A stretch of DNA of 48,943 nucleotides from Eubacteriales bacterium (GTDB taxonomy: Bacteria; Bacillota; Clostridia; Oscillospirales; QAKW01). This document shows positions 1-48,943 of this stretch, piece after piece. A program made the translations under genes and the position numbers. Within the stretch, counting starts at the first letter, position 1. Each line of letters starts with the position of its first letter. The notes beneath the pieces were generated by a model. That model searched no databases, was not told the DNA's origin, and worked only from the letters and a program-made list of their open reading frames with translations. The stretch spans positions 1-48,943 of the forward strand of contig JAZPZR010000123.1 of assembly GCA_045544795.1 (NCBI GenBank). Reading direction: 5' to 3'.

Positions 1-30
1 GCAAAAAATCTTGTATTCTCTTAACATTTT

Positions 31-127
31 ACGTAAAAACTAAATCCCTCCACCGTCTTCGACGGTCCCCCTCCCTTTAGGCAAGGGAGGCTTTTCATCC
101 CGATAAACCGTAATTTATCCGTTATTG
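31..127. repeat. REP-like composite intergenic repeat (second copy at 3894..3988)
   Basis: About 95 nt align with 3894..3988 with few mismatches (acgtaaaaactaaatccctccacc.tcttcga.ggtccccctcccttta..caagggaggctt.tcatcccgataaacc). Contains hairpins accgtc-ttc-gacggt and ctccc..gggag. Confidence 0.8.
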
Positions 128-153
128 AAAAAATATTTGCAAGATATTATACT
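125..153 (+). promoter_or_regulatory. candidate sigmaA promoter of the lipoprotein gene
   Basis: TTGAAA (125..130), 17-nt spacer, TATACT (148..153), about 55 nt upstream of the ATG at 211. Confidence 0.45.
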
Positions 154-210
154 GAAAATGAAACGTTTTAGGGTTTTGATTACATATATAAATAGAAGGG
201 GTGTGAAATT

Positions 211-1437
211 ATGAAAAAAAGATGGTTTATACTTATTTTATGCTTTATGCTGATGCTTTCAGGCTGTAAGGCGGAAAAACCGCAGGATGACGAGCTTGCC
301 GAGACTATAACCGAAGAAGTGCCTGAAAATGTACCGTCTGATGAAATTACCGAAACTCCCGAACCGACACCCGACAACACGGATGCAGAGTCGATTTATT
401 TGACAGCCGAGTCGGTGGAGGTAAAATATGCGGGTGACGGCTTTGTCGTATTCAATGCGTTTAACAGCCTTGACCCTTATGTCAGCACAATTAATTTCAA
501 ATGCTACACCGATTTTAAATATGCAAAGGAACAGGACACCGCTTTATTTTCAGGTGAGTTGATACCGCTTGAAGAGGGTGAGTATTTTCAGGGTCGCGCA
601 TACGCAACACATATCGCAAAAGAGAACACGGTAATAAAGTTTGGCTTTGACCCCGATGATCTTGACGTGCGCGGTTCTGTCAGTCAGGCGGGTGACGGTT
701 ATATTATCGTTTCCGTCCGTTACAGAAATATAAAGGTGTACGTTGAAAACGCCGAGGAATACTGCATTGGGGACAACGTTTATATTAAGGGCAAAGCAGA
801 GTCGGTACAACCCTATACCGAGGGCAAGTATGAGATCAGTTTTGAAGTAAAAGATGCTGAAATTGAAATTCAGGAAGAGATAGCAGATGCCAAGCCTGTA
901 ATATATCTCTATCCCGAAAAGGAGACCGAGGTCAACGTAAAGCTAACCTATGACGGAAAGCTCACCTGCGTTTATCCCGAATATAACGGCGGGTGGACGG
1001 TCAGGGCAAGACCTGACGGCACGCTTTATGATAAAAACGGCAGGGAATATTACTGTTTGTATTGGGAAGGACAGCCGAACACACCGCGCGTGTACGATAA
1101 AAACGTCGGTTTTGTGGTAAAAGGCAGTGATACTGCGGAATTTTTGCGAGAAAAGCTGTTGTATCTCGGTCTTAACGAGCGCGAGGCGAATGAATTTATA
1201 ATTTATTGGCTGCCGCAGATGGAGGATAATAATTATAACTATATTTATTTTTCGGGTGAGGAATATACAAAGTCGGCAAGGCTTGATATAGACCCTGCCC
1301 CCGATACGCTCATTCGTGTTATGATGGTGTGGGAGCCTCTTGATATTCCGAGAAGGGTGACAGAGCAAAAGCTTGAAAAGGCGCCTGAACGAAACGGGTT
1401 TACCGCAGTTGAATGGGGCGGAACGAAAATAAAATGA
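211..1437 (+). CDS. lipoprotein of unknown function
   Basis: 408-aa ORF with SD-like gaagggg upstream. N-terminus MKKRWFILILCFMLMLSGC is a signal peptide plus lipobox, followed by an acidic P/E/T linker. No family recognised. Confidence 0.85.
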   Translation: MKKRWFILILCFMLMLSGCKAEKPQDDELAETITEEVPENVPSDEITETPEPTPDNTDAESIYLTAESVEVKYAGDGFVVFNAFNSLDPYVSTINFKCYTDFKYAKEQDTALFSGELIPLEEGEYFQGRAYATHIAKENTVIKFGFDPDDLDVRGSVSQAGDGYIIVSVRYRNIKVYVENAEEYCIGDNVYIKGKAESVQPYTEGKYEISFEVKDAEIEIQEEIADAKPVIYLYPEKETEVNVKLTYDGKLTCVYPEYNGGWTVRARPDGTLYDKNGREYYCLYWEGQPNTPRVYDKNVGFVVKGSDTAEFLREKLLYLGLNEREANEFIIYWLPQMEDNNYNYIYFSGEEYTKSARLDIDPAPDTLIRVMMVWEPLDIPRRVTEQKLEKAPERNGFTAVEWGGTKIK

Positions 1438-1504
1438 CGTTCAAATTGCGGTTTATCGGGATGGTAAAATTGCCTGAACCGCAAAATACGCACTTGCAAA
1501 ACCC

Positions 1505-1634
1505 AGCTCCCTCTGACGAGGGAGCTGTCACCGAAGGTGACTGAGGGAGAGAACAGCACAAGAATTACTGCTATTTTGATCTCTCCCTCCGTCTTTTGCC
1601 TACGGCAAAATCCACCTCCCTCGTCAGAGGGAGG
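1505..1634. repeat. REP-like inverted pair (CTCCC..GGGAG hairpin family)
   Basis: agctccctctgacgagggagct + gtcaccgaaggtgac + tgagggagag, then ctctccctc ... cctccctcgtcagagggagg. Same module type as 31..127, 3811..3988, 6983..7104, 46393..46412 and 48723..48742. Confidence 0.75.
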
Positions 1635-1688
1635 CGGGGGCTAGTCCGTCATATGTACATCCCTACAAACCGCAATTTGACAGGTTAC

Positions 1689-1718
1689 AAAAAAATCACC
1701 GATTTCTCGGTGATTTTT
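1689..1718 (-). terminator. bidirectional intrinsic terminator
   Basis: Hairpin atcaccga-tttc-tcggtgat (1695..1714) flanked by an A-run and a T-run, immediately downstream of the stop of the minus-strand gene at 1720. Confidence 0.7.
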
Positions 1719-1719
1719 G

Positions 1720-3747
1720 TTATATAAGCGGTTTTATTTCATTTTCAAGTACTTGGAGCGTTGTGGCTATCTTCCACTCGATATGCTCACGGTCGCACAT
1801 ATATTCCATTGACGGCTCCCAGCCAAGACGCGAATCATACTCGACAAGCGGAATTGTACTTTCCGCGTTTTCTATCTCTGCAAGCGCTATGTTATACATG
1901 GCGGCATAGTCCTTGCTTTTGCGGGCAAGATGCCACTTTTTCGTATTGACTGTGGTCTGCGCGCACCTTGCCATAAACCGCGCAAGCGTTGCAAGGCGGG
2001 TGGCATCCGGCTTTTTTGAGGGGTGTATCTCGTCTATAACGGAAAAGAGTATGTCCGCGCCCTTATCAAAAAGCTCAATTGCTTTTGTGTTGTAGCGTAT
2101 CTCATGATTTATGCGCTCAAAATCCTCTTTTGTTTCAAGCGGATATCTGTACTTGGGTCTGCATATCGTGTTTCCGCCGAAGCGCGCCCACGGTACGCTC
2201 GGTATCGTATAGTCCTTTCTGAAAAGAAGCGGGTAGGCGGGACCTATTCTGTAAGGCCCGTACTGGTCATTACTGTTTGTGACCGTGTGGCGTATGCCTT
2301 CGCTCAGATAATTCCACGCTTCAGTCACTCTGTCCGCCGTCTCCTTTGAAAAATCGCGCGCGGCGATGCGGAAAAGTATAGCGTTTATATCGGTATCGGG
2401 CGAGTGGAACATCCACTTCGCAAGGTCGGTAATAAAGGACGGATAGATACCGAAATGGTGCGATTCCATAAGTCCGCACAGACCGCACTCATCGTGGTAC
2501 TTTTTCATGGCGCTGTATCTGCGCGCCCACTGCTGCGGGGCGGGAACGTAGGGGATAACGCCCATATCCCAGGTGGCGCCTGCCGTGTTGACCATTGAGT
2601 AAAGCTTTATATTACGGCGCGCCGCCTCTTTTGCCTCGCTGTCAAAATATTTGCCGGGGCCTTCAAAATGAAGGGCATAGTCGGCAATTACGTCGGTCAC
2701 ACCCTCGCGCTCAAGCCTTTCAAACATTTCAAAGGTGACCTCAAGCGTGATACCGTCGGGTACGTTACGTATAAGCTCAAGCCTCGGCTGTTCGGGTTGC
2801 TTGCCCCAGTTATAAGTCCAGAAAACAAGCTCCTTGTCCTGAGGAATTGCGTTTTTTATCATGTTAAGGAGAAGCGGGTAGTCGTAGCATGGCCACCAGC
2901 CCGGATTTGGCTTGTCTGTTTTCTTTTTGCCGTTTTCGTCCACGTTTTCAAGGCGGAACATCATTGACGTGTTGGTGTCGCGGCTGCGGAATTCGCACGA
3001 TTCGCCCACAAGCACCACACCCTTGAAGCCTGGGTATTTTCTGAACAGGTCACCGTAAAGCGTGTCGTAAAACTTCTGCCCCTCCTCGCCTTCGGGATAT
3101 ACCTCGTTATGAAGATAGCTGTATATATACACGTCGAGACCGTAATTTCCCGCGCGGTAGATTATATCGTTAAAGTCCTTGGGACCTGCCGAGGTCATGC
3201 CGGGACCGCGCACAAAAAGAAGTATTGCGGTGTAGCCCGCGTGGGCGATATTGGCAAGATGCTCGTTCGGAAAATCGTCAAGCCCGAAACCGCTGTGTAC
3301 CATGCGCGTTTTGTATAAGGAGGAAACGGTCTTGTCCTGAAGGTCGATAAAAGGGCCTTCGTTCAGATTCATAATATCTTCGAGGTAAAAGCCCGCCTGC
3401 ATGAGAGCGCGGCTGTCACAGGCTGTGAATGTGATCTTGTTGTTTTCTACGCAGATCCGGTAGTCCCCCTCGGAAAGAGCGCTGTCATATCTGTAAATTA
3501 TCGCGTTTTTGCCTTGGTCTTTTGCAGTGAGCGTTAGAGAGATACCCATTGATACAAAAAAGTAATCGACAAGGTCGCGCGCGGCAGTAAGCAATACGCG
3601 GTCGGCATTTTCGGGGATTACAACGTACCAGCCGTCTGTTATCTCAAGCTGATTTTGTCCGCATACGGCATACGGCATGCGCCTGCCTTTTTTGTGTATT
3701 TCGAGCATGCGCTCGCGGAACTGATAGTTTCTTTCCATGTCCATCAC
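1720..3747 (-). CDS. hypothetical cytoplasmic protein (possibly a carbohydrate-active TIM-barrel enzyme; function not established)
   Basis: 675-aa uninterrupted ORF with no signal peptide. Antisense ORFs inside it are short. I could not assign a family with confidence. Confidence 0.75.
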   Translation of the reverse strand: MMDMERNYQFRERMLEIHKKGRRMPYAVCGQNQLEITDGWYVVIPENADRVLLTAARDLVDYFFVSMGISLTLTAKDQGKNAIIYRYDSALSEGDYRICVENNKITFTACDSRALMQAGFYLEDIMNLNEGPFIDLQDKTVSSLYKTRMVHSGFGLDDFPNEHLANIAHAGYTAILLFVRGPGMTSAGPKDFNDIIYRAGNYGLDVYIYSYLHNEVYPEGEEGQKFYDTLYGDLFRKYPGFKGVVLVGESCEFRSRDTNTSMMFRLENVDENGKKKTDKPNPGWWPCYDYPLLLNMIKNAIPQDKELVFWTYNWGKQPEQPRLELIRNVPDGITLEVTFEMFERLEREGVTDVIADYALHFEGPGKYFDSEAKEAARRNIKLYSMVNTAGATWDMGVIPYVPAPQQWARRYSAMKKYHDECGLCGLMESHHFGIYPSFITDLAKWMFHSPDTDINAILFRIAARDFSKETADRVTEAWNYLSEGIRHTVTNSNDQYGPYRIGPAYPLLFRKDYTIPSVPWARFGGNTICRPKYRYPLETKEDFERINHEIRYNTKAIELFDKGADILFSVIDEIHPSKKPDATRLATLARFMARCAQTTVNTKKWHLARKSKDYAAMYNIALAEIENAESTIPLVEYDSRLGWEPSMEYMCDREHIEWKIATTLQVLENEIKPLI

Positions 3748-3810
3748 CTCGGATACATTATATATAAATCTAAAATGATTTTCAATATAAATTACGGTTT
3801 ATAGAAGAAG

Positions 3811-3988
3811 GCTCCCTTGTAAAGGGAGCTGTCGAGCGTATGCGAGACTGAGGGATTTGGAGATGCAAAAATACTTGTATTTACAAGGTTTTTACGTAAA
3901 AACTAAATCCCTCCACCATCTTCGATGGTCCCCCTCCCTTTACAAGGGAGGCTTCTCATCCCGATAAACCACAATTTAAACGTTATTT
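3811..3988. repeat. REP-like composite repeat (imperfect large palindrome; right half is a copy of 31..127)
   Basis: gctcccttgtaaagggagc..gagactgagggattt (left arm) is mirrored by aaatccctccaccatcttcgatggtccccctccctttacaagggaggc (right arm). Confidence 0.8.
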
Positions 3989-4189
3989 ATTAAACTCGGG
4001 GTTATCGGTTCTGCCGACGAGGTAGTCTATAGATACGTTAAAATAATCGGCTATTTTTATAAGCTCGACTATGCCCGGCTCACGTTCTCCCGTTTCGTAT
4101 CTGCTGATAGTATTCTGATTTGTATTAAGGTCTATTGCAAGCTTGAGCTGAGAAATGCCCCGACCCTTGCGAAGTTGTTTAAGTCTCAT
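3983..4189 (-). CDS. XRE-family helix-turn-helix transcriptional regulator
   Basis: 68 aa; LRKGRGISQLKLAIDLNTNQNTISRYETGEREP is a classic HTH_3/Cro-C1 motif. Divergent from the SLH protein gene. Confidence 0.9.
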   Translation of the reverse strand: MRLKQLRKGRGISQLKLAIDLNTNQNTISRYETGEREPGIVELIKIADYFNVSIDYLVGRTDNPEFNK

Positions 4190-4205
4190 TTTTTGTCACC
4201 GCCTC

Positions 4206-4234
4206 TTGACAAAATTATCCCACATTGGTATAAT
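4206..4234 (+). promoter_or_regulatory. consensus sigmaA promoter of the SLH protein gene
   Basis: TTGACA (4206..4211), 17 nt, TATAAT (4229..4234). Confidence 0.65.
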
Positions 4235-4280
4235 CAAAATATCCCGATATGGTATATTATTTTTTAAAGAGGTGGATTTT

Positions 4281-6905
4281 ATGAAGAAAAGAATTTTATC
4301 GTTATTACTTATTATAGTAATAAGTTTAACGACGGTTGTGTTTGCGCAGGCAGCGACCGACACGGCATTTATTGATACTGATGCATATAATCAACTTGCA
4401 GAACAGTATGCGGTAACAAAAAATACCGGACGTCCGTTAAAGGGCGCGGGAAATTCAGCGGCTTTTAACGCTATGAAGAATGCAATTGTTTCAAAAGGAG
4501 AGTACGTATCCTCTTCAAGCAGTTATATGTACGCTGCATATAGTTCGAACGGTCTTGGCTTTGCATATTTTTATAACACAGACATGTCGGAGATATGTTT
4601 ATTTACAACAAATTCAAGTGACAGTATCACATCGTCCACGGCAATATGGCTTGACAGCTCTCTTGACGGCAGCTATGATTGGGTAACAATTATAACCGGT
4701 ATTGGGTCACAAATTACGGCAAGAGGAACGGTTACCTCGAGCTATGATATAGGCGATACGCTGTATTCATCATCATATGACGGTGAAAGTGCTCTTAAAG
4801 AGACGGTTATGTCTCTTGCCAATACAATGGTAGCGGGAATTATTGAGTATTTTCCGATAGGACTTAACCAGCTTGGTATTTCACAGTATCATTTCGCAGA
4901 TTTTAATTTGAATGAGTATGCAATTTGCATATCATCGCACAGCTACGGCAGTTATTCAAGTAACGGTGACGGTACGAAAACACGCTCCTGCTCTGAGTGT
5001 TTTCATAAGCAGACAGTAGCCGACAGTTCAGGCGGTTCAGGTAGTTCAGGCACGGGCGGTAACGATACACCTGCACAGGCACCTCAGCCCTTTACCGACC
5101 TTCTTAACTTTTTAAAAGCACACGGTGTAGGTTCGGGCACAGGCTCGTATAAGTACACGCCCAATACAAATACACCTGATTTTACAATTTCAACACCTAA
5201 CGCACAGTCGGAAATAGCATGTAATCTCAAGTCAAAATCGGGTTCGCTTGAGGCAACCTGCATTCTTACTATTAATAATAAGCTTGACGGAGCATATGGC
5301 TATACCTGCATGGTCTCCTACGGCTCGTTATATATGATAATAAACGGAGAAATCCCCGTTGGGTATAAGCTCGGAGATACTGTACCTGTTACATATAACA
5401 CCAATATGACTTCACAAGCAAGTAAGGATACGGCGTTAAAGCTTGCGAATACAGGTCTTGAAACGATAATCAAAATGTTTGCGGCATCACTTGGCTTGAT
5501 CTCGACAAATTATTCATCATTCCCGGATTACCATATAAGTGATTACGGCTTCAATGAGTTTGTAATCTGTACTGACGGAAGTCATACCAACTCCAAATTT
5601 TTCGACGGACCTGACGGCTTAAAATATACTTATTGCGATGACTGCTATAAACGCAGCACAATAGAAGTGGGCAATAACGAGGTTTCACCCGGACATTTTA
5701 TTGCAACACAAGAGGGAACACAGCAACCCGAGTCGACCACAACTCTTTATTCGCTTTGGAAAAACACAAGGGGTTATTTGAGCGATTATAGAAACAATGG
5801 CTATGTGTTAGATCCGTATGAAATACAGCTTATAGAGATGTATACCGGGGATACAGCCGCTGAAATAGTAGAGGATTATAACCATTATAACGAGGATCCT
5901 GCATCTGACGAGCAGTGGATTCTGATGAAATTCAGAATAAAGAATAACGGCGGTGTTACTATAGAGGGATCTGATATACTCGGAAATTCAGAGTACAGTG
6001 AACAGTTTTATACAAAAGACGGCGTTCTTATTGATATAATTGATTGTGCGGTTGTTGAAGGCAATGATATTTATGACGATATTCTTCCCGGAACGTCGGC
6101 GGAGATACAAATGGCAGTGCTTGTAAAAAAATCTGTAGGATATCCGTGCATATATATACCGATAGATTATGAAAATTATAATGAGGTGTATGCAAAAACA
6201 ACTATAGATCCTGATTACGTTCTCAGCGAGTCTGCACCCACGCCCACACCTACTCCCGATCCAAATCCTGCGCCCACACCTGATCCTGCACCCACACCCG
6301 AAGAAAAGCCTGTTGAGATCGTAGATACAACAAGAATATTTACCGATATAAAGACGGGTAAGTGGTACACAAACGCGGTAAACTATGCGTATACATACGG
6401 TTTCATCGCAGGTGTAAGCAAGACAGAGTTTGGTCGCGACGTACCTGTTACCCGCGGTATGTTTATCACGATTCTTGCGAGAATTGCAGGTGTAAATACA
6501 TCGGGCAGCGCAAATAAGGTTTCGACCAAATTTACCGACGTAAAATCCGGTAAATATTATACTGCGGCAATAAAATGGGGTAACGAGGCGGGAATCGTAT
6601 CAGGTGTTTCCAATACGAGCTTTGCTCCCAATGATGCTATTACTCGCGAACAGCTTTGCGTTATGATAACAGGATTTGCAAGCTATATGGGAATAAGTCT
6701 GATACCCAATGAGGCACAAATATCCTTCAAGGATAATGCTTCAATTTCAAAGTGGGCAAAAACAGCCGTTCAGAAATGTCAGCGTGCTGATATTGTAAAC
6801 GGATATAGCGTATCAGGCGGAACAGATTTCCGACCCAAGAATACTGCAACAAGAGCAGAAGCTGCACAGATTCTCTATAAATTCCATAAGGACTTTGTGG
6901 CATAA
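4281..6905 (+). CDS. cell-wall-anchored surface protein with three C-terminal SLH domains
   Basis: Start moved to the ATG at 4281 (SD aaagaggtgg; signal peptide MKKRILSLLLIIVISLTTVVFAQA). The N-terminal module is duplicated, there is a PTPTPDP linker, and there are three SLH repeats (FTDIKTGKWYTNAVNYAY.., FTDVKSGKYYTAAIKWG.., FKDNASISKWAKTAVQKC..). Confidence 0.9.
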   Translation: MKKRILSLLLIIVISLTTVVFAQAATDTAFIDTDAYNQLAEQYAVTKNTGRPLKGAGNSAAFNAMKNAIVSKGEYVSSSSSYMYAAYSSNGLGFAYFYNTDMSEICLFTTNSSDSITSSTAIWLDSSLDGSYDWVTIITGIGSQITARGTVTSSYDIGDTLYSSSYDGESALKETVMSLANTMVAGIIEYFPIGLNQLGISQYHFADFNLNEYAICISSHSYGSYSSNGDGTKTRSCSECFHKQTVADSSGGSGSSGTGGNDTPAQAPQPFTDLLNFLKAHGVGSGTGSYKYTPNTNTPDFTISTPNAQSEIACNLKSKSGSLEATCILTINNKLDGAYGYTCMVSYGSLYMIINGEIPVGYKLGDTVPVTYNTNMTSQASKDTALKLANTGLETIIKMFAASLGLISTNYSSFPDYHISDYGFNEFVICTDGSHTNSKFFDGPDGLKYTYCDDCYKRSTIEVGNNEVSPGHFIATQEGTQQPESTTTLYSLWKNTRGYLSDYRNNGYVLDPYEIQLIEMYTGDTAAEIVEDYNHYNEDPASDEQWILMKFRIKNNGGVTIEGSDILGNSEYSEQFYTKDGVLIDIIDCAVVEGNDIYDDILPGTSAEIQMAVLVKKSVGYPCIYIPIDYENYNEVYAKTTIDPDYVLSESAPTPTPTPDPNPAPTPDPAPTPEEKPVEIVDTTRIFTDIKTGKWYTNAVNYAYTYGFIAGVSKTEFGRDVPVTRGMFITILARIAGVNTSGSANKVSTKFTDVKSGKYYTAAIKWGNEAGIVSGVSNTSFAPNDAITREQLCVMITGFASYMGISLIPNEAQISFKDNASISKWAKTAVQKCQRADIVNGYSVSGGTDFRPKNTATRAEAAQILYKFHKDFVA

Positions 6906-6916
6906 TTAAAATCAAA

Positions 6917-6945
6917 ACGGCAGAGGATAATTCTCTGCCGTTTTT
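6917..6945 (+). terminator. intrinsic terminator
   Basis: acggcagag-gataatt-ctctgccgt followed by ttttt. Confidence 0.8.
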
Positions 6946-6982
6946 AAATTGTAGTTTAGCGGGGAATTCGAACTAACCAATG

Positions 6983-7104
6983 CCTCTCCTTGTCAGGAGA
7001 GGGGGACCGTCGAAGACGGTGGAAAGGTAGTCAGTTTTGTAGAGTTTCGCTTGATGCTGACTACCCCTCAGTCGCTTCGCGACAGCTCCCCTGACAAGTG
7101 GAGC
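6983..7104. repeat. REP-like inverted pair (CTCC..GGAG family)
   Basis: cctctccttgtcaggagagg + ggaccgtcgaagacggtgg ... gctcccctgacaagtggagc, which is the reverse-orientation version of cctccacttgtcaggggagg at 46393 and 48723. Confidence 0.7.
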
Positions 7105-7160
7105 CATGAGAGTACACTAATTCCGTCTATTCAACAAACTACAAATTAAAAGTTATTACA

Positions 7161-7201
7161 AAATATAAAAATGCGGAAGAAAGCTATGTCTTCTTCCGCA
7201 T
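7161..7201 (-). terminator. intrinsic terminator (bidirectional hairpin)
   Basis: atgcggaagaa-agctatgtc-ttcttccgcat with flanking A and T runs, directly after the stop at 7206. Confidence 0.75.
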
Positions 7202-7205
7202 TTTA

Positions 7206-8702
7206 TTATTTAAAAAAGAAATTTTTTGTGTAGTAATCGGAATTCATTTTGAGCTCTGCGTTAAACCCGTCAAGCCCCTTTTCCTCTGCAAGCGTCGGCT
7301 TGTCCGAAAAGATATTGGTGCCGAGTCCCAGTCTTTCGCCCTCAATTTCACAGCCCATCGCCGCAAGCGTCGAGGGAAACAGGTCGATAGCACCAAAGAT
7401 GCGGTTTTTAGTGTTTTCAGGCTCGGCTACAGAGTTTATAAAGCAATTATAAACTGTCCGCTGATAGCTGTCGTCCACGTTTCTTTCAAAAAATCCGCTA
7501 TCCATCGACGGATGGTCACCAACAATAACAACCGTTGTGTTTTCGTAAAAATCCTGCGCCTTTATCCACTCGATAAACGCATATATCTGCCTGCTTGCGC
7601 AGGAGATAACGTTTTTATACTGTTCGTTATGCTCCCACACGCAAAGGTCACATTTGTAGCCGTCGACGTGGTGAGTATCAACTGTCAGCATAGAGACCGC
7701 AAACGGCCTGTCCTTTTTTGAAAGCCGTGTGATGAGCTCTTTTGCGTATTCGTACAGATACATGTCCTCCATGCCCCACCATACGTAATAGTCTTCGTCT
7801 ACAATACCTTCCTCGCGGGCATCGTGCAGGTCGTATATCTTATTGAAGCCGTGCTGTGAGTAATATCTTTCCCTTCCGCCGAAGGAAGCCTCCGACCCTA
7901 CCATCAGCGCCTGATAGTAGCCCTCTTCATCAAGAATATCACCCATGGTCGTAAGACCCGGCAGATACTCGTCCTCTTCCGCATAGGTGGTGCTTGTAAA
8001 TCCCGGCGGAGTTTTAAGCGGTACGCCCGACGTCTGCGACACCATTGACGCTATCGTCCAGCCCGCGCCTGCAAGCTCGTAAAATCCGCCGACGCCGTCA
8101 TTATGCGAAAAGTTGATATTATCCTTTGCAAGACCGTAGAGCTCGGGCACAAGATCTTCGTCCACCGCGCCGCCGACCTCTTTTTGCATAAATGCGGTCT
8201 CCATCGACTCAAGCATTATGTATATCAGATTACGTTTTTGTTCGGGAAAAGCTATGTCCGTCTCCTTCGGGTCGACGTACTCGTCCTGAAAAAGCGTCGA
8301 TTGCTTTGAAAGATAGCTTATATACTCGGGCAGTTTTACTTGCGCCGCCGCGGTGAACATAAGCACGGCGCAGAGTATCAGCGAAATCGGCGCATATATC
8401 CACATGGGGAATGGCCACAGCTTTACCTTTTTGATCTTAAGGGAAAAGCGCGGCTTTAACATCAGCAAAAGGCAGACAAGCGCCGAGCATACCGCCGCGG
8501 GAAGCAGACCCTCAAGCAGATACCCCGTTACAAGCCCCGACTGTACACCGCCGACGTCGTTTAAAAGCGTGTACAGTATCGAGTCAAAGCCGATATCACC
8601 GTATACGCGGATATACCAGAGCGCCGCAAACAGCGCTGCAAAAGCCACCGACACAAGTATACAGCACAGTATTTTAACAAGTACGGTTAAGAATTTTTTC
8701 AT
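7206..8702 (-). CDS. LTA synthase (LtaS)/sulfatase-family membrane protein
   Basis: 498 aa. Multi-TM N-terminus plus an extracellular sulfatase-like domain (YIMLESME, TVDTHH, GDHPSMD). Confidence 0.8.
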   Translation of the reverse strand: MKKFLTVLVKILCCILVSVAFAALFAALWYIRVYGDIGFDSILYTLLNDVGGVQSGLVTGYLLEGLLPAAVCSALVCLLLMLKPRFSLKIKKVKLWPFPMWIYAPISLILCAVLMFTAAAQVKLPEYISYLSKQSTLFQDEYVDPKETDIAFPEQKRNLIYIMLESMETAFMQKEVGGAVDEDLVPELYGLAKDNINFSHNDGVGGFYELAGAGWTIASMVSQTSGVPLKTPPGFTSTTYAEEDEYLPGLTTMGDILDEEGYYQALMVGSEASFGGRERYYSQHGFNKIYDLHDAREEGIVDEDYYVWWGMEDMYLYEYAKELITRLSKKDRPFAVSMLTVDTHHVDGYKCDLCVWEHNEQYKNVISCASRQIYAFIEWIKAQDFYENTTVVIVGDHPSMDSGFFERNVDDSYQRTVYNCFINSVAEPENTKNRIFGAIDLFPSTLAAMGCEIEGERLGLGTNIFSDKPTLAEEKGLDGFNAELKMNSDYYTKNFFFK

Positions 8703-9598
8703 CTGTTGATCTTACGGTTTTTGATTTCGTCAAAATATTCTTTTGTAGTACCTGTTGACAGCATGTCGATGTAGTGCTTGCTGTCCCTTGGGTCCTTTAC
8801 TTCCATGTAGGTGCCGCCGCAGTAGCCCGAATGGTCACTGCCGCCGGATATGTAAATGCCCTTTTCAAGAGCTATCTTATACGCCTCGGCTCTTTCCTCG
8901 GACGGAAGGTCGGGATGCCATACCTCCATACCGTCGATACCCTTTTTGACAAGAGCGTCAATATGGTGCAGGTGGCCGTTGGGGTGCGCCACGAATATGA
9001 TACCGCCTGCATCGTGTACAAGCTTTATCATCTCATCGTCGTTTAAAAACTCATAAGCAGGGGGAATAGTAGAGCGGTATTTACCGAACACGGTTGCAAA
9101 AAAATCGCGGTACTGACTGTCGTCGATAAGTCCCTTTGCCTTCATGAGCCTGAAAACGTGCTCGTTGCAAAGCCACTTGATGCCCTTGTTGTACTCAAGC
9201 ACCTCGTCCCAGGTAAAGCCGTGCAGATACCCTATCTCAAACCCACGCTCCACAAGCTTTTTGGTCTGGTCTGTCTCACGCAGACCCATACCCTCAAGAT
9301 ACTCCTTCATCGCGGGGTATTCGGGGTCGAAATGGTAGGCGGTAAGGTGGAATTTACCGAGACTGCCGTCAGGACGCTTTAAAAGCTCACTGTATGCGGT
9401 AAACTCAACACCGAAAATGCTTTCAAGACCCAGCCTGTCGCACTCCGCCTTGAATTCGGGGTAAGCGGTCGCAGTATCGTGGTCGGTAACTGCCGCCGCC
9501 TTGTAGCCCTCGCGGTAAGCGTACTGCGCAAGCTCTGTTGGTGTGTATCTTCCGTCGGAATGTGTCGAATGAAGGTGCAGGTTAGCGTAAAAATCCAT
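8699..9598 (-). CDS. PHP-domain metal-dependent phosphoesterase
   Basis: 299 aa; NLHLHSTHSDG and VTDHDT motifs. 4-nt overlap with the downstream gene. Confidence 0.85.
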   Translation of the reverse strand: MDFYANLHLHSTHSDGRYTPTELAQYAYREGYKAAAVTDHDTATAYPEFKAECDRLGLESIFGVEFTAYSELLKRPDGSLGKFHLTAYHFDPEYPAMKEYLEGMGLRETDQTKKLVERGFEIGYLHGFTWDEVLEYNKGIKWLCNEHVFRLMKAKGLIDDSQYRDFFATVFGKYRSTIPPAYEFLNDDEMIKLVHDAGGIIFVAHPNGHLHHIDALVKKGIDGMEVWHPDLPSEERAEAYKIALEKGIYISGGSDHSGYCGGTYMEVKDPRDSKHYIDMLSTGTTKEYFDEIKNRKINR

Positions 9599-9610
9599 AG
9601 TGATTCTCCT

Positions 9611-11512
9611 TTAAACTTCCATTATTATCGGTATAATTATCGGTGAACGCTTTGTCTTTTGTGAAATATATTTGGTCACCGATTCGCGTACGTCTGTTTT
9701 GAGTGTGCTCCAGTCAAATACCTCTCTTGCGATACCGCGCATGAGCGCCATCTCCGCCGCCGTTTTCGCGCCGTCAATAAGCTCCTCGCTGTCGCGCATG
9801 TATACAAAACCGCGCGAGATTATGTCAGGACCCGACATGACCCGCTTTTGCGACTTGCTGACTGCCGCAACAACAACTATCATTCCCTCTTCGGACAAAA
9901 GCTTTCTGTCGCGCATTACGATATTGCCGACATCCCCCACGCTTCCTCCGTCAATAAGCACCTGACCTGCAGGCACCGAGTCTTCTATTTTCGCGCTGTC
10001 TGCGGTAAGCTCAAGCACACCGCCTATCTCGTTTATAAATACGTCCTTTTCGTCCATGCCCGTTTCGACCGCAAGCTTTTTGTGCGCGAGCAGATGTCTG
10101 AATTCACCGTGCACAGGCATAAAGAATTTCGGCTTTATAAGACCGAGGATAAGCTTAAGCTCCTCCTGACAGGCATGACCCGAAACGTGCACGCCCGCCT
10201 GTCTGTCGGCAATGACCTCAGCTCCAAGCTTTTCAAGCTCGTTTACAACAGTGGAAACAAACTTTTCGTTGCCGGGGATGGGGGATGATGAAAAGATAAC
10301 GAGGTCATCTGACGATATTGAAATAAGTCTGTGATCTGAAAACGCCATTCTGTAAAGCGCGCTCATTTCCTCACCCTGCGAGCCTGTCGTGATTATGACC
10401 GTCTCGTCCTTGGGAAAGCGGTTAACGTGTTCGATGGGGATAAGCGTACCCTTTGGAATATCGATATATCCAAGCTCGCTTGCAACCGCAATAACACCCT
10501 CCATGCTTCTGCCCGAAACTGCCACCTTGCGCCCGAATTTAACGGCGGTAAGGATTATCTGCTGAACACGGTGCACGTTTGACGAGAAGGTCGCAATAAG
10601 TATGCGCTTACCCTCCGCCCTTGAAAAGATACCGTCAAAAGCCTTTCCGACGTTGCGCTCAGACATTGCCATACCCGGTCTTTCGGCGTTTGTCGAATCG
10701 GACATAAGAAGCAACACGCCCTCACGTCCGAGGTTGCCGAAGCGCGCAAGGTCTATCATCCTTCCGCGGATGGGGGTGGTGTCTATCTTAAAGTCGCCCA
10801 TGTGTATTACGGTGCCGACAGGCGTTTTTATCGCAAACGCGGCGGAGTCGGCAATCGAGTGGTTTACTTTTATAAATTCGACCTCAAAGCAGCCGCGGTG
10901 TACAATATCACCCGGTTTTTGCTCCATGAGTATCGCGCGTGTGTGGAGCTTGTGCTCTGTCAGCTTGCGCTTGATAAGTCCTATTGTCAGCTTGTTTGCA
11001 AAAACAGGCACGTTTACCTCTTTTAGAAAATAGGGAAGACCGCCGATATGGTCCTCATGTCCGTGCGTTACAAAGATACCGCGTATCTTGTTTCTGTTTT
11101 TGAAAAGATAGTTAAAATCAGGTATTACCTGGTCGATACCCGGCATATCCGCATCGGGAAACGCCATACCGCAGTCGATAATTATTATGTCATCGCCGTA
11201 TTCGATGGCGGTGAGGTTTTTACCTATCTCGTCAAGACCGCCCAGAGGTATGACGCGAAGCTTGTGCGCAGGCTTTTTTTCGCGCGGTGCTTTGGGTGCT
11301 TTTGTCTGCTTTTTGGGCGCAGACGCCTTTTTAACACCCGAATTCTTTTTCTTTTTATCGGTCTGCGCAGGCTTTTTCTTTTTATCAACAGCCGCCGACG
11401 CTTTTTTCTTTGACGGTGCCGATTTTTTCACGCTCTTTTTAGGCTTTGGCGGGTGCTGTTTTTTCTTTTCTTCTGTGTTTTTTATTTTTGCGATTTTTTC
11501 TTCTGCTATCAT
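9611..11512 (-). CDS. rnj: ribonuclease J with a lysine-rich N-terminal extension
   Basis: 633 aa; metallo-beta-lactamase HGHEDHIGG motif and beta-CASP architecture. The conserved core starts at KLRVIPLGGLDEIGKN, after about 84 K/A/P-rich residues. Confidence 0.9.
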   Translation of the reverse strand: MIAEEKIAKIKNTEEKKKQHPPKPKKSVKKSAPSKKKASAAVDKKKKPAQTDKKKKNSGVKKASAPKKQTKAPKAPREKKPAHKLRVIPLGGLDEIGKNLTAIEYGDDIIIIDCGMAFPDADMPGIDQVIPDFNYLFKNRNKIRGIFVTHGHEDHIGGLPYFLKEVNVPVFANKLTIGLIKRKLTEHKLHTRAILMEQKPGDIVHRGCFEVEFIKVNHSIADSAAFAIKTPVGTVIHMGDFKIDTTPIRGRMIDLARFGNLGREGVLLLMSDSTNAERPGMAMSERNVGKAFDGIFSRAEGKRILIATFSSNVHRVQQIILTAVKFGRKVAVSGRSMEGVIAVASELGYIDIPKGTLIPIEHVNRFPKDETVIITTGSQGEEMSALYRMAFSDHRLISISSDDLVIFSSSPIPGNEKFVSTVVNELEKLGAEVIADRQAGVHVSGHACQEELKLILGLIKPKFFMPVHGEFRHLLAHKKLAVETGMDEKDVFINEIGGVLELTADSAKIEDSVPAGQVLIDGGSVGDVGNIVMRDRKLLSEEGMIVVVAAVSKSQKRVMSGPDIISRGFVYMRDSEELIDGAKTAAEMALMRGIAREVFDWSTLKTDVRESVTKYISQKTKRSPIIIPIIMEV

Positions 11513-11732
11513 ATTACTCCTTTGAATGTCAAAATCAAGACATTGAATAATGTCCCGTTATATTTACGTGACCGCGCCAAACCGTACAGCGCAGTCTATT
11601 TAAACTCTATTCTATAGTATACAATATTCTGTCATAATATACAAGAAAAAAATAATTAACATTTGAGAGTATTGAAAAAATAACTTTGTGTGATATAATA
11701 AAAATGTATAACTATATTACCTGGAGAAAACA

Positions 11733-14141
11733 ATGATTAAAGATCTTCTTGGAAAATTTATATTATTTATGGAAAAACAGCAGAAAAAACGCGCTGAGAA
11801 AAAGGCGAAAAAGCAGGAAGGCGGGGGCAAAGAAAAAAGCCGTACGGGTTATCTTGTCCGCCGCGGTCTGCTTGCGGTATTTTTAACCTGCATGTTTACG
11901 GGCATTTTTACCGCCTGTGTTTTTGCGTGGTACGTGTTCGTGTACGTCGACGGTGAGTTTGACCTGTCGGGTGTTGACAACTCGCTCGGCTATACGACGC
12001 TTATTTACGGCAACAACAACGGTGAGACAGTGCAGATTGACGAGCTTCACGGCACCGAGAACAGAAAATGGGCGAACATTGATGAGATATCACCCTATCT
12101 TCAGGATGCCGTTGTCGCTATTGAGGATGAGCGTTTTTACACCCACAGCGGTGTTGACTTCAAGCGTACTCTCGGCGCTGTTATCGGCTTTGCTACGGGC
12201 AACGATTCGTACGGCGGTTCTACCATAACACAGCAGCTTGTCAAAAACCTGACCGATGACAAGGACCACACCATCACCCGTAAGATACAGGAGATGCGAC
12301 GCGCGTGGTATCTTGAAAGTCAGTACAGAAAACCGCAGATACTTGAGGTTTATCTCAATACCATCTATCTTTCGCAGGGTTGCTACGGCGCGCAGACCGC
12401 GGCTGAAAAGTATTTTGGTAAAAACGTAGCAGACCTTACCATTGCAGAGGCGGCATGCCTTGCATCCATCACCAATCTTCCTACCTATTACGATCCGATT
12501 GTTAATCTTGAAAATAATCAGCGTCGCGCGCGTCTTGTAATCTCCAAGATGGAAGAGCTTAAAATGATAACTCACGAAGAGGCGGAAGCGGCAAAGGCTG
12601 AACAGCTTGTGTTCAGGGACGGCACCGTCGAGGTTGACGAGGCAGACGTTAAAAGCTATTACGTCGATGCGGTGACAGACGTTGTTATAAAGGACCTTAT
12701 CGAGAAAAAGGGCTACAGCAAGGTCTATGCGGAAACGCTTGTGTTCTCAGGCGGTCTTCAGATATATACAGCGATGGATACCAACGTTCAGGCGGCGGTT
12801 GACAGCGTATATTCCGACCCCTCGAACTTCCCTAATATCGCGGCAAAAAACGATGCGGGTGAGCGTATCACCCCCGAAAGCGCGATATCCATTATAAACA
12901 ATTCCACAGGCGCGTGCGTGGCGCTTTACGGTGGTATCGGTCCCAAGACGACAGCGCGCGGTAACAACCGCGCAACCATGGCATACCGTCAGCCCGGCTC
13001 CAGTTTTAAACCGCTGTCTACCTACGCTCCCGCTATCGAGTACGGTGTGTGCGTTGACGGTAACAACGCGCTTTCTCCCTCTTCTATGATACTTGACTGG
13101 TATCTTGACGAGGAAAGGCAGTATCCCAGAAATCAGTCGCGTTACGAGTCAAACAAGCGTGTGACGCTTACCGCAGGTGTGGCGCAGTCACTCAATACCG
13201 TTGCGGCGCGTGTCAACGTTGCAGTCGGCTTTAAGCGCTCATATAACTTCCTTGTTGACAATCTTGGGTTCACCTCGCTCGTTGAGGGCAGGGATGAAAA
13301 CGTGGCGGCACTAGGTCTTGGCGCTCTTACAAAGGGTACGACCGTCTATGAGATGTCGGCGGCATACGCTTCTTTTGCCAACGAGGGTGTGTACACAAAG
13401 CCGTATCTTTATACAAAGGTCGTTGACCAGAACGGCAGAACGATACTTGAAAATCACGTTGAGTCGCGTACTGCTATGAGCGGTGAGACGGCGCGCGTTA
13501 TAAATCAGCTTCTCGTATACGCGGCAACGGCGGGTACAGGCTCACCTGCAAACTTCGGCTCGACCGAGATTGCGGGAAAGACAGGTACCTCGTCTTTTGA
13601 CTATGACAGATGGTTTGCAGGCTACACCGACTACTATTCGGCGGCGGTGTGGTACGGCTACGATTATAACGAAACGGTCGTATACGGCGGAACAAACCCC
13701 GCGGTTGCGACCTGGCGCAAGGTAATGCAGAAGGTGCATCAGGGTCTCCCCTATAAGGGTCTTGAAAAGCCGAGAACGCTTGTGAGCGCTGAGTACTGCT
13801 TTGTAAGCGGTCAGCTTTGCTCTGAGTTCTGCGTTGAAAAGGCGAGCGGTCAGTTTATGCCAAACGGTGTGCCCACTACCGTGTGCACCGAATGTCAGCC
13901 TGCAGAGGAGGTTCCCGCACCCGATGGTACCGAGACACCTGAGGGCGACAAAAAGCCTGAGGGTGACAAAAAGCCTGAGGGCGACAAAAAGCCTGAGACG
14001 GAAACAAAGCCGGATGTACAGACACCCGCGCCCACTCCCGATCCTGCGCCTGCACCCGCACCCACTCCCGACCCCGCGCCCGCACCCGCGCCTGCTCCCG
14101 AGCAGGGCGGCGGTGAAAATACGGTCACACCGACGGAGTAG
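11733..14141 (+). CDS. class A penicillin-binding protein (transglycosylase/transpeptidase)
   Basis: 802 aa; GT51 motifs EDERFYTHSGVD and GGSTITQQL; transpeptidase motifs SSFKP, SLN, KTGT. Low-complexity PEGDKK/PAPTPDP tail. Confidence 0.9.
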   Translation: MIKDLLGKFILFMEKQQKKRAEKKAKKQEGGGKEKSRTGYLVRRGLLAVFLTCMFTGIFTACVFAWYVFVYVDGEFDLSGVDNSLGYTTLIYGNNNGETVQIDELHGTENRKWANIDEISPYLQDAVVAIEDERFYTHSGVDFKRTLGAVIGFATGNDSYGGSTITQQLVKNLTDDKDHTITRKIQEMRRAWYLESQYRKPQILEVYLNTIYLSQGCYGAQTAAEKYFGKNVADLTIAEAACLASITNLPTYYDPIVNLENNQRRARLVISKMEELKMITHEEAEAAKAEQLVFRDGTVEVDEADVKSYYVDAVTDVVIKDLIEKKGYSKVYAETLVFSGGLQIYTAMDTNVQAAVDSVYSDPSNFPNIAAKNDAGERITPESAISIINNSTGACVALYGGIGPKTTARGNNRATMAYRQPGSSFKPLSTYAPAIEYGVCVDGNNALSPSSMILDWYLDEERQYPRNQSRYESNKRVTLTAGVAQSLNTVAARVNVAVGFKRSYNFLVDNLGFTSLVEGRDENVAALGLGALTKGTTVYEMSAAYASFANEGVYTKPYLYTKVVDQNGRTILENHVESRTAMSGETARVINQLLVYAATAGTGSPANFGSTEIAGKTGTSSFDYDRWFAGYTDYYSAAVWYGYDYNETVVYGGTNPAVATWRKVMQKVHQGLPYKGLEKPRTLVSAEYCFVSGQLCSEFCVEKASGQFMPNGVPTTVCTECQPAEEVPAPDGTETPEGDKKPEGDKKPEGDKKPETETKPDVQTPAPTPDPAPAPAPTPDPAPAPAPAPEQGGGENTVTPTE
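13938..13997 (+). repeat. in-frame 18-bp tandem repeat (PEGDKK, about 3.3 units) in the PBP tail
   Basis: cctgagggcgacaaaaag repeated head-to-tail. Confidence 0.85.
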
Positions 14142-14146
14142 GGATT

Positions 14147-15994
14147 ATGAAAAAATTCAAATTTACGCTGCCCGTATGGACTGTACCGCTGCTTATACTG
14201 CTTTTTACGCTTACGACTACAGTCTTGTCAGTTGCGGTACAGCCGGGCAGTGTCTATCAGTCACTTTATGATATAATTTCACGGCCTGTCACCGTGCTTT
14301 TAAACACGTTTCCCGTTCTTATCCTTGTAACACTCGGATATTTTGCAGCGGGTAACGTGTTTTACGGCGCGTCGGTCACCTCTCTTATCGCGCTTTTACT
14401 GTCATACGTAAACCTGCTTAAAATCGAGGGACGCGACGATGCTTTTGTTCCTGCCGATATTCCGCTTTTCCGTGAGGCTATGTCGGCGGCATCAAGCTAT
14501 GACCTCGACCTTCATATACCGCTGCTGCTGTTTCTGATATTTTACTGCGGTATTATTTTTGCAATGGGAATATTTTTAAAAACACCCCGCCCGCGCATTG
14601 TGTGGCGGGTCGCTTCGGGTGTTGCGGTCGTGGCTGCGTTTTTGCTTTCGATGAAGTTTGTCTATCCCGACAGGGACAGATACAACAAGCTTATCGCGAC
14701 GACCGAGTCTATGTACAATATTCCGTCGGTGTTCAACACGCTCGGCTTTAACTATTGCTTTTTGTATAATTTTAATCTCTATCCCGTCGATAAGCCTGAC
14801 GGCTACAGTGATGCGCAGGTAAAAGAGTGGGAAAAGGAGTACGCAAAAACTCCCGCGACGACCGACTCGCCCAATATTATCATGGTAATGGGTGAGGCGT
14901 TTTCCGATATTTCAAATGACGAAGTGTTTGCATGGGAGAGTGAGGAGCAAAACCCCGCCTACAAGTATAATCTGCTTGCAAACAGCGACCGCGCGGTGTC
15001 GGGTCATATCGTTGTGTCAAATATTGCCGCGGGTACTGCAAATACTGAGTTTGATATACTGACAGGTACTCCCACCACTATGCTCAGCGATACGGCGACA
15101 TCTTCCTTCCGTGTTGTCAACAAGCCTGTAACTACGGTTGCCTCAGTCCTTCGCGACAAGGGGTATTCCACCGCCTTTATGCATCCCGGTGACAGTTGGT
15201 TTTATAACCGTTCGAGTGTGTATAAATACTTCGGTGTCGACAATCAGACCTTTAACGAAGCGTTTGATATGAACGTGGACACGACGGGCGGTCTTGTAAC
15301 GGACGCGGCGTTTTTACGCGAGCTTAAAAAGGTTATCGCGGGCAATAAATCACCTCAGTTTGTGTACAGCGTTACCATTCAGAATCATCAGGCATACGGA
15401 TATTCAAAATATGCGGAGCTTCCGACCGCAGTACCGCTTAATACTGAAATTTCGGATGCCTCGATGGAGGTCGTTTCCACCTATATGCGCGGTGTGCGCG
15501 ATTCGTCCGAAATGATATATCAGCTTGCAGAGTATCTTGATACTCTGGACGAGCCGACGCTTCTTGTCTTTTTCGGTGACCATCTGCCAAACCTCGGCGA
15601 CAGCGTGTATAATGAACTCGGACTTCCCATGGCGGATGCTGTCGGTACCGAGGACGTGCTTGCAACCTATACGACACCGTATATGATATACGGTAATAAT
15701 GCATTCTGTGAAGATCACGATATGCATGAGCTTGCGGAAAAATATGAAATTACGCAGGGCGGCAGGATAAACAATATTTATCTCGGCGCTATGACGCTTG
15801 AGCTTGCGGGCTTTTCGGGCGCTGACCCGTATTTTGATTTTCTTTCATACGCAAGACGCGAGCTTCCCGTGTTCCGCGTAAAAGAAAACGCATATCAGCT
15901 AAAGGACGGTAGCTTTGCCGATACGCTTACGGACCCTGCCCATCTTGATATAGTTAAGAAAATAGACCATTGGCAGTATTATAAAATAAGATAA
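14147..15994 (+). CDS. LTA synthase (LtaS)/sulfatase-family membrane protein, second paralogue
   Basis: 615 aa; TM-rich N-terminus and sulfatase-like motifs (IIMVMGEAFSD, FFGDHLPNLG). Confidence 0.8.
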   Translation: MKKFKFTLPVWTVPLLILLFTLTTTVLSVAVQPGSVYQSLYDIISRPVTVLLNTFPVLILVTLGYFAAGNVFYGASVTSLIALLLSYVNLLKIEGRDDAFVPADIPLFREAMSAASSYDLDLHIPLLLFLIFYCGIIFAMGIFLKTPRPRIVWRVASGVAVVAAFLLSMKFVYPDRDRYNKLIATTESMYNIPSVFNTLGFNYCFLYNFNLYPVDKPDGYSDAQVKEWEKEYAKTPATTDSPNIIMVMGEAFSDISNDEVFAWESEEQNPAYKYNLLANSDRAVSGHIVVSNIAAGTANTEFDILTGTPTTMLSDTATSSFRVVNKPVTTVASVLRDKGYSTAFMHPGDSWFYNRSSVYKYFGVDNQTFNEAFDMNVDTTGGLVTDAAFLRELKKVIAGNKSPQFVYSVTIQNHQAYGYSKYAELPTAVPLNTEISDASMEVVSTYMRGVRDSSEMIYQLAEYLDTLDEPTLLVFFGDHLPNLGDSVYNELGLPMADAVGTEDVLATYTTPYMIYGNNAFCEDHDMHELAEKYEITQGGRINNIYLGAMTLELAGFSGADPYFDFLSYARRELPVFRVKENAYQLKDGSFADTLTDPAHLDIVKKIDHWQYYKIR

Positions 15995-15995
15995 A

Positions 15996-16664
15996 ATGAA
16001 GACAAAAAGAAATATTATTATCGCCGTAACGGTGCTTGCCTGCGGTGTTATGGGAGTGGTCGATGCGGTTATCCAACCGGGGTATCTTGTAAAATCACTC
16101 ATCAAGCTTTTGCTGTTTTTATGTATTCCGATTGTATATTCGGTGTTTGATAAAAACTGCGATCTTAAAAAACTGTTTGTCCCTGATAAAAAAGGACTGC
16201 TCACCGCCGTAATTCTCGGTGTCGGTGTTTATGCGGCAGTGGTCGGCGCGTACTTCGCCTGCCGCGGTGTGTTTGATTTTTCCGCGCTTACCTCAAGCCT
16301 TACCTCGACCACCGGAGTAAATAAAGACAACTTTATTTTTGTTGCAATTTACATTTCGTTTGTAAATTCTCTGCTTGAGGAGTTTTTCTTCCGCGGGTTT
16401 GCGTTTTTGACCTTGAAAAGCGTGTCGGAAAGAAGGACCGCCTATATCGTAAGCTCGGCATTGTTTGCCCTTTATCATATCGCGATGATGATAGGGTGGT
16501 TCGGTCTGCCTGTGATTTTACTTTCAATGGCGGGACTTTTTGTCGGCGGTATCATATTCGATTTTGTCAACGAAAGGTATAATAATATTTATATTTCATG
16601 GCTTATACACATGTTCGCAAATTTCGCGACAAATACTATCGGATTTATTTTATTCAGTATTTAA
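15996..16664 (+). CDS. CPBP (CAAX) family intramembrane metalloprotease
   Basis: 222 aa polytopic protein; EEFFFRGF, FALYH and HMFANF motifs. Confidence 0.85.
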   Translation: MKTKRNIIIAVTVLACGVMGVVDAVIQPGYLVKSLIKLLLFLCIPIVYSVFDKNCDLKKLFVPDKKGLLTAVILGVGVYAAVVGAYFACRGVFDFSALTSSLTSTTGVNKDNFIFVAIYISFVNSLLEEFFFRGFAFLTLKSVSERRTAYIVSSALFALYHIAMMIGWFGLPVILLSMAGLFVGGIIFDFVNERYNNIYISWLIHMFANFATNTIGFILFSI

Positions 16665-16665
16665 C

Positions 16666-16690
16666 AGGACGGTTTTCCGTCCTTTTTTTG
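16666..16690 (+). terminator. intrinsic terminator
   Basis: aggacgg-tttt-ccgtcct followed by ttttttt. Confidence 0.85.
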
Positions 16691-16749
16691 TGTAAAATTG
16701 TCAGCGCAGGTGCGGTGCGAATAGAATGTAATGATATCACAGTAAAGGA

Positions 16750-16971
16750 ATGATTTTTTTGGAACGATATCCGTATTATCCGCCCGGCTTTATGCGTGCG
16801 GAGCAAACGATAAATATAAACAAAAACCCAACCGTCTGCGACGAGCTTCCGCTTGCGCAGGCAACTATCGGCGTGCAGAAATGGCGCGAAATATATGAGC
16901 GCGATAAAGCGCTCATGCGCGGAACGCTCTTTTGTGAGCTTGATAAGCCGTTTCGGGGGTCGTCAAGATGA
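16750..16971 (+). CDS. cotJA: spore coat-associated protein CotJA
   Basis: 73 aa; LPLAQATIGVQKWREIYERDKALMRGTLFCELDKPF matches the CotJA signature. First gene of a cotJABC arrangement. The exact start is uncertain. Confidence 0.75.
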   Translation: MIFLERYPYYPPGFMRAEQTININKNPTVCDELPLAQATIGVQKWREIYERDKALMRGTLFCELDKPFRGSSR

Positions 16972-17231
16972 ATGACAGAAAAAAGGCGCTCATGCGGGTG
17001 CAGACCTACGGCTTTGCACTTGACGAGGTATTGCTTTTCCTTGACACTCACCCGAACGACCGCGAAGCGCTTGACTATTACCATGAAACGCTTAAGCTTT
17101 ATAAAATGGCGGTAAAGGACTACGTCACAAATTACGGTCCGCTTGATTTTATGCAGGTGCAGGGCGGTAAAAACTGGACGTGGGCAACCGATATGATGCC
17201 GTGGGAGGATGAGCATAATGTGGAAATATGA
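16968..17231 (+). CDS. cotJB: spore coat protein CotJB
   Basis: 87 aa; FALDEVLLFLDTHPNDREALDYYHE is typical of CotJB. 4-nt overlap with cotJA. Confidence 0.8.
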   Translation: MNDRKKALMRVQTYGFALDEVLLFLDTHPNDREALDYYHETLKLYKMAVKDYVTNYGPLDFMQVQGGKNWTWATDMMPWEDEHNVEI

Positions 17232-17406
17232 AAAAAGACTGCAGTATCCGCTTAAAATAAAAAAGGGTGACGGCAATACTGCGAAAATAATAATGTCGCA
17301 GTTTGGCGGACCTGACGGAGAGCTTGCCGCTTCGCAGCGTTATCTTTCGCAAAGATATGCGATGCCCTACAGCGACGTAGCAACACTTTTAACTGACGTG
17401 GGCACC
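17218..17406 (+). pseudogene. cotJC: cotJC 5' segment (codons 1-63), interrupted by the integrated element
   Basis: MWKYEKRLQYPLKIK..GGPDGELAASQRYLSQRYAMP..LLTDVGT is a CotJC/Mn-catalase-family N-terminus with SD gggagga. Similarity ends at 17406, and the rest of the tracked ORF (to 17493) is antisense to the recombinase gene. Confidence 0.9.
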
Positions 17407-19046
17407 TTCGTTTCTAAAGCGGTACACTTGTATGTAGGAGCCACCGTTTTGGATACGGTGAACCTCCATTTTTCGGGCAGAATATTTAGGTAAAGGTCAA
17501 CAGTATTCTTGTCAACAATCACCATCTTATCAAGAATGCGCTTGTAGAATTCATCCTCATACTCAACGCCGTTTACAAGGTCGATGATTGCCTTTTCAAT
17601 ATCCGCAAACAACTGCTCTTGCTGAACCTTCAAGGTGTTGCCATTGGTGATACTGTCAATTTGGGTCTTGATGTCAGTCATCACTCCGTCAATCTTTTCA
17701 CGTTCTGCAAGAAACTCCCCTTTGTCAATGTTACCCTCCATATACAATTCCAAAAGCCGACTGCGCTTGCTGCTCATTTCATCCAGCTTCTTTTGAAGCT
17801 GTTTTGTACTGCTATTCAGCGATTGATCGGAAAGTACAGATTTTATGACTTTTAAAAGATTTCGGGTGATTTTCTCACGGTTGAATTTTAGGTTTTTCAC
17901 CGCAAGATACATAATGTGAATGGCTTCTTCATTGCGAATGCTTGGACTTGTACAACCCACTTCATTACCTGCTTTGTCAAGGTGTTTGCTACCGTGCTTT
18001 GCCGCCTCACCACAACGCCACGCCTTGTATCTGCTACCGTTTTGACGTGGTTTATAACGTGCAACATAACTTCTGCCACAAACTCCGCATTTGATTTTTC
18101 CCGAAAATGGATAGCGGTTAGAGTGTTTAGCTTTGCCTTCCGGCGAAAGAGCACGCCCATCTAAAATGCGATTAGCCTCCTCAAACATTTCTCTTGAAAC
18201 GATCGGCTCGTGATGGTCTCGGATGATGACAAATTCCTCCTCACCGTGATTGTACTTTTTTTCGTGAGTCAAATAATCGGGAGTGATTGTTTTCTTCTGT
18301 ACAAGGTCACCACAATATTTTTCATTGCGCAGGACTCTCAGTATTACGGTGTTACTCCATTCCTGCACCCTTAACGGTTTTATTCCTTCTTCACGGAGCT
18401 CTCTTGCAATGGTGTGAGTACCTTTTCCCTCATTGATGCACTTGTGGTATATCAAGCGCACGATTTTTGCGCCTTCTTCATTGATTGTCATTTTACCGCC
18501 CTTTACATCATAGCCTAACATATCTCGACCAAAAACGACACCATCCTCCATACGTCGCTTCTGACCCCATTTCACGCGTTCCGAAGTTCTTCGGCTTTCG
18601 TCTTGGGCAAGAGATGCCATTATGGTTAATCTCAACTCTGCATCGGGGTCACGGGTATCGAGATTATCCAGGACAAAAATCACACCTACACCGTATCTTT
18701 TCAATTCTCTTGTGAAGCTTATGCTATCAAGGGTATTACGGGCAAATCTTGAAATTTCTTTTGTGATGATCAGATCAATCTGCCCATTCTTTGCACATTC
18801 GATCATCCTTAAAAATTCCTTGCGGTGTTTGGTGCTTGTGCCCGAAACACCCTTGTCAGCAAATATCTCCGATAGCTCCCAATCGGGATGATTTTCAATG
18901 TATTCTTTGAAATACTTTTGCTGACTCTCGTACGAATTCGCTTGGTCTCTGTTGTCTGTACTAACACGGCAGTAGGCGGCTACCCGTTGTACCTTGTTTT
19001 CAAATTTTCGCTCTTGGTTTAAAAGCTCATATTTGTCTAAACTCAT
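17367..19046 (-). CDS. large serine recombinase (integrated-state isoform, 559 aa)
   Basis: Resolvase catalytic N-terminus (VAAYCRVSTDNRDQANSYESQ), recombinase domain, zinc-ribbon Cys cluster (CGVCGRSY..WRCGE) and coiled-coil. SD aaggag. The last 9 codons plus the stop lie in host cotJC DNA beyond attL. Confidence 0.92.
   Translation of the reverse strand: MSLDKYELLNQERKFENKVQRVAAYCRVSTDNRDQANSYESQQKYFKEYIENHPDWELSEIFADKGVSGTSTKHRKEFLRMIECAKNGQIDLIITKEISRFARNTLDSISFTRELKRYGVGVIFVLDNLDTRDPDAELRLTIMASLAQDESRRTSERVKWGQKRRMEDGVVFGRDMLGYDVKGGKMTINEEGAKIVRLIYHKCINEGKGTHTIARELREEGIKPLRVQEWSNTVILRVLRNEKYCGDLVQKKTITPDYLTHEKKYNHGEEEFVIIRDHHEPIVSREMFEEANRILDGRALSPEGKAKHSNRYPFSGKIKCGVCGRSYVARYKPRQNGSRYKAWRCGEAAKHGSKHLDKAGNEVGCTSPSIRNEEAIHIMYLAVKNLKFNREKITRNLLKVIKSVLSDQSLNSSTKQLQKKLDEMSSKRSRLLELYMEGNIDKGEFLAEREKIDGVMTDIKTQIDSITNGNTLKVQQEQLFADIEKAIIDLVNGVEYEDEFYKRILDKMVIVDKNTVDLYLNILPEKWRFTVSKTVAPTYKCTALETKVPTSVKSVATSL
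17398..17406. repeat. attL core (GTGGGCACC)
   Basis: Identical to 31302..31310, at the point where cotJC similarity stops. Confidence 0.85.
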
Positions 19047-19496
19047 AATAAAAACTCCTTAATGTATAATGAAAGCCGAGATGTTACTCTCGGCTGTTGT
19101 TTTCTTCTCTATATGTTTTCTCGATTCTTTCTATGCAGGTATTCATCTGTTGCGGTGAAAGCAACTTGTTTTCTTTGAGCGATATCAAAATCGCTGTAGC
19201 AATTTTCAATTCCGCTTCCGGAGTGTTCACCTCCGGAATTACGCCAAGGTCATAATTCTTGTATTTCGTGAAAACACCCCCTACTGCAAATATATGATAA
19301 GAGGCTTCTCAATATCATAATATATGCTCATAAATCAAGTTATATCGGGGGCAATATTCAATTTTCTAAATATTTGCCCGCAAATTTAAGTGAAATTTGA
19401 GAGCAATGTGGTATAACCACAAGCCGAAGGATGCTTTACACATTCTCATTCCTTCGGTAACTTCCCGACTCTTTCATCGGGAACTTTAATTGATAG

Positions 19497-19814
19497 TTAA
19501 ATTGCTTTAATCATAACGACACGGGAGCGAAGTTCCGGTGTCTGTGCACCATCTTTTACGATAAAAACAACTTTTTGACCGATCAAATCGTCATCAACGA
19601 AATTTCCTTCTTCATCAACAAAATCTGAAGCAAAATCATTGAATATAGGGTTTATGGTTGAGAACGACGTGTTGAAGATAGCATTATCTGTACGGATATC
19701 TACAGCAAAATAACCTTTATCCTCATAAAAATCGATTTTCTCAACTGTTCCGGTATATCTACCTTCTTCTAAATAGTTAGTGTATTTCTGGGGTTTAAAA
19801 TTAAATGTAGCCAT
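19497..19814 (-). CDS. hypothetical small protein (105 aa)
   Basis: Start moved to the ATG at 19814 with SD aaggagaca, 13 nt after the helicase stop. No family recognised. Confidence 0.65.
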   Translation of the reverse strand: MATFNFKPQKYTNYLEEGRYTGTVEKIDFYEDKGYFAVDIRTDNAIFNTSFSTINPIFNDFASDFVDEEGNFVDDDLIGQKVVFIVKDGAQTPELRSRVVMIKAI

Positions 19815-19827
19815 AATATGTCTCCTT

Positions 19828-21606
19828 TCAATTTTCAATAATGGCATTAGTGAATTCTTCAAACAAATCAATATCACCAAGTTCCGCTTCAATATCTCTT
19901 TGCGGTGCTTTGGTGGATTGATTTTGAATTGAGTTTTCGAGCTTGAAACAATAGCATTTCTGCCGTCCAACCTCTTTTACCAAAGTTACCCTTTTATAAA
20001 GCCTATCCGGCTCTGTTAGTAAAACATCTTGATCTTTCAGCGTTTTAAGTACGCCTTTCCAATCATTTACGCCGTAGTCTTCCATCATATCCTCAAACAC
20101 CGTTTGTGATATCTGAATTTCGCTGTACTTATACTTGGTTTTGATGGCTCCACAGCAGGATGATGGTACAACGTTGGTATCAATCATATAGCGTGAACTA
20201 TTTCGGCTGACCTCTTGACGAACAATCTCAAGCAAACGGTCTTCCGGTTTGGCTGCTGTAGTGATTTGCCTTTCTAATTTCAAAAGATAATCAGCAATAT
20301 CATCCTCGTTGATACCCATTTGAAATATGTCATTGACGTAACGTGCCGTAGTAAGTACAGTCGCAAGCTTTGAAAGAATACGCTCGGAAAGCTCTTTTTT
20401 ATCTGTACACTTATCGCAAAGATATTTTTTATCCTTTTCGTAATCATCAAAAACATCGTCGCCCTTTTGAAGCAAGTACTTTACAAAAGGTTCACCTGCG
20501 AGGGCATAATTCTCATAAATGCAAGATTTAATGTTATCACTGTTCTCCGCACTATCGGTCAAAGTATCTTTAATTTCAAATACGCGCGCCTTTATTCCAT
20601 TAGGTGTATCCGCTCCTGAAACGAGACTAAATTCTGCTGTTGAAATTACTATTCCATTAAATTCCATGACATCTTTCTGCGTGGCATCACCATTCAATCT
20701 CATTTTTGTTCGTCCGTTACAAACGCTGTACATTGTTCGGTTGAAGTCCTTAATATTACTCAACGCAACCTCATCAATAACAACCGTATGACCACCACAA
20801 CTCGAAATAAACTGGTTTAAAGCGTTCTCTGTTGCATTGTACGATATAGCACACCCACGATTCAAAATAGGGTTGGAAAATGCACTTATAGCCATTTGGG
20901 CACCAGTTGTTTTTCCCTTTGAACTTTTATTTGATAACGAAAACATTATGCTGGATATATCTTTCTTTTCATTTAAAAGAGCTACAAGAGCACCCGCAAA
21001 TCCAAGAAGCATAACTACTGTCATTGCTATACTTTTCAGTACTTCTGTTTTCACCATATTGAGCCATAATTCAAGTTCTCCGGTTGGCTTTAAATCAAGC
21101 TTTCCATCGAATTTTAATCCTTTATAAACGCCTTCGGCACTTAATGCAGAATGTCCCCTGAACAGTTTTATATCTCCATCCTTGCTCCATCCAAGTTTTG
21201 AATAAGAACGATTTATAGGGGCAATCCTTTCGCTTTTCAAAAGGTATTTCACCACTTTGTAGGCATCATCTTCAGCAAAGCGAACACCATACTTATATAG
21301 TTCCTTTACTCCAAGTTTGGTTAAAATATCGCAATCAAAAACTCTTTCGACTGCAGTCTTTCCGTCATAATATCGGATTTTTAGTTTTACTACGCCCGTA
21401 TCAGTCTCAACGAGCCTTTCTACCACCTCAATACCGGTAGCAAAAACCGTTATAGAATAATTATCATCTAATTTTGATAATTGACCAACCCAACGGTTGC
21501 CGTTAACATACGGAAAAACTGTTGTTTCACGCTTTAATCGTTCGTAATCTTCCTTGTCTATTGAGATAGTTCCCAAATGCTTTGCATCATCAATATTAAA
21601 ACTCAC
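19828..21606 (-). CDS. DUF927-like P-loop NTPase (putative SF3 replicative helicase or replication initiator)
   Basis: 592 aa; GTG start with SD aaggagg. Walker A SSKGKTTGA and Walker B HTVVIDEV. Size and layout resemble the helicase-type proteins of integrative elements. The family call is from memory. Confidence 0.7.
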   Translation of the reverse strand: MSFNIDDAKHLGTISIDKEDYERLKRETTVFPYVNGNRWVGQLSKLDDNYSITVFATGIEVVERLVETDTGVVKLKIRYYDGKTAVERVFDCDILTKLGVKELYKYGVRFAEDDAYKVVKYLLKSERIAPINRSYSKLGWSKDGDIKLFRGHSALSAEGVYKGLKFDGKLDLKPTGELELWLNMVKTEVLKSIAMTVVMLLGFAGALVALLNEKKDISSIMFSLSNKSSKGKTTGAQMAISAFSNPILNRGCAISYNATENALNQFISSCGGHTVVIDEVALSNIKDFNRTMYSVCNGRTKMRLNGDATQKDVMEFNGIVISTAEFSLVSGADTPNGIKARVFEIKDTLTDSAENSDNIKSCIYENYALAGEPFVKYLLQKGDDVFDDYEKDKKYLCDKCTDKKELSERILSKLATVLTTARYVNDIFQMGINEDDIADYLLKLERQITTAAKPEDRLLEIVRQEVSRNSSRYMIDTNVVPSSCCGAIKTKYKYSEIQISQTVFEDMMEDYGVNDWKGVLKTLKDQDVLLTEPDRLYKRVTLVKEVGRQKCYCFKLENSIQNQSTKAPQRDIEAELGDIDLFEEFTNAIIEN

Positions 21607-21678
21607 TTATAAGCCTCCTTTTCTTTATTCTCCGACGTGCTGTTACACACGCCGGAGTTATAAGTATATTTATTATTA

Positions 21679-22059
21679 TCAAAAAAATAATTCCGGATGT
21701 CGATACAGCTTTGTATAATACTTGATTTGCTCATCCGATAATGAGTAGAAGTCATCATCATCGGGAGGAGCAGAACATAAAAAGAACGTTCCGCAAACTA
21801 TATCGTAGACTTTACCATTTTCATCCCGTAATGCACGGTTTGGTGTAAGTCCAAGGTTTTTTCCCTCCTCGTTACAAATCAACGCTATAGAATCATCAAA
21901 CGGATATACGACTTGAAAATAATCGCCAACCACTTTCTGCATTGCGTCTAAAGTTTTTTCAATTTCCTTAACTCTGGGGACTTGAAAGGGTTCGATAACA
22001 AGTATTTTCATTTTGTTCTTCGTGGTTTTCTTCAGATTGTTCGTTGTTGGCATATACAT
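21679..22059 (-). CDS. DUF3846-domain protein (paralogue 1)
   Basis: 126 aa; SD aaggagg 8 nt upstream of the ATG at 22059. Clearly similar over most of its length to the ORF at 23211..23543 (shared ALICNEEGK.LGL..NRALRDE.G..YDIVCGTFFLCSAPPD). Confidence 0.75.
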   Translation of the reverse strand: MYMPTTNNLKKTTKNKMKILVIEPFQVPRVKEIEKTLDAMQKVVGDYFQVVYPFDDSIALICNEEGKNLGLTPNRALRDENGKVYDIVCGTFFLCSAPPDDDDFYSLSDEQIKYYTKLYRHPELFF

Positions 22060-22098
22060 TGTAATGCCTCCTTTTTGTTATATTTTTTCTCGTCTGCC

Positions 22099-22129
22099 AA
22101 AAGAAAAAGACCGTCCATATTGGACGGTC
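22099..22129 (-). terminator. intrinsic terminator
   Basis: Minus strand reads gaccgtcca-ata-tggacggtc followed by tttttctttt. Lies 40 nt upstream of the DUF3846 start. Confidence 0.8.
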
Positions 22130-22345
22130 GAAAGAGACTTATCGTATCTAACCCACATTATCAAGTTACCCCTCACGTGTTGTAGCAAATAGTTGTGTCC
22201 TACCTATACGGATTGGCAAAAGAATATAGCAAGGCTAAATACGGTTGTCTTCTTTCGACAGCCGAGTATGTAAGAGATGCTATATTCTCTATCATAGGGT
22301 TTTATTTAAAATCAGTTATCATTAATCATGTTCATTGTTGCATCT
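22099..22345 (-). ncRNA. candidate ~240-nt non-coding leader/sRNA (promoter to terminator, no credible ORF)
   Basis: Bounded by the promoter at 22353..22381 and the terminator at 22099..22129. An 11-bp stem (agaatatagca/tgctatattct, 22231..22290) encloses a second hairpin. Only 3- to 7-codon ORFs are present. Confidence 0.45.
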
Positions 22346-22352
22346 TGGTTAT

Positions 22353-22381
22353 ATGATAGCACGTGACGTTCAAAAAGTCAA
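22353..22381 (-). promoter_or_regulatory. candidate sigmaA promoter
   Basis: Minus strand: TTGACT, 17 nt, TATCAT. Confidence 0.5.
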
Positions 22382-22682
22382 ATGGTCGATTTTTAGGCAT
22401 TCGTCAAAATTACTAACACCTCCTGTAGCAGTCAATTAGGAAGCGGAGGGGATGATGATACTTTTTTAATGATTTTTTTCTGTTGTTTAGTATTCTGAAA
22501 AAATATTTTTTGTGCAATCTGCCATGAATTTTTCACGTTTTCTTAATCAGAAACGGGGATTTCCATCCTTTTCGGATAGTTTTCGGGGAGCTTTTGACCG
22601 CCATTTCCCTTTTCAAAAAAAGATCAACCCGAAAACCCGTTCTCCCAGAGCGTGCATTGGCACACTCCGGGGGGCTATGAAA

Positions 22683-23177
22683 TCAATCAAGTTTCAAGGG
22701 TTCTATTGTGAAATCGTGAGCAAGAGGACTAAGGGGATGGGCGTATGGCAGTCCTTTACGATCGACAAGAGTATAAAGTTTCTTTTTGTATGGTATGAGT
22801 TCGGTAAGCATTGCTGCTTTTTCATCCTGGTAGCTCGTTCCTCTACCAAAACAAACTAAAATACAATCTGCTTTTTCACACTCTTGTAAAATAATTTCTT
22901 TATTCTGCTTTGATGTTTTTTGATTATCCCCATAAATAGATGACGTAAGATTTACAATTGTCAAACTCCCAAAATCGTTTTTGACGGCTCCGTTTTTGCA
23001 CAACATCGTTGTTTGATCCATAATCAAATGATCCGCCGATGATGGAGCAGTCATAATAATTACCGCCGACTTTTTTCTATGATCCCACTCCATTTTAAGC
23101 AGAAACCTTTCGCTGTTCTTTTGATTAAAGATAGCGGTAGTGGTTATTGTAGATGTCTTTTCCACTAAATTACTCAT
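22683..23177 (-). CDS. DUF1643-domain protein
   Basis: 164 aa; ERFLLKMEWD..AVIIMTAPSSAD..DQT...SLTIVNL...HPLSP pattern typical of DUF1643. The family call is from memory. Confidence 0.7.
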   Translation of the reverse strand: MSNLVEKTSTITTTAIFNQKNSERFLLKMEWDHRKKSAVIIMTAPSSADHLIMDQTTMLCKNGAVKNDFGSLTIVNLTSSIYGDNQKTSKQNKEIILQECEKADCILVCFGRGTSYQDEKAAMLTELIPYKKKLYTLVDRKGLPYAHPLSPLAHDFTIEPLKLD

Positions 23178-23210
23178 TTTTAAAATCTCCTTTATATTTA
23201 ATCTTCTGTA

Positions 23211-23543
23211 TTACAAAAATAATTCTGGGTGTTGATACAGCTTAGTAAAATGCTCAATTTGCTCATTTGATAACGAGGAAAAGTTTTCTTCATCGGGTGG
23301 AGCAGAGCATAAAAAGAACGTTCCGCAAACAATATCATAAATTTCTCCACTTTCATCTCGTAAAGCACGATTAAGCGGAAGTCCAAGAAGTTTTCCTTCC
23401 TCATTGCAAATCAACGCTACTGAATCTTCAAAGGGATAGATCGCTTGAATATAACCGCCAACCTCTTTTTGCATTGATTCCAAAGATGACTCAATCTCTT
23501 TAACTTTGGGAGTTTGCATAGGTTTAATAACAAGTATCTTCAT
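23211..23543 (-). CDS. DUF3846-domain protein (paralogue 2)
   Basis: 110 aa; paralogue of 21679..22059. Starts 3 nt after the preceding gene. Confidence 0.75.
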   Translation of the reverse strand: MKILVIKPMQTPKVKEIESSLESMQKEVGGYIQAIYPFEDSVALICNEEGKLLGLPLNRALRDESGEIYDIVCGTFFLCSAPPDEENFSSLSNEQIEHFTKLYQHPELFL

Positions 23544-23545
23544 TT

Positions 23546-23884
23546 TTACCCCTCCATTAAATGTTCGAAATATTCCCTGCGACCAATGATATTGATCGCT
23601 CGGTCATTATCCAATACAATGCATGAATTGACAAAATTATTTCCAATATATTCTATCCACTCAAATCGGCTTTCATCAATCGGCATCGACAATCCAAATC
23701 CAAAATGATTATCCAAATCACTTTTAGAACTAATTAAATAAATCGCCCCAATGCTTTCAATCGAAGCATTGGGGCAGTATTCTTTATATTCTTCCAAAAG
23801 GTATTCTAAAAGATTTTTGATGTATGGAACGATCTCCTTTTCCGGCACTTGTTCCAAATGATCTAAACGTGTAATCTTAACCAT
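23546..23884 (-). CDS. hypothetical protein (112 aa)
   Basis: ORF tightly packed in the operon. Its ATG directly abuts the TAG of the upstream mini-ORF. No family recognised. Confidence 0.6.
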   Translation of the reverse strand: MVKITRLDHLEQVPEKEIVPYIKNLLEYLLEEYKEYCPNASIESIGAIYLISSKSDLDNHFGFGLSMPIDESRFEWIEYIGNNFVNSCIVLDNDRAINIIGRREYFEHLMEG

Positions 23885-24004
23885 CTATTTTCTTCTCCTA
23901 TTCCGTGGCGTTTTAGAACCGCAATACAATGAGATCGCCGCACTTGCTCCCATACCGAACGCTTCTAATGCCGCCTTTGATAGTCTTAAGAATAACGCTA
24001 TCAT
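23885..24004 (-). CDS. 39-aa hydrophobic peptide with an Arg/Lys tail
   Basis: MIALFLRLSKAALEAFGMGASAAISLYCGSKTPRNRRRK; SD aaggagg; ATGA overlap with the upstream mini-ORF. Below the ORF-track cut-off and hand-translated. Confidence 0.45.
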   Translation of the reverse strand: MIALFLRLSKAALEAFGMGASAAISLYCGSKTPRNRRRK

Positions 24005-24096
24005 TTTTCTTTCCTCCTTTTCGACCTTTCAAGTATTGCATCTGCTCCAATCAAAAGACCAAACACACTAAAAAATCCAATTAAGTAATATTTCAT
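24001..24096 (-). CDS. 31-aa single-TM peptide with a basic tail
   Basis: MKYYLIGFFSVFGLLIGADAILERSKRRKEK; weak SD gaaggt; translationally coupled (ATGA) to the next mini-ORF. Confidence 0.4.
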   Translation of the reverse strand: MKYYLIGFFSVFGLLIGADAILERSKRRKEK

Positions 24097-24120
24097 TTTT
24101 AAAACCTTCTTTCATTTAAG

Positions 24121-24159
24121 ATAAAAAATACACCCACTGTATTACTCAGTGGGTGTATT
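24121..24159 (-). terminator. intrinsic terminator after the collagen-like gene
   Basis: 12-bp stem atacacccactg/cagtgggtgtat followed by a T-run on the minus strand. Confidence 0.7.
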
Positions 24160-24163
24160 TTGT

Positions 24164-27100
24164 TTAACGTTTAAACTGTGGATAGTATGTATATCCACTA
24201 ACAGTTTCAGAGTTTTTCATCGTTTTAGCAATTTTAGCCGTATCTGATACAGATATGTTTGCCCAAGCGGTTGATGCTTGTATAACAAGATCAAGATTCA
24301 CTTTGACTGCACGCTTTTTCCAATCTGTTTCATTAAGGAAATCCACTTCAGTTAATCCGGCATTGTAGAATGCTTGTGTGTCTATTTGCGTTACCTTTTC
24401 GGGTATAGTGATATTTGCCAATGAGGAACATCCGTAAAACGCTTTTGCACTAATTGATGTGAGATTGTTAGAAAGTGTTACATCTGTTAACGCTTCGCAA
24501 TATGCAAAAGCACCCTGTCCCATTTCTGTTATCGAATTAGGCATAGTCACACTCTTTAAATATTTACAATTCTGAAATCCTCCTATAGCAATAGTTGTTA
24601 TTGGGATTCCGCCAAACGATTCGGGAATAACGACGTTTTCTATTATCTGCTTATAATCTGATTTGACTCCCACAGACAAAGTTCCATCACTCAAACGTGT
24701 AAAGCTTAACATTGTCACAGCGTCAGAATAATCGTTGTACGCTGGGCTGATTTTACCAAGATTGCTTTCAGTTCCATCTGTATATGTAATGATTAACTCG
24801 CCATTTACAATTTTGCTTTCTGCAATACCTCTACCATCAGCTCCGGGATCTCCTTTGTCACCCTTATCGCCTTTATCGCCTTTATCTCCCTTGTCACCTT
24901 TTTGACCTTTAATATTGCCGAGGTTAATAACAGATGTATCGGTCAAGGTAACCGAAAGATCTCCGTCTGCAGACAATGTAATGGTATCAATTCCGACTCC
25001 GTTTGTACCTTCCTTACCATTTGCACCATCTTTTCCATTGTCTCCAACCACTTTTCCTACGGTGGTTAATGTTCCATCTGAGAAACCTAATACCAGTTCA
25101 CCATCTGTGTTAATAGCGGATGACGTAACACTAACACCATCTTCACCATCAATACCGTTTGTTCCCTTGATATTTCCTAAATCAATGATCGTACCATTTG
25201 TGAGTTCAATTTTCAAAACGCCTTCCGTAATAGTGACGTTTTTAACGCCTACACCATCGGTACCGTTTGCGCCATCTTTACCGTTGGATCCATTGGCACC
25301 TACCACCTTACCTACATTTGTGCTATTACCATTGGAATAGGTGAGCACAAGTTCTCCAATTTCATTGATTTTAGAAGAAACAATGCTAATACCGTCTTGA
25401 CCGTTAATACCATCAGTCCCCTTAATATTACCTAAGTCAATAATAGAACCATTGGTCAATTCGATTTTTAAAATGCCATCAGTAATCGTTGCGGTTTTAA
25501 TACCAACGCCATCTGTGCCGTTAGTACCATTTGTTCCATTAGCACCGTCTGCGCCATCGGCTCCCACCACCTTGCCAACATTGGTACTATTGCCGTTGGA
25601 GTATGTAAAAACAAGTTCACCATTAGCGTTGATTATAGCAGAGGTTACACTAATACCATCTGTGCCATCGGCTCCTTTTACGTTGCCGAGAGTCAAAATC
25701 GTTCCATTGGAAAGCTTTACAGTCAAAATACCATCATCGGACATTTCAACAGTATCAATGCCGACACCGTCTTTGCCATCTTGACCGTCGGCACCATTTG
25801 TGCCATCAACACCGTCTTTTCCGTCCTTGCCGTTGGTACCATCTTTACCGATAATATTGCCTAAATTCAGATCATTACCGTTAGAAAACGTAAGCACTAA
25901 CTCTCCTGATGTATTGATGGTTACATCAGATATTCCTATTCCATCTTTACCATCAACACCATCGGCTCCGTCTTTACCATTTGTGCCATTAGCACCATCT
26001 TTACCATCAGTACCGTCAATACCATCCTTGCCGTCTTGACCGTCTGCACCTACAACTACACCGAGGTTTTCATTTGTGCCGTTGGAATAATAAACAATCA
26101 ATTCTCCGTTAGCATTAATTTCAGTTTTTGTAACACTAATTCCATCTTTACCATTGGTGCCATCAACGCCGTTTTCACCATCTTTTCCTACGACCACCCC
26201 AAGATTTTCAGAAGTGCCATTGGAATAGGTAATAACAAGTTCGCCGTTTTCATTGATTGTGGTATTACTTACACCAATACCATCTTTACCATCGGTTCCA
26301 TCGGCTCCGTCCTTGCCGTTAGATCCATTTATACCATCCTTACCGTTGGAACCGACAACTATTCCAAGATTTGCAGAAGTTCCGTCCGTATAGGTAATTA
26401 TAAGTTCACCGGCAGTATTGATTTCAGTTTTGGAAACACCGATGCCGTCTTCACCGTCAACACCATTTTTGCCGTCTTTGCCATCTTTGCCGTCTTGTCC
26501 GTCTGCGCCATTAGTACCATCTTTACCGTCAATACCATTGATACCATCTTTTCCATTAGTACCGTCTTTGCCTACAACAACACCAAGATTGGTAGAAGTA
26601 CCATCAGAATAGGAAATAACAAGCTCTCCGTAGGAATTGATAGTTGTACCGGAAACACCTACGCCATTTAGTCCGTCTTTACCATCCGTGCCGTCGATGC
26701 CATCCTTTCCATCTTTGCCGTTAATACCATCTTTGCCATCGGCGCCCTTGATATTTCCAAGCTTTAGAGTAGAACCATTAGTAAGGGTGATTTCCAACTC
26801 TCCGGTCGTGGTAACTACAATAGAACCAATACCGACACCATCGGCACCATCCTTACCATCTATACCATTAACTCCATCTTTACCATTAGTACCATTGATG
26901 CCATCTTTTCCATCAATACCATTGACCCCATCTTTTCCGTCCTTACCATCGGCACCGATAACGACTCCAAGATTCTCAATAGTACCATTGGAGTAGGAAA
27001 TGATAAGTTCACCTTTTTCATTGATAGTTGTATCGCTTATACTTACGCCATCTTGACCATTTGTGCCGTTGGCACCATCACTTCCAATAACAATTCCAAC

Positions 27101-28513
27101 ATTCTCGGTTTTTCCATTGGTATAAGTAATGACAAGCTCGCCGTTTGAATTGATTTCTGTTTTTGATACACCGACTCCGTCAGTTCCATTTATACCGTCT
27201 TTTCCGTCAAGTCCATCTGCTCCGTCCTGACCGTTTGCGCCATCTTTACCATCGGCTCCAATCACAACACCGAGATTTTCTATTTTATTGTCGGAATAAG
27301 TTAATACAAGTTCACCTTTAGAGTTGATTTCAGATTTAACAATACTTACGCCATCTTGTCCGTCTGCACCATCAGTACCGTCTTTACCGTCCTGACCATT
27401 CGTTCCGTTCGTACCATTGATGCCATCTTTACCGGCAGCACCAATTACATTGCCAAGGTTAGAACGTTGATTGTTTGAATATGTCAAAACAAGCTCACCG
27501 TCAGAATTGATCTCTGCGCCGATAACACTAATGCCATCTTTTCCGTTTGTGCCATCAGTTCCATTTTGACCGTCAGCACCGATTACAACGCCGAGATTCT
27601 TAATAGTGCCGTTAGAATATGTAAGTACCAATTCTCCGGAGGTATTAATCGTTGACTCAACAATGCTGATTCCATCAATACCGTTTACACCATCCTTGCC
27701 ATCGGTACCGTCAATACCATCCTTGCCGTCAGCACCATCAACACCATTTGTTCCATTTATGCCGTCTTTGCCATTTGCACCGATAACTACACCCAAATTA
27801 GCACTCTGACCATTAGAATAGGTCAACACCAATTCGCCTTTTTCATTGATTGAAGACTTTGTTACACTAACACCGTCAACACCGTTCATCCCAACAACTT
27901 TGTCAAGATTCACAGTTTTACCATCGGAGAACGACAAAATAAGTTGACCATTATCATTGATGGTTGCAGATGTAATTCCAATGCCATCCTTGCCATTGGC
28001 ACCATCTTTACCATTGGCTCCATCTTTGCCATTTGTGCCATTAGTTCCGTCTTTTCCGTTCGCACCATCGGCACCGTCTTTACCTACTGCGACACCTAAA
28101 TTAATCACAGAGTTATCAGAAAGGGTAATCAAAAGCTCCCCTTTAGATGAAAATGATGCTGTTTTAATCGTAGTTCCCACTTGCTCGTTTCTCGCTTGCA
28201 ATGAGGCGAGCCACTCTTCTTCTGTCCCACTATATCCATTTTCAACTGCAATTTCATAAGCGGATTTTCCATTCAAGGAATCAAGCCACTCCTGAACAGT
28301 TCCGGAATATCCGTGTTGAACAGCCAGCTCATATGCCGACAATCCATTTTCTACTGTTGTTGAAGCAGGTACAGAATTACCTTTGAAGAATGAAGCAATT
28401 CCAAAACCACCGCCGATAAGCAAAAGAATTATAATTACTGCAACTAACAGTATCTTTATCAAATTATTTCTCTGCTTTTGTTCTTCTTTTCTTTCCATTT
28501 CTGTATGTTCCAT
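24164..28513 (-). CDS. membrane-anchored collagen-like repeat protein with a C-terminal BspA-type leucine-rich-repeat domain
   Basis: 1449 aa. N-terminal TM helix (LIKILLVAVIIILLLIGGGFGIASFF). Two SAYE(L/I)AV..GYSGT..EWL.SL motifs as seen in tail-fibre-like proteins. About 22 alternations of a G-X-Y run (GKDGxNGxDG...) with a ~20-aa module (GELVLTYSNGxxxNLGVVxG), then GDKGDKGDK. C-terminal LRR (FQNCKYLKSVTMPNSITEMGQGAFAYCEALTDVTL...). Confidence 0.9.
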   Translation of the reverse strand: MEHTEMERKEEQKQRNNLIKILLVAVIIILLLIGGGFGIASFFKGNSVPASTTVENGLSAYELAVQHGYSGTVQEWLDSLNGKSAYEIAVENGYSGTEEEWLASLQARNEQVGTTIKTASFSSKGELLITLSDNSVINLGVAVGKDGADGANGKDGTNGTNGKDGANGKDGANGKDGIGITSATINDNGQLILSFSDGKTVNLDKVVGMNGVDGVSVTKSSINEKGELVLTYSNGQSANLGVVIGANGKDGINGTNGVDGADGKDGIDGTDGKDGVNGIDGISIVESTINTSGELVLTYSNGTIKNLGVVIGADGQNGTDGTNGKDGISVIGAEINSDGELVLTYSNNQRSNLGNVIGAAGKDGINGTNGTNGQDGKDGTDGADGQDGVSIVKSEINSKGELVLTYSDNKIENLGVVIGADGKDGANGQDGADGLDGKDGINGTDGVGVSKTEINSNGELVITYTNGKTENVGIVIGSDGANGTNGQDGVSISDTTINEKGELIISYSNGTIENLGVVIGADGKDGKDGVNGIDGKDGINGTNGKDGVNGIDGKDGADGVGIGSIVVTTTGELEITLTNGSTLKLGNIKGADGKDGINGKDGKDGIDGTDGKDGLNGVGVSGTTINSYGELVISYSDGTSTNLGVVVGKDGTNGKDGINGIDGKDGTNGADGQDGKDGKDGKNGVDGEDGIGVSKTEINTAGELIITYTDGTSANLGIVVGSNGKDGINGSNGKDGADGTDGKDGIGVSNTTINENGELVITYSNGTSENLGVVVGKDGENGVDGTNGKDGISVTKTEINANGELIVYYSNGTNENLGVVVGADGQDGKDGIDGTDGKDGANGTNGKDGADGVDGKDGIGISDVTINTSGELVLTFSNGNDLNLGNIIGKDGTNGKDGKDGVDGTNGADGQDGKDGVGIDTVEMSDDGILTVKLSNGTILTLGNVKGADGTDGISVTSAIINANGELVFTYSNGNSTNVGKVVGADGADGANGTNGTNGTDGVGIKTATITDGILKIELTNGSIIDLGNIKGTDGINGQDGISIVSSKINEIGELVLTYSNGNSTNVGKVVGANGSNGKDGANGTDGVGVKNVTITEGVLKIELTNGTIIDLGNIKGTNGIDGEDGVSVTSSAINTDGELVLGFSDGTLTTVGKVVGDNGKDGANGKEGTNGVGIDTITLSADGDLSVTLTDTSVINLGNIKGQKGDKGDKGDKGDKGDKGDPGADGRGIAESKIVNGELIITYTDGTESNLGKISPAYNDYSDAVTMLSFTRLSDGTLSVGVKSDYKQIIENVVIPESFGGIPITTIAIGGFQNCKYLKSVTMPNSITEMGQGAFAYCEALTDVTLSNNLTSISAKAFYGCSSLANITIPEKVTQIDTQAFYNAGLTEVDFLNETDWKKRAVKVNLDLVIQASTAWANISVSDTAKIAKTMKNSETVSGYTYYPQFKR

Positions 28514-28523
28514 AATTTTTACC

Positions 28524-28823
28524 TCACTTATTGTTTTGGTCTATATTCTCTTTAAGGATCTTTTTGATCCATTTTTCGGTGTAACCGTATTTTAGAGCAA
28601 GTTGCTTAACATTGTAACCGTTGTATTCTTCAATGATTTGCTTTCTTATGAATTCTCTACTGAACAAATCCACAGGGAAGAATATCTGTTGACCTCGGTA
28701 TGTAGAATGAATTTTCAACACCGCATCAATTCCAATTAAATTCGCAAGTTCACTATATGCGGAATTTAGATACTCTCCTTTAATAACCTTGGGATCCATC
28801 GACACTCGTAATTCACCTCTCAT
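28524..28823 (-). CDS. Mor-family transcriptional activator
   Basis: 99 aa; C-terminal HTH ..YNGYNVKQLALKYGYTEKWIKKIL.. typical of Mu Mor/C-like activators. Ends 10 nt upstream of the collagen-like gene. Confidence 0.7.
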   Translation of the reverse strand: MRGELRVSMDPKVIKGEYLNSAYSELANLIGIDAVLKIHSTYRGQQIFFPVDLFSREFIRKQIIEEYNGYNVKQLALKYGYTEKWIKKILKENIDQNNK

Positions 28824-28929
28824 TTTTCGACACTCCTTTCTAAATTATATTACTATTTATAGGAACTGTGTAGAGCCGCACTTCCCCGAATAGTTCCTTG
28901 TAAAATTCCATAGTTTTCCTAAAGCAAAC

Positions 28930-29037
28930 AGACGACAATCCGGTCTTTGCGCACAGAAACACGGTTGCACGCTACTAAAGCGTGCAGGTTTCGTGTTTCG
29001 ACAGTTTTAACTGTTGCGCAAAACCAAATTGTCGTCT
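28930..29037. other. 108-nt nested inverted-repeat structure (candidate origin, oriT or structured RNA)
   Basis: Perfect nested stems: agacgacaat/attgtcgtct (10 bp), tttgcgca/tgcgcaaa (8), gaaacacg/cgtgtttc (8), tgcacgct/agcgtgca (8), plus the side hairpin acagtt-tt-aactgt. Confidence 0.6.
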
Positions 29038-29058
29038 CAAATAAAAAAGCACCCGACA

Positions 29059-29087
29059 TTACCTACCGTGTGCTTCAAGATTATAAT
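29059..29087 (+). promoter_or_regulatory. candidate promoter with a conserved spacer motif (twin at 36406..36434)
   Basis: TTACCT, 17 nt, TATAAT. The spacer ccgtgtgcttcaag is identical to 36413..36426. Confidence 0.45.
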
Positions 29088-29165
29088 ATGTATTCAAGAT
29101 TTTCTATGATCCAATGTTTTTTGTTTTAAAAACCTCAATATTTTTTTGAATTTTTTCAACAAAAG

Positions 29166-29194
29166 TTGCATTTTTGCAACTTTTAATATATAAT
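29166..29194 (+). promoter_or_regulatory. near-consensus sigmaA promoter with an overlapping operator palindrome (HD operon)
   Basis: TTGCAT, 17 nt, TATAAT. The palindrome aagttgc-N6-gcaactt (29163..29182) overlaps the -35. Confidence 0.6.
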
Positions 29195-29257
29195 ACAGGT
29201 GAAATATGCTGAATTAGTTTGTCTAAGTTCTGGCAAAATCACTTGAAAGGGGAATGT

Positions 29258-30547
29258 ATGTATCAATTTAGAGATCCTATCCATGGATTTATCAATGTAT
29301 CTGATGGCGAATTAAAAATCATAAACTCTTTCCCTTTTCAAAGGTTAAGAAATATACGTCAATTAGCAACTACATATCTTGTTTATCACGGTGCAGAACA
29401 TACGAGATTTGGACATTCATTAGGAGTTATGCATCTAACCTCTCGCGTTTTTGATTCTATCACAAGGAAAGTTCCCAACCTTTTTTCTGATGATGAAAAG
29501 GAAAATGAAATTAAAATTCTTTGGTATCGTCAAATCTTGAGACTGATCGGTCTCACTCATGATCTTGGACACGCACCTTTTTCTCATGCTTCAGAAGAAT
29601 TATTTGAAGATGGAAAGAAACACGAAGATTATACTAAACAAATTATATGCGAGACTGTTGTTGCTGATCATATAAATGAGATAGGTAAAAAGTTTCAAGA
29701 ACAATATGGTCCCACATATGAAATCACACCTGAGCTCATTTGGATGATTTATGACGGAAAAGATGTAGCAAATGAAAAATTTATAATGCCGGACTTTCTT
29801 TTTTTGAAAAGCTTTATGGATGGCGAATTAGATTGCGACAAAATGGATTATCTTCTCCGTGACTCGTTGTACTGCGGTGTTACATACGGCAAATATGATT
29901 TGGATAGATTTGTTTCAACGTTAACAGCCTATAAATATAAAAAAGAAAATCGTTTGCAAATCGCCATTGAAAGAGGCGGTGTGCAAGCTTTAGAAGAATT
30001 TGTTTTAGCTCGTTATTTTATGTTTATCCAAGTCTATTTTCACAAAACAAGAAGATATCTGGATAAAGCACTTTTTAGTGCGATGCAAGCAATTCTTCCA
30101 AATAAAAAATTCCCTATTGATACAAATGAGTATTTACAATGGAATGATAACCGTATTCTTAATGAAATTGCTTCATCAGCAGCAGATGAAGTTTTATCCT
30201 TTAAAAACAGAAATATTATGACTTGCGTTTACGAGTCGCCAGCACACGCTGAAGCTTCCACAAAGTTCCTTTTAACTACGTTAAGAGAGAAATATGGAAA
30301 AAATATCTTATGTGATAATGTAGACAAAGCGGCTCATAAGCTCAGCCCCGCACTCTTATCTCGTAAAGACGATAGTGGTAAAGGCATTATGATTTACGAT
30401 GAGAAAACTGGCGATGTCACTAATATTATGGAGGAATCTATCATCTTAGGTTCTATTATAAAGCCTATTAGCATCAAAAGAGTTTATGCTGTTAAAGAAA
30501 TAGCTGACGATGTAATTGCAACAATAAAAAAACTTAGTGCAGAGTAA
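29258..30547 (+). CDS. HD-domain dNTP triphosphohydrolase-like protein (SAMHD1/EF1143/YwfO type)
   Basis: 429 aa from the ATG at 29258. FRDPIHGFI...FQRLRNIRQL....GAEHTRFGHSLGV, HDLGHAPFSH and DCDKMDYLLRDS are the hallmark motifs of this HD subfamily. Confidence 0.85.
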   Translation: MYQFRDPIHGFINVSDGELKIINSFPFQRLRNIRQLATTYLVYHGAEHTRFGHSLGVMHLTSRVFDSITRKVPNLFSDDEKENEIKILWYRQILRLIGLTHDLGHAPFSHASEELFEDGKKHEDYTKQIICETVVADHINEIGKKFQEQYGPTYEITPELIWMIYDGKDVANEKFIMPDFLFLKSFMDGELDCDKMDYLLRDSLYCGVTYGKYDLDRFVSTLTAYKYKKENRLQIAIERGGVQALEEFVLARYFMFIQVYFHKTRRYLDKALFSAMQAILPNKKFPIDTNEYLQWNDNRILNEIASSAADEVLSFKNRNIMTCVYESPAHAEASTKFLLTTLREKYGKNILCDNVDKAAHKLSPALLSRKDDSGKGIMIYDEKTGDVTNIMEESIILGSIIKPISIKRVYAVKEIADDVIATIKKLSAE

Positions 30548-30573
30548 CAATATATTATAAGGAGGTAGGAGTA

Positions 30574-31062
30574 ATGGTAAATAATAATGCTATCATCAAT
30601 ATAATTCATAAAATAACAGCAAAAAATACTGCTCCTTGCAAAAAAACTTTGCAAAAAATCGTTTTCTTAATACAAGCAAAAGGTGAAGATTTAGGTTGCG
30701 ATTATGGTATTCACTTTTTCGGTCCATATAGTGCCGATCTTGATTATGCAGTACGTGAACTAAGCGATGAAGGTGTTTTAAACACCGCATATACTTCAAT
30801 GGTACATCGTATTTCCGTCGCAGAAGAAGCAGAAATACAAGAATATCACAATGCAACAGTAGATTCTGTAGTAGACGAATTTGCAGGGGACACTCCCAGT
30901 GAGTTAGAACTCCTCGCAACCGCTCTTTATGCATATATAAGCCTAAAAGATATATCTAAAATAAAACCTACTGTTATTAAGATTAAAGGATCAAAATATT
31001 CTGAAGCTCGAATCGATTCTGCAATAAAACGATTGAAAAAAATGAATTATATATCTGCATAA
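30574..31062 (+). CDS. small partner protein, YwgA/Panacea(DUF4065)-like (tentative)
   Basis: 162 aa; strong SD aaggagg, 26 nt after the HD gene. KKTLQKIVFLIQ...FFGPYSADLDYAVRELSDEG resembles winged-helix phage-associated antitoxin-type domains. The family call is from memory. Confidence 0.55.
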   Translation: MVNNNAIINIIHKITAKNTAPCKKTLQKIVFLIQAKGEDLGCDYGIHFFGPYSADLDYAVRELSDEGVLNTAYTSMVHRISVAEEAEIQEYHNATVDSVVDEFAGDTPSELELLATALYAYISLKDISKIKPTVIKIKGSKYSEARIDSAIKRLKKMNYISA

Positions 31063-31066
31063 CTTA

Positions 31067-31098
31067 ATCCCCCGAAGTTACATACTTCGGGGGATTTT
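31067..31098 (+). terminator. intrinsic terminator of the HD operon
   Basis: atcccccgaagt-tacat-acttcgggggat followed by tttt. Confidence 0.8.
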
Positions 31099-31309
31099 AA
31101 AATGTTTCCGGTACAGATACAAAAATTCGAATCGTTTTAGCCTTTCCACGCTTTTTGACTGTGGGGTGTTCAGAGAATTCTACCTGATTTTCTACACCGT
31201 ATCGGATCACCTTGTCACGTGTCTTAATCGTATCTACAAGAAAGCCGAAAAAGCGGGGCTTGTCCGTTTTATAAATAGAATGGAACATTTCCGAGCATAA
31301 GGTGGGCAC
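31097..31309 (-). other. latent 3' coding segment: 67 codons that become the recombinase C-terminus after excision/circularisation
   Basis: Stop-free 70-codon frame that begins inside the attR core, in the same phase as the recombinase frame crosses the attL core. No SD of its own. Confidence 0.55.
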
Positions 31310-31310
31310 C
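31302..31310. repeat. attR core (GTGGGCACC)
   Basis: Identical to 17398..17406, and cotJC similarity resumes immediately after it. Confidence 0.85.
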
Positions 31311-31721
31311 GAAGAAATGGCTCATATGGAAATGGTGTGCGCCATGATTCAGATGCTGACGCGCGATCTTTCTACTACCGAGATCGAAAAGGCGGGGCTT
31401 GCACCCTACTTTGTCGACCATACGATAGGACTCTGGCCGCAGTCGTCGGGCGGACTTGACTTTTCAGCAAGATACTTTCAGTCAAAGGGCGACCCGATAA
31501 CCGACCTCACCGAAGATATGGGCGCAGAGCAAAAGGCGCGTACGACCTATGATAATATCTTAAGACTTATAGACAATCCCGACGTAAAGGATGCAATAAG
31601 ATTCCTTCGCGAGCGTGAGATAGTCCATTTTCAACGCTTCGGTGAAGCGCTTCGTAACGTGACCGAGCGTCAGGACAGTAAAAACATCTACGCGATAAAC
31701 CCCGCGTACGATAAAAAATAA
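31311..31721 (+). pseudogene. cotJC: cotJC 3' segment (136 codons plus stop)
   Basis: EEMAHMEMVCAMIQML...QSKGDPITDLTEDMGAEQKARTTYD...FLREREIVHFQRF is the CotJC/Mn-catalase-family C-terminal two thirds. In phase with 17218..17406. Confidence 0.9.
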
Positions 31722-31749
31722 ACGGCAGGAGCAAGCCCCTGCCCTACAG

Positions 31750-31780
31750 AAAAAGCAGATGGATTTTCCATCTGCTTTTT
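31750..31780 (+). terminator. intrinsic terminator (bidirectional hairpin), exact inverted twin of 34132..34162
   Basis: aaaaagcagatgg-atttt-ccatctgcttttt. Confidence 0.8.
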
Positions 31781-31823
31781 GTTGATCAATCATAGAACCG
31801 TCCCCTGATTGAAAGGGCATTTT

Positions 31824-32786
31824 TTATTTTTTCTTTGCAACGCTGTTACGCAGTACAAGGCGGGCAGGGTATGTAACGTTTTTGTTTTTGTAGTATTTAT
31901 TCTTCACTTTTTTTGCCATAAGCTCCCACGCGCTCTCGCATACCGCCTCTGTATTAAAGGCGATTGTTGTGAGCGGGGTTTCGACAAACTGTGAAAAGCT
32001 TATGTTGTTAATGCCTATTACCGACATATCGTCAGGCACCGACACACCCTGACTTTTAAGATATTTTATTGCACCGTAGGCGATATCGTCGTATGCGCAT
32101 ATTATTGCGGTGTACCTGGTCTTTTTACTGAGTAACCGCTTTGCGCCGTCCTGACCTGCCATCTGAAAACGCTGCGCGCTCTCAATAACGTTGTCGCAGT
32201 TATACGGCAGACGGCAGATATCGCAAAACATTTTTGCCTTTGATTTTGTGAGTGATTCGCCTAAAAATGCAATATCGGTATGCCCGTTTTGTGTTAAAAG
32301 CTCCACTGCATCACGCATCGCACGGCGCATATCGATGTTTATCGAGTCGTCTTTTGTTTTTGACGACATGAGCGACACGATCGGCGTCTCATAACCGCTT
32401 TTTAATTCGTTGTGGAGCGTTATTACAAAAATTCCGTCGACGTTTAAAAACGATGCGTAATAGTCAATAAGCTCCGTCTGTTTTTCACCGTTAAAATTAT
32501 CGGTCGACATCAGCACTATACCGCCGTTTTGCTCGATTATTTCCTGCAGACGACGTACGTAGTCGTTGTAATATACGCTTTCGATTTCGGGGAAGATTAT
32601 TGCAAAAATCTTTTTATGAAATCTTGATTTGTAAAACTTTCCGTAGCAACCGTATTCCTTTGCAAGCGCAAATATTTTTTCTTTTGTATCAGCGCTTACG
32701 TCTAATGCGTCCCTAAATGCTTTTGATACCGTAGATACCGAAACACCTGCAAGCTTTGCGAGCTTTTCCATCGTCATTTTAATCAC
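31824..32786 (-). CDS. LacI-family transcriptional regulator
   Basis: 320 aa; N-terminal HTH MEKLAKLAGVSVSTVSKAF plus a periplasmic-binding-protein-like fold. Confidence 0.9.
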   Translation of the reverse strand: MIKMTMEKLAKLAGVSVSTVSKAFRDALDVSADTKEKIFALAKEYGCYGKFYKSRFHKKIFAIIFPEIESVYYNDYVRRLQEIIEQNGGIVLMSTDNFNGEKQTELIDYYASFLNVDGIFVITLHNELKSGYETPIVSLMSSKTKDDSINIDMRRAMRDAVELLTQNGHTDIAFLGESLTKSKAKMFCDICRLPYNCDNVIESAQRFQMAGQDGAKRLLSKKTRYTAIICAYDDIAYGAIKYLKSQGVSVPDDMSVIGINNISFSQFVETPLTTIAFNTEAVCESAWELMAKKVKNKYYKNKNVTYPARLVLRNSVAKKK

Positions 32787-32888
32787 CCAATTTAATTATA
32801 CTTTTGATAATAAAAAATTCAAGGCTTACGAAAATTTTTCGCAAACCAATTGCTTGAACTGATGATTTTTGTCTGTTACCATAGTCTT

Positions 32889-34130
32889 ATGAAAAAATAT
32901 GATTTATCTCAAAAAATGTATATTGTAGAGGCTACTGCCGAGCATCTTATAAGTATCGTGGTGTCGGGTGCGTTTTTGGCGACCCTTACAAAGCACCTCG
33001 GTATCTCGGACAGCATAACAGGAATACTGTCGTCGGTAAGCACGCTTGGCTGTCTTTTTCAGCTCATCTCCCTTTTCTTTCAGCCGACACGCAAAAAGCC
33101 GTTTGTAATTGCACTCAGCATTGCAAACCAACTGCTGTTTGTCTCACTGTATTTTATACCGCTTCTAAATATAAATAGTACGGTAAAAATAGCGCTGTTT
33201 GTTGCAATTATCATTCTTGCCTATCTTATCTATAATATTGCGCACGCCAAAAAGATTGCGTGGCTTATGTCGCTTGTCGACGACAGCCACAGGGGAAGCT
33301 TTACCGCCGATAAGGAAATGACGTCGCTGTGGGTTGGAATGGTATTCTCGTTTGCTATGGGTGCACTCAGCGATAAGTTTATCGAAAAAGGACAGCATAC
33401 CTTTGCGTTTATCTCTTTTGCTGCGGTGATGCTTGTGCTTTGCATCGTTCACACCGTGTCAATGTTAAAAGCAAGCGAAAGTCCGTCTTCCGGTCAGTCA
33501 AAGCCGAATATAATTTCAGCGTTAATGTCGGTGCTTTCAAATAAAAAGATGCGCGGAGTAATGCTCACTTTCGTGCTCTATCAGATAGCAACGCACACCT
33601 CAACTCCTTTCTATTCCACCTATCTTATAAACGATCTCGGTTTTTCACTAAAGACGGTTACTGCAATGAGCATTGTCGGCAGTGTTTCACGCATTGTAGT
33701 GTCGCGGTTCTGGGGCAGGTTTGCCGACAAACACTCGTTTGCAAAAATGTTCGGACGTGCTTCGGGGCTTTTGGCGCTTGCATACGTTGCGGTGGTATTT
33801 ACAGGACCGAAAACCGCACCGGTACTGTTTTTAGCATATTACATACTTCACGGAATGGCGCTTGGCGGTACAAACAGTGGTCTTATCAACCTCGTGTTTG
33901 ACTATGCACCAAACGAGTCACGTGCCGATGCACTTGCGGTCTGTCAGGCGGTTGCGGGTGTTGTAGGATTTTTGTCCACCCTTGCACTAAGTCCGCTTGT
34001 CAGCATCATTCAGAAAAGTGGAAACACCGTCTTTGGCTTGCCGATTTACGCGCAACAGCTTTTGTCGGTGGCTGCGGTAATTATCAGTGGTATACTGGTA
34101 CTGTGGGTTAAAAAAGCATTCAAAAAATAA
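32889..34130 (+). CDS. MFS transporter
   Basis: Polytopic (about 12 TM) protein. Start uncertain (TTG 32850, ATG 32862 or ATG 32889); none has a good SD. Confidence 0.75.
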   Translation: MKKYDLSQKMYIVEATAEHLISIVVSGAFLATLTKHLGISDSITGILSSVSTLGCLFQLISLFFQPTRKKPFVIALSIANQLLFVSLYFIPLLNINSTVKIALFVAIIILAYLIYNIAHAKKIAWLMSLVDDSHRGSFTADKEMTSLWVGMVFSFAMGALSDKFIEKGQHTFAFISFAAVMLVLCIVHTVSMLKASESPSSGQSKPNIISALMSVLSNKKMRGVMLTFVLYQIATHTSTPFYSTYLINDLGFSLKTVTAMSIVGSVSRIVVSRFWGRFADKHSFAKMFGRASGLLALAYVAVVFTGPKTAPVLFLAYYILHGMALGGTNSGLINLVFDYAPNESRADALAVCQAVAGVVGFLSTLALSPLVSIIQKSGNTVFGLPIYAQQLLSVAAVIISGILVLWVKKAFKK

Positions 34131-34131
34131 C

Positions 34132-34163
34132 AAAAAGCAGATGGAAAATCCATCTGCTTTTTT
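34132..34163. terminator. bidirectional intrinsic terminator, inverted twin of 31750..31780
   Basis: aaaaagcagatgg-aaaat-ccatctgctttttt. Confidence 0.8.
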
Positions 34164-34200
34164 ACACAACAAACTGTTATGCTGTGTTGTTTTTTTGTAA

Positions 34201-34383
34201 TCATTTTTCTATATTTGCGCCTATTTTTTCCGCAAAAGCAAGTGCAGCTTCTTTTACGGCACGATCACATACAGAACTCTCAAGATTAATGTTATCAAGA
34301 CCTATGCAATCATAAACGCTTATGGCTTTAAATTCGTTGACTGTGTCTAAAAAGCCAAAATATGAATTGTATTTATTAGTTCT
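34201..34383 (-). other. 60-codon open extension in frame behind the TAA of the 148-aa gene (nonsense-truncated tail or readthrough candidate)
   Basis: Hand translation: RTNKYNSYFGFLDTVNEFKAISVYDCIGLDNINLESSVCDRAVKEAALAFAEKIGANIEK-stop. Same phase as 34384..34830, with no internal start. Confidence 0.4.
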
Positions 34384-34830
34384 TTATGACTTTTCATTTA
34401 TAGTCTTTTCAATCAGTTCAATATCACTTTTAAGAACAAATATGTCAACTTCTAATTCTCTGAGTCTTTCCTTATATTCATCTTCAGAGTCAAAGTCATA
34501 GTCGTTGTACTTATCTTCATCCAAGTCTTCAATCTCTTCATATTCTTCCTCCAATTCTTCAAGTTCTTCCTTTGCTTCGGAAAGTTCGTCCGTAAGCTCC
34601 CCGATTGTCAAATTATCAATTTCAGCACGGGGGAGATAGGATAGAGCAACTATTGCATGATTATCAGAGTCAAAAATATCATACTGCGACCAGTAAAAAT
34701 CCATTATCGATGCATTATTTCTTTCACAGATTGCTTTCCGCTTCTTTTTAGACTCAATATAGATTTGATATTCAAGATCTTCTTCCGAAATTTTCGAGCT
34801 GCATTCAAATGTGATCGTTAATCTAGTCAT
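34384..34830 (-). CDS. hypothetical protein with an extremely acidic C-terminal half
   Basis: 148 aa; ..ELEELEEEYEEIEDLDEDKYNDYDFDSEDEY... AT-rich. No family recognised. Confidence 0.65.
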   Translation of the reverse strand: MTRLTITFECSSKISEEDLEYQIYIESKKKRKAICERNNASIMDFYWSQYDIFDSDNHAIVALSYLPRAEIDNLTIGELTDELSEAKEELEELEEEYEEIEDLDEDKYNDYDFDSEDEYKERLRELEVDIFVLKSDIELIEKTINEKS

Positions 34831-34892
34831 ATAATCTGCCTTCTTTCAGAATTGTAAAAGTTATTCGTTTTTTAATTTCATCAGTTTATCGG

Positions 34893-35165
34893 TTAATCTT
34901 TGTAACCCACATCTCTTTTAAAGCTCTCAAAAGACCTGTTCAGAGTATTCATATCTGTACGCCATTGTATGCCAATCAGGTCGATAAGCAAATAATATTC
35001 GTTAAAAAACGGAATCAATTCACATTCGACAACGTGGGAATTTGCCTTTTCGATCAGCTCATCGATCCTGTCGTCAAAGCGTTTTGCCGTTTCGGTCAAG
35101 TCCTCTCTGGTCTGTTTGTCACTGAATGAAGCAATACATGCTGCAATCGTTTCTCTCGTTACCAT
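34893..35165 (-). CDS. hypothetical protein (90 aa)
   Basis: Its start overlaps the WYL gene stop by 7 nt (translational coupling). No family recognised. Confidence 0.6.
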   Translation of the reverse strand: MVTRETIAACIASFSDKQTREDLTETAKRFDDRIDELIEKANSHVVECELIPFFNEYYLLIDLIGIQWRTDMNTLNRSFESFKRDVGYKD

Positions 35166-36148
35166 GCTTTCTCTCCTTTTAAGTCATAATTATCGTTCAT
35201 TTTTTTGATTTCATCGCGTATTTCAGCAACAAAATCATCAGGAGATATTGCTTTGACCCATGACCCTTGACTTAAGAGCCACATTTTTATTCCGTCACCG
35301 TAAACTTCGGCTTCAATGAGATATTTGCCATCCTCTAAACGCTCTATAATCTTTGCCGTAGGTAATTTATCAAGGACTGCCTGAACGGACGGCCCGCCAA
35401 ATTCAAAACGGATTGTGCGTAATTTTCCCGGCCACATAAAAAGACTTCTTTTACGGAGTACCCCCTCATCAAAATCAGGCAATGTAACGGCGGGGGTCTT
35501 TTTGCGGTGAACCGTTATTTCTTTTATACGGTCTATACGGAAATAGCGGGGCTCGTCTGTCGCCCCGTCAATGCAGAATGCGATCAGATAAAAATAGTAA
35601 TCGCTGAACATCACCGATACGGGATATATTCTGCGTGTTATCCATTTTCTGTCCATACGGTAGTATTCGACGGTTATTTCCTTTTTCTCGGTAATACAAT
35701 TGATGATCTGCCACAGCCTGTCCTGTACGCTTTCACAGTCGTGTTTGACTTCAGGATAGTGATAAAGTTCTTTTCGGATAAGCTCCGTCAGTTTTTGTTT
35801 ATCATCTCCTGCGGTAAAGCGTTTGAATTTATCAATAAGCACCAAAAGCTCCTCGCGTGAAAACGCGCGGGCGCCTATTAATACCTCTGCGACGGAAAAC
35901 AATTCCTTACTGCTGAGAAACTCGTCCATATAAAGACGGTAGCATCTGTCGGCATTGGAATATAACAGCTCGGTATTTCCGACAAGTTCTTTATGATCGG
36001 CAAGAAAAGCCTTGAGTTCATTGATGCTTCGGGTAATGCTTTTGGTTGATACGCCATATTCGTTTGCAAGCGCCTGAACGGATAGGTCCTCGCCGCGCAT
36101 TCCGCGAAAGAATATTTCAAGAACTCTTTGTTGTTTTGTGTTTTTCAT
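35159..36148 (-). CDS. HTH-WYL-domain transcriptional regulator (YafY/BrxR/CapW-like)
   Basis: 329 aa; N-terminal wHTH (LSVQALANEYGVSTKSITRSINEL) and a central WYL-type segment (ITVEYYRMDRKWITRRIYPVSVMFSDYYFYLIAF). SD aggtggtg. Confidence 0.8.
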   Translation of the reverse strand: MKNTKQQRVLEIFFRGMRGEDLSVQALANEYGVSTKSITRSINELKAFLADHKELVGNTELLYSNADRCYRLYMDEFLSSKELFSVAEVLIGARAFSREELLVLIDKFKRFTAGDDKQKLTELIRKELYHYPEVKHDCESVQDRLWQIINCITEKKEITVEYYRMDRKWITRRIYPVSVMFSDYYFYLIAFCIDGATDEPRYFRIDRIKEITVHRKKTPAVTLPDFDEGVLRKRSLFMWPGKLRTIRFEFGGPSVQAVLDKLPTAKIIERLEDGKYLIEAEVYGDGIKMWLLSQGSWVKAISPDDFVAEIRDEIKKMNDNYDLKGEKAW

Positions 36149-36207
36149 ATATACACCACCTATCGACTTTATTATAGAATCTCACAAAGACAGATGGGTG
36201 TCCTGCT

Positions 36208-36242
36208 AAAATAAAAAAGTGCGCCTACCGAAGCAGACGCAC
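36208..36242 (-). terminator. intrinsic terminator upstream of the WYL gene (attenuator or sRNA terminator)
   Basis: Minus strand: gtgcgtctgc-ttcg-gtaggcgcac (10-bp stem with 2 G-U pairs and a UUCG tetraloop) followed by ttttttatttt. Confidence 0.75.
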
Positions 36243-36343
36243 AAAAAATGCAAGCTCCGATAGTCGCCAAACCAATTACGCAAAACTGTATGTACCATAC
36301 CCGTCGTAACGGAATTTGCATTTTTAATTGATCTGACTTTATC

Positions 36344-36372
36344 ATTATAGCGCACTCGGCATTATTTTACAA
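36344..36372 (-). promoter_or_regulatory. candidate sigmaA promoter
   Basis: Minus strand: TTGTAA, 17 nt, TATAAT. Confidence 0.55.
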
Positions 36373-36405
36373 GAGCTTTCACAGGCATCGATAAAACACA
36401 CAGCA

Positions 36406-36434
36406 TTAACTGCCGTGTGCTTCAAGGTTATAAT
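36406..36434 (+). promoter_or_regulatory. candidate promoter, twin of 29059..29087
   Basis: TTAACT, 17 nt, TATAAT, with the identical spacer core ccgtgtgcttcaag. About 100 nt upstream of the EEP lipoprotein gene. Confidence 0.5.
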
Positions 36435-36535
36435 ACTGCCGCGTTTTACGTGGTACAGATACGACTTGTAAAAATGTATAAGCTGTGATATAATTAAACA
36501 GTTAACTACATTTCTTGGATTCTGGAGAAAAAAGT

Positions 36536-37837
36536 ATGAAAAACAGAGTGTTATTATTTATTATTATTGCGGTGCTTACGTTCGGCTGCTGTTCCTGTAA
36601 AAAGGACCAACTGCATGATGAGGCGGTAGGGGGCGTTATTGACAGAGAAGAATCGGCATCGGAAGAAAAGCCTGAAGAAAAGCCTGAAGAAAAACCTGAA
36701 GAAAAACCCGAAGACAAGCCTGAAGAGGAGCCTGAAGAGGAGCCTGAAGAGGAGCCCGAAGAGGACGGAGAATGTGCGCATGCCTTCGGTGAGTGGGGTG
36801 TTGAGAGAAAAGCTACCTGCGTGTGGGAGGGTATTTCCAAAAGAGAGTGCAGTAAATGCGGGCATACAGAAAAGAAAAACCTTCCCAAAGCGGAGCATAC
36901 CGAGGTCGTTATTCCTGCCGTGCCCTCTACCTGCGCAGTCTTTGGCAAAACAGAGGGAAAGCAATGCTCTTACTGTCACAGCGTGACGGTACCGCAGGAG
37001 GACACTCCCAAAAAAGAGCACGTTTTTCATGACGGATACTCCTGCGAGTGCGGAGATTTTATAGAGTCGGCAAAGTTTCTGGTGCTGTCGCAGAACGTGC
37101 GCTGTGCAGATGACGGCGAAAACAAGATGATAAGCGACCGCGCGCCGCGTTTTAAACAGCTTGTTGAGAAGTATAAGCCCGACCTTATCGGTACGCAGGA
37201 GACAACGCCGAGATGGAATAAATTTTTCGAGGATAATCTCAAGGAATACGGAAGAATCGGCTGTTCCCGCGAGGGCGAAAATGCAACGTCGGGCGAGTGG
37301 GGGACGATTCTTTACCGACTTGACCGATTTGAGCTTATTGACAGTGATACCTTCTGGCTTTCCTCAACGCCCGAAAAGGTGTCGAGGGTGAGCGGATCCA
37401 AGTGCAACCGCATATGTACGTGGGCGCTTTTAAAGGATAAAAACACGCAGGAGACGTTTATTATGGCAAACACCCATCTTGACCACGGTACAGATGAGGT
37501 GAGAGAGCAGCAGATTAATATTCTTCTTGACGAGCTTTCGGATATGATAAAAAGTTACCCGCTTATACTTACGGGCGACTTTAACGCAACTCCCGGCTCT
37601 GCGGTGTATAATGCCGCGACCGAAAAGCTTGCCGATGCACGCACCGATGCCCTTGAAAACAGATCGACAATCGAGCATACCTTTGATTCGTACGGTCAGA
37701 AAAGCACGGGCAAGATAATAGACTATTGCTTTTACACAAACAAGGCGACTGCCACCTGGTATAAGGTTGCAAACGATCAGTTTGACGGCTACGTTTCCGA
37801 CCATTACGGAGTACTGTCGCAGTTTGGCATAAAATAA
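36536..37837 (+). CDS. lipoprotein with an endonuclease/exonuclease/phosphatase (EEP) domain
   Basis: Start at the ATG 36536 (SD ggag). MKNRVLLFIIIAVLTFGC lipobox, EEKP/EEEP repeat linker, Cys-rich segment, and a C-terminal EEP fold (..LIGTQET.., ..NTHLDH.., ..TGDFN.., ..SDHYGV). Confidence 0.85.
   Translation: MKNRVLLFIIIAVLTFGCCSCKKDQLHDEAVGGVIDREESASEEKPEEKPEEKPEEKPEDKPEEEPEEEPEEEPEEDGECAHAFGEWGVERKATCVWEGISKRECSKCGHTEKKNLPKAEHTEVVIPAVPSTCAVFGKTEGKQCSYCHSVTVPQEDTPKKEHVFHDGYSCECGDFIESAKFLVLSQNVRCADDGENKMISDRAPRFKQLVEKYKPDLIGTQETTPRWNKFFEDNLKEYGRIGCSREGENATSGEWGTILYRLDRFELIDSDTFWLSSTPEKVSRVSGSKCNRICTWALLKDKNTQETFIMANTHLDHGTDEVREQQINILLDELSDMIKSYPLILTGDFNATPGSAVYNAATEKLADARTDALENRSTIEHTFDSYGQKSTGKIIDYCFYTNKATATWYKVANDQFDGYVSDHYGVLSQFGIK
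36661..36756 (+). repeat. in-frame 12-bp tandem repeat, 8 units (EEKP/EDKP/EEEP)
   Basis: gaagaaaagcct units head-to-tail with point variants. Confidence 0.9.
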
Positions 37838-37843
37838 TATAAG

Positions 37844-37869
37844 AAAAGGACACGAAACCGTGTCCTTTT
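37844..37869. terminator. bidirectional terminator between convergent genes; inverted twin at 48648..48671
   Basis: aaaaggacacg-aaa-ccgtgtcctttt. Confidence 0.8.
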
Positions 37870-37875
37870 ATATTT

Positions 37876-40092
37876 TTACATTCCCTCTAAAAATCTGCTG
37901 ACAACAAGTGAACGGAACTTGGGTGAGAGGCTTGCAAAATAAGCGGTAAAGCCTGTGACTCTGACCACAAGATCGGGATAAAGGTCGGGGTTTTCGTGCG
38001 CCTTCATCAGTTTTTCTCCGTCAAGCACGTTGATGTTGATGAGCGTGCCGCCCTGCTCGAAATGAGCAAGGATCAGGTTCATAACCGCTTCCGTTCCGCC
38101 CTCGTCCGACGTGATTTTGGGATCAAACTCCAACTGCAGCGGTGCGGTATTTCCGTAGCCGCACTGAACGGCGGCAATACCGCTTGACTGTGCTGTTACC
38201 GCGCCGTCGTGGCGGAAATGAGGGTTGGGGTTAGCACCGTGGGAAAGGGGCTCGCCCTTTCTTCTGCCGTTAGGCATAGCGCCTACCTTACCGCCGTACT
38301 CTATACTTCTTGCCCAGCTGAACCAACCGGGGACGAGCTGACGTCCCTTCGGCATCTCTTGGGCGCGCACCGCCTTTACCCATGATTCTGTCAGACGCTT
38401 TGCCCATCTGTCAGAGACGGTGTTGCCGCCGCAGTATTTGGGGGCGGATTGCATCATGGCATATATGCGAAGGTCTTCAAAATCGTTGTCAAGCGCGGTA
38501 AAGAGGGTATCCCAATCAAGCACGCCTTCTTTTTCAATACGCGTCTCCATCGCGCCGAAGGAGTCGGCAACAACTGCAAGTCCCGCTCCGTCAACGCCGA
38601 CGGTGAACAGCTCTGCCGCCTTTGAAGCGTCAAGACCCTTTTCAATGGTGTTATGCATCATCAGATTCATTACAAGCTCGGGTGTGACCTCACCGATATG
38701 GTCAAGATGGAGATTGACACCCTCCGCCATCACGCCGATTGCGATCTTCAGATGCTTTTCGTACAGCTCAAAGAGCGTCTCGCAGGATTTATTCTCTTCC
38801 TTGCGGAAATCCTCCAAAGCCACGTCAAGCACGCGTGCAATATTTATCTTTACGGTATCGTTCATGGGGAATTCCTTGCCCGGAACACACATCCAGTTAC
38901 AGCCTACGGCAATTCGCTCACGGGCGGTTGCCTTGTCGACACCGTTTTTCATATATCCTTCGCAGAGCGCTTTATCGTTACAAAAGCGGGGCCAGCCGTT
39001 TTTGTTTTTAAAGAGGTAGTATACCGCCTTCTTTAAAAACTCTCTGTCGCAGTTTTCATGCACACGCACCGTAAGGTTGCAGGAGATATTGATGCTGTCT
39101 GCCGCCTCTAAAATCAGATAGGAAAGGTGATTGGTAACGTCGTTGTCCTGCGCGTCCACACCCGATATCTGATAGTAATGCGGGTCGATAAGCAACAGAT
39201 TTGCAATGAGAAACTTTGCGGTTTCATCATCCAGAATACCGCTTTTTATATCATTTTCGTAATATGGGAGCAGGAGAGTATCCAACTGAAAGCCTGCGCC
39301 GTCGCGGGTATACATACGCGCGGCACAGTTGAAAAACGCCGTCCATTGACAGACCTCGCGGAAGGTCTTGGGTGCGCCGAATTCCACCGCCTCACACGTT
39401 TGTTTCATGGTTAAGAGGTTTTGGCATACGTCGGGATCGGTTTCCGTTTCTAAAAGCTTTGCGATATGGTCGATATGTCGGCGCACAAAGCGGGTGATAG
39501 CCTCAACCGTCCGTTTTTCCGCCTCATAAAAAGCGTCGCGCTCGGGGTTGAGCTTGCGGTATTTTTCTATTTTTTCCAAAAGCCCGCCGAAGCCCAATTC
39601 AAAGCCGATGCGGTAGTCGCAGGCAAAGTGCGCGTCTGCGTCAATACCTGTTGTAATATTGTATTTCTCCTGCAAAGGCTTCAGATGATCGTAAGGAAAG
39701 CGCTGTTCGTCCCAACGGCGACTCCATTGGTTAGTGACACCGTTTTTGATAAACTCGATATTTTTAAGATTGTCCTTCAGCCATTGAGGCATATAATGCA
39801 GGTCACCGCGGTAGTTTACAAGCATATCCCGCCAACGTCCGCAAAGCATCTCGTTGGGGTCTACGTAGGGCGCGTGGGCATCGATCAGCCGAACAAAGTT
39901 CTCGCACATTCCGTCAAGATCGTAAAAGCTTCCGTTTTCACTGTTGTACCACGGCTCCATGCGATAGCCCTCCGAGATGGGTACGGTGCCGAAATCGTCA
40001 AGATCGGTATAGCCGTTTTGTTCCCGCTTTGCAAGTGTATGCGCGATTTTGGTGTCACGCATGGCTTTTAATCGTTTAGCGTAGGAATACAT
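37876..40092 (-). CDS. glycyl radical enzyme (PFL-like superfamily), substrate unknown
   Basis: 738 aa. C-terminal glycyl-radical motif VVRVTGFTAYF (Gly714). Cys loop AVGC(398)NWM lies 316 residues upstream, as in PFL. AMPNGRRKGEPLSHGANP motif present. Confidence 0.9.
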   Translation of the reverse strand: MYSYAKRLKAMRDTKIAHTLAKREQNGYTDLDDFGTVPISEGYRMEPWYNSENGSFYDLDGMCENFVRLIDAHAPYVDPNEMLCGRWRDMLVNYRGDLHYMPQWLKDNLKNIEFIKNGVTNQWSRRWDEQRFPYDHLKPLQEKYNITTGIDADAHFACDYRIGFELGFGGLLEKIEKYRKLNPERDAFYEAEKRTVEAITRFVRRHIDHIAKLLETETDPDVCQNLLTMKQTCEAVEFGAPKTFREVCQWTAFFNCAARMYTRDGAGFQLDTLLLPYYENDIKSGILDDETAKFLIANLLLIDPHYYQISGVDAQDNDVTNHLSYLILEAADSINISCNLTVRVHENCDREFLKKAVYYLFKNKNGWPRFCNDKALCEGYMKNGVDKATARERIAVGCNWMCVPGKEFPMNDTVKINIARVLDVALEDFRKEENKSCETLFELYEKHLKIAIGVMAEGVNLHLDHIGEVTPELVMNLMMHNTIEKGLDASKAAELFTVGVDGAGLAVVADSFGAMETRIEKEGVLDWDTLFTALDNDFEDLRIYAMMQSAPKYCGGNTVSDRWAKRLTESWVKAVRAQEMPKGRQLVPGWFSWARSIEYGGKVGAMPNGRRKGEPLSHGANPNPHFRHDGAVTAQSSGIAAVQCGYGNTAPLQLEFDPKITSDEGGTEAVMNLILAHFEQGGTLININVLDGEKLMKAHENPDLYPDLVVRVTGFTAYFASLSPKFRSLVVSRFLEGM

Positions 40093-40843
40093 ATTGATCT
40101 AACTCCTTCATTAGTTGTTTGGCAGGGATCTCAAAGCGCGCAGGCTCTGATCCCAGCGCCGTCCTTTTCTCCTCTCCGAGAGGATGATAGGGTAAAAGCT
40201 CGTACCGGCGCACGTTTTCAAGAGCTTTTAAAAAGGCCGATATTTCGGGTATGTTCTGCTCAATTTCGGGAATGACGGGTGTGCGGGCGATTATGGGAAG
40301 ACCGAGAGCGTTGATCTTTTTAAAGTTTTCTTTTATCTGTTCGTTGGGAATGCCCGTATACTGTCTGTGAATATCGCTGTCCCAGATCTTAAGGTCCGCC
40401 ATTATAAGATCCAACCGACGAAATACCTCCTTATCATAAATGCAAAGAGAGGTTTCAACGGCGGTGTGAATACCGTTTTCACGGCAGGCATCAAGTATTT
40501 CTATCAGAAAATCCCGCTGCATAAGAGGCTCGCCGCCTGAAAAGGTGACGCCGCCCTCCAAACCGTAATAGGCTTTATCCTGCAGTATCTCGTCCATTAT
40601 TTCGCCGACTGTCATCTCTTTACCGCAGACGACCCTTGCTCCCGTATAGCAGCCCTCGTCGCATCTGCCGCAACCGATACACTTTTGGGGATAATGCATA
40701 AGCTGTGGCTCGGGTGAGATACATTCGGGGTTATGGCACCACTCGCAGTGCAGGGGACAGCCCTTGAAAAATACGGTCGTCCGAAGTCCCGGACCGTCCT
40801 CTGTGGTACAGCGCTGGATATCGGCTACAACTGCCCTTCTCAT
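40076..40843 (-). CDS. glycyl-radical enzyme activating enzyme (radical SAM)
   Basis: 255 aa; CPLHCEWCHNPE (CX3CX2C) plus a ferredoxin-like CIGCGRCDEGC cluster. Overlaps the GRE start by 17 nt. Confidence 0.9.
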   Translation of the reverse strand: MRRAVVADIQRCTTEDGPGLRTTVFFKGCPLHCEWCHNPECISPEPQLMHYPQKCIGCGRCDEGCYTGARVVCGKEMTVGEIMDEILQDKAYYGLEGGVTFSGGEPLMQRDFLIEILDACRENGIHTAVETSLCIYDKEVFRRLDLIMADLKIWDSDIHRQYTGIPNEQIKENFKKINALGLPIIARTPVIPEIEQNIPEISAFLKALENVRRYELLPYHPLGEEKRTALGSEPARFEIPAKQLMKELDQYVFLR

Positions 40844-41931
40844 AACGCTTCGCTGTTGCCCGAGTAAGCGGAGCGTTCTACCGTTTCGAGCAGTTTCATT
40901 ACTTTGATGTTTTCTTCGGGTGTTACCATGCTTTGAACAGGCGCGCCCGTTGTTTCGTGGTGCATGATATGTGCAGCAATATTCGCGTATTCGTCACCGA
41001 GCGCAAATTCGGGGATCTCCACCTCGTTGCCGTAGATATCGTATGCTTTGACGTCGGGCGCATTTTCCGCCCCGCCCGTACAGATCGCCGCGCCTTCGGT
41101 ACATACGAGAGACGGGCCTGACGGTATCACGGCGCGCGGAGTGGTCCACGTGCCTTCAATAACGCTCATTTTATCGTTAAAGCGCACTATTGCGGCAAAA
41201 TTATCGTGGGTGTCGCCAAAGGGAGTGTTGAGGCAGTCACCGATGGCAGAGATGCTTTTTGCACCCTCTCCCAAAAACCACTCGGTAAACAGACAGCCGT
41301 AGCAGGCGATGTCAAGATAAACACCGCCGCCGCACCTTTTCTGATGCCACCAGGTAGAAGCGCGTTGCTCGTCGGTCATCTCTTCTGCGTTGGCGCTGAC
41401 ACCTCTGTGACGCGCGCCCTTGCCAAGAGGCCCCGTGTGGCCGTTAAGATAATGCATTTTAATGGGAGTGCCCACAATACCGCTGTCAAGCACCGACTTT
41501 AAGCGGTGAAGGTAGGGACGCCATAAAACAGGCCAGTTGATAAAAAGCTTAACGCCGTACTCACTCGCGGTGTCGGCAATCTCCCGAGCCTCTTTTGCAT
41601 TGAGCGCCATCGGCTTTTCAATGCAGAGGTTTATGCCCTTTTTGGCGCAGTAGGCGGCGATCTCCAGCTTCTGACGGTTTTCAGAAAGAATAAAGGCATA
41701 GTCGGGTGTCAGTTCTTCAAGCATCTCCCGATAATCCTCGTAAGCGTTGGCGCAATAATTTTCTTTTACGTTACTGAAATTCCACTCCTCCGTGTAACGT
41801 AACGGCTCGACCTTTGCAGTATCGGAGGGGGCTTTGGCAATACCGATAAGCTCAAAGCCGTCAGTCTGTGTGATATACTGCGCGATCTCGTTTACGTGCA
41901 TATGTGAAAATCCGATAATAACCGCTTTCAT
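40840..41931 (-). CDS. Gfo/Idh/MocA-family oxidoreductase (degenerate dinucleotide motif)
   Basis: Start moved to the ATG at 41931 (SD ggaggg), giving 363 aa. N-terminus MKAVIIGFSHMHVNE. Confidence 0.8.
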   Translation of the reverse strand: MKAVIIGFSHMHVNEIAQYITQTDGFELIGIAKAPSDTAKVEPLRYTEEWNFSNVKENYCANAYEDYREMLEELTPDYAFILSENRQKLEIAAYCAKKGINLCIEKPMALNAKEAREIADTASEYGVKLFINWPVLWRPYLHRLKSVLDSGIVGTPIKMHYLNGHTGPLGKGARHRGVSANAEEMTDEQRASTWWHQKRCGGGVYLDIACYGCLFTEWFLGEGAKSISAIGDCLNTPFGDTHDNFAAIVRFNDKMSVIEGTWTTPRAVIPSGPSLVCTEGAAICTGGAENAPDVKAYDIYGNEVEIPEFALGDEYANIAAHIMHHETTGAPVQSMVTPEENIKVMKLLETVERSAYSGNSEAL

Positions 41932-41933
41932 CT

Positions 41934-43055
41934 TTAACCCTCCAGCTCGGTAACGGCGATCTCGCGTCCTTCCTCGGCAGAACGGTAGAAGCACTCGATT
42001 ATCTTGGTGACCTCAAGGTTTTCATCCTCTTTGATAAGATACTCCTCTTTTCCTGCAAGGGTGTTGAAGATGTTGCGGTACATATAGCGGTGCTGTTCAA
42101 AGGGAACGCCCTTGTATTCACCGTTGTCAAACCATTTAAGGTCGCATTCGCTCTGGAAACGGCCGATGTTCTTATAGAGCTTTTCGCCGTTGACCGAAAG
42201 GCCGCCCTTGTCACCGCAGATTACCATATCAAGATTGGTGGTGGGCAGGTTGATAGCCCATGAAAACTTGAAGTTTACGCTCATGCCGTCTTCAAAACGG
42301 ATAAAGCCCGTTGAAAAGTCCTCTACGTTAAATTCTTTATAATCATAGGGACGGGGAGTGAAGGTACCGCTGTAAGCACCGCTTTCGGCAATGCTGAGGA
42401 GTACGTCCTCGCCCTGATTTGCGATTTTTGTGAAGGCAGAGCCGCTGACCGACTTTACCTTTTTACCGCCCACTACCCAAAGCAGAGAGTCGATAAGGTG
42501 AACACCGAGGTCACAGAAGGGACCGCCGAAATTATGCTCTTTCATATGGAACATTCCCCAGGTGGGAACACCGATACGGCGGATAAATTCGATATCGGAG
42601 AAGTAGACGTCACCAAGCTCGCCTGCTTGTACAAGCTCGCGTGAGCGTTGCATATAGTTTCTCCATCTCATGCACTGGCAGGGGAAAAGCATCTTGTTGC
42701 AATCCTTTGCGGTCTGCCACATCTCTTTGGCATCGGCAAGGGTGAGCGCCATCGGCTTTTCACATGCAACGTGCGCGCCGCTTTTAAGCGCTTTGATAGT
42801 CCATTCCTTATGGTACATATTGGGTGTGCAGACTGCAACGAAATCGGGGTGAAGCTCGTCAAGCATCTTCTGCGGATCGGTGTACCAGTTGGGCACACCG
42901 TGGCGCTCAGCAGTCTCGCGTGCGGCAGTTTCGCGGATGTCCGCAACACCGACTACCTCCAAAAGTCCTTCGTCACGAAGATTATTTAAAGCGGGAAAAT
43001 GCGCGCTGTTTGCGATCATTCCCGTACCGATTACAGCAACTCTTACTTTTTTCAT
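41934..43055 (-). CDS. Gfo/Idh/MocA-family oxidoreductase
   Basis: 373 aa; MKKVRVAVIGTGMIANSAH Rossmann N-terminus and an EKP motif (ACEKPMA). Confidence 0.85.
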   Translation of the reverse strand: MKKVRVAVIGTGMIANSAHFPALNNLRDEGLLEVVGVADIRETAARETAERHGVPNWYTDPQKMLDELHPDFVAVCTPNMYHKEWTIKALKSGAHVACEKPMALTLADAKEMWQTAKDCNKMLFPCQCMRWRNYMQRSRELVQAGELGDVYFSDIEFIRRIGVPTWGMFHMKEHNFGGPFCDLGVHLIDSLLWVVGGKKVKSVSGSAFTKIANQGEDVLLSIAESGAYSGTFTPRPYDYKEFNVEDFSTGFIRFEDGMSVNFKFSWAINLPTTNLDMVICGDKGGLSVNGEKLYKNIGRFQSECDLKWFDNGEYKGVPFEQHRYMYRNIFNTLAGKEEYLIKEDENLEVTKIIECFYRSAEEGREIAVTELEG

Positions 43056-43075
43056 ATTAATTACCGTTCCTTTCT

Positions 43076-44158
43076 CTATTCAAACGGGTCGTAGGCGTCC
43101 TCGACGTTTCCGCTTTCGCATGAACGGATGCCTGCGTCAAACGCCGCCATTACCCTCATATTAAATTCTGCGCTGACCATCTCGTAGAGAGGCGCGCCGT
43201 CAAGCAGGTGGGCGATCATATTCTGTGCCATTGTGTCCACCTTGTCCTCTGCCGTGTCAACGACCATATCGGCATCGGGTGTTGCCACGTAGCGTACGGC
43301 GGTGTTGTATACCTTCACCTTTGTGTCGTAGCGGTCTGAAACGATAACGCCGTCACTGCCGTAAATGATGGGGCCTGTCGGTATCTGCGCGTTACTGAAG
43401 GTCGACCACGAGCCCTCAACGTAGCCTATACTGTCGCCAAAGTCGATAGTGAAGGTGGAGTAGTCCTCAACCTTTGCAAAGGGCAGGTTAAAGTTCTTTT
43501 TAAAGCCGCTTACCCGCTTTGCGATACGACCCGTTATCCAGGTGGTCAGAAGACAGCCGTAGCCTGCGTAGTCTGATATCGAGCCGCCGCCGCGGTCGCT
43601 GTTATACCACCACAGCTTTGTCATCTCCTCCTCTGTGTACTTGCCCTTGGGGAAGGGACCGTTTGTAGCAGGGCATCTGTACTGTACGCGCTGAATTTTA
43701 CCTATAATGCCACTGTCAGCAAGCTCCTTTGCCTTGCGAAAGGCAGGAAACCACGCGACAGGCCAGTTTATCATAAGCGACGCCTTGCTGTTAAGGTGAG
43801 CGCGGTACATGCGCTTTGCATCCGCCATCGACAGCGCCATCGGCTTTTCAATAAGCACGTTTATATCCATCGCGAGGATCTCCTCGCAGATATCAGCGTG
43901 TGAACTGATGTCTGTGTTGACAACGGCAAGGTCAATATCTTTCTTTAAAAGCTCTTTGTAGTCGTCGTATATCTTACCCTCAAACCACTCCAATTTTTTG
44001 ATAGAGGTAAGACGTGCGTTATGCTCAAATTCGGTAAAGGGAGCGTAATCGGCAATGCCGACAAGCTCAACTCTGTCGGGAAATGCCGCAAGGTCCTTTG
44101 ACATGTTATGCACATGAACGTGTGCAAAGCCGATAAATGCAACTCTTAATTTTTTCAT
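43076..44158 (-). CDS. Gfo/Idh/MocA-family oxidoreductase (degenerate dinucleotide motif)
   Basis: 360 aa; MKKLRVAFIGFAHVHVHNM and IEKPMA. Confidence 0.8.
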   Translation of the reverse strand: MKKLRVAFIGFAHVHVHNMSKDLAAFPDRVELVGIADYAPFTEFEHNARLTSIKKLEWFEGKIYDDYKELLKKDIDLAVVNTDISSHADICEEILAMDINVLIEKPMALSMADAKRMYRAHLNSKASLMINWPVAWFPAFRKAKELADSGIIGKIQRVQYRCPATNGPFPKGKYTEEEMTKLWWYNSDRGGGSISDYAGYGCLLTTWITGRIAKRVSGFKKNFNLPFAKVEDYSTFTIDFGDSIGYVEGSWSTFSNAQIPTGPIIYGSDGVIVSDRYDTKVKVYNTAVRYVATPDADMVVDTAEDKVDTMAQNMIAHLLDGAPLYEMVSAEFNMRVMAAFDAGIRSCESGNVEDAYDPFE

Positions 44159-44170
44159 AACTGTTATCTC

Positions 44171-45262
44171 CTAAAAGGTGGTTTCAAGCGCGACCGTTTT
44201 GCCTGTTTCTATCGCCTCGGGGATTTTGCACATAATTTCAAGCACATGGCGGGCGTGTTCAGCTGAAAGTACGGGGCTCATATCTCCCTCTATCGCCTCG
44301 ATAATGTCGCGCAGGCAGCAGCACTGACTGTTCAGCTTTTTGGGCGGGTTTGCACCCTTCATCGGTGTTATCCAGCCACGCATACCCAAAACCTCACTGT
44401 CTATGTATATCTCAGGTTCGGGGTTGGTCATGTACGGCTTTGTAAACGATATGGTTCCGTTATCACAGAATATCTCAAGCTGAGGTGCCTTGCTTGCCTT
44501 TTCGCAAAAGCCCGAGTCAACAACTGCCATTCTGCCCTCACCGTAGTCAAGCGTTATCACGTATTGGTCGGGGATGAGGTCGGTCTTTATCTTTTTACCG
44601 TCAAAGCCGCCAGAGCGCACTGTGCGTTCTGGCATCATCACCTTTGCCATACAGCCGATAGCCTTTGCAGGACCAAAAAGTGAGGTAACAATCTGAAGAC
44701 CGTGCACACCCATGTCAACAAGCGCGCCTGCGCCCGGCTCGAAAAACCACGACGGATCCGCCTCGCGGAACTGAAAATATTCAGGACCGCCGTGCGACAC
44801 GTTGCACTTGGCGTAAAATGCGCGACCGAGTGCGCCATCCTTTAATATCTGTTTTGCGACGTTGAGATCGTAGCGCATGGGGTGTATCGGTACGCAGACG
44901 AACTTAACCTGCATTTTCTTTGCAAGCTCTATCTGCTCTGTCAGTTTCTCTACCGTGGGGGCGGCAGGCTTTTGTGATATAAGATGCTTGCCTGCACCGA
45001 GAACTGCCATATTGATCTCATGGTGCGCCTGAATTGATGCGGCGTCAATGGCGATGTCAAAATCGCACTTTTCGATAAGCTCATACACACTCTTGTAATG
45101 ATTGGGAATGTTGTATTTCTTACATGCGGCGACGGCGCGTTCCTCAATGATATCCACCGCAGCCACGCACTCGGCATCAGCCTCCTTTGTGATGTTGGGC
45201 AGATATTGTCCGTTGGCGAACGAACCGCAGCCGATAACGGCTACCTTCCATTTTGCAGACAT
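44171..45262 (-). CDS. Gfo/Idh/MocA-family oxidoreductase
   Basis: Start moved to the ATG at 45262 (SD aaggag), giving 363 aa. WKVAVIGCGSFANGQY Rossmann motif. Confidence 0.85.
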   Translation of the reverse strand: MSAKWKVAVIGCGSFANGQYLPNITKEADAECVAAVDIIEERAVAACKKYNIPNHYKSVYELIEKCDFDIAIDAASIQAHHEINMAVLGAGKHLISQKPAAPTVEKLTEQIELAKKMQVKFVCVPIHPMRYDLNVAKQILKDGALGRAFYAKCNVSHGGPEYFQFREADPSWFFEPGAGALVDMGVHGLQIVTSLFGPAKAIGCMAKVMMPERTVRSGGFDGKKIKTDLIPDQYVITLDYGEGRMAVVDSGFCEKASKAPQLEIFCDNGTISFTKPYMTNPEPEIYIDSEVLGMRGWITPMKGANPPKKLNSQCCCLRDIIEAIEGDMSPVLSAEHARHVLEIMCKIPEAIETGKTVALETTF

Positions 45263-45399
45263 GATAGTTTTCTCCTTTTTAGTGAAAGTTTTTTTAAAAA
45301 ATTCGGGGTTTCTATTTACATTATAACTTTTTGTGATAAAATGTACATGCACGATATAGGCAAAAAGGTGGATAAAATTGTCATAAAGGGGGCAAAAAC

Positions 45400-46311
45400 A
45401 TGATTTTTGGTATTTCTGCGGGGCATCTTTTGAGCATTGACCGAGTTTATACGGTCGTTCGCAAAACCGTCTGGCAGGTCGCAGACCCCTCCCATATTCT
45501 GCTACTCATAGTCGAGGGTTACTGCCGTATCGAGATGGGCGATCTGTCCAAGGTGGTAAAGGCAGGGGATGCCGTGTTTATTCCTGCGGGACAGACCTAC
45601 CGCCGCTCACCCGTTGACGATACCTTCTGCAAGATGACCTACGTTCATTTTTCAACTGAAGAGGAGGTACGCGAGCTGGAAAACGAGGAGGCGGTCCGCA
45701 GTATTTCCGAGAGCATATCAAAAGCTGATCAACAGCTTCTTGACGGCAAAAACAATTTTGTCGCGGTGGACAGAATGCTCTATCTTTCTTATTTTAATAC
45801 GGGGTGCAGGGATGCGGTGCTGGAGCTTTACGGCGATCTTTCCAAAACCAAGGGAAACCGTTCACACGACGGACTTTATATGATATTTTCCGTCTGCCGT
45901 CTTCTTTCACTCCTCAGCTACGAGCTGCGCCATACCCTTTTTGCAGGAGATACGGATAACGAGCTGCGCCGTGTTCCTGCCAATCTTAAAAAGGCGGTGT
46001 GGTATATCAAGCAGAACGAGGCGGGGCATCTTTCTCTTGATGCGCTTTGCAGGTACTGTAACGTGTCCCCATCCCAGATGATACGCTATTTCAAGGATGC
46101 ATTCGGCAAAACGCCCATTCAGTATATAAATGAATATAAGGTAAACCGTGCAAGAGAGATGATTCAGACGACCCCCGAGCTTGCGATTAAAAACGTATGT
46201 GATGCGCTTGGCTTTGACGACCCCCATTACTTTTCGCGCATTTTTTCTAAAATCACGGGTGAATCACCCAAGGCATACAAGGACCGCGTGGTCAATTTCG
46301 GGAAAAAATAA
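45400..46311 (+). CDS. AraC-family transcriptional regulator (cupin plus HTH)
   Basis: 303 aa; C-terminal AraC HTH (..IKNVCDALGFDDPHYFSRIFSKITGESPKAY). Divergent from the oxidoreductase operon. Confidence 0.9.
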   Translation: MIFGISAGHLLSIDRVYTVVRKTVWQVADPSHILLLIVEGYCRIEMGDLSKVVKAGDAVFIPAGQTYRRSPVDDTFCKMTYVHFSTEEEVRELENEEAVRSISESISKADQQLLDGKNNFVAVDRMLYLSYFNTGCRDAVLELYGDLSKTKGNRSHDGLYMIFSVCRLLSLLSYELRHTLFAGDTDNELRRVPANLKKAVWYIKQNEAGHLSLDALCRYCNVSPSQMIRYFKDAFGKTPIQYINEYKVNRAREMIQTTPELAIKNVCDALGFDDPHYFSRIFSKITGESPKAYKDRVVNFGKK

Positions 46312-46344
46312 TAACTGCCACTTTCAATCTGAAAGTGGCAATTG

Positions 46345-46586
46345 GAGACTGTCAAAAAAGGCACAGACCGTGAAGAAAAAGATCAACCCTTACCTCCACT
46401 TGTCAGGGGAGGGGGGTCGTGTCAGCGGTGGAGAGGTAGTATAAAATATGTACAAATAAAAGGTACCATGAAAACGCTTATGTTTTCATGGGATTTCTTC
46501 ACTTTCCGTGAACTCGTTCTCTACCGTACCATCGTACGCCGACGAAAACGAGTTCACGAAATCTGCACTCTTTTTTGAAAGTCACA
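46345..46586. mobile_element. MITE-like repeat, copy 1 (~242 bp)
   Basis: Aligns end-to-end with 48672..48933, with a variable centre. Terminal inverted repeats gact(g/t)tcaaaaaag ... cttttttgaaagtc. Internal hairpins ccatgaaaac..gttttcatgg and cgtgaactcg..cgagttcacg. Confidence 0.75.
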
Positions 46587-46590
46587 ATTG

Positions 46591-47451
46591 TTATATTATA
46601 TTCTGATTGGGCGACTTTGCGTACTGCGACGCTGTCATGCCCGTGCGGTCGCGGAAAACACGTGAAAAATAGTGCGGGGAGGCAAAGCCTGTCGCCTGCG
46701 CTATCTCGGTGAAGTTAAGCTCACCCTCTAAAATAAGATACTTTGCGCGGATTATGCGAAGCGATATAAGATAATCAATAGGTCCGCAGTCGCAGAAAAA
46801 CCGACATATCGACTTGAGCTTGGATATGCTGAGGGAGCATTCGGTGCTGATATCGTCAAGCGTCAGCGGTCGGTGGAGGTTTGACTTTAAATAATCGGAT
46901 ATCCTGCGGAATTCCGCCTTGCGCGCGGTGGCGCGGTTCGATTCTTTTGGCACGGGCGCGCTGTTTTTATAAAGCATCAGCAAAAACGACTCAAACTGAA
47001 GCCGTGCATACTGTATATCGGCAGGACCTGCTCCTTCTTTTATCTGCAGACTGCATCTTTTTGCATTTTCAATACAATGATCGAGCGCGTCAAACGCGCA
47101 CAAAAAGCTTTGCCGTAGCCCGCCCTCAAGTGCAAACACGCGGTTGTCAAAATGGCTCATCAGCGTGGAATTACACTCAAAGCTGATTATTTTAATAGTT
47201 GCGTTGACAGGTGTACTGCCGTCGCCCGAATGGTAGGTGTTTGGCGAAAAAAACACACAGCTTCCCGGAGGCACCGTATGCAGTTTTCCGTCAAGAATTA
47301 CGTAGTAAAACCCGCTTTCAACGTATACCACCTCGTAAAAATCGTGAAGCTCACCGCCTGAAACGCGGTCCTTCAGTATCATGTGGAAGAGCGAGTAAAA
47401 GCCCTCGACTGTCAGTACGCTCTCCGCGGTAAGCATTTGCCTTTTTAGCAT
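46591..47451 (-). CDS. AraC-family transcriptional regulator
   Basis: Start placed at the ATG 47451 (SD aaggag, 6-nt spacer), giving 286 aa. C-terminal AraC HTH (..IAQATGFASPHYFSRVFRDRTGMTASQY). Confidence 0.85.
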   Translation of the reverse strand: MLKRQMLTAESVLTVEGFYSLFHMILKDRVSGGELHDFYEVVYVESGFYYVILDGKLHTVPPGSCVFFSPNTYHSGDGSTPVNATIKIISFECNSTLMSHFDNRVFALEGGLRQSFLCAFDALDHCIENAKRCSLQIKEGAGPADIQYARLQFESFLLMLYKNSAPVPKESNRATARKAEFRRISDYLKSNLHRPLTLDDISTECSLSISKLKSICRFFCDCGPIDYLISLRIIRAKYLILEGELNFTEIAQATGFASPHYFSRVFRDRTGMTASQYAKSPNQNII

Positions 47452-47579
47452 AAGCTTCTCCTTTTTAACCTGATAGTGCAAAAAATATGCCAAATTCTCC
47501 ATATACAGAGACAAAAACAGCGTATATAATGTAATCATACAGTCATGATACTGAATTTGTCAAGTGAAAGGATAAAACT

Positions 47580-48644
47580 ATGGAAAAAATAAGACTGGGA
47601 CTTGTCGGTTGCGGCGGAATGATGGCACAGCACGTTCAGGGCGTGCTGATGGTCGACACGGTTGAAATAGTTGCAACCTGCGACATTGTTGAAGAAAGGG
47701 CAAAGACCGTTGCCGATGCGCTCGGCGGGAAAGCCAAAACCTTTACAAACTACGTTGATATGGTGGATATGGTAGATGCGGTCATGATAGCGCTCCCGCA
47801 CGATCTGCATTTTGAGTGCGGTATGTTCTTTGCGATGAACGATAAGCATATCCTTATGGAAAAACCGCTTTGCAACAGCGAGCGCGAGTGTGAGATACTT
47901 ATTGAAGAGTGTGAAAAGAGAAAACTCAAGCTTATGTGCGCATATCCCGTCCGCTTCTGGCCGGGCATCCGCAAGCTTAAAGAGCTTATCGACTCGGGCG
48001 AGTACGGTGAAGTAATACAGATGTCGGTATGGACCGAGCAGCTGACGGGCATTAACGTAAGATACGACGACCCGACGCAGAATCAGGTGTGGTCAAATAC
48101 AAGCCGTCTTGGCGGCGGTCAGCTTTTCAGTCACGGCTGTCACTACGTTGATATAATTCTTTGGTTTCTCGGTGAGCCGGTAAGCGGCGCTCATATGGGT
48201 ACGCGTAACGGCACACCCTGGATGATAGAAGAGGGAACAAGCGCGCTTGTGATGAAGTTTGAAGGCGGGGCAGTTGCCTATCACGGCGCGACCTGGGGCG
48301 CACGCGGCACAAGACTTGGCTACGATTTCCAGATACAGACTGAAAAGGGCATGCTTGAGTATGACCATAAGCTCGGCGAGGTAAAGCTGTATAACCGCAA
48401 TAAGATTCATAATCCGGGACAGAGCGAGACACAGGAGTATGAAATTTTGTGGAAGCGCGAGGGTAAAAGATCAAAGGAAACGCAGTATGAGATCGCGCAT
48501 TTTGCCGACTGCGTACTTAACGATAAGACCCCGCTTACAAACGGTCGCTCTGCGCTTCAGGGCCTGCGCGTTATCTGGGCGCTGTACAATGCCGAGAAAA
48601 ACAATACGCTTGCAGACCTCCGAGGTCTCGGCATTAAAGACTAA
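47580..48644 (+). CDS. Gfo/Idh/MocA-family oxidoreductase
   Basis: 354 aa; IRLGLVGCGGMMAQHV Rossmann motif and MEKPL. Confidence 0.85.
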   Translation: MEKIRLGLVGCGGMMAQHVQGVLMVDTVEIVATCDIVEERAKTVADALGGKAKTFTNYVDMVDMVDAVMIALPHDLHFECGMFFAMNDKHILMEKPLCNSERECEILIEECEKRKLKLMCAYPVRFWPGIRKLKELIDSGEYGEVIQMSVWTEQLTGINVRYDDPTQNQVWSNTSRLGGGQLFSHGCHYVDIILWFLGEPVSGAHMGTRNGTPWMIEEGTSALVMKFEGGAVAYHGATWGARGTRLGYDFQIQTEKGMLEYDHKLGEVKLYNRNKIHNPGQSETQEYEILWKREGKRSKETQYEIAHFADCVLNDKTPLTNGRSALQGLRVIWALYNAEKNNTLADLRGLGIKD

Positions 48645-48647
48645 TTA

Positions 48648-48671
48648 AAAAGGACACGGTTTCGTGTCCTT
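48648..48671. terminator. terminator-type hairpin, inverted twin of 37844..37869
   Basis: aaaaggacacg-gtt-tcgtgtcctt. Confidence 0.6.
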
Positions 48672-48933
48672 GAGACTTTCAAAAAAGGCACAGACCGTGA
48701 AGAAAAGGAACACTCTGATTTGCCTCCACTTGTCAGGGGAGGTGTCGAGCGAAGCGAGACGGAGGGGTAGTAGGGGAGGATATTATCCTCCCGCAACAGC
48801 AAATAAAACATCCCATGAAAACACTAACGTTTTCATGGGATTTCTTCACTTTCCGCGAACTCGCTCTCTACCGTACCATTGTACGCCGACGAGCGCGAGT
48901 TCACGAAATCTGCACTCTTTTTTGAAAGTCACA
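48672..48933. mobile_element. MITE-like repeat, copy 2 (~262 bp)
   Basis: Same termini and internal hairpins as 46345..46586, in the same orientation. Confidence 0.75.
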
Positions 48934-48943
48934 TCAGAGTGTC

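Follow-up and report, generated by a model that had tools for sequence, protein, structure and literature searches.

A mobile element with its own large serine recombinase is inserted precisely within cotJC of an Eubacteriales bacterium

Analysis of a 48,943-bp stretch of DNA (the window) revealed that a mobile element with its own large serine recombinase (LSR) sits precisely inside cotJC, a gene for a spore-coat catalase. Taken as a whole, the data are very probably best explained by an integrated, non-phage LSR element that entered cotJC by conservative insertion and belongs to a horizontally mobile family. In B. subtilis, the cotJA-cotJB-cotJC operon is restricted to the mother cell and depends on sigma-E. 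In the window, cotJA (16750..16971, + strand; Pfam CotJA PF11007, E 3e-14) and cotJB (16968..17231, +; Pfam CotJB PF12652, E 9e-26) precede a cotJC 5' fragment (17218..17406, +) that comprises codons 1-63 and ends in ...LLTDVGT, past which the frame is antisense to the recombinase gene. The 3' fragment (31311..31721, +), containing codons 64-199 plus the stop and starting with EEMAHME..., lies 13,904 bp away and resumes in phase. Joining both fragments in silico produced 600 nt, that is 199 codons plus a stop, without any internal stop, and the resulting protein matched Pfam Mn_catalase in a single stretch over residues 1-185 (5.6e-52). It aligned without gaps to the solved Mn catalases 6j42 and 1jku around residues 60-70, and across the junction to 11 intact relatives of 197-203 aa (identity up to 96%), among which T59, D60, G62, T63, E64, E65, H68 and E70 were invariant. 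The intervening DNA had a GC content of 38.5%, compared with 47% in each flank, its first gene encoded the LSR (Pfam domains), and GTGGGCACC was present in only two copies across the window, at positions 17398 and 31302. The initial annotation, which had proposed a CotJC-like ORF interrupted at 17406 and resumed at 31311, an identical 9-mer at both junctions and an AT-richer insert beginning with a large serine recombinase, was thus borne out, and the join aligned to Mn catalases without the gap at the junction that would have spoken against it.

The empty site that the initial annotation had envisaged in related genomes, GACGTGGGCACCGAAGAAATGG, was found on 10 contigs of the same species, defined by an identical CotJB protein and DNA about 97% identical to the window flanks (a protein identical to the window CotJB is encoded on at least 23 other conspecific contigs). 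In all 10, the blastn alignment to the window ended at 17405/17406 and resumed at 31302, and related empty-site contigs also broke from the window at 17405/17406. One conspecific contig, L091, reads ...AACTGACGTGGGCACCGAAGAAATGGC... at the empty site and harbours an intact 199-aa cotJC followed by the same LacI and MFS genes found at 31824-34130 of the window. Intact 199-aa cotJC genes were present in 2 of the 10 contigs, while two others ended inside cotJC and could not be scored for splitting. In the remaining six (L086 and five more), a second element splits cotJC after ..QRFGE, so that the gene is interrupted by one of two elements not only in the window but also in 6 of these 10 conspecific contigs. 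The 13.9-kb element itself was absent from all 10. These comparisons support the view that clean excision of the 13,904-bp element would restore cotJC, the reverse reaction rebuilding a 199-codon gene with the same structure as the conspecific empty allele.

The LSR gene (17367..19046, -; Pfam Resolvase, Recombinase and Zn_ribbon_recom) encodes 559 aa in its integrated form, and its full-length ORF includes the catalytic-serine motif YCRVSTD; the protein is CcrB/CcrC/XisF-like, with scores far below the equivalog cut-offs. Its ORF crosses the left junction at residue 548.7, antisense to cotJC, and consequently its last 10-11 codons and stop codon are host DNA. The attL core GTGGGCACC (17398..17406) and the attR core GTGGGCACC (31302..31310) would contain the 2-bp crossover GG at 17401-17402 and 31305-31306, respectively. 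Comparison of 17 related loci with both junctions available showed that GG, present at both junctions in these loci and in the window, is the only identity always common to attL and attR, almost nothing else being shared in L018, L006, L028 and L049. From this we infer that the crossover dinucleotide is GG, at positions 1 and 2 of the Gly62 codon. The element entered by conservative recombination of the LSR type, in which an imperfectly palindromic attP, ...CATAAGGTG GG CACCTTCG..., was joined to an attB made up of the cotJC codons for T-D-V-G-T-E-E, with zero bases gained and zero lost.

A coding segment of 68 codons plus stop next to attR (31097..31309, -) continues the LSR frame at the computed circular junction. 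Read in the LSR frame, this segment differs between the window and L007 by 16 synonymous and 6 non-synonymous changes of codons, as against 1/21 and 1/22 when read in either of the alternative frames, and it is therefore under purifying selection. In the clade of the window, attP would accordingly lie inside the LSR gene, integration removing 68 C-terminal codons, and the enzyme, 559 aa with a host-encoded tail when integrated, is predicted to have 617 aa when expressed from the excised circle. An attP form was recognised in L085, a metagenome contig of a sister clade (62% LSR identity), in which the LSR ORF reads across the palindrome GAACATTTCAGAGGCTTCTCTA CC CAGAGAAGCATCGGAAATGTTC and cotJC is absent from the vicinity. 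Two protein searches for junction-spanning proteins found no attP-form or circular copy of the window's clade, nor did a viral_contigs scan reveal an attP-form copy. The 73 homologs of the attR segment were all located at the C-terminus of short called proteins. The segment could instead be a separate 63-aa gene, since the LSRs of several clades (L034, L046, L078, L058, L061) stop 24-107 nt before the junction and the in-frame relation is partly a consequence of the attP palindrome geometry.

Judged by its gene content, the insert is an integrated non-phage mobile element with an SCC-like backbone. Besides the LSR gene and a conserved small ORF described below, the backbone consists of a Cch-like replicative helicase gene (19828..21606, -; Pfam DUF927 6e-31, HTH_56 1e-15; 1.5e-69 and 235 bits against NCBIfam SCCmet_Cch1, whose cut-off is 700), a 105-aa ORF without family match downstream of it (19497..19814, -), which has a counterpart at the equivalent position in L096, an SCC-type DUF1643 gene (22683..23177, -; PF07799, 7e-22) also kept in L096, and two DUF3846 genes (21679..22059, -; PF12957, 1e-36, and 23211..23543, -; PF12957, 1e-39). 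All backbone genes are open. A 112-aa ORF (23546..23884, -) matched no family. The cargo is replaceable. One part comprises a gene for a 1449-aa collagen-like/LRR protein, probably exposed at the surface (24164..28513, -; Pfam Collagen 1e-46, LRR_5 7e-25), and a Mor-type transcription activator gene (28524..28823, -; Pfam Mor 7e-13; PHROG 'late transcriptional activator'). The former protein has many collagen-like G-x-x repeats, tandem repeats of 9/18/27 nt in its gene, a C-terminal BspA-type LRR domain and a hydrophobic N-terminal stretch read as a putative membrane anchor; neither L007 nor L096 has this gene in its related element, and the Mor-gene region is common to the window and L007. 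The other part pairs an HD-domain protein, weakly dGTPase-like (29219..30547, +; Pfam HD, HD_assoc_2; PADLOC dGTPase 3e-10), with a 162-aa protein similar to the C-terminal portion of DarG (30574..31062, +; PADLOC DarG 1e-10; NCBIfam antitoxin_DarG 1.4e-8, a score far below the cut-off). We identified neither conjugation nor mobilisation genes in the element, and PHROGs and Pfam scans detected no phage structural genes, leading us to reject an SPbeta-like prophage identity. Of the skin/SPbeta-style architecture initially proposed, the skin side stood, the antisense recombinase adjoining the 5' gene fragment as in skin and gin; the likeness to SPbeta did not.

We surveyed 79 loci with related LSRs, each from the genome of a different species. 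In 63 of the 76 informative loci, an antisense cotJC 5' fragment lay no more than 400 bp from the 3' end of the LSR gene, and the surveyed junctions all fell in T-D-[IV]-G-T codons, indicating that the element is a member of a very large LSR family targeting the same cotJC position. Its hosts include Oscillospiraceae, Acutalibacteraceae, Ruminococcaceae, Lachnospiraceae and others, many of them gut Clostridia. LSR pairs 99-100% identical were found in hosts whose CotJB proteins are only 30-47% identical, which argues that the family is actively mobile and spreads horizontally. Likewise, the LSRs of the window and L007 are 97% identical (CotJB, 43%), elements 94-97% identical to that of the window sit in other species, and in the sister-species locus L096 the site is occupied by an element that shares the backbone but carries other cargo. 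Other elements hit cotJC at other conserved motifs, after ..QRFGE in L037 too and after ..EDMAA in L007. The reconstructed split cotJC genes were intact in 11 of 13 cases. The near-identical LSRs in distant hosts and the absence of the element from all 10 conspecific contigs are at odds with the earlier suggestion that its germline copy is never lost. Neither is cotJC a new target gene, as had also been suggested, because it was already noted in silico: Laceyella sacchari was described as having a skin-like element in its cotJC (Galperin et al. 2022, bioRxiv 10.1101/2022.02.25.481979), and Abe et al. 2013, as cited by Kohm et al. (bioRxiv 10.1101/2021.11.22.469490), named cotJC as a frequent integration target.

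The small ORF directly upstream of the LSR gene (19084..19230, -) has 48 aa in the window, and most related loci contain a homologous ORF of 45-75 aa at the equivalent position, with the core ..ILLSLEKRKLLT..QRE.C..LEKQ..; it is a candidate recombination directionality factor (RDF) or regulator. It matched no Pfam or PHROG family and, as read off the sequences, is N-terminally shorter than in L004 and L024 by a 1-nt difference. Between it and the LSR gene lies a conserved, terminator-like stem-loop (19074..19095, -; -14.3 kcal/mol, z -4.0), with equivalent hairpins in L004, L024 and L017. A promoter-like site, ATATT-N14-CATATATT (19289..19315, -), is located 9 nt upstream of the RBS-like AGGGGGTG and recurs at the equivalent position in L007 and L024. 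The pattern ATATTN{13,15}CATAYAHT, partly tuned after the sequence had been seen, matched once in the 48.9-kb window (0.05 expected). The same DNA scores 9/12 as a sigma-70 type promoter, and its assignment is ambiguous, fitting sigma-E and sigma-A about equally; the sigma-E consensus is that of B. subtilis, and the host's own cotJ promoter was not recognisable with it. In the 65-69% clade, a terminator closes the small ORF, and TCGACA-17-TATAAT, close to the sigma-A-type consensus, provides a separate promoter for the LSR, a layout mirroring C. difficile skin, in which the recombinase is constitutive and a small RDF is under sigma-E control (PMC5025042).

Whether the insertion is reversed during development can be read in two main ways. 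We give a little less than an even chance to a skin/gin-style switch in which the element would be excised in the mother cell during sporulation by the LSR acting with a small directionality factor, the latter being expressed from a sigma-E or sigma-K promoter, so that cotJC would be intact only in the terminal cell and the forespore would retain the element; such a switch is compatible with horizontal mobility, as in SPbeta. It is consistent with the target being the third gene of the cotJ operon, with the recombinase lying antisense beside the 5' fragment as in skin and yin, with the conserved small ORF and its arrangement in the 65-69% clade, and with the only sigma-E-like match of the window lying directly upstream of that ORF. 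All LSR elements in mother-cell sporulation genes tested so far excise during sporulation (PMC5595907, PMC4191935, PMC5025042). Moreover, the frequent splitting of cotJC in this species implies that selection against splitting is not strong, which would be expected of a disruption undone whenever the gene is required. The ambiguous promoter and the unrecognised host cotJ promoter weaken this argument, however, and recent horizontal transfer makes the intact halves of the 11 reconstructed genes, otherwise favourable, uninformative on selection. In C. difficile, CotJC-type catalases were also reported not to be needed for forming the coat (PMC11222575), and there may thus be no pressure to rebuild the gene. 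This dispensability fits the reading, whose probability we likewise place just under one half, that cotJC is only a safe harbour: a highly conserved attB, silent in vegetative growth, for a broad-host-range family, excision being tied to transfer, replication or stress and the spores of carriers lacking this CotJC. The location of attB in the most conserved CotJC stretch, which would give wide host range, the extreme horizontal spread, the other elements hitting other conserved cotJC motifs and a cargo resembling ordinary accessory or defence genes all point this way, but neither the developmental excision of the tested analogues nor a separately transcribed small ORF is explained by it.

An immobilised relic, with cotJC a pseudogene in this genome, is improbable. 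The shortened small ORF and the failure of our searches to find the attP form of the window's clade would suit it; the full-length LSR ORF with its YCRVSTD motif, the open backbone genes, the intact cotJC halves matching the empty allele, the closely similar elements in other species and the purifying selection on the attR segment all speak against it. Although the window is apparently a metagenome-type contig, a chimeric assembly joining cotJC to unrelated DNA is scarcely credible, given that the two junctions share one 9-mer and one codon phase and that more than 60 independent assemblies show this architecture, among them those of the isolates Yeguia hominis NSJ-40, Dysosmobacter segnis BX15, Flintibacter faecis BX5 and Oscillibacter valericigenes An907.

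For an integrated LSR element of this kind, excision would require the LSR and a directionality factor, a role for which we propose the small upstream ORF, and the Cch helicase may replicate the excised circle, as proposed for SCC elements. The element behaves as an accessory one that moves horizontally, and its excision may, with a likelihood that falls slightly short of even, be triggered in the sporulating mother cell, rebuilding cotJC there.

The genes cotJA (16750-16971) and cotJB (16968-17231), which matched the Pfam families CotJA and CotJB, are followed by an ORF whose resemblance to CotJC ends at position 17406. When 17218-17406 was joined to 31311-31721, the resulting 600 nt encoded 199 codons plus a stop, and the product matched the Pfam Mn_catalase family over residues 1-185 in a single stretch (5.6e-52). 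Its alignments with the solved Mn catalases 6j42 and 1jku were gapless around the junction, as was the alignment with 11 intact relatives, where T59, D60, G62, T63, E64, E65, H68 and E70 were invariant, and it shared 96% and 91% identity with two intact 199-aa metagenome proteins (P0001 and P0002, respectively). The Mn_catalase domain, together with cotJA and cotJB immediately upstream, identified the split gene as cotJC, so that the insertion, at codon 62, lies inside the coding sequence of a sporulation gene, which we take from B. subtilis to be expressed in the mother cell. The initial annotation had described an AT-rich insert with the same 9-mer at both ends and a large serine recombinase (LSR) at one of them, and all of this held: the 9-bp core GTGGGCACC occurred exactly twice in the window, at 17398 (attL) and 31302 (attR), the GC content of the insert was 38.5% compared to 47% in each flank, and a 559-aa LSR with Resolvase, Recombinase and Zn-ribbon domains was encoded on the minus strand at 17367-19046, overlapping attL.

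The CotJB protein of the window was found unchanged on more than 20 other contigs. Ten of these, with flanking DNA about 97% identical, were fetched (conspecific contigs L086-L095), and all ten aligned up to 17405/17406 and then restarted at 31302. Two of them, L091 and L095, encoded an intact 199-aa CotJC. Across the empty site L091 read ...AACTGACGTGGGCACCGAAGAAATGGC..., followed by the same LacI-type and MFS genes that lie 3' of the element in the window, and this empty allele of the same species was identical across the site. A contig from a related species (L001, 82% nucleotide identity) showed the same break points. These conspecific empty-site contigs and the shared break points in L001 demonstrate that the insertion is real, precise and conservative, and that the element is not fixed in the species. 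The splitting of cotJC by an inserted element was thus confirmed, and the structural part of its initial interpretation was right.

One genome per species was scanned with the LSR, which yielded 79 loci with LSR identities of 44-97%. Among their hosts were Acutalibacteraceae, Oscillospiraceae, Ruminococcaceae and Lachnospiraceae, and the named isolates Yeguia hominis, Dysosmobacter segnis, Flintibacter faecis and Oscillibacter valericigenes. Of the 76 loci whose downstream sequence was long enough, 63 had an antisense cotJC 5' fragment, usually continued by cotJB and cotJA, that began no more than 400 bp from the LSR 3' end; in a few further loci the fragment was more distant. In the 17 loci also holding the 3' fragment, element sizes ranged from 3.7 to 12.4 kb. 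LSRs 99-100% identical to each other were found beside CotJB proteins sharing only 30-47% identity (e.g. L009/L011/L012 and L016/L017/L056), and the window and L007, a locus from a different host, shared 97% identity in the LSR and 43% in CotJB. Such near-identical LSRs beside divergent CotJB proteins argue that the element is not an old domesticated resident like the skin of B. subtilis, and these comparisons indicate that the family is actively mobile. The reconstructed split cotJC was full length in 11 of 13 cases; because transfer has been recent, this is uninformative on selection, and intact cotJC halves were rejected as a sign of it. We conclude that the element is mobile, SCC-like and LSR-integrated, and that it belongs to a widespread family using cotJC as attB.

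Several loci departed from this arrangement. In L020, L030, L034, L040, L042 and L075, and likewise in the IMG/VR loci L097, L098, L100, L102, L104 and L107, the recombinase was followed only by cotJC codons ~29-67, without cotJB, often with a second, unrelated serine recombinase on the opposite strand; it looks as if attL, with part of cotJC attached, is carried along within larger composites. Family members in the opposite orientation (proteins P0212, P0216 and P0240; loci L035 and L084) had a recombinase ORF that ran in frame into the cotJC 3' part (..NISGAS joined to VGTEELNHLEM..), yielding called 'recombinase-Mn catalase fusion' proteins of 688-698 aa, and P0165, P0185 and others (604-655 aa) were recombinase ORFs continuing through antisense cotJC. 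The conspecific contigs L086, L087, L090, L092, L093 and L094, empty at the Gly62 site, carried a different element at a second cotJC position (window 31648, codon ~176, after ..HFQRFGE; 229-aa product). This second element encodes a serine recombinase of its own, of 506 aa (minus strand of L086, 8208-9728), together with a resolvase fragment of 125 aa. The reconstructed CotJC of locus L037 broke at this second-site motif too, and in L007 the cotJC 3' fragment (512-739) was itself broken after ..EDMAA, at codon ~135, where another conserved motif (AAEQKAR) may have served as a third site of insertion. Beyond the question originally posed, different elements hit cotJC at more than one of its conserved motifs.

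All family junctions fell within the T-D-[IV]-G-T codons. The dinucleotide GG, bases 1-2 of the Gly62 codon, was present at both junctions in all 17 two-junction loci and common to all 36 junctions examined, and in four loci (L018, L006, L028 and L049) attL and attR shared essentially nothing else. A 2-bp shared core is the signature of crossover by large serine recombinases, and this constant GG, with almost nothing besides it in those four loci, corresponds to it. The attP reconstructed for the window (...CATAAGGTG GG CACCTTCG...) was symmetric at 15 of 28 positions compared to 9 of 28 for attB, and the two sites thus have the composition of an LSR att pair, in which a non-palindromic 2-bp crossover is flanked by inverted repeats that are imperfect, and attP has the higher symmetry. 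In the sister clade with 65-69% LSR identity, attP was a near-perfect palindrome, CATTTCCGATGCTTCTCTG GG TAGAGAAGCCTCTGAAATG, and exactly this site was found on the metagenome contig L085, with the LSR ORF running through it. Since its attP is intact and there is no cotJC nearby, L085 is an unintegrated or excised copy. On the host side, ACC GAT ATC GGT (T-D-I-G, within cotJC codons 59-63) is a perfect 12-bp palindrome in many species, and its antisense reading G-T-D-I-G explains why some called recombinases carry an unusual 'TDIG' tail.

The LSR ORF crosses attL, and its last 10-11 codons and stop are host DNA read in antisense. After circularisation of the element in silico, the LSR frame continued into the ORF at 31097-31309 to give 617 aa, an in-frame continuation at attP that is partly a consequence of palindrome geometry. 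The same extension was obtained in L007 (from 565 to 617 aa), L006 (568 to 617) and L018 (583 to 623), and the added C-terminal peptides were homologous among the circularised LSRs (..SEMF..K.DK..F.G..). In the LSR frame, segment 31097-31309 of the window differs from its counterpart in L007 by 16 synonymous codon changes and 6 non-synonymous ones, against 1/21 and 1/22 (synonymous/non-synonymous) in the other two frames, indicating that the segment is coding and under purifying selection. These data point to a recombinase gene that is itself split by integration, a feature outside the original question. Possibly, the attR segment is instead a separate 63-aa gene and not the LSR C-terminus. 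In some clades the LSR stops 24-107 nt short of the junction; a phmmer search with the 70-aa attR ORF against 1.84 billion representatives returned only short proteins, and a junction-spanning 123-aa query recovered no database protein of the window's clade covering both sides. Against a separate gene stands L085, where the read-through form of the LSR was seen directly, in the sister clade only; this was the single contig recovered in a metagenome scan for the attP form, and a viral_contigs pattern scan for the excised attP form of the window's clade gave 0 hits. An AlphaFold2 model of the 617-aa excised-form recombinase, computed without an alignment, was unusable (mean pLDDT 36). A recombinase gene split by integration would recall the integration-dependent immunity of BPs-type mycobacteriophages, whose attP lies in a gene and whose integration truncates the product. 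In both, the att site lies in a coding sequence and the integrated and excised states differ in protein C-termini; in BPs, however, it is the repressor gene that is split and a tyrosine recombinase that acts as integrase, whereas here the serine recombinase itself would be split.

The gene content of the element is best summarized as that of an SCC-like integrative element. The best named relatives of the LSR were CcrB, CcrC and XisF, all far under equivalog cut-offs (NCBIfam CcrB 127 and CcrC 121 bits against a cut-off of 900), which places it in the same superfamily without making it an equivalog. On the same minus strand, a 48-aa small ORF lies directly upstream of the LSR, a 105-aa ORF inward of it, and further genes encode a Cch-type helicase with DUF927 and HTH_56 domains (SCCmet_Cch1 1.5e-69, 235 bits against a cut-off of 700), a DUF1643 protein flanked by two DUF3846 paralogues (21679-22059 and 23211-23543) and a 112-aa ORF. 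Like SCC and SCCmec, the element combines a possibly Ccr-type LSR (CcrB and CcrC being its best NCBIfam hits), a Cch-type DUF927/HTH_56 helicase, DUF1643 and variable cargo with site-specific integration into a conserved, housekeeping-type gene. It differs from them in its single recombinase, with no ccrAB pair, in CcrB and Cch1 scores so far below the equivalog cut-offs, in its target, codon 62 of cotJC and not the 3' end of rlmH (orfX), and in its hosts, which are Clostridia. The two DUF3846 paralogues showed ~72-82% nucleotide identity to each other's counterparts in L007, and the DUF3846/DUF1643 arrangement looks like a duplicated backbone segment.

The largest gene (24164-28513, minus) encodes a 1449-aa collagen-repeat protein with a hydrophobic, apparently membrane-anchor-like N-terminal stretch and ~20 collagen-like G-x-x blocks in alternation with beta-like modules of ~30 aa, ending in a BspA-type LRR domain. 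Collagen-like proteins make up the spore surface hairs of some Firmicutes; no evidence linking this collagen/LRR cargo protein to spores was found. Just upstream of it lies a Mor-family activator (28524-28823, minus). On the plus strand (29219-31062), a weakly dGTPase-like HD-domain protein is followed by a 162-aa protein resembling only the C-terminal half of DarG; their scores are weak, and they may be a pair of cargo genes with a defence or toxin-antitoxin-like role. No significant family was found in Pfam, PHROGs or NCBIfam for the small ORF, the attR ORF or the 105-aa and 112-aa ORFs. The backbone common to the window, L007 (LSR 97%) and the sister-species locus L096 (LSR 94.6%) comprised the stretch from the LSR to DUF3846, the Mor region and the attR end, and by this comparison the collagen/LRR gene and the HD/DarG-like pair behave as replaceable cargo. 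Outside the element, a WYL-domain gene (35159-36148) showed 78% DNA identity to the WYL gene inside the cotJC element of L096 (557-1721); the low-GC region at 34-37.8 kb that holds it together with an Exo_endo_phos gene (GC 0.35 at 34000-35000) may have been left behind by another mobile element or may represent cargo that was exchanged.

The initial annotation had likened the element to skin and SPbeta. PHROGs and Pfam scans revealed no phage structural, packaging or lysis genes; apart from the Mor-like activator, the hits were to families without an assigned function (for the collagen/LRR and helicase genes, the scans covered Pfam and NCBIfam), and the best LSR matches among 50,697 phage records were below 50% identity. 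With no virion, packaging or lysis families and no close LSR among those records, the prophage reading was rejected. The record MT839280.1, named 'Bacteriophage sp.', was merely a chromosomal LSR/cotJC'/cotJB/cotJA fragment. Neither were relaxase, oriT, coupling protein or T4SS genes found among the scanned ORFs of the element; of its gene types, only DUF3846 is known to be frequent on conjugative elements. The window had no Rfam or tRNA matches when scanned for them, so the element is not a tRNA-targeting island.

The 48-aa ORF has a conserved core (..ILLSLEKRKLLT..QRE.C..LEKQ..) that recurred directly upstream of the LSR in most family loci, which makes its product a candidate recombination directionality factor (RDF). 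A conserved stem-loop separates the two genes, and in the 65-69% clade it is a proper terminator followed by TCGACA-17-TATAAT ahead of the LSR. In the window's clade, the block ATATT-N14-CATATATT precedes the RBS-like sequence of the small ORF by 9 nt, and L007 and L024 have it at the same position. The pattern ATATTN{13,15}CATAYAHT, relaxed at one position after the sequence had been seen, matched once in the window against 0.05 expected. The block resembles the sigma-E consensus of B. subtilis; scored as a sigma-70 type promoter, this DNA reaches 9/12, and it fits sigma-A too, and the sigma-E assignment should be regarded as only a hint. For the SpoIIID box (KRTAACARK, PMC5025042), inspection by eye gave only a 7/9 match, which was dropped. 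Further upstream of the promoter-like site there are two inverted repeats (window ~19385-19400 and ~19345-19375, minus strand), TGTGGTTATACCACA and GGGCAAATATT..AATATTGCCC, both kept in L007, L004 and L024, which might act as operators or terminate the gene upstream. At 19231-19262, just after the RBS-like AGGGGGTG, the window and L007 differ by 1 nt from L004 and L024, and this puts an upstream GTG out of frame, leaving a small ORF of 48 aa instead of ~65 aa.

Among the known intervening elements, the skin elements in sigK (recombinases SpoIVCA in B. subtilis and CD1231 in C. difficile) share with this one an LSR element within the coding region of a sporulation gene, an antisense recombinase adjoining the 5' gene fragment, a short core common to both junctions with precise restoration of the frame on excision, and a small acidic protein as possible RDF. 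In C. difficile the recombinase CD1231 is constitutive, with a sigma-A-type promoter of its own, and the small RDF, CD1234, sigma-E dependent (PMC5025042); the LSR of the 65-69% clade likewise appears to have such a promoter. Unlike skin, a long-resident defective prophage, our element targets a coat catalase and not a sigma factor, lacks phage-derived genes, is polymorphic within the species, transfers between families and has an attP that would lie within the gene of the recombinase. Experimental precedent for an intervening element without phage character comes from gin in gerE of B. cereus ATCC 10987 (GirC + GirX; 28.6 kb, three recombinases), which has proven developmental excision and was likened to SCC elements by its own authors (PMC5595907). 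Both are non-phage elements with a serine recombinase in a small gene that is expressed, presumably so for cotJC, in the mother cell; ours has one LSR, a Cch helicase module and a different target, and is known from sequence. A further, recent clostridial case is yin in yabG. The initial annotation had considered cotJC a new target, which it is not: Galperin et al. 2022 (bioRxiv 10.1101/2022.02.25.481979) describe in silico skin-like elements interrupting cotJC in Laceyella sacchari, and Kohm et al. (bioRxiv 10.1101/2021.11.22.469490) cite Abe et al. 2013 for the frequent integration of phages or transposons into cotJC, gerE, yaaH and yhbH. The Laceyella case, in a Bacillus-class host and compared by description only, and the integrations cited from Abe et al. 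share with ours the target gene, the general idea and purely in silico evidence; the available portions of these accounts contain no Clostridia-wide family, GG crossover or split recombinase gene. Our literature search found neither an experimental cotJC case nor an account of the Clostridia-wide family.

Developmentally timed excision of the element is plausible, and we would put it at slightly less than an even chance. The active mobility of the family is compatible with a mother-cell switch, as illustrated by SPbeta in spsM, a 134-kb functional phage (LSR SprA, small RDF SprB) that is both horizontally active and developmentally excised (PMC4191935, PMC5499854), our element being without virion genes. 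The skin- and gin-like architecture and the candidate RDF stand alongside this precedent. The alternative is that cotJC serves merely as a conserved, vegetatively silent attB, a safe harbour, which we also hold to fall just short of evens; CotJC-type catalases have been reported to be dispensable for coat formation in C. difficile (PMC11222575). If developmental excision is adopted, a more ambitious reading would join three parts, and we regard this combination as unlikely. Small SCC-like elements of a broad family would enter the same cotJC codon in many gut Clostridia; they would be excised in the mother cell under a sporulation sigma factor, with the small upstream protein as RDF; and an attP inside the recombinase gene would let the element sense its own state, the circle making an enzyme of 617 aa that is competent for integration, and the integrated copy one of 559 aa whose tail is encoded by the host and whose directionality differs. 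Were this true, and with elements at two further cotJC motifs, the coat catalase gene would be a major, unmapped hub of mobile DNA in the gut microbiome.

To our knowledge, intervening elements of sporulation genes are established but sparsely sampled, having been studied almost only in Bacillus and C. difficile. The window and ~70 related loci show that the recombinase elements of gut Clostridia include a large family which is actively exchanged and whose members all land at a single codon of cotJC. For annotation, this means that many MAGs will have cotJC called wrongly, either as a pseudogene or as a pair of fragments, and will have the recombinase called as fusion proteins (e.g. P0212 and P0165). 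The family also constitutes a natural set of orthogonal LSR/att pairs whose attB, attP, attL and attR can all be read from sequence, and offers a testable case of a recombinase whose own gene would be cut by integration. Finally, a single species with empty, site-1-occupied and site-2-occupied alleles provides a simple assay system in which to ask whether developmental excision is general for such elements or restricted to the few domesticated ones studied.

Follow-up and report, generated by a model that had tools for sequence, protein, structure and literature searches.

The two genes described here lie in a window of 48,943 nucleotides, the whole stretch of DNA that was analysed, from the genome of an uncultured member of the gut Clostridia, and inspection of the open reading frames and their signals showed that they form a self-contained bicistronic operon (29161-31096). 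The first gene, on the forward strand at 29258-30547, encodes an HD protein of 429 amino acids; the second, 26 nt further downstream on the same strand (30574-31062), encodes a protein of 162 amino acids. Both are confirmed as non-random, as evidenced by homologues of the small protein down to E = 1e-95 and by the match of the HD protein to a solved structure at E = 8.8e-57. We place the start of the HD protein at the ATG at 29258, because 13 of 13 homologues open with M-x-x-F/Y-RDP; an alternative TTG start at 29219 would give a product of 442 amino acids. Ribosome binding sites on the forward strand precede the HD gene (GAAAGGGGA, 29245-29253) and the small gene (AGGAGG, 30560-30565, 8 nt 5' of the second ATG). 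Both reading frames, with the sizes and all motifs quoted for them in an earlier note on this DNA, were found as given there.

A putative sigma-A-type promoter lies on the forward strand at 29166-29194, where TTGCAT (29166-29171) and TATAAT (29189-29194) are separated by a spacer of 17 nt. The earlier description of this promoter as near-consensus is borne out by the -10 element, which agrees with the consensus in six of six positions, but overstated for the -35 element, which agrees with TTGACA in three of six and is too weak for the threshold of the consensus scan, so that the promoter was not listed there. A palindrome with perfect arms of 10 nt (AAAAGTTGCA-N4-TGCAACTTTT, 29161-29184) overlaps the -35 element and may represent a local operator. 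It is real and longer than had been claimed, and no second copy was found within the whole window. When the 140-nt regions that precede the HD gene at about 45 related loci were compared, no common palindrome or motif was found, and with no counterpart upstream of these homologous operons we rejected the idea of a family-wide autoregulation via the window palindrome. The operon closes with a terminator hairpin on the forward strand (31066-31096), consisting of a perfect 13-bp stem and a 5-nt loop, followed by a weak U-tract (UUUUAAAAUGUUU). Its folding energy is -23.3 kcal/mol (z = -5.3 vs shuffles), and the weakness of the T-tract kept it from being listed by the scan. Note that an Rfam scan of 28500-31500 yielded sub-threshold noise only.

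A cotJC-like Mn-catalase gene is interrupted here by a serine-recombinase element of 13.9 kb, and the pair is located 200 bp from the right attachment site of this element, in agreement with its earlier assignment to the right end of an element. The core sequence GTGGGCACC is found at 17398-17406 (attL), where the 5' portion of the interrupted gene (ORF from 17209) ends, and again at 31302-31310 (attR), where the 3' part of the gene follows (31302-31721). The large serine recombinase of the element, with Resolvase, Recombinase and Zn_ribbon_recom domains, is encoded on the reverse strand at 17367-19046. As cargo the window pair is low in GC and occupies an att-proximal position at the end of this integrative element.

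The HD protein contains the Pfam domains HD and HD_assoc_2, and the motifs DPIHG, FQRLRNIRQL, HTRFGHSLGV, HDLGHAPFSH and DYLLRD were all found. Its best relatives among solved structures are 2HEK (E = 8.8e-57), the dNTPase EF1143 (6.9e-38) and SAMHD1 (2e-21 to about 1e-20). The metal ligands H53, H101-D102 and D194 align with the EF1143 and SAMHD1 motifs; across 109 homologues their conservation is 95% or higher, and the same holds for each of the aligned residues R50, H105, H110, H122-E123, Y198, D202, R252 and Y260. K195 is also present and aligned, and it is invariant in an alignment of 13 Clostridia sequences. We take residues R164, H167, H206-D207, H210, H215 and H233-E234 of SAMHD1 to be equivalent to R50, H53, H101-D102, H105, H110 and H122-E123 of the window protein, and residues D311, K312, Y315, D319, R366 and Y374 to D194, K195, Y198, D202, R252 and Y260. 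Judged by its sequence, the HD protein is an enzyme of the SAMHD1/EF1143 family (COG1078 type), as the earlier note had concluded from motifs, with metal, catalytic and substrate residues intact, and it is predicted to act as a dNTP triphosphohydrolase that releases deoxynucleoside and triphosphate. Besides the homologous catalytic core it shares with EF1143 and SAMHD1 the FQRLR motif of the allosteric site, and Q28, R29 and R31, the counterparts of SAMHD1 allosteric-site residues, are conserved in the 109 family members; this is only suggestive of a nucleotide-driven oligomerisation. The C-terminal 120 residues are clade-specific and set the protein apart from EF1143 and SAMHD1. All models for dGTPases gave low scores, with 30 bits for the anti-phage dGTPase model NF041026 (cut-off 400) and 39 bits for TIGR01353 (cut-off 152), both below threshold, and 38 bits for the PADLOC dGTPase model, restricted to the N-terminal 100 residues.

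The small partner belongs to the YwgA family. Its motifs LQKIVFLIQ and FFGPYSADLDYAVRELSDEG are both found, and it matches the NCBIfam and PADLOC DarG models across the C-terminal half of these models. The DarG model is matched by 115 of 119 representatives of the partner family and PF13274 by 40 of the 119 (best 6.7e-8); the window partner itself had no match to PF13274 at E <= 0.1. Close homologues are labelled 'uncharacterized protein YwgA' at JGI, and together these matches uphold the earlier designation as YwgA/Panacea-like. The AF2 model of the partner has a pLDDT of 97.3, and its single significant PDB match in Foldseek is the C-terminal domain of DarG (7YK3_B/D, E 5e-5, TM 0.73). A profile of the partner family likewise finds 7YK3_B with E = 6.6e-13, and the two have the signature QK / YGPYS / ELLxxT / KxKG in common. 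From these profile matches and the predicted fold, the partner is a full-length homologue of the C-terminal toxin-binding domain of DarG, occurring here as a stand-alone protein and placed at the fringe of the Panacea/DUF4065 superfamily as a divergent member. A look-up of the exact sequence of the 162-residue window partner found no record.

Genome loci of both families were collected with narrow alignments as queries, once from the HD side and once from the partner side; a genome locus search with a single sequence as query found nothing. In the HD-side search a YwgA-like gene was located directly downstream of the HD gene in 77 of 78 informative loci (~99%) from at least ten phyla, and the co-occurrence that the earlier note had wished to see measured extends well beyond this locus. 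The partner-side search returned 46 distinct genome loci with an HD gene directly upstream in all except seven, of which three are without any HD gene, one retains a remnant of it and three are truncated by the end of the contig. For 109 unique pairs the identity matrices of HD protein and partner correlate with r = 0.95 (Mantel 0/999), and in 106 of these the gap between the genes is between -20 and +38 nt, with 42 of them overlapping. Orphan partner genes stand beside a deleted or truncated HD gene at five loci, and one orphan HD gene was found within the partnered clade. Among the 150 best family representatives, all of 42-248 amino acids, there was no natural HD-YwgA fusion. What is new here is that the pair is no local oddity, but that the HD-YwgA pairing is ancient, widespread in bacteria over many phyla, near-obligate and co-diverging. 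The earlier picture of a fixed pair on a mobile element is thus correct as to linkage and as to mobility at this locus, but not in the sense that the pair is special to mobile elements.

The genomic contexts of the pair are mixed. Defence or mobile genes adjoin it in 8 of 12 Pfam-annotated contexts from the close clade, where the neighbours are a retron (RT + STM3845), Cas9 with an SLFN-type helicase, a type I R-M system, an IS transposase, integrase/recombinase fragments and a phage holin with a truncated cotJC. The 150 neighbouring ORFs from 45 loci matched 167 Pfam families, mostly metabolic with few recombinase or R-M families, and no conserved functional theme was found among them by Pfam; in the PADLOC scan of 150 neighbouring ORFs the tally counts HMMs and not loci, so that it is no measure of an enrichment in defence genes. 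The identity tiers of the pair roughly track taxonomy. Close relatives are also present in unrelated taxa (HD protein of Selenomonadaceae, 71%; partners of Pyramidobacter, 60%, and Peptococcaceae, 59%), and such near-identical clades across unrelated taxa point to horizontal transfer. A single-sequence tblastn search with the partner gave 0 matches among 50,697 phage and 72,556 plasmid records, and in the same records the HD query found distant EF1143-type genes of at most 36% identity, many of them on mis-labelled chromosomal records. Of 2.9 million viral contigs, two carry the pair, and in one of these it lies within the tail module. The family seems to be old and for the most part chromosomal.

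A parallel to the ywfO-ywgA genes of B. subtilis had been drawn in the earlier note, and within Bacillaceae it holds for Priestia megaterium, where the same two families stand in the same order and are tightly coupled. The HD protein in the ywfO position has 33% identity to the window HD protein (E 2e-50), and the 169-residue product of the next gene, which stands where ywgA is expected, scores 84 bits on the partner-family HMM with ~26% identity to the window partner. The Priestia pair resides in a conserved pta...ponA block, whereas the window pair is carried by the serine-recombinase element. EF1143-type HD genes stand without a partner at loci of Enterococcus, Listeria, Staphylococcus and B. 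thuringiensis, and the EF1143 genes of the first three genera differ from the window gene in having no YwgA-like neighbour. A functional study of the HD-YwgA pair was not found in the literature on YwgA, ywfO, COG1078 and Panacea with HD/dNTP, in line with the earlier view of the pair as uncharacterised, but it has not gone wholly unnoticed: Dataset S1 of Kurata et al. 2022 contains HD (YdhJ/COG1078) with PanA as predicted TA family T34, marked 'notest', from the Clostridia Ammonifex, Desulfofundulus and Caldicellulosiruptor in T|A order. The domain combination and the T|A order of T34 are those of the window pair, and by these features we liken the two; a two-gene locus with a gap of at most 100 nt, as in PanAT systems, is also found here (26 nt). 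Panacea pairs are described as hyperpromiscuous, however, whereas the link between HD protein and partner is fixed and co-diverging.

In DarTG the enzyme gene also comes first and that of the binder second, and the C-terminal domain of DarG binds and inhibits DarT, with DUF4065 proteins as homologues of this domain (PMC13621843). Differences are that DarG has a macrodomain and the partner, with its 162 amino acids, does not, that the upstream enzyme is an ADP-ribosyltransferase in DarTG and an HD phosphohydrolase here, and that the mimicry of ssDNA need not apply to a partner with a net charge of -2. Clover provides a case of a dNTPase held back by a partner gene (PMC12265719), and by analogy with it and with single-gene anti-phage dGTPases, in which an HD dNTPase effector is checked by an adjacent gene or by allostery and defends the cell by depleting dNTPs, we predict the same logic for the window pair. 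The Clover partner CloB, however, is a nucleotidyltransferase that makes the inhibitory p3diT, while the window partner contains neither an NTase nor any other recognisable catalytic domain.

We therefore propose, tentatively and with somewhat less than even confidence, that the locus is a partner-gated nucleotide-depleting enzyme on a mobile element, serving as a defence and/or addiction module. We infer a physical contact, its inhibitory direction, a trigger and a biological role along the following lines. The first gene would supply a SAMHD1/EF1143-type HD enzyme for the hydrolysis of dNTPs, and the second a stand-alone copy of the DarG domain that blocks DarT, which most likely binds the HD protein directly and restrains it, and which is presumably made at least as abundantly because it has its own strong ribosome binding site. 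Catalysis does not depend on the partner, since partnerless EF1143-type loci exist and EF1143 shows dNTPase activity in purified form (PMC3190883). The five orphan partner genes, against a single orphan HD gene, also speak for this direction of regulation. Once the restraint is lifted, the HD protein would make the dNTP pool collapse and halt the replication of DNA, be it that of the invader or of the cell; candidate triggers are phage infection, loss of the element and arrest of protein synthesis. On this element, an anciently co-inherited HD-YwgA operon, YwfO-YwgA in Bacillaceae, rides as attR-proximal cargo, and a role in defence or addiction is plausible here, since integrases, prophage ends, a type I R-M system, Cas9 and a retron are found beside related loci.

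Bacterial SAMHD1 homologues are common, and to our knowledge the control that saves the cell from self-starvation is known in few cases, through allosteric nucleotides and through the CloB signal of Clover. A third solution is suggested by this locus, namely a small DarG-domain-like protein that is dedicated to the enzyme and locked to its gene. Should the partner act as an inhibitor or sensor, the YwfO/YwgA-type 'unknowns' in many genomes would gain a function, the reach of Panacea-like antitoxins would extend to a stable, co-evolving partnership, and a new architecture would be added to the nucleotide-depletion defences. A bolder version, which we consider rather unlikely as a whole, would have YwgA proteins as dedicated inhibitor-sensors of pan-bacterial SAMHD1-like dNTPases and, with these enzymes, as a hitherto unrecognised, non-promiscuous branch of the Panacea/DarG-CTD antitoxins; the module would then act in many bacteria as an immune or abortive system based on nucleotide depletion, which integrative elements mobilise in gut Clostridia and which some prophages disarm by insertion into the HD gene.

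The pair might instead be a housekeeping regulator that trims or balances the dNTP pool, for instance in stationary phase or sporulation, with YwgA as its regulatory or adaptor subunit and the present copy hitchhiking on the element with no dedicated defence or addiction role. This is a real possibility, if a somewhat doubtful one, and the conservation of the operon over many phyla with identity tiers that follow taxonomy argues for it, as do its near-absence from phage, plasmid and viral collections and the good conservation of the HD protein, with 49-75% identity over Clostridia. The neighbours are of a housekeeping kind at four loci and in most of the 150 ORFs. In Bacillaceae the HD gene lies inside a conserved syntenic block, with the order pta...rsfA-DUF1450-HD-169aa-tautomerase-S2P-YwhD-PBP1A in Priestia megaterium, and ywfO has been listed among genes co-evolving with polC. 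Less easily accommodated are the homology of the partner to domains known for toxin neutralisation, the position of the window copy as low-GC att-proximal cargo, the defence and mobile genes that touch 8 of the 12 annotated close-clade contexts and the horizontal transfer implied by near-identical clades in unrelated taxa. Even as a housekeeping system the pair would still define a regulatory subunit of a conserved dNTPase. That it is a plain type II TA addiction module of PanAT type, with the stabilisation of the element by post-segregational dNTP starvation as its sole role, appears improbable to us. The order of toxin and antitoxin, their tight coupling, the listing as T34, 'antitoxin' genes left orphaned next to HD genes in decay and the location on an excisable element would all fit, but a partner that never swaps is at odds with the hyperpromiscuous Panacea pairs, and many copies stand in stable chromosomal contexts. 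For type II systems a conserved promoter operator is expected for autoregulation; the window palindrome is without a counterpart in ~45 operons, and as no operator is conserved, the usual autoregulation is not evident. The HD gene alone also persists in several lineages of Bacilli, so that it is not intrinsically lethal there.

Two further readings concern the proteins themselves. The HD protein could be another phosphohydrolase, with substrates such as signalling nucleotides, RNA 5'-triphosphates or NTPs that are modified or non-canonical, and with a partner that presents the substrate or sets specificity. The top structural relative 2HEK is annotated as a 'hypothetical protein', 2Q14 and 9MR6 are likewise without assigned activity, and for YwfO a pyrophosphohydrolase activity on RNA 5'-triphosphates or modified NTPs has been proposed (PMC4993169). 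The partner has ten near-invariant positions, of which six are polar (Q27, K28, S53, E112, T116 and K138) and could form a ligand pocket. Nevertheless we regard this reading as very unlikely, for all metal, triphosphate and deoxyribose contacts of EF1143 and SAMHD1 are conserved, including Y260 (SAMHD1 Y374), and the characterised relatives in the search, the EF1143 and SAMHD1 entries, are dNTPases. In the other reading, the partner would not regulate by binding to a protein but would repress the operon via the promoter palindrome, as a transcription factor of the winged-helix type. Its modelled N-terminal half does show a helix-helix-hairpin-helix-hairpin layout, weak Foldseek matches (E > 0.1) lead to the winged helices of MarR, ScpB and ORC, and the perfect palindrome overlaps the -35 element. 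But the palindrome is unique in the window and missing upstream of the ~45 homologous operons, the leaders of which share no motif, and the partner is not basic, with a net charge of about -2 that is not markedly acidic either. We hold a DNA-binding role to be extremely improbable; the sole significant relative of the partner, in structure and in sequence, is a protein-binding domain.

The operon occupies positions 29161-31096 of the window and forms a bicistronic unit of two co-oriented ORFs on the + strand. The first (29258-30547) encodes a 429-aa HD-domain protein, designated HD, and the second (30574-31062) a 162-aa YwgA-like protein, designated the partner, the two being separated by a gap of 26 nt with an AGGAGG ribosome binding site 8 nt 5' of the partner ATG. 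The HD start was assigned to the ATG at 29258 rather than to an upstream TTG at 29219, as 13 of 13 homologues begin with M-x-x-F/Y-RDP. A putative promoter at 29166-29194 (TTGCAT-17-TATAAT) has a perfect -10 element and matches the -35 consensus at only three of six positions, for which reason it is missing from the listing of the consensus scan. A perfect palindrome, AAAAGTTGCA-N4-TGCAACTTTT, overlaps the -35 element (29161-29184), and a terminator hairpin with a 13-bp perfect stem (31066-31096; -23.3 kcal/mol, z = -5.3) is followed by a weak U-tract. The ORFs, palindrome and hairpin described in the earlier note were thus recovered, but its term 'near-consensus' does not fit the promoter.

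HD contains the Pfam domains HD and HD_assoc_2. Its best match among solved structures is 2HEK, an Aquifex 'hypothetical protein' (E 8.8e-57); EF1143, the dNTP triphosphohydrolase of E. faecalis, is matched at 6.9e-38, and 2Q14 and many SAMHD1 entries (about 1e-20) appear further down, in agreement with the family assignment of the earlier note. The blocks FQRLR..QL, H.RF.HSLGV, HDLGH.PFSH, HE, D.DK.DY..RD and RY.M..QVYFH align with the solved relatives, and residues Q28, R29, R31, R50, H53, H101, D102, H105, H110, H122, E123, D194, Y198, D202, R252, Y260 and H262 are conserved in at least 95% of 109 family members. The correspondence of these residues to SAMHD1 comes from a computed alignment, the SAMHD1 residue numbers being those of the literature. 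Curated dGTPase and anti-phage dGTPase models remained below cut-off (30-39 bits vs 152-400), the dGTPase-model match being confined to the N-terminal 100 residues. Judged by sequence, HD is an enzyme of the SAMHD1/EF1143 type and not of the Dgt type, with a complete active site and a predicted dNTPase activity.

For the window partner alone Pfam returned no family match, but the protein matches the C-terminal half of DarG models (NCBIfam 1.4e-8, positions 171-312 of 338; PADLOC 1e-10). At E < 1e-3 its family contains 298 clusters (50% identity), and in the best 150 of these the full-length members stand alone, mostly with 160-195 aa. The DarG model is matched by 115 of 119 family representatives and PF13274 (SocA_Panacea) by 40 of them. 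An AlphaFold2 model built on the family alignment (pLDDT 97.3, pTM 0.92) yielded chains B and D of 7YK3 as its sole significant PDB matches (E 5e-5, TM 0.73), all others having E > 0.1; these chains are the C-terminal domain of DarG (DarG-CTD) within the M. tuberculosis DarT-DarG complex. The family profile matches 7YK3_B at 6.6e-13 with the common signature QK...YGPYS...ELLxxT...KxKG, with which the near-invariant positions among 109 members coincide (Q27, K28, G50, P51, S53, L56, L111, E112, T116 and K138). A 2026 paper describes DarG-CTD as an inhibitor that binds DarT, with DUF4065 proteins as its homologues (PMC13621843), which makes the partner homologous to a toxin-binding inhibitor domain. 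The JGI annotation of several close homologues is 'uncharacterized protein YwgA', and the description of the partner as YwgA/Panacea-like accordingly holds through these labels, the DarG-CTD match and the PF13274 matches of its relatives, though not through Pfam for the window protein itself.

A search from the partner side retrieved 46 distinct genome loci from Oscillospiraceae, Lachnospiraceae, Christensenellales, Selenomonadaceae and other Clostridia. All but seven have HD directly upstream; of the seven, three lack any HD (L009, L033, L052), one retains only the final 140 HD codons (L005), and three are truncated by the end of the contig (L007, L018, L045). This arrangement persists among partners of as little as 28-30% identity. 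The HD-side search gave 80 loci, including Acidobacteriota, Desulfobacterota, Nitrospirota, Planctomycetota, Actinomycetota, Chloroflexota, Gemmatimonadota, Chromatiaceae and Acidithiobacillus, with a YwgA-like ORF immediately 3' on the same strand in 77, two loci cut by contig ends and one without it (L101). For 109 unique pairs, with mean identities of 43% for HD and 29% for the partner, the pairwise-identity matrices correlate with r = 0.95 (Mantel 0/999), and the genes of 106 pairs lie -20 to +38 nt apart, with overlap in 42. As evidenced by this linkage and correlation, the two proteins travel and diverge jointly with no sign of partner-swapping, in contrast to the promiscuity reported for Panacea antitoxins. 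The neighbourhood count proposed in the earlier note thus gives a near-absolute, pan-bacterial linkage of ~99%, and the two genes form an old, almost invariable pair. The orphan partner genes of L009, L033 and L052 are intact; that of L052 comes after a 1876-aa surface protein and that of L009 after an alpha-L-fucosidase, which also adjoins the complete pair in L163. In an 'uncultured Clostridium sp.' (L034:3057-4391) the HD homologue has two in-frame stops beside an intact partner gene, reflecting either a pseudogene or stop-codon recoding.

In the window, a cotJC-like Mn-catalase gene is interrupted by a low-GC stretch (33-43% from ~17.4 to 31.3 kb, 33% for the pair alone, against 45-53% in the flanks). 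Its 5' part terminates with '...LLTDVGT' at 17406 and its 3' part begins with '(V)GTEEMAHMEM...' at 31302, and the identical 9-bp core GTGGGCACC is present at attL (17398-17406) and attR (31302-31310). A large serine recombinase (17367-19046) crosses attL into host DNA with its final ~10 codons; further genes encode a DUF927/Cch-type primase-helicase, two DUF3846 proteins, a DUF1643 protein, a Mor-family activator and, on the - strand, a 1449-aa collagen-repeat/BspA-LRR protein (24164-28513). The split catalase, the shared core and this gene content together identify the HD operon as attR-proximal cargo of a 13.9-kb integrative element, at the right end where the earlier note had placed it. 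The architecture is that of an SCC-like or sporulation-gene 'intervening element'. The 1449-aa protein, probably a surface or fibre protein, alternates dozens of collagen-like G-x-x repeats with ~30-aa beta-rich units and ends in a C-terminal BspA-type LRR. A 16-nt direct repeat, CGAAAA(A/G)GCGGGGCTT, occurs barely within the element (31246-31261) and, 139 nt apart, in the 3' part of the catalase gene (31385-31400); it may be due to chance or be a leftover of att-site similarity.

No synteny exists beyond the pair: 150 neighbouring ORFs from 45 loci fall into 167 Pfam families, mostly metabolic with few recombinases and R-M components. Per-gene Pfam labels were available for 12 loci, the remainder being tallied with a crude ORF caller, and the 12 annotated contexts give a mixed picture. 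Four are housekeeping or biosynthetic (L020, L061, L163, L164); in L164 (6686-8504) the pair unexpectedly lies amid the co-oriented genes of a fatty-acid/polyketide-like cluster (KAS III, ACP, SDR, FkbH). Eight, as a raw count, touch mobile or defence genes: the window element, type I R-M followed by a phage capsid and a serine recombinase (L063), resolvase/recombinase fragments and WYL (L065), an IS transposase (L150), a retron reverse transcriptase with an STM3845 effector (L151), integrase fragments and prophage remnants (L152), Cas9 upstream and an SLFN-type helicase downstream (L153), and L162 (6404-8980), with a phage holin, a second, 643-aa HD protein and a methyltransferase upstream and a 5'-truncated Mn-catalase gene directly downstream. 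L162, a metagenome contig, shares its target gene with the window at a different junction, ~35 codons earlier, and nucleotide similarity is limited to the pair (68%) and the catalase gene (67%), which suggests a family of cotJC-targeting elements with the pair at the same end. Members of the window clade in unrelated taxa (HD of Selenomonadaceae, 71%; partners of Pyramidobacter porci, 60%, and Peptococcaceae, 59%) indicate horizontal transfer.

Single-sequence searches of 50,697 phage and 72,556 plasmid records gave no match to the partner, and among 2.9 million viral contigs it occurred in just two. One, of 32.8 kb (L156:5983-7816; IMGVR_UViG_3300037230_000123), encodes a 421-aa HD of 36% identity and a 193-aa YwgA-like protein inside a tail module, in a moron-like position between tape-measure-like and 1468-aa tail-fibre-like genes. 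In the other (L154:8550-10489; IMGVR_UViG_3300029594_000216) the end of a prophage lysis module abuts HD codon 191, the ORF starting with MDYLLRD and the downstream partner gene being intact; integration of the phage seems to have interrupted the dNTPase gene.

The parallel to ywfO-ywgA drawn in the earlier note was borne out in Priestia megaterium (L158, a record mis-labelled 'plasmid'). Here, pta, lipoate ligase, rsfA and DUF1450 genes precede a 435-aa HD, 33% identical to that of the window, and a hypothetical 169-aa protein, 2-hydroxymuconate tautomerase, site-2 protease, YwhD and PBP1A follow, a block that we take to be the ywf/ywg/ywh region known from B. subtilis. The family HMM gives the 169-aa protein a score of 84 bits. 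In B. thuringiensis (L157) the tautomerase directly follows the syntenic HD gene, and none of the reading frames holds a YwgA-like ORF; the EF1143-type genes of Enterococcus, Listeria and Staphylococcus (L146-L148) likewise have no such neighbour. EF1143 acts as a dNTPase in purified form (PMC3190883). Catalysis in this branch hence does not depend on the partner, which argues that the partner regulates, and most simply restrains, the enzyme rather than completing it.

We found no experimental work on the pair in the literature. It is not wholly new: among the predicted families in Dataset S1 of Kurata et al. 2022, T34 combines an 'HD domain-containing protein (CDD YdhJ)' with PanA (T|A order). 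Its entries, from Ammonifex, Desulfofundulus and Caldicellulosiruptor, are marked 'notest'; we liken our pair to T34 through this description. New here are the specific DarG-CTD homology, the breadth of the linkage with co-divergence, the tie to YwfO-YwgA with partner loss in several Bacilli lineages, and a mobile sub-clade in gut Clostridia, att-proximal on integrative elements and beside defence genes.

We see the module as a candidate dNTPase gated by its partner, or as a two-gene module of the Panacea type. The partner would bind HD and restrain it; once restraint is lifted, dNTP pools would collapse and DNA replication would be blocked, and on the window element this may serve anti-phage/anti-MGE defence, element addiction, or both. 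The restraining direction is supported by the competence of partner-less relatives, the asymmetry of five orphan partners against one orphan HD, and the precedent of Clover, where a dNTPase is held in check by the product of the adjacent gene (PMC12265719), a logic we propose likewise for HD and its partner. We hold this reading, with a defence and/or addiction role on the element, tentatively, as quite possible though short of probable. The main rival, a housekeeping dNTP-pool regulator merely hitchhiking on the element, is somewhat less likely in our estimate; it draws on phylum-wide conservation largely tracking taxonomy, on the Bacillaceae synteny, on ywfO being among the genes co-evolving with polC, and on how seldom phages and plasmids carry the pair. 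Lesser alternatives are a partner acting as a winged-helix repressor, weakened because the window palindrome is not conserved, a toxin-antitoxin system serving addiction purely, and a different phosphohydrolase chemistry of HD, as suggested for YwfO (PMC4993169).

Follow-up and report, generated by a model that had tools for sequence, protein, structure and literature searches.

An att site inside an integrase gene is already known for tyrosine recombinases. In Mx8, attP lies inside the integrase gene, integration makes a new 3' end for that gene, and the prophage enzyme is active but altered (PMC6070905, citing Tojo 1996 and Magrini 1999). SSV-type fusellovirus integrases have their att site within the int gene, which is changed by integration (PMC5861418), and in BPs, Brujita and their relatives attP is found in the repressor gene, the viral and prophage C-termini differ and a degradation tag is removed (PMC3694055). 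Large serine recombinases (LSRs) are known from the intervening elements of sporulation genes: skin with SpoIVCA, SPbeta with SprA and SprB, gin in gerE and yin in yabG. The abstracts and passages at hand on these systems assign directionality to a separate directionality factor (RDF) and make no mention of a recombinase ORF that crosses an att site (PMC4191935, PMC5499854, PMC5595907, PMC10747680). RDFs fused to the C-terminus of an integrase are functional in engineered fusions, and the Ccr-type LSRs of SCCmec have additional strands at the C-terminus, on DBD2, that may cover the site of the RDF (PMC12286644).

Our full-text literature searches returned no report of an LSR ORF spanning attP and none of cotJC as an integration target, and the passages checked in a large LSR survey make no mention of an LSR ORF that spans attP. 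In Tn4451/Tn4453, an LSR element of Clostridia, the promoter of tnpX, the recombinase gene, is assembled across the circular joint. Directionality control is the central open problem of large serine integrases and limits their use in genome engineering; to our knowledge, all described natural LSR systems rely on a separate directionality factor.

The window, that is, the whole stretch of 48,943 nucleotides analysed here, contains a 13,895-bp element that splits the spore-coat gene cotJC at a 9-bp direct repeat, GTGGGCACC (+ strand), of which there are exactly two copies in the window (Table 1). The flanks of the element have a GC content of 47%. When positions 17209..17406 and 31311..31721 were joined in silico, an intact CotJC ORF of 202 aa was obtained, which matches Pfam Mn_catalase (5.9e-52) and directly follows cotJA and cotJB, forming a cotJA-cotJB-cotJC operon. 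Precise excision would restore an intact sporulation gene, as in the skin/SPbeta-type intervening elements. The window element is like skin, SPbeta, gin and yin in carrying an LSR at one end and in interrupting a mother-cell sporulation gene that precise excision rebuilds. The crossover dinucleotide is presumably the central GG/CC of the core. Transcription of cotJC converges on the 3' end of the recombinase gene, in agreement with the initial annotation, which had the cotJ operon running head-on into it.

Table 1. Positions of the element, its att sites, the split cotJC gene and the recombinase frame in the window.
Feature	Position	Strand	Remarks
cotJA	16750-16971	+	PF11007
cotJB	16968-17231	+	PF12652
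cotJC 5' part, codons 1-66	17209..17406	+	3' of cotJA and cotJB
Large serine recombinase ORF, integrated state, 559 aa	17367..19046	-	Resolvase, Recombinase and Zn_ribbon_recom domains
Host-encoded recombinase end, 9 codons (SVKSVATSL) + stop	17367..17396	-	antisense strand of the N-terminal part of cotJC
attL core	17398..17406	none	one GTGGGCACC copy; cotJC codons V64-G65-T66; near-palindrome GTG-GG-CAC
P half-site of attP, approximate	17407..17432	-	from attP reconstruction; encodes ..YKCTALETK of the recombinase
Inserted element	17407..31301	none	13,895 bp, 38.5% GC
Stable hairpin	31066..31096	-	13-bp stem; common to the converging + strand gene 30574-31062
Element-encoded tail, 67 codons (LCSEMFHS...SVPETF) + stop	31097..31300	-	continuous with the recombinase ORF only across the circular attP junction
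P' half-site of attP, approximate	31280..31301	-	holds GGAAATGTTCC (31292-31282); probable extent
attR core	31302..31310	none	second GTGGGCACC copy
cotJC 3' part, codon 64 to stop	31302..31721	+	Mn_catalase match of the joined ORF

Besides the recombinase, the element encodes a DUF927/Cch-like primase-helicase, two DUF3846 proteins, a DUF1643 protein, a Mor-like activator, a collagen-repeat/LRR protein and an HD-domain protein; no RDF was identified. It is like SCC in combining Cch/DUF927 (DUF927 + HTH_56) with DUF1643 in its core, and unlike SCC in its target, cotJC instead of rlmH/orfX; against the CcrB and CcrC families the window recombinase scores 127 and 121 bits, where the cut-offs are 900.

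The recombinase itself is an LSR by the presence of a resolvase-type catalytic domain (PF00239, 1.3e-34, residues 22-170), of DBD1 and DBD2 (Recombinase domain PF07508, 3.7e-23; zinc ribbon PF13408, 5.1e-10), of short att sites and of a terminal direct repeat. It matches a PHROG integrase (3e-131), and the ..YCRVST.. motif is kept in all recombinase homologues. An AF2 model, of low overall confidence, shows long helices at residues 413-492 between the strands of the ribbon, fitting an inserted coiled coil.

Read on the minus strand from 19046 to 17367, the recombinase ORF goes through the attL core as aag gtg ccc acg, and the attP crossover is followed, ten codons downstream, by the stop of the integrated-form gene. 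At the opposite end of the element, the minus strand contains a 70-codon open frame (31309 to 31097) that begins gtg ccc acc inside the attR core, in the same phase, and ends at a TAA (31099-31097). Making the circular joint in silico extends the recombinase in frame by 67 residues, to 617 aa from the 559 aa of the integrated form, with the predicted junction peptide ..ALETKVPTLCSEMFHSIYK. The initial annotation had proposed that the att crossover lies inside the recombinase ORF and exchanges 9 host residues for a 67-residue element tail, and our analysis confirmed the core, the phase and both isoforms; the coordinates and codons of the recombinase end, which crosses attL and closes with SVKSVATSL in antisense cotJC, hold, as does the 70-codon frame, and the in-silico joint reproduced the length of 617 aa. 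The 617-aa protein is a prediction from that joint. The frame had also been said to stop at a terminator hairpin. A strong hairpin (-23.4 kcal/mol, z = -5.1) does lie directly 3' of the tail stop, but it is without a U tract and was not called by a terminator scan; the hairpin is real, yet it is no canonical intrinsic terminator.

Part of the tail DNA has a second role. In the loci L001 and L085 the core is surrounded by an inverted repeat, GGAACATTTC...GGAAATGTTCC, while in the window the arms appear by eye to be symmetric with the P' arm at only ~10/20 positions. Since GGAAATGTTCC encodes the tail residues S-E-M-F-H, the first ~8 tail codons are also constrained as a putative DNA-binding site. 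On the host side, the integrated recombinases of relatives end in similar '(V/L)P(T/I/M)SV..' peptides because their ends, too, are antisense cotJC.

This layout is like that of Mx8 IntP/IntX in that the crossover is within the integrase ORF and the integrated and free forms have different C-termini. It differs in three respects: the window enzyme is an LSR and Mx8 Int a tyrosine recombinase, the target is a protein-coding sporulation gene read antisense, and the exchanged segment is a 60-70-residue module that is widely conserved in many lineages. Because the chemistry is serine-type, we regard the window system as similar to Mx8 in layout and not as a member of its family. In SSV the tyrosine integrase gene is split in two, whereas here the exchange is limited to the last ~10% and leaves the catalytic and DNA-binding domains whole. 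Tn4451/Tn4453 assembles a promoter at its circular joint; the window element assembles coding sequence there. In the literature searched, we found no LSR counterpart of this layout, in which a conserved tail is exchanged.

The case for the tail being a coding sequence is mostly comparative. When the local sequence was shuffled 20,000 times, a frame of at least 67 open codons survived in only 0.8% of cases, in line with the earlier view that so long a stop-free run is unlikely by chance; the comparison with relatives carries far more weight than this number. Tail DNA of the window type was found in six further places, L002 (which shares its contig with L009), L003, L004 (two copies), L005 and L092, and in all of them the frame is open and has the same length. 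Pairwise dN/dS (window, L002, L003, L004a/b and L005) was computed over codons 9-67, beyond the stretch that doubles as a recombinase binding site, and came to 0.05-0.17; the changes cluster at third codon positions (for instance 6/5/25) and the synonymous sites are saturated. In the two other sense frames the ratios are mostly 1-2.6, and the three antisense frames have stops in most homologues, which rules out a gene on the opposite strand or in another frame. The dN of the tail (0.09, window against L003) compares with 0.14 for the recombinase body (window against L026, on the same contig as L003), and omega between the window and L009 is 0.05 for the body and 0.11 for the tail. By these measures, the tail evolves as a protein, constrained like the enzyme body. 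In other tail subfamilies omega is 0.29-0.66, with little data.

The same tail recurs well beyond these close relatives. A profile built from four tails retrieved 55 clusters of small ORFs, and an exhaustive HMM search of 1.84 billion representative proteins gave 175 tail clusters at 50% identity, of which 89 fell below 1e-10. The homologues align almost without gaps and share a common end position; G22 and P49 are near-invariant, an R/K-Y-G motif is present, and conservation runs over all ~60 residues, while the extreme C-termini differ by subfamily (..VPETF in the window; ..FQIAV, ..FDIAG or ..DDVYL in others). A chance ORF, or a decaying gene fragment without function, would fit the fact that 70 open codons can occur in DNA of 41% GC, as in the shuffles above, and that the tail has been lost in several lineages. 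It does not fit low dN/dS with saturated synonymous sites, nor a length and end point conserved across hundreds of clusters; dN/dS and conservation rule it out, and we give it a negligible chance. Of the tests put forward in the initial annotation, coding conservation of 31097..31309 in related elements was thus borne out by strong purifying selection and third-position changes, and the structural claim also withstood the search for stops or frameshifts in the closest relatives, where the frame is open in all six places; in many more distant elements it is closed or the recombinase has a stop of its own.

As a protein sequence, the tail could be read as part of the recombinase or on its own. 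Four lines of evidence favour the former: contiguous ORFs, frames that match in whole elements, the lack of start signals and compensating indels. Among metagenome contigs, relatives assembled in the attP configuration have recombinase and tail in one contiguous ORF. One of them, P0020 (632 aa, locus L001), has a tail ~40% identical to that of the window, gapless and with the same end; P0086 (618 aa, locus L085) and P0024 (590 aa) are also single ORFs of recombinase and tail, and the fragments P0210 and P0377 hold both contiguously. The comparison with full-length homologues that had been suggested at the outset thus found the homologous tail attached in P0020, P0086, P0024 and P0210. Within the window's own recombinase clade (69% identity or more), the same V-P-T phase and a 67-residue tail are found in 4/4 elements for which both ends are available (window, L009, L026+L003 and L008), and the frames of recombinase and tail also match in L020, with a tail of 72 residues.

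The attP junctions fall into two frame classes, f0 (..NISEAS-LPT-EASEMFH..) and f2 (..EMEHFRGF-ST-QRSSGNVP..). The f2 recombinase genes have one additional nucleotide just upstream of the P arm, and the f2 tails lack one just downstream of the P' arm; with these paired indels flanking attP, the bodies of enzyme and tail share a frame whichever the class. Continuity of the two frames is seen on a single DNA molecule in L096, and L123 is a complete f2/f2 element with concordant ends. Only a few contigs include both ends for such a comparison of enzyme and tail frames; at contiguous junctions, agreement is to some extent a given, since a single frame reads through both the P and the P' arm. There are also discordant elements: L114 combines an intact f2 tail with an f0 recombinase, so that its circle would give an out-of-frame peptide of only ~33 residues, in L051 and L148 an f0 recombinase goes with a decayed f2 tail, and L030 is decayed.

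The observation in L114 would be expected if the tail were a separate small protein, an accessory or RDF-like factor acting in trans, whose gene lies next to attP by coincidence, and the in-frame continuity were incidental or due to translational coupling. So would three others: most tails of the f0 class contain an in-frame ATG, recombinase-less cassettes in tandem arrays retain intact tail ORFs, and in L094 the full recombinase ends with a TGA that lies one base before the ATG opening an intact tail ORF. The arrangement in L094 may represent overlapping stop and start codons or a site of +1 shifting, and suggests that the tail can act as a separate polypeptide. Initiation signals speak against this as the general rule. 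No useful Shine-Dalgarno core precedes the in-frame tail ATG in 8/8 elements, whereas 10/13 scored window genes have a core of at least 5 bases (the weak exceptions, with scores of 3-4, are cotJA, cotJB, cotJC and the HD gene). The internal ATG is replaced by AAG in L003 and there is no ATG in the tails of the f2 class; where it is conserved, it lies inside the P' motif GGAAATGTTCC, so that the DNA site explains its conservation. An independent small gene is disfavoured on these two counts, the lack of a Shine-Dalgarno sequence and the poor conservation of the ATG, and neither the contiguous ORFs nor the compensating indel pairs around attP agree with it. We consider it unlikely that the tail is a separate protein.

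A tail read as part of the recombinase is not common to all elements at this site. Many cotJC elements with recombinases at 44-68% identity have tails of 3-30 residues or a stop that precedes the core. Past the core, the frame is closed after 3-30 codons in L031, L036, L048, L049, L057, L060, L063, L074, L078, L080 and L081, and the recombinase has its own stop before the P arm in L028, L031, L033, L036, L037, L038 and L039. Judged from these sequences, the tail is lineage-specific and dispensable for cotJC targeting. Homologues, viral and metagenome contigs, phages and plasmids were searched for contigs that carry the window's own tail subtype in a natural attP form, and none was found. With the 617-aa protein as query, the homologue search returned only integrated forms among close relatives; viral contigs had no match to the window tail subtype; metagenome contigs gave two loci, of which the only close tail relative, L092, is integrated in cotJC; and phage and plasmid collections contained only integrated or distant LSRs.

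The tail has no match in Pfam, PHROGs or NCBIfam, and against PDB sequences only noise was obtained (E = 0.6-0.9). AF2 gives two long beta strands, at tail residues 20-32 and 54-67, with low confidence; the pLDDT is 58.9 for the 617-aa isoform and 62 for the tail alone, too weak for docking or for a search by fold.

Taken as a whole, the data are best explained by an excision that fuses a conserved, cis-acting tail module to the recombinase and an integration that truncates it again, and we hold this explanation to be probable. The 13.9-kb element, moved by an LSR, sits in cotJC at codons 64-66. In the chromosomal state the recombinase gene ends in nine arbitrary codons of antisense cotJC, at 559 aa; at the junction of the excised circle its ORF runs on into the 67-codon segment brought from the opposite end of the element, to 617 aa. 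The long enzyme would be made only by the free circle, and integration would amount to a self-inflicted C-terminal truncation, the state of the DNA setting the properties of the enzyme. For the tail, our best inference is a regulatory module that acts in cis and that only the excised state provides. With lower confidence, it may pack on the zinc-ribbon/coiled-coil region, where RDFs act; by analogy, a role in directionality or RDF sensitivity is plausible. Engineered integrase-RDF fusions and the Ccr strands are constitutive, whereas the appendage of the window enzyme would be attached or removed by recombination itself.

Two other functions for a tail fused to the enzyme have to be weighed. 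The first is that of a stability tag: a degron at the C-terminus would make the circle-encoded enzyme short-lived and leave the truncated chromosomal one stable, or the two would behave the other way round. In favour of this, small non-polar residues close many of the tails (..AIPAA, ..AISAA, ..AVPDVA, ..AVASV), and in BPs-type phages integration removes a C-terminal tag (PMC3694055). The initial annotation had already compared the locus with such integration-dependent immunity. The logic is the same, in that the state of the DNA sets the C-terminal form of a protein, but the gene split here is that of a recombinase of the serine type and not a repressor, and the BPs integrase is tyrosine-type. 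There is no repressor at the window junction, and the window tail ends in ..VPETF and not in an ssrA-like ..AA. The exchanged segment is, unlike the BPs repressor tag, too long and too conserved for a tag alone: ~60 residues are constrained end to end, far beyond what a degron needs, and the extreme C-termini differ among subfamilies. That the tail is mainly a stability tag is, in our judgement, quite unlikely. Conservation over the whole length, variable C-termini and the split in L094 together favour an accessory module acting in cis, and occasionally in trans, over a simple degron.

The second is that of a fused RDF-like domain, such that after excision in the mother cell the long enzyme could not re-integrate and the restored cotJC would be locked. 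The target is indeed a mother-cell sporulation gene, integrase-RDF fusions are active for excision (PMC12286644), and in SPbeta the rejoined spsM is not stably expressed unless the RDF, SprB, is available (PMC5499854). The first excision would still need the truncated form, acting on attL x attR, and a circle that encodes an enzyme blocked in integration could not establish itself in a new host. These objections make the locking function very unlikely.

Within the favoured explanation, a cis-acting module gained by excision and lost by integration, we tentatively prefer the version in which the long form of the free circle would be committed to integration and insensitive to the RDF, and the truncated chromosomal form could be switched to excision. 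It is more doubtful that the integrase toggles itself, the reaction adding or removing the cis module so that the state of the DNA would program integration versus excision without an RDF or beside one. Were this true, a DNA switch would be coupled in nature to a memory at the level of the protein, a system spread across gut Clostridia at the cotJC hot spot. An enzyme that gains and loses a C-terminal module by recombination makes the tuning of directionality, RDF sensitivity or lifetime by a DBD2 appendage directly testable.

The search with the recombinase yielded 79 loci in gut Clostridia. With few exceptions they occupy the cotJC codons used in the window, antisense to the gene, even at 44-48% recombinase identity. 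Cultured carriers include Yeguia hominis, Dysosmobacter segnis, Flintibacter faecis, Oscillibacter valericigenes and Pusillibacter faecalis. Candidate cultured carriers of f2 tails are Lachnospiraceae bacterium COE1, M18-1 and JLR.KK009, Parablautia muri D42-62 and Roseburia sp. 1XD42-69. A large class of elements at one cotJC codon triplet in many gut Oscillospiraceae and Lachnospiraceae has apparently not been described, and it bears on spore biology and on the gut mobilome.

Some further observations were made on these elements and their relatives. A sister group has a flipped central dinucleotide and the opposite insertion orientation, and its insertion yields two chimeras, Rec::CotJC-C and CotJC-N::tail, both in frame. 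Different genes are interrupted by relatives of different specificity; ABC ATPases, for instance, are split at the Walker-B DEPT motif. Finally, cotJC elements are often found in arrays, together with anti-phage defence cassettes.

Codons V64-G65-T66 of the spore-coat gene cotJC are a hot spot of insertion. Among 79 loci whose recombinases are 44-98% identical, about 75 have a large serine recombinase (LSR) element at these codons, antisense to cotJC. The hosts, some of them cultured strains, belong to the Oscillospiraceae, Acutalibacteraceae, Lachnospiraceae and Ruminococcaceae; a literature search found no paper describing cotJC-intervening elements. A sister lineage uses the same site in reverse orientation, with the core reading GTG GGC ACC in the recombinase sense. 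Because of this opposite orientation, insertion creates two in-frame chimeras, one of 688-698 aa joining the recombinase to the C-terminal part of CotJC with its PF05067 domain, and one joining the N-terminal 66 residues of CotJC to the tail, the conserved segment that the element encodes at its attR end.

Fusions were also found with unrelated host proteins. ORFs bearing the tail or the recombinase (P0183, P0195, P0052, P0054, P0106, P0178 and P0180 among the homologues) are joined to ABC ATPases, in which the break falls within the Walker-B motif (..DEP|T), or to thiamine pyrophosphokinase, an ECF sigma factor or a metallophosphoesterase. These chimeras show that further conserved coding sites, several in number, serve as targets for relatives of the window system, and that the fusion is often in frame.

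The tail also occurs in cassettes of 5-7 kb that have no recombinase and lie in tandem arrays at four related loci. Each cassette carries a tail ORF at its start and a pseudo-P arm (a copy resembling an attP half-site) or a 3' remnant of a recombinase gene at its end, a layout that recalls composite SCC arrays. Their cargo is anti-phage defence, AbiE being accompanied by CBASS (SMODS/SAVED/Cap2/JAB), by a methyltransferase and a kinase, or by a dCTP deaminase/dUTPase.

Features of the window element and of related loci and proteins
Feature	Locus or protein	Positions	Strand
cotJC hot-spot loci	window	17398-17406 / 31302-31310	
cotJC hot-spot loci	L006-L084, L101		
Sister-lineage members	P0092, P0095, P0107, P0109, P0110, P0118; P0198, P0250, P0261, P0304		
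Sister-lineage member	L005	9790-10179	
Tandem cassette array	L086	937-1155 and 7721-7924	
Tandem cassette array	L091	124-354 and 6782-6991	
Tandem cassette array	L096	291-530 and 5200-5406	
Tandem cassette array	L004	8384-8584 and 14385-14585	
Full-length recombinase, separate tail ORF	L094 (GCA_949006785.1, CARKEY010000005.1)	9960-10240	
Mixed frame classes	L114 (RAYE01000029.1)	10001-10228 and 17222-17560	
SCC-like core	window	19828-23884	-
300-nt direct repeat	window	21677-21976 and 23209-23508	
1449-aa cargo protein	window	24164-28513	-

The clearest exception to the matching of frame between enzyme and tail is locus L114, where an intact tail of the second frame class (of the two reading phases of attP) stands at attR and a recombinase of the first, window-type class at attL; after excision, reading through the joint would add no more than about 33 out-of-frame residues. 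At locus L094 the recombinase is full-length and closes with ..ACC CCC TGA; a single base further on, an intact tail ORF of 77 aa opens with ATG GAA CAT.., and 11 nt upstream there is an SD-like AAGGGG. Possible readings of this junction are a stop-start overlap, a site of +1 frameshifting and a fusion that has been broken.

About 25 nt directly after the tail stop (CCAAAAACATCGGATCATAGAAAA) are conserved among relatives (L002 7738-7765, L003, L004, L005 10180-10330 and L092); in the window this place is taken by the hairpin. In L005 and L092 the 3' end of the tail is also partly duplicated, the second copy lying about 100 nt downstream. On the cotJC side of the core (31311-31335) lies GAAGAAATGG, which begins some 5-6 bp nearer the core than the related element-side motif GGAAATGTTCC (31282-31292). 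In LSR structures, as a rule, attB has its zinc-ribbon motifs nearer the centre than attP does, and the spacing of the two putative motifs would fit this.

The window element carries an SCC-like core comprising a DUF927/Cch-type primase-helicase with HTH_56, a DUF1643 protein and two DUF3846 paralogues, the latter within a direct repeat whose copies are 79% identical. This gene set suggests that the element is able to replicate as an excised circle. Nearly all direct-repeat families of the element come from the gene for the 1449-aa cargo protein, in which some 20 collagen-like G-X-Y blocks are interspersed with copies of a module about 45 residues long, and which has a BspA-type leucine-rich repeat at its C-terminus.
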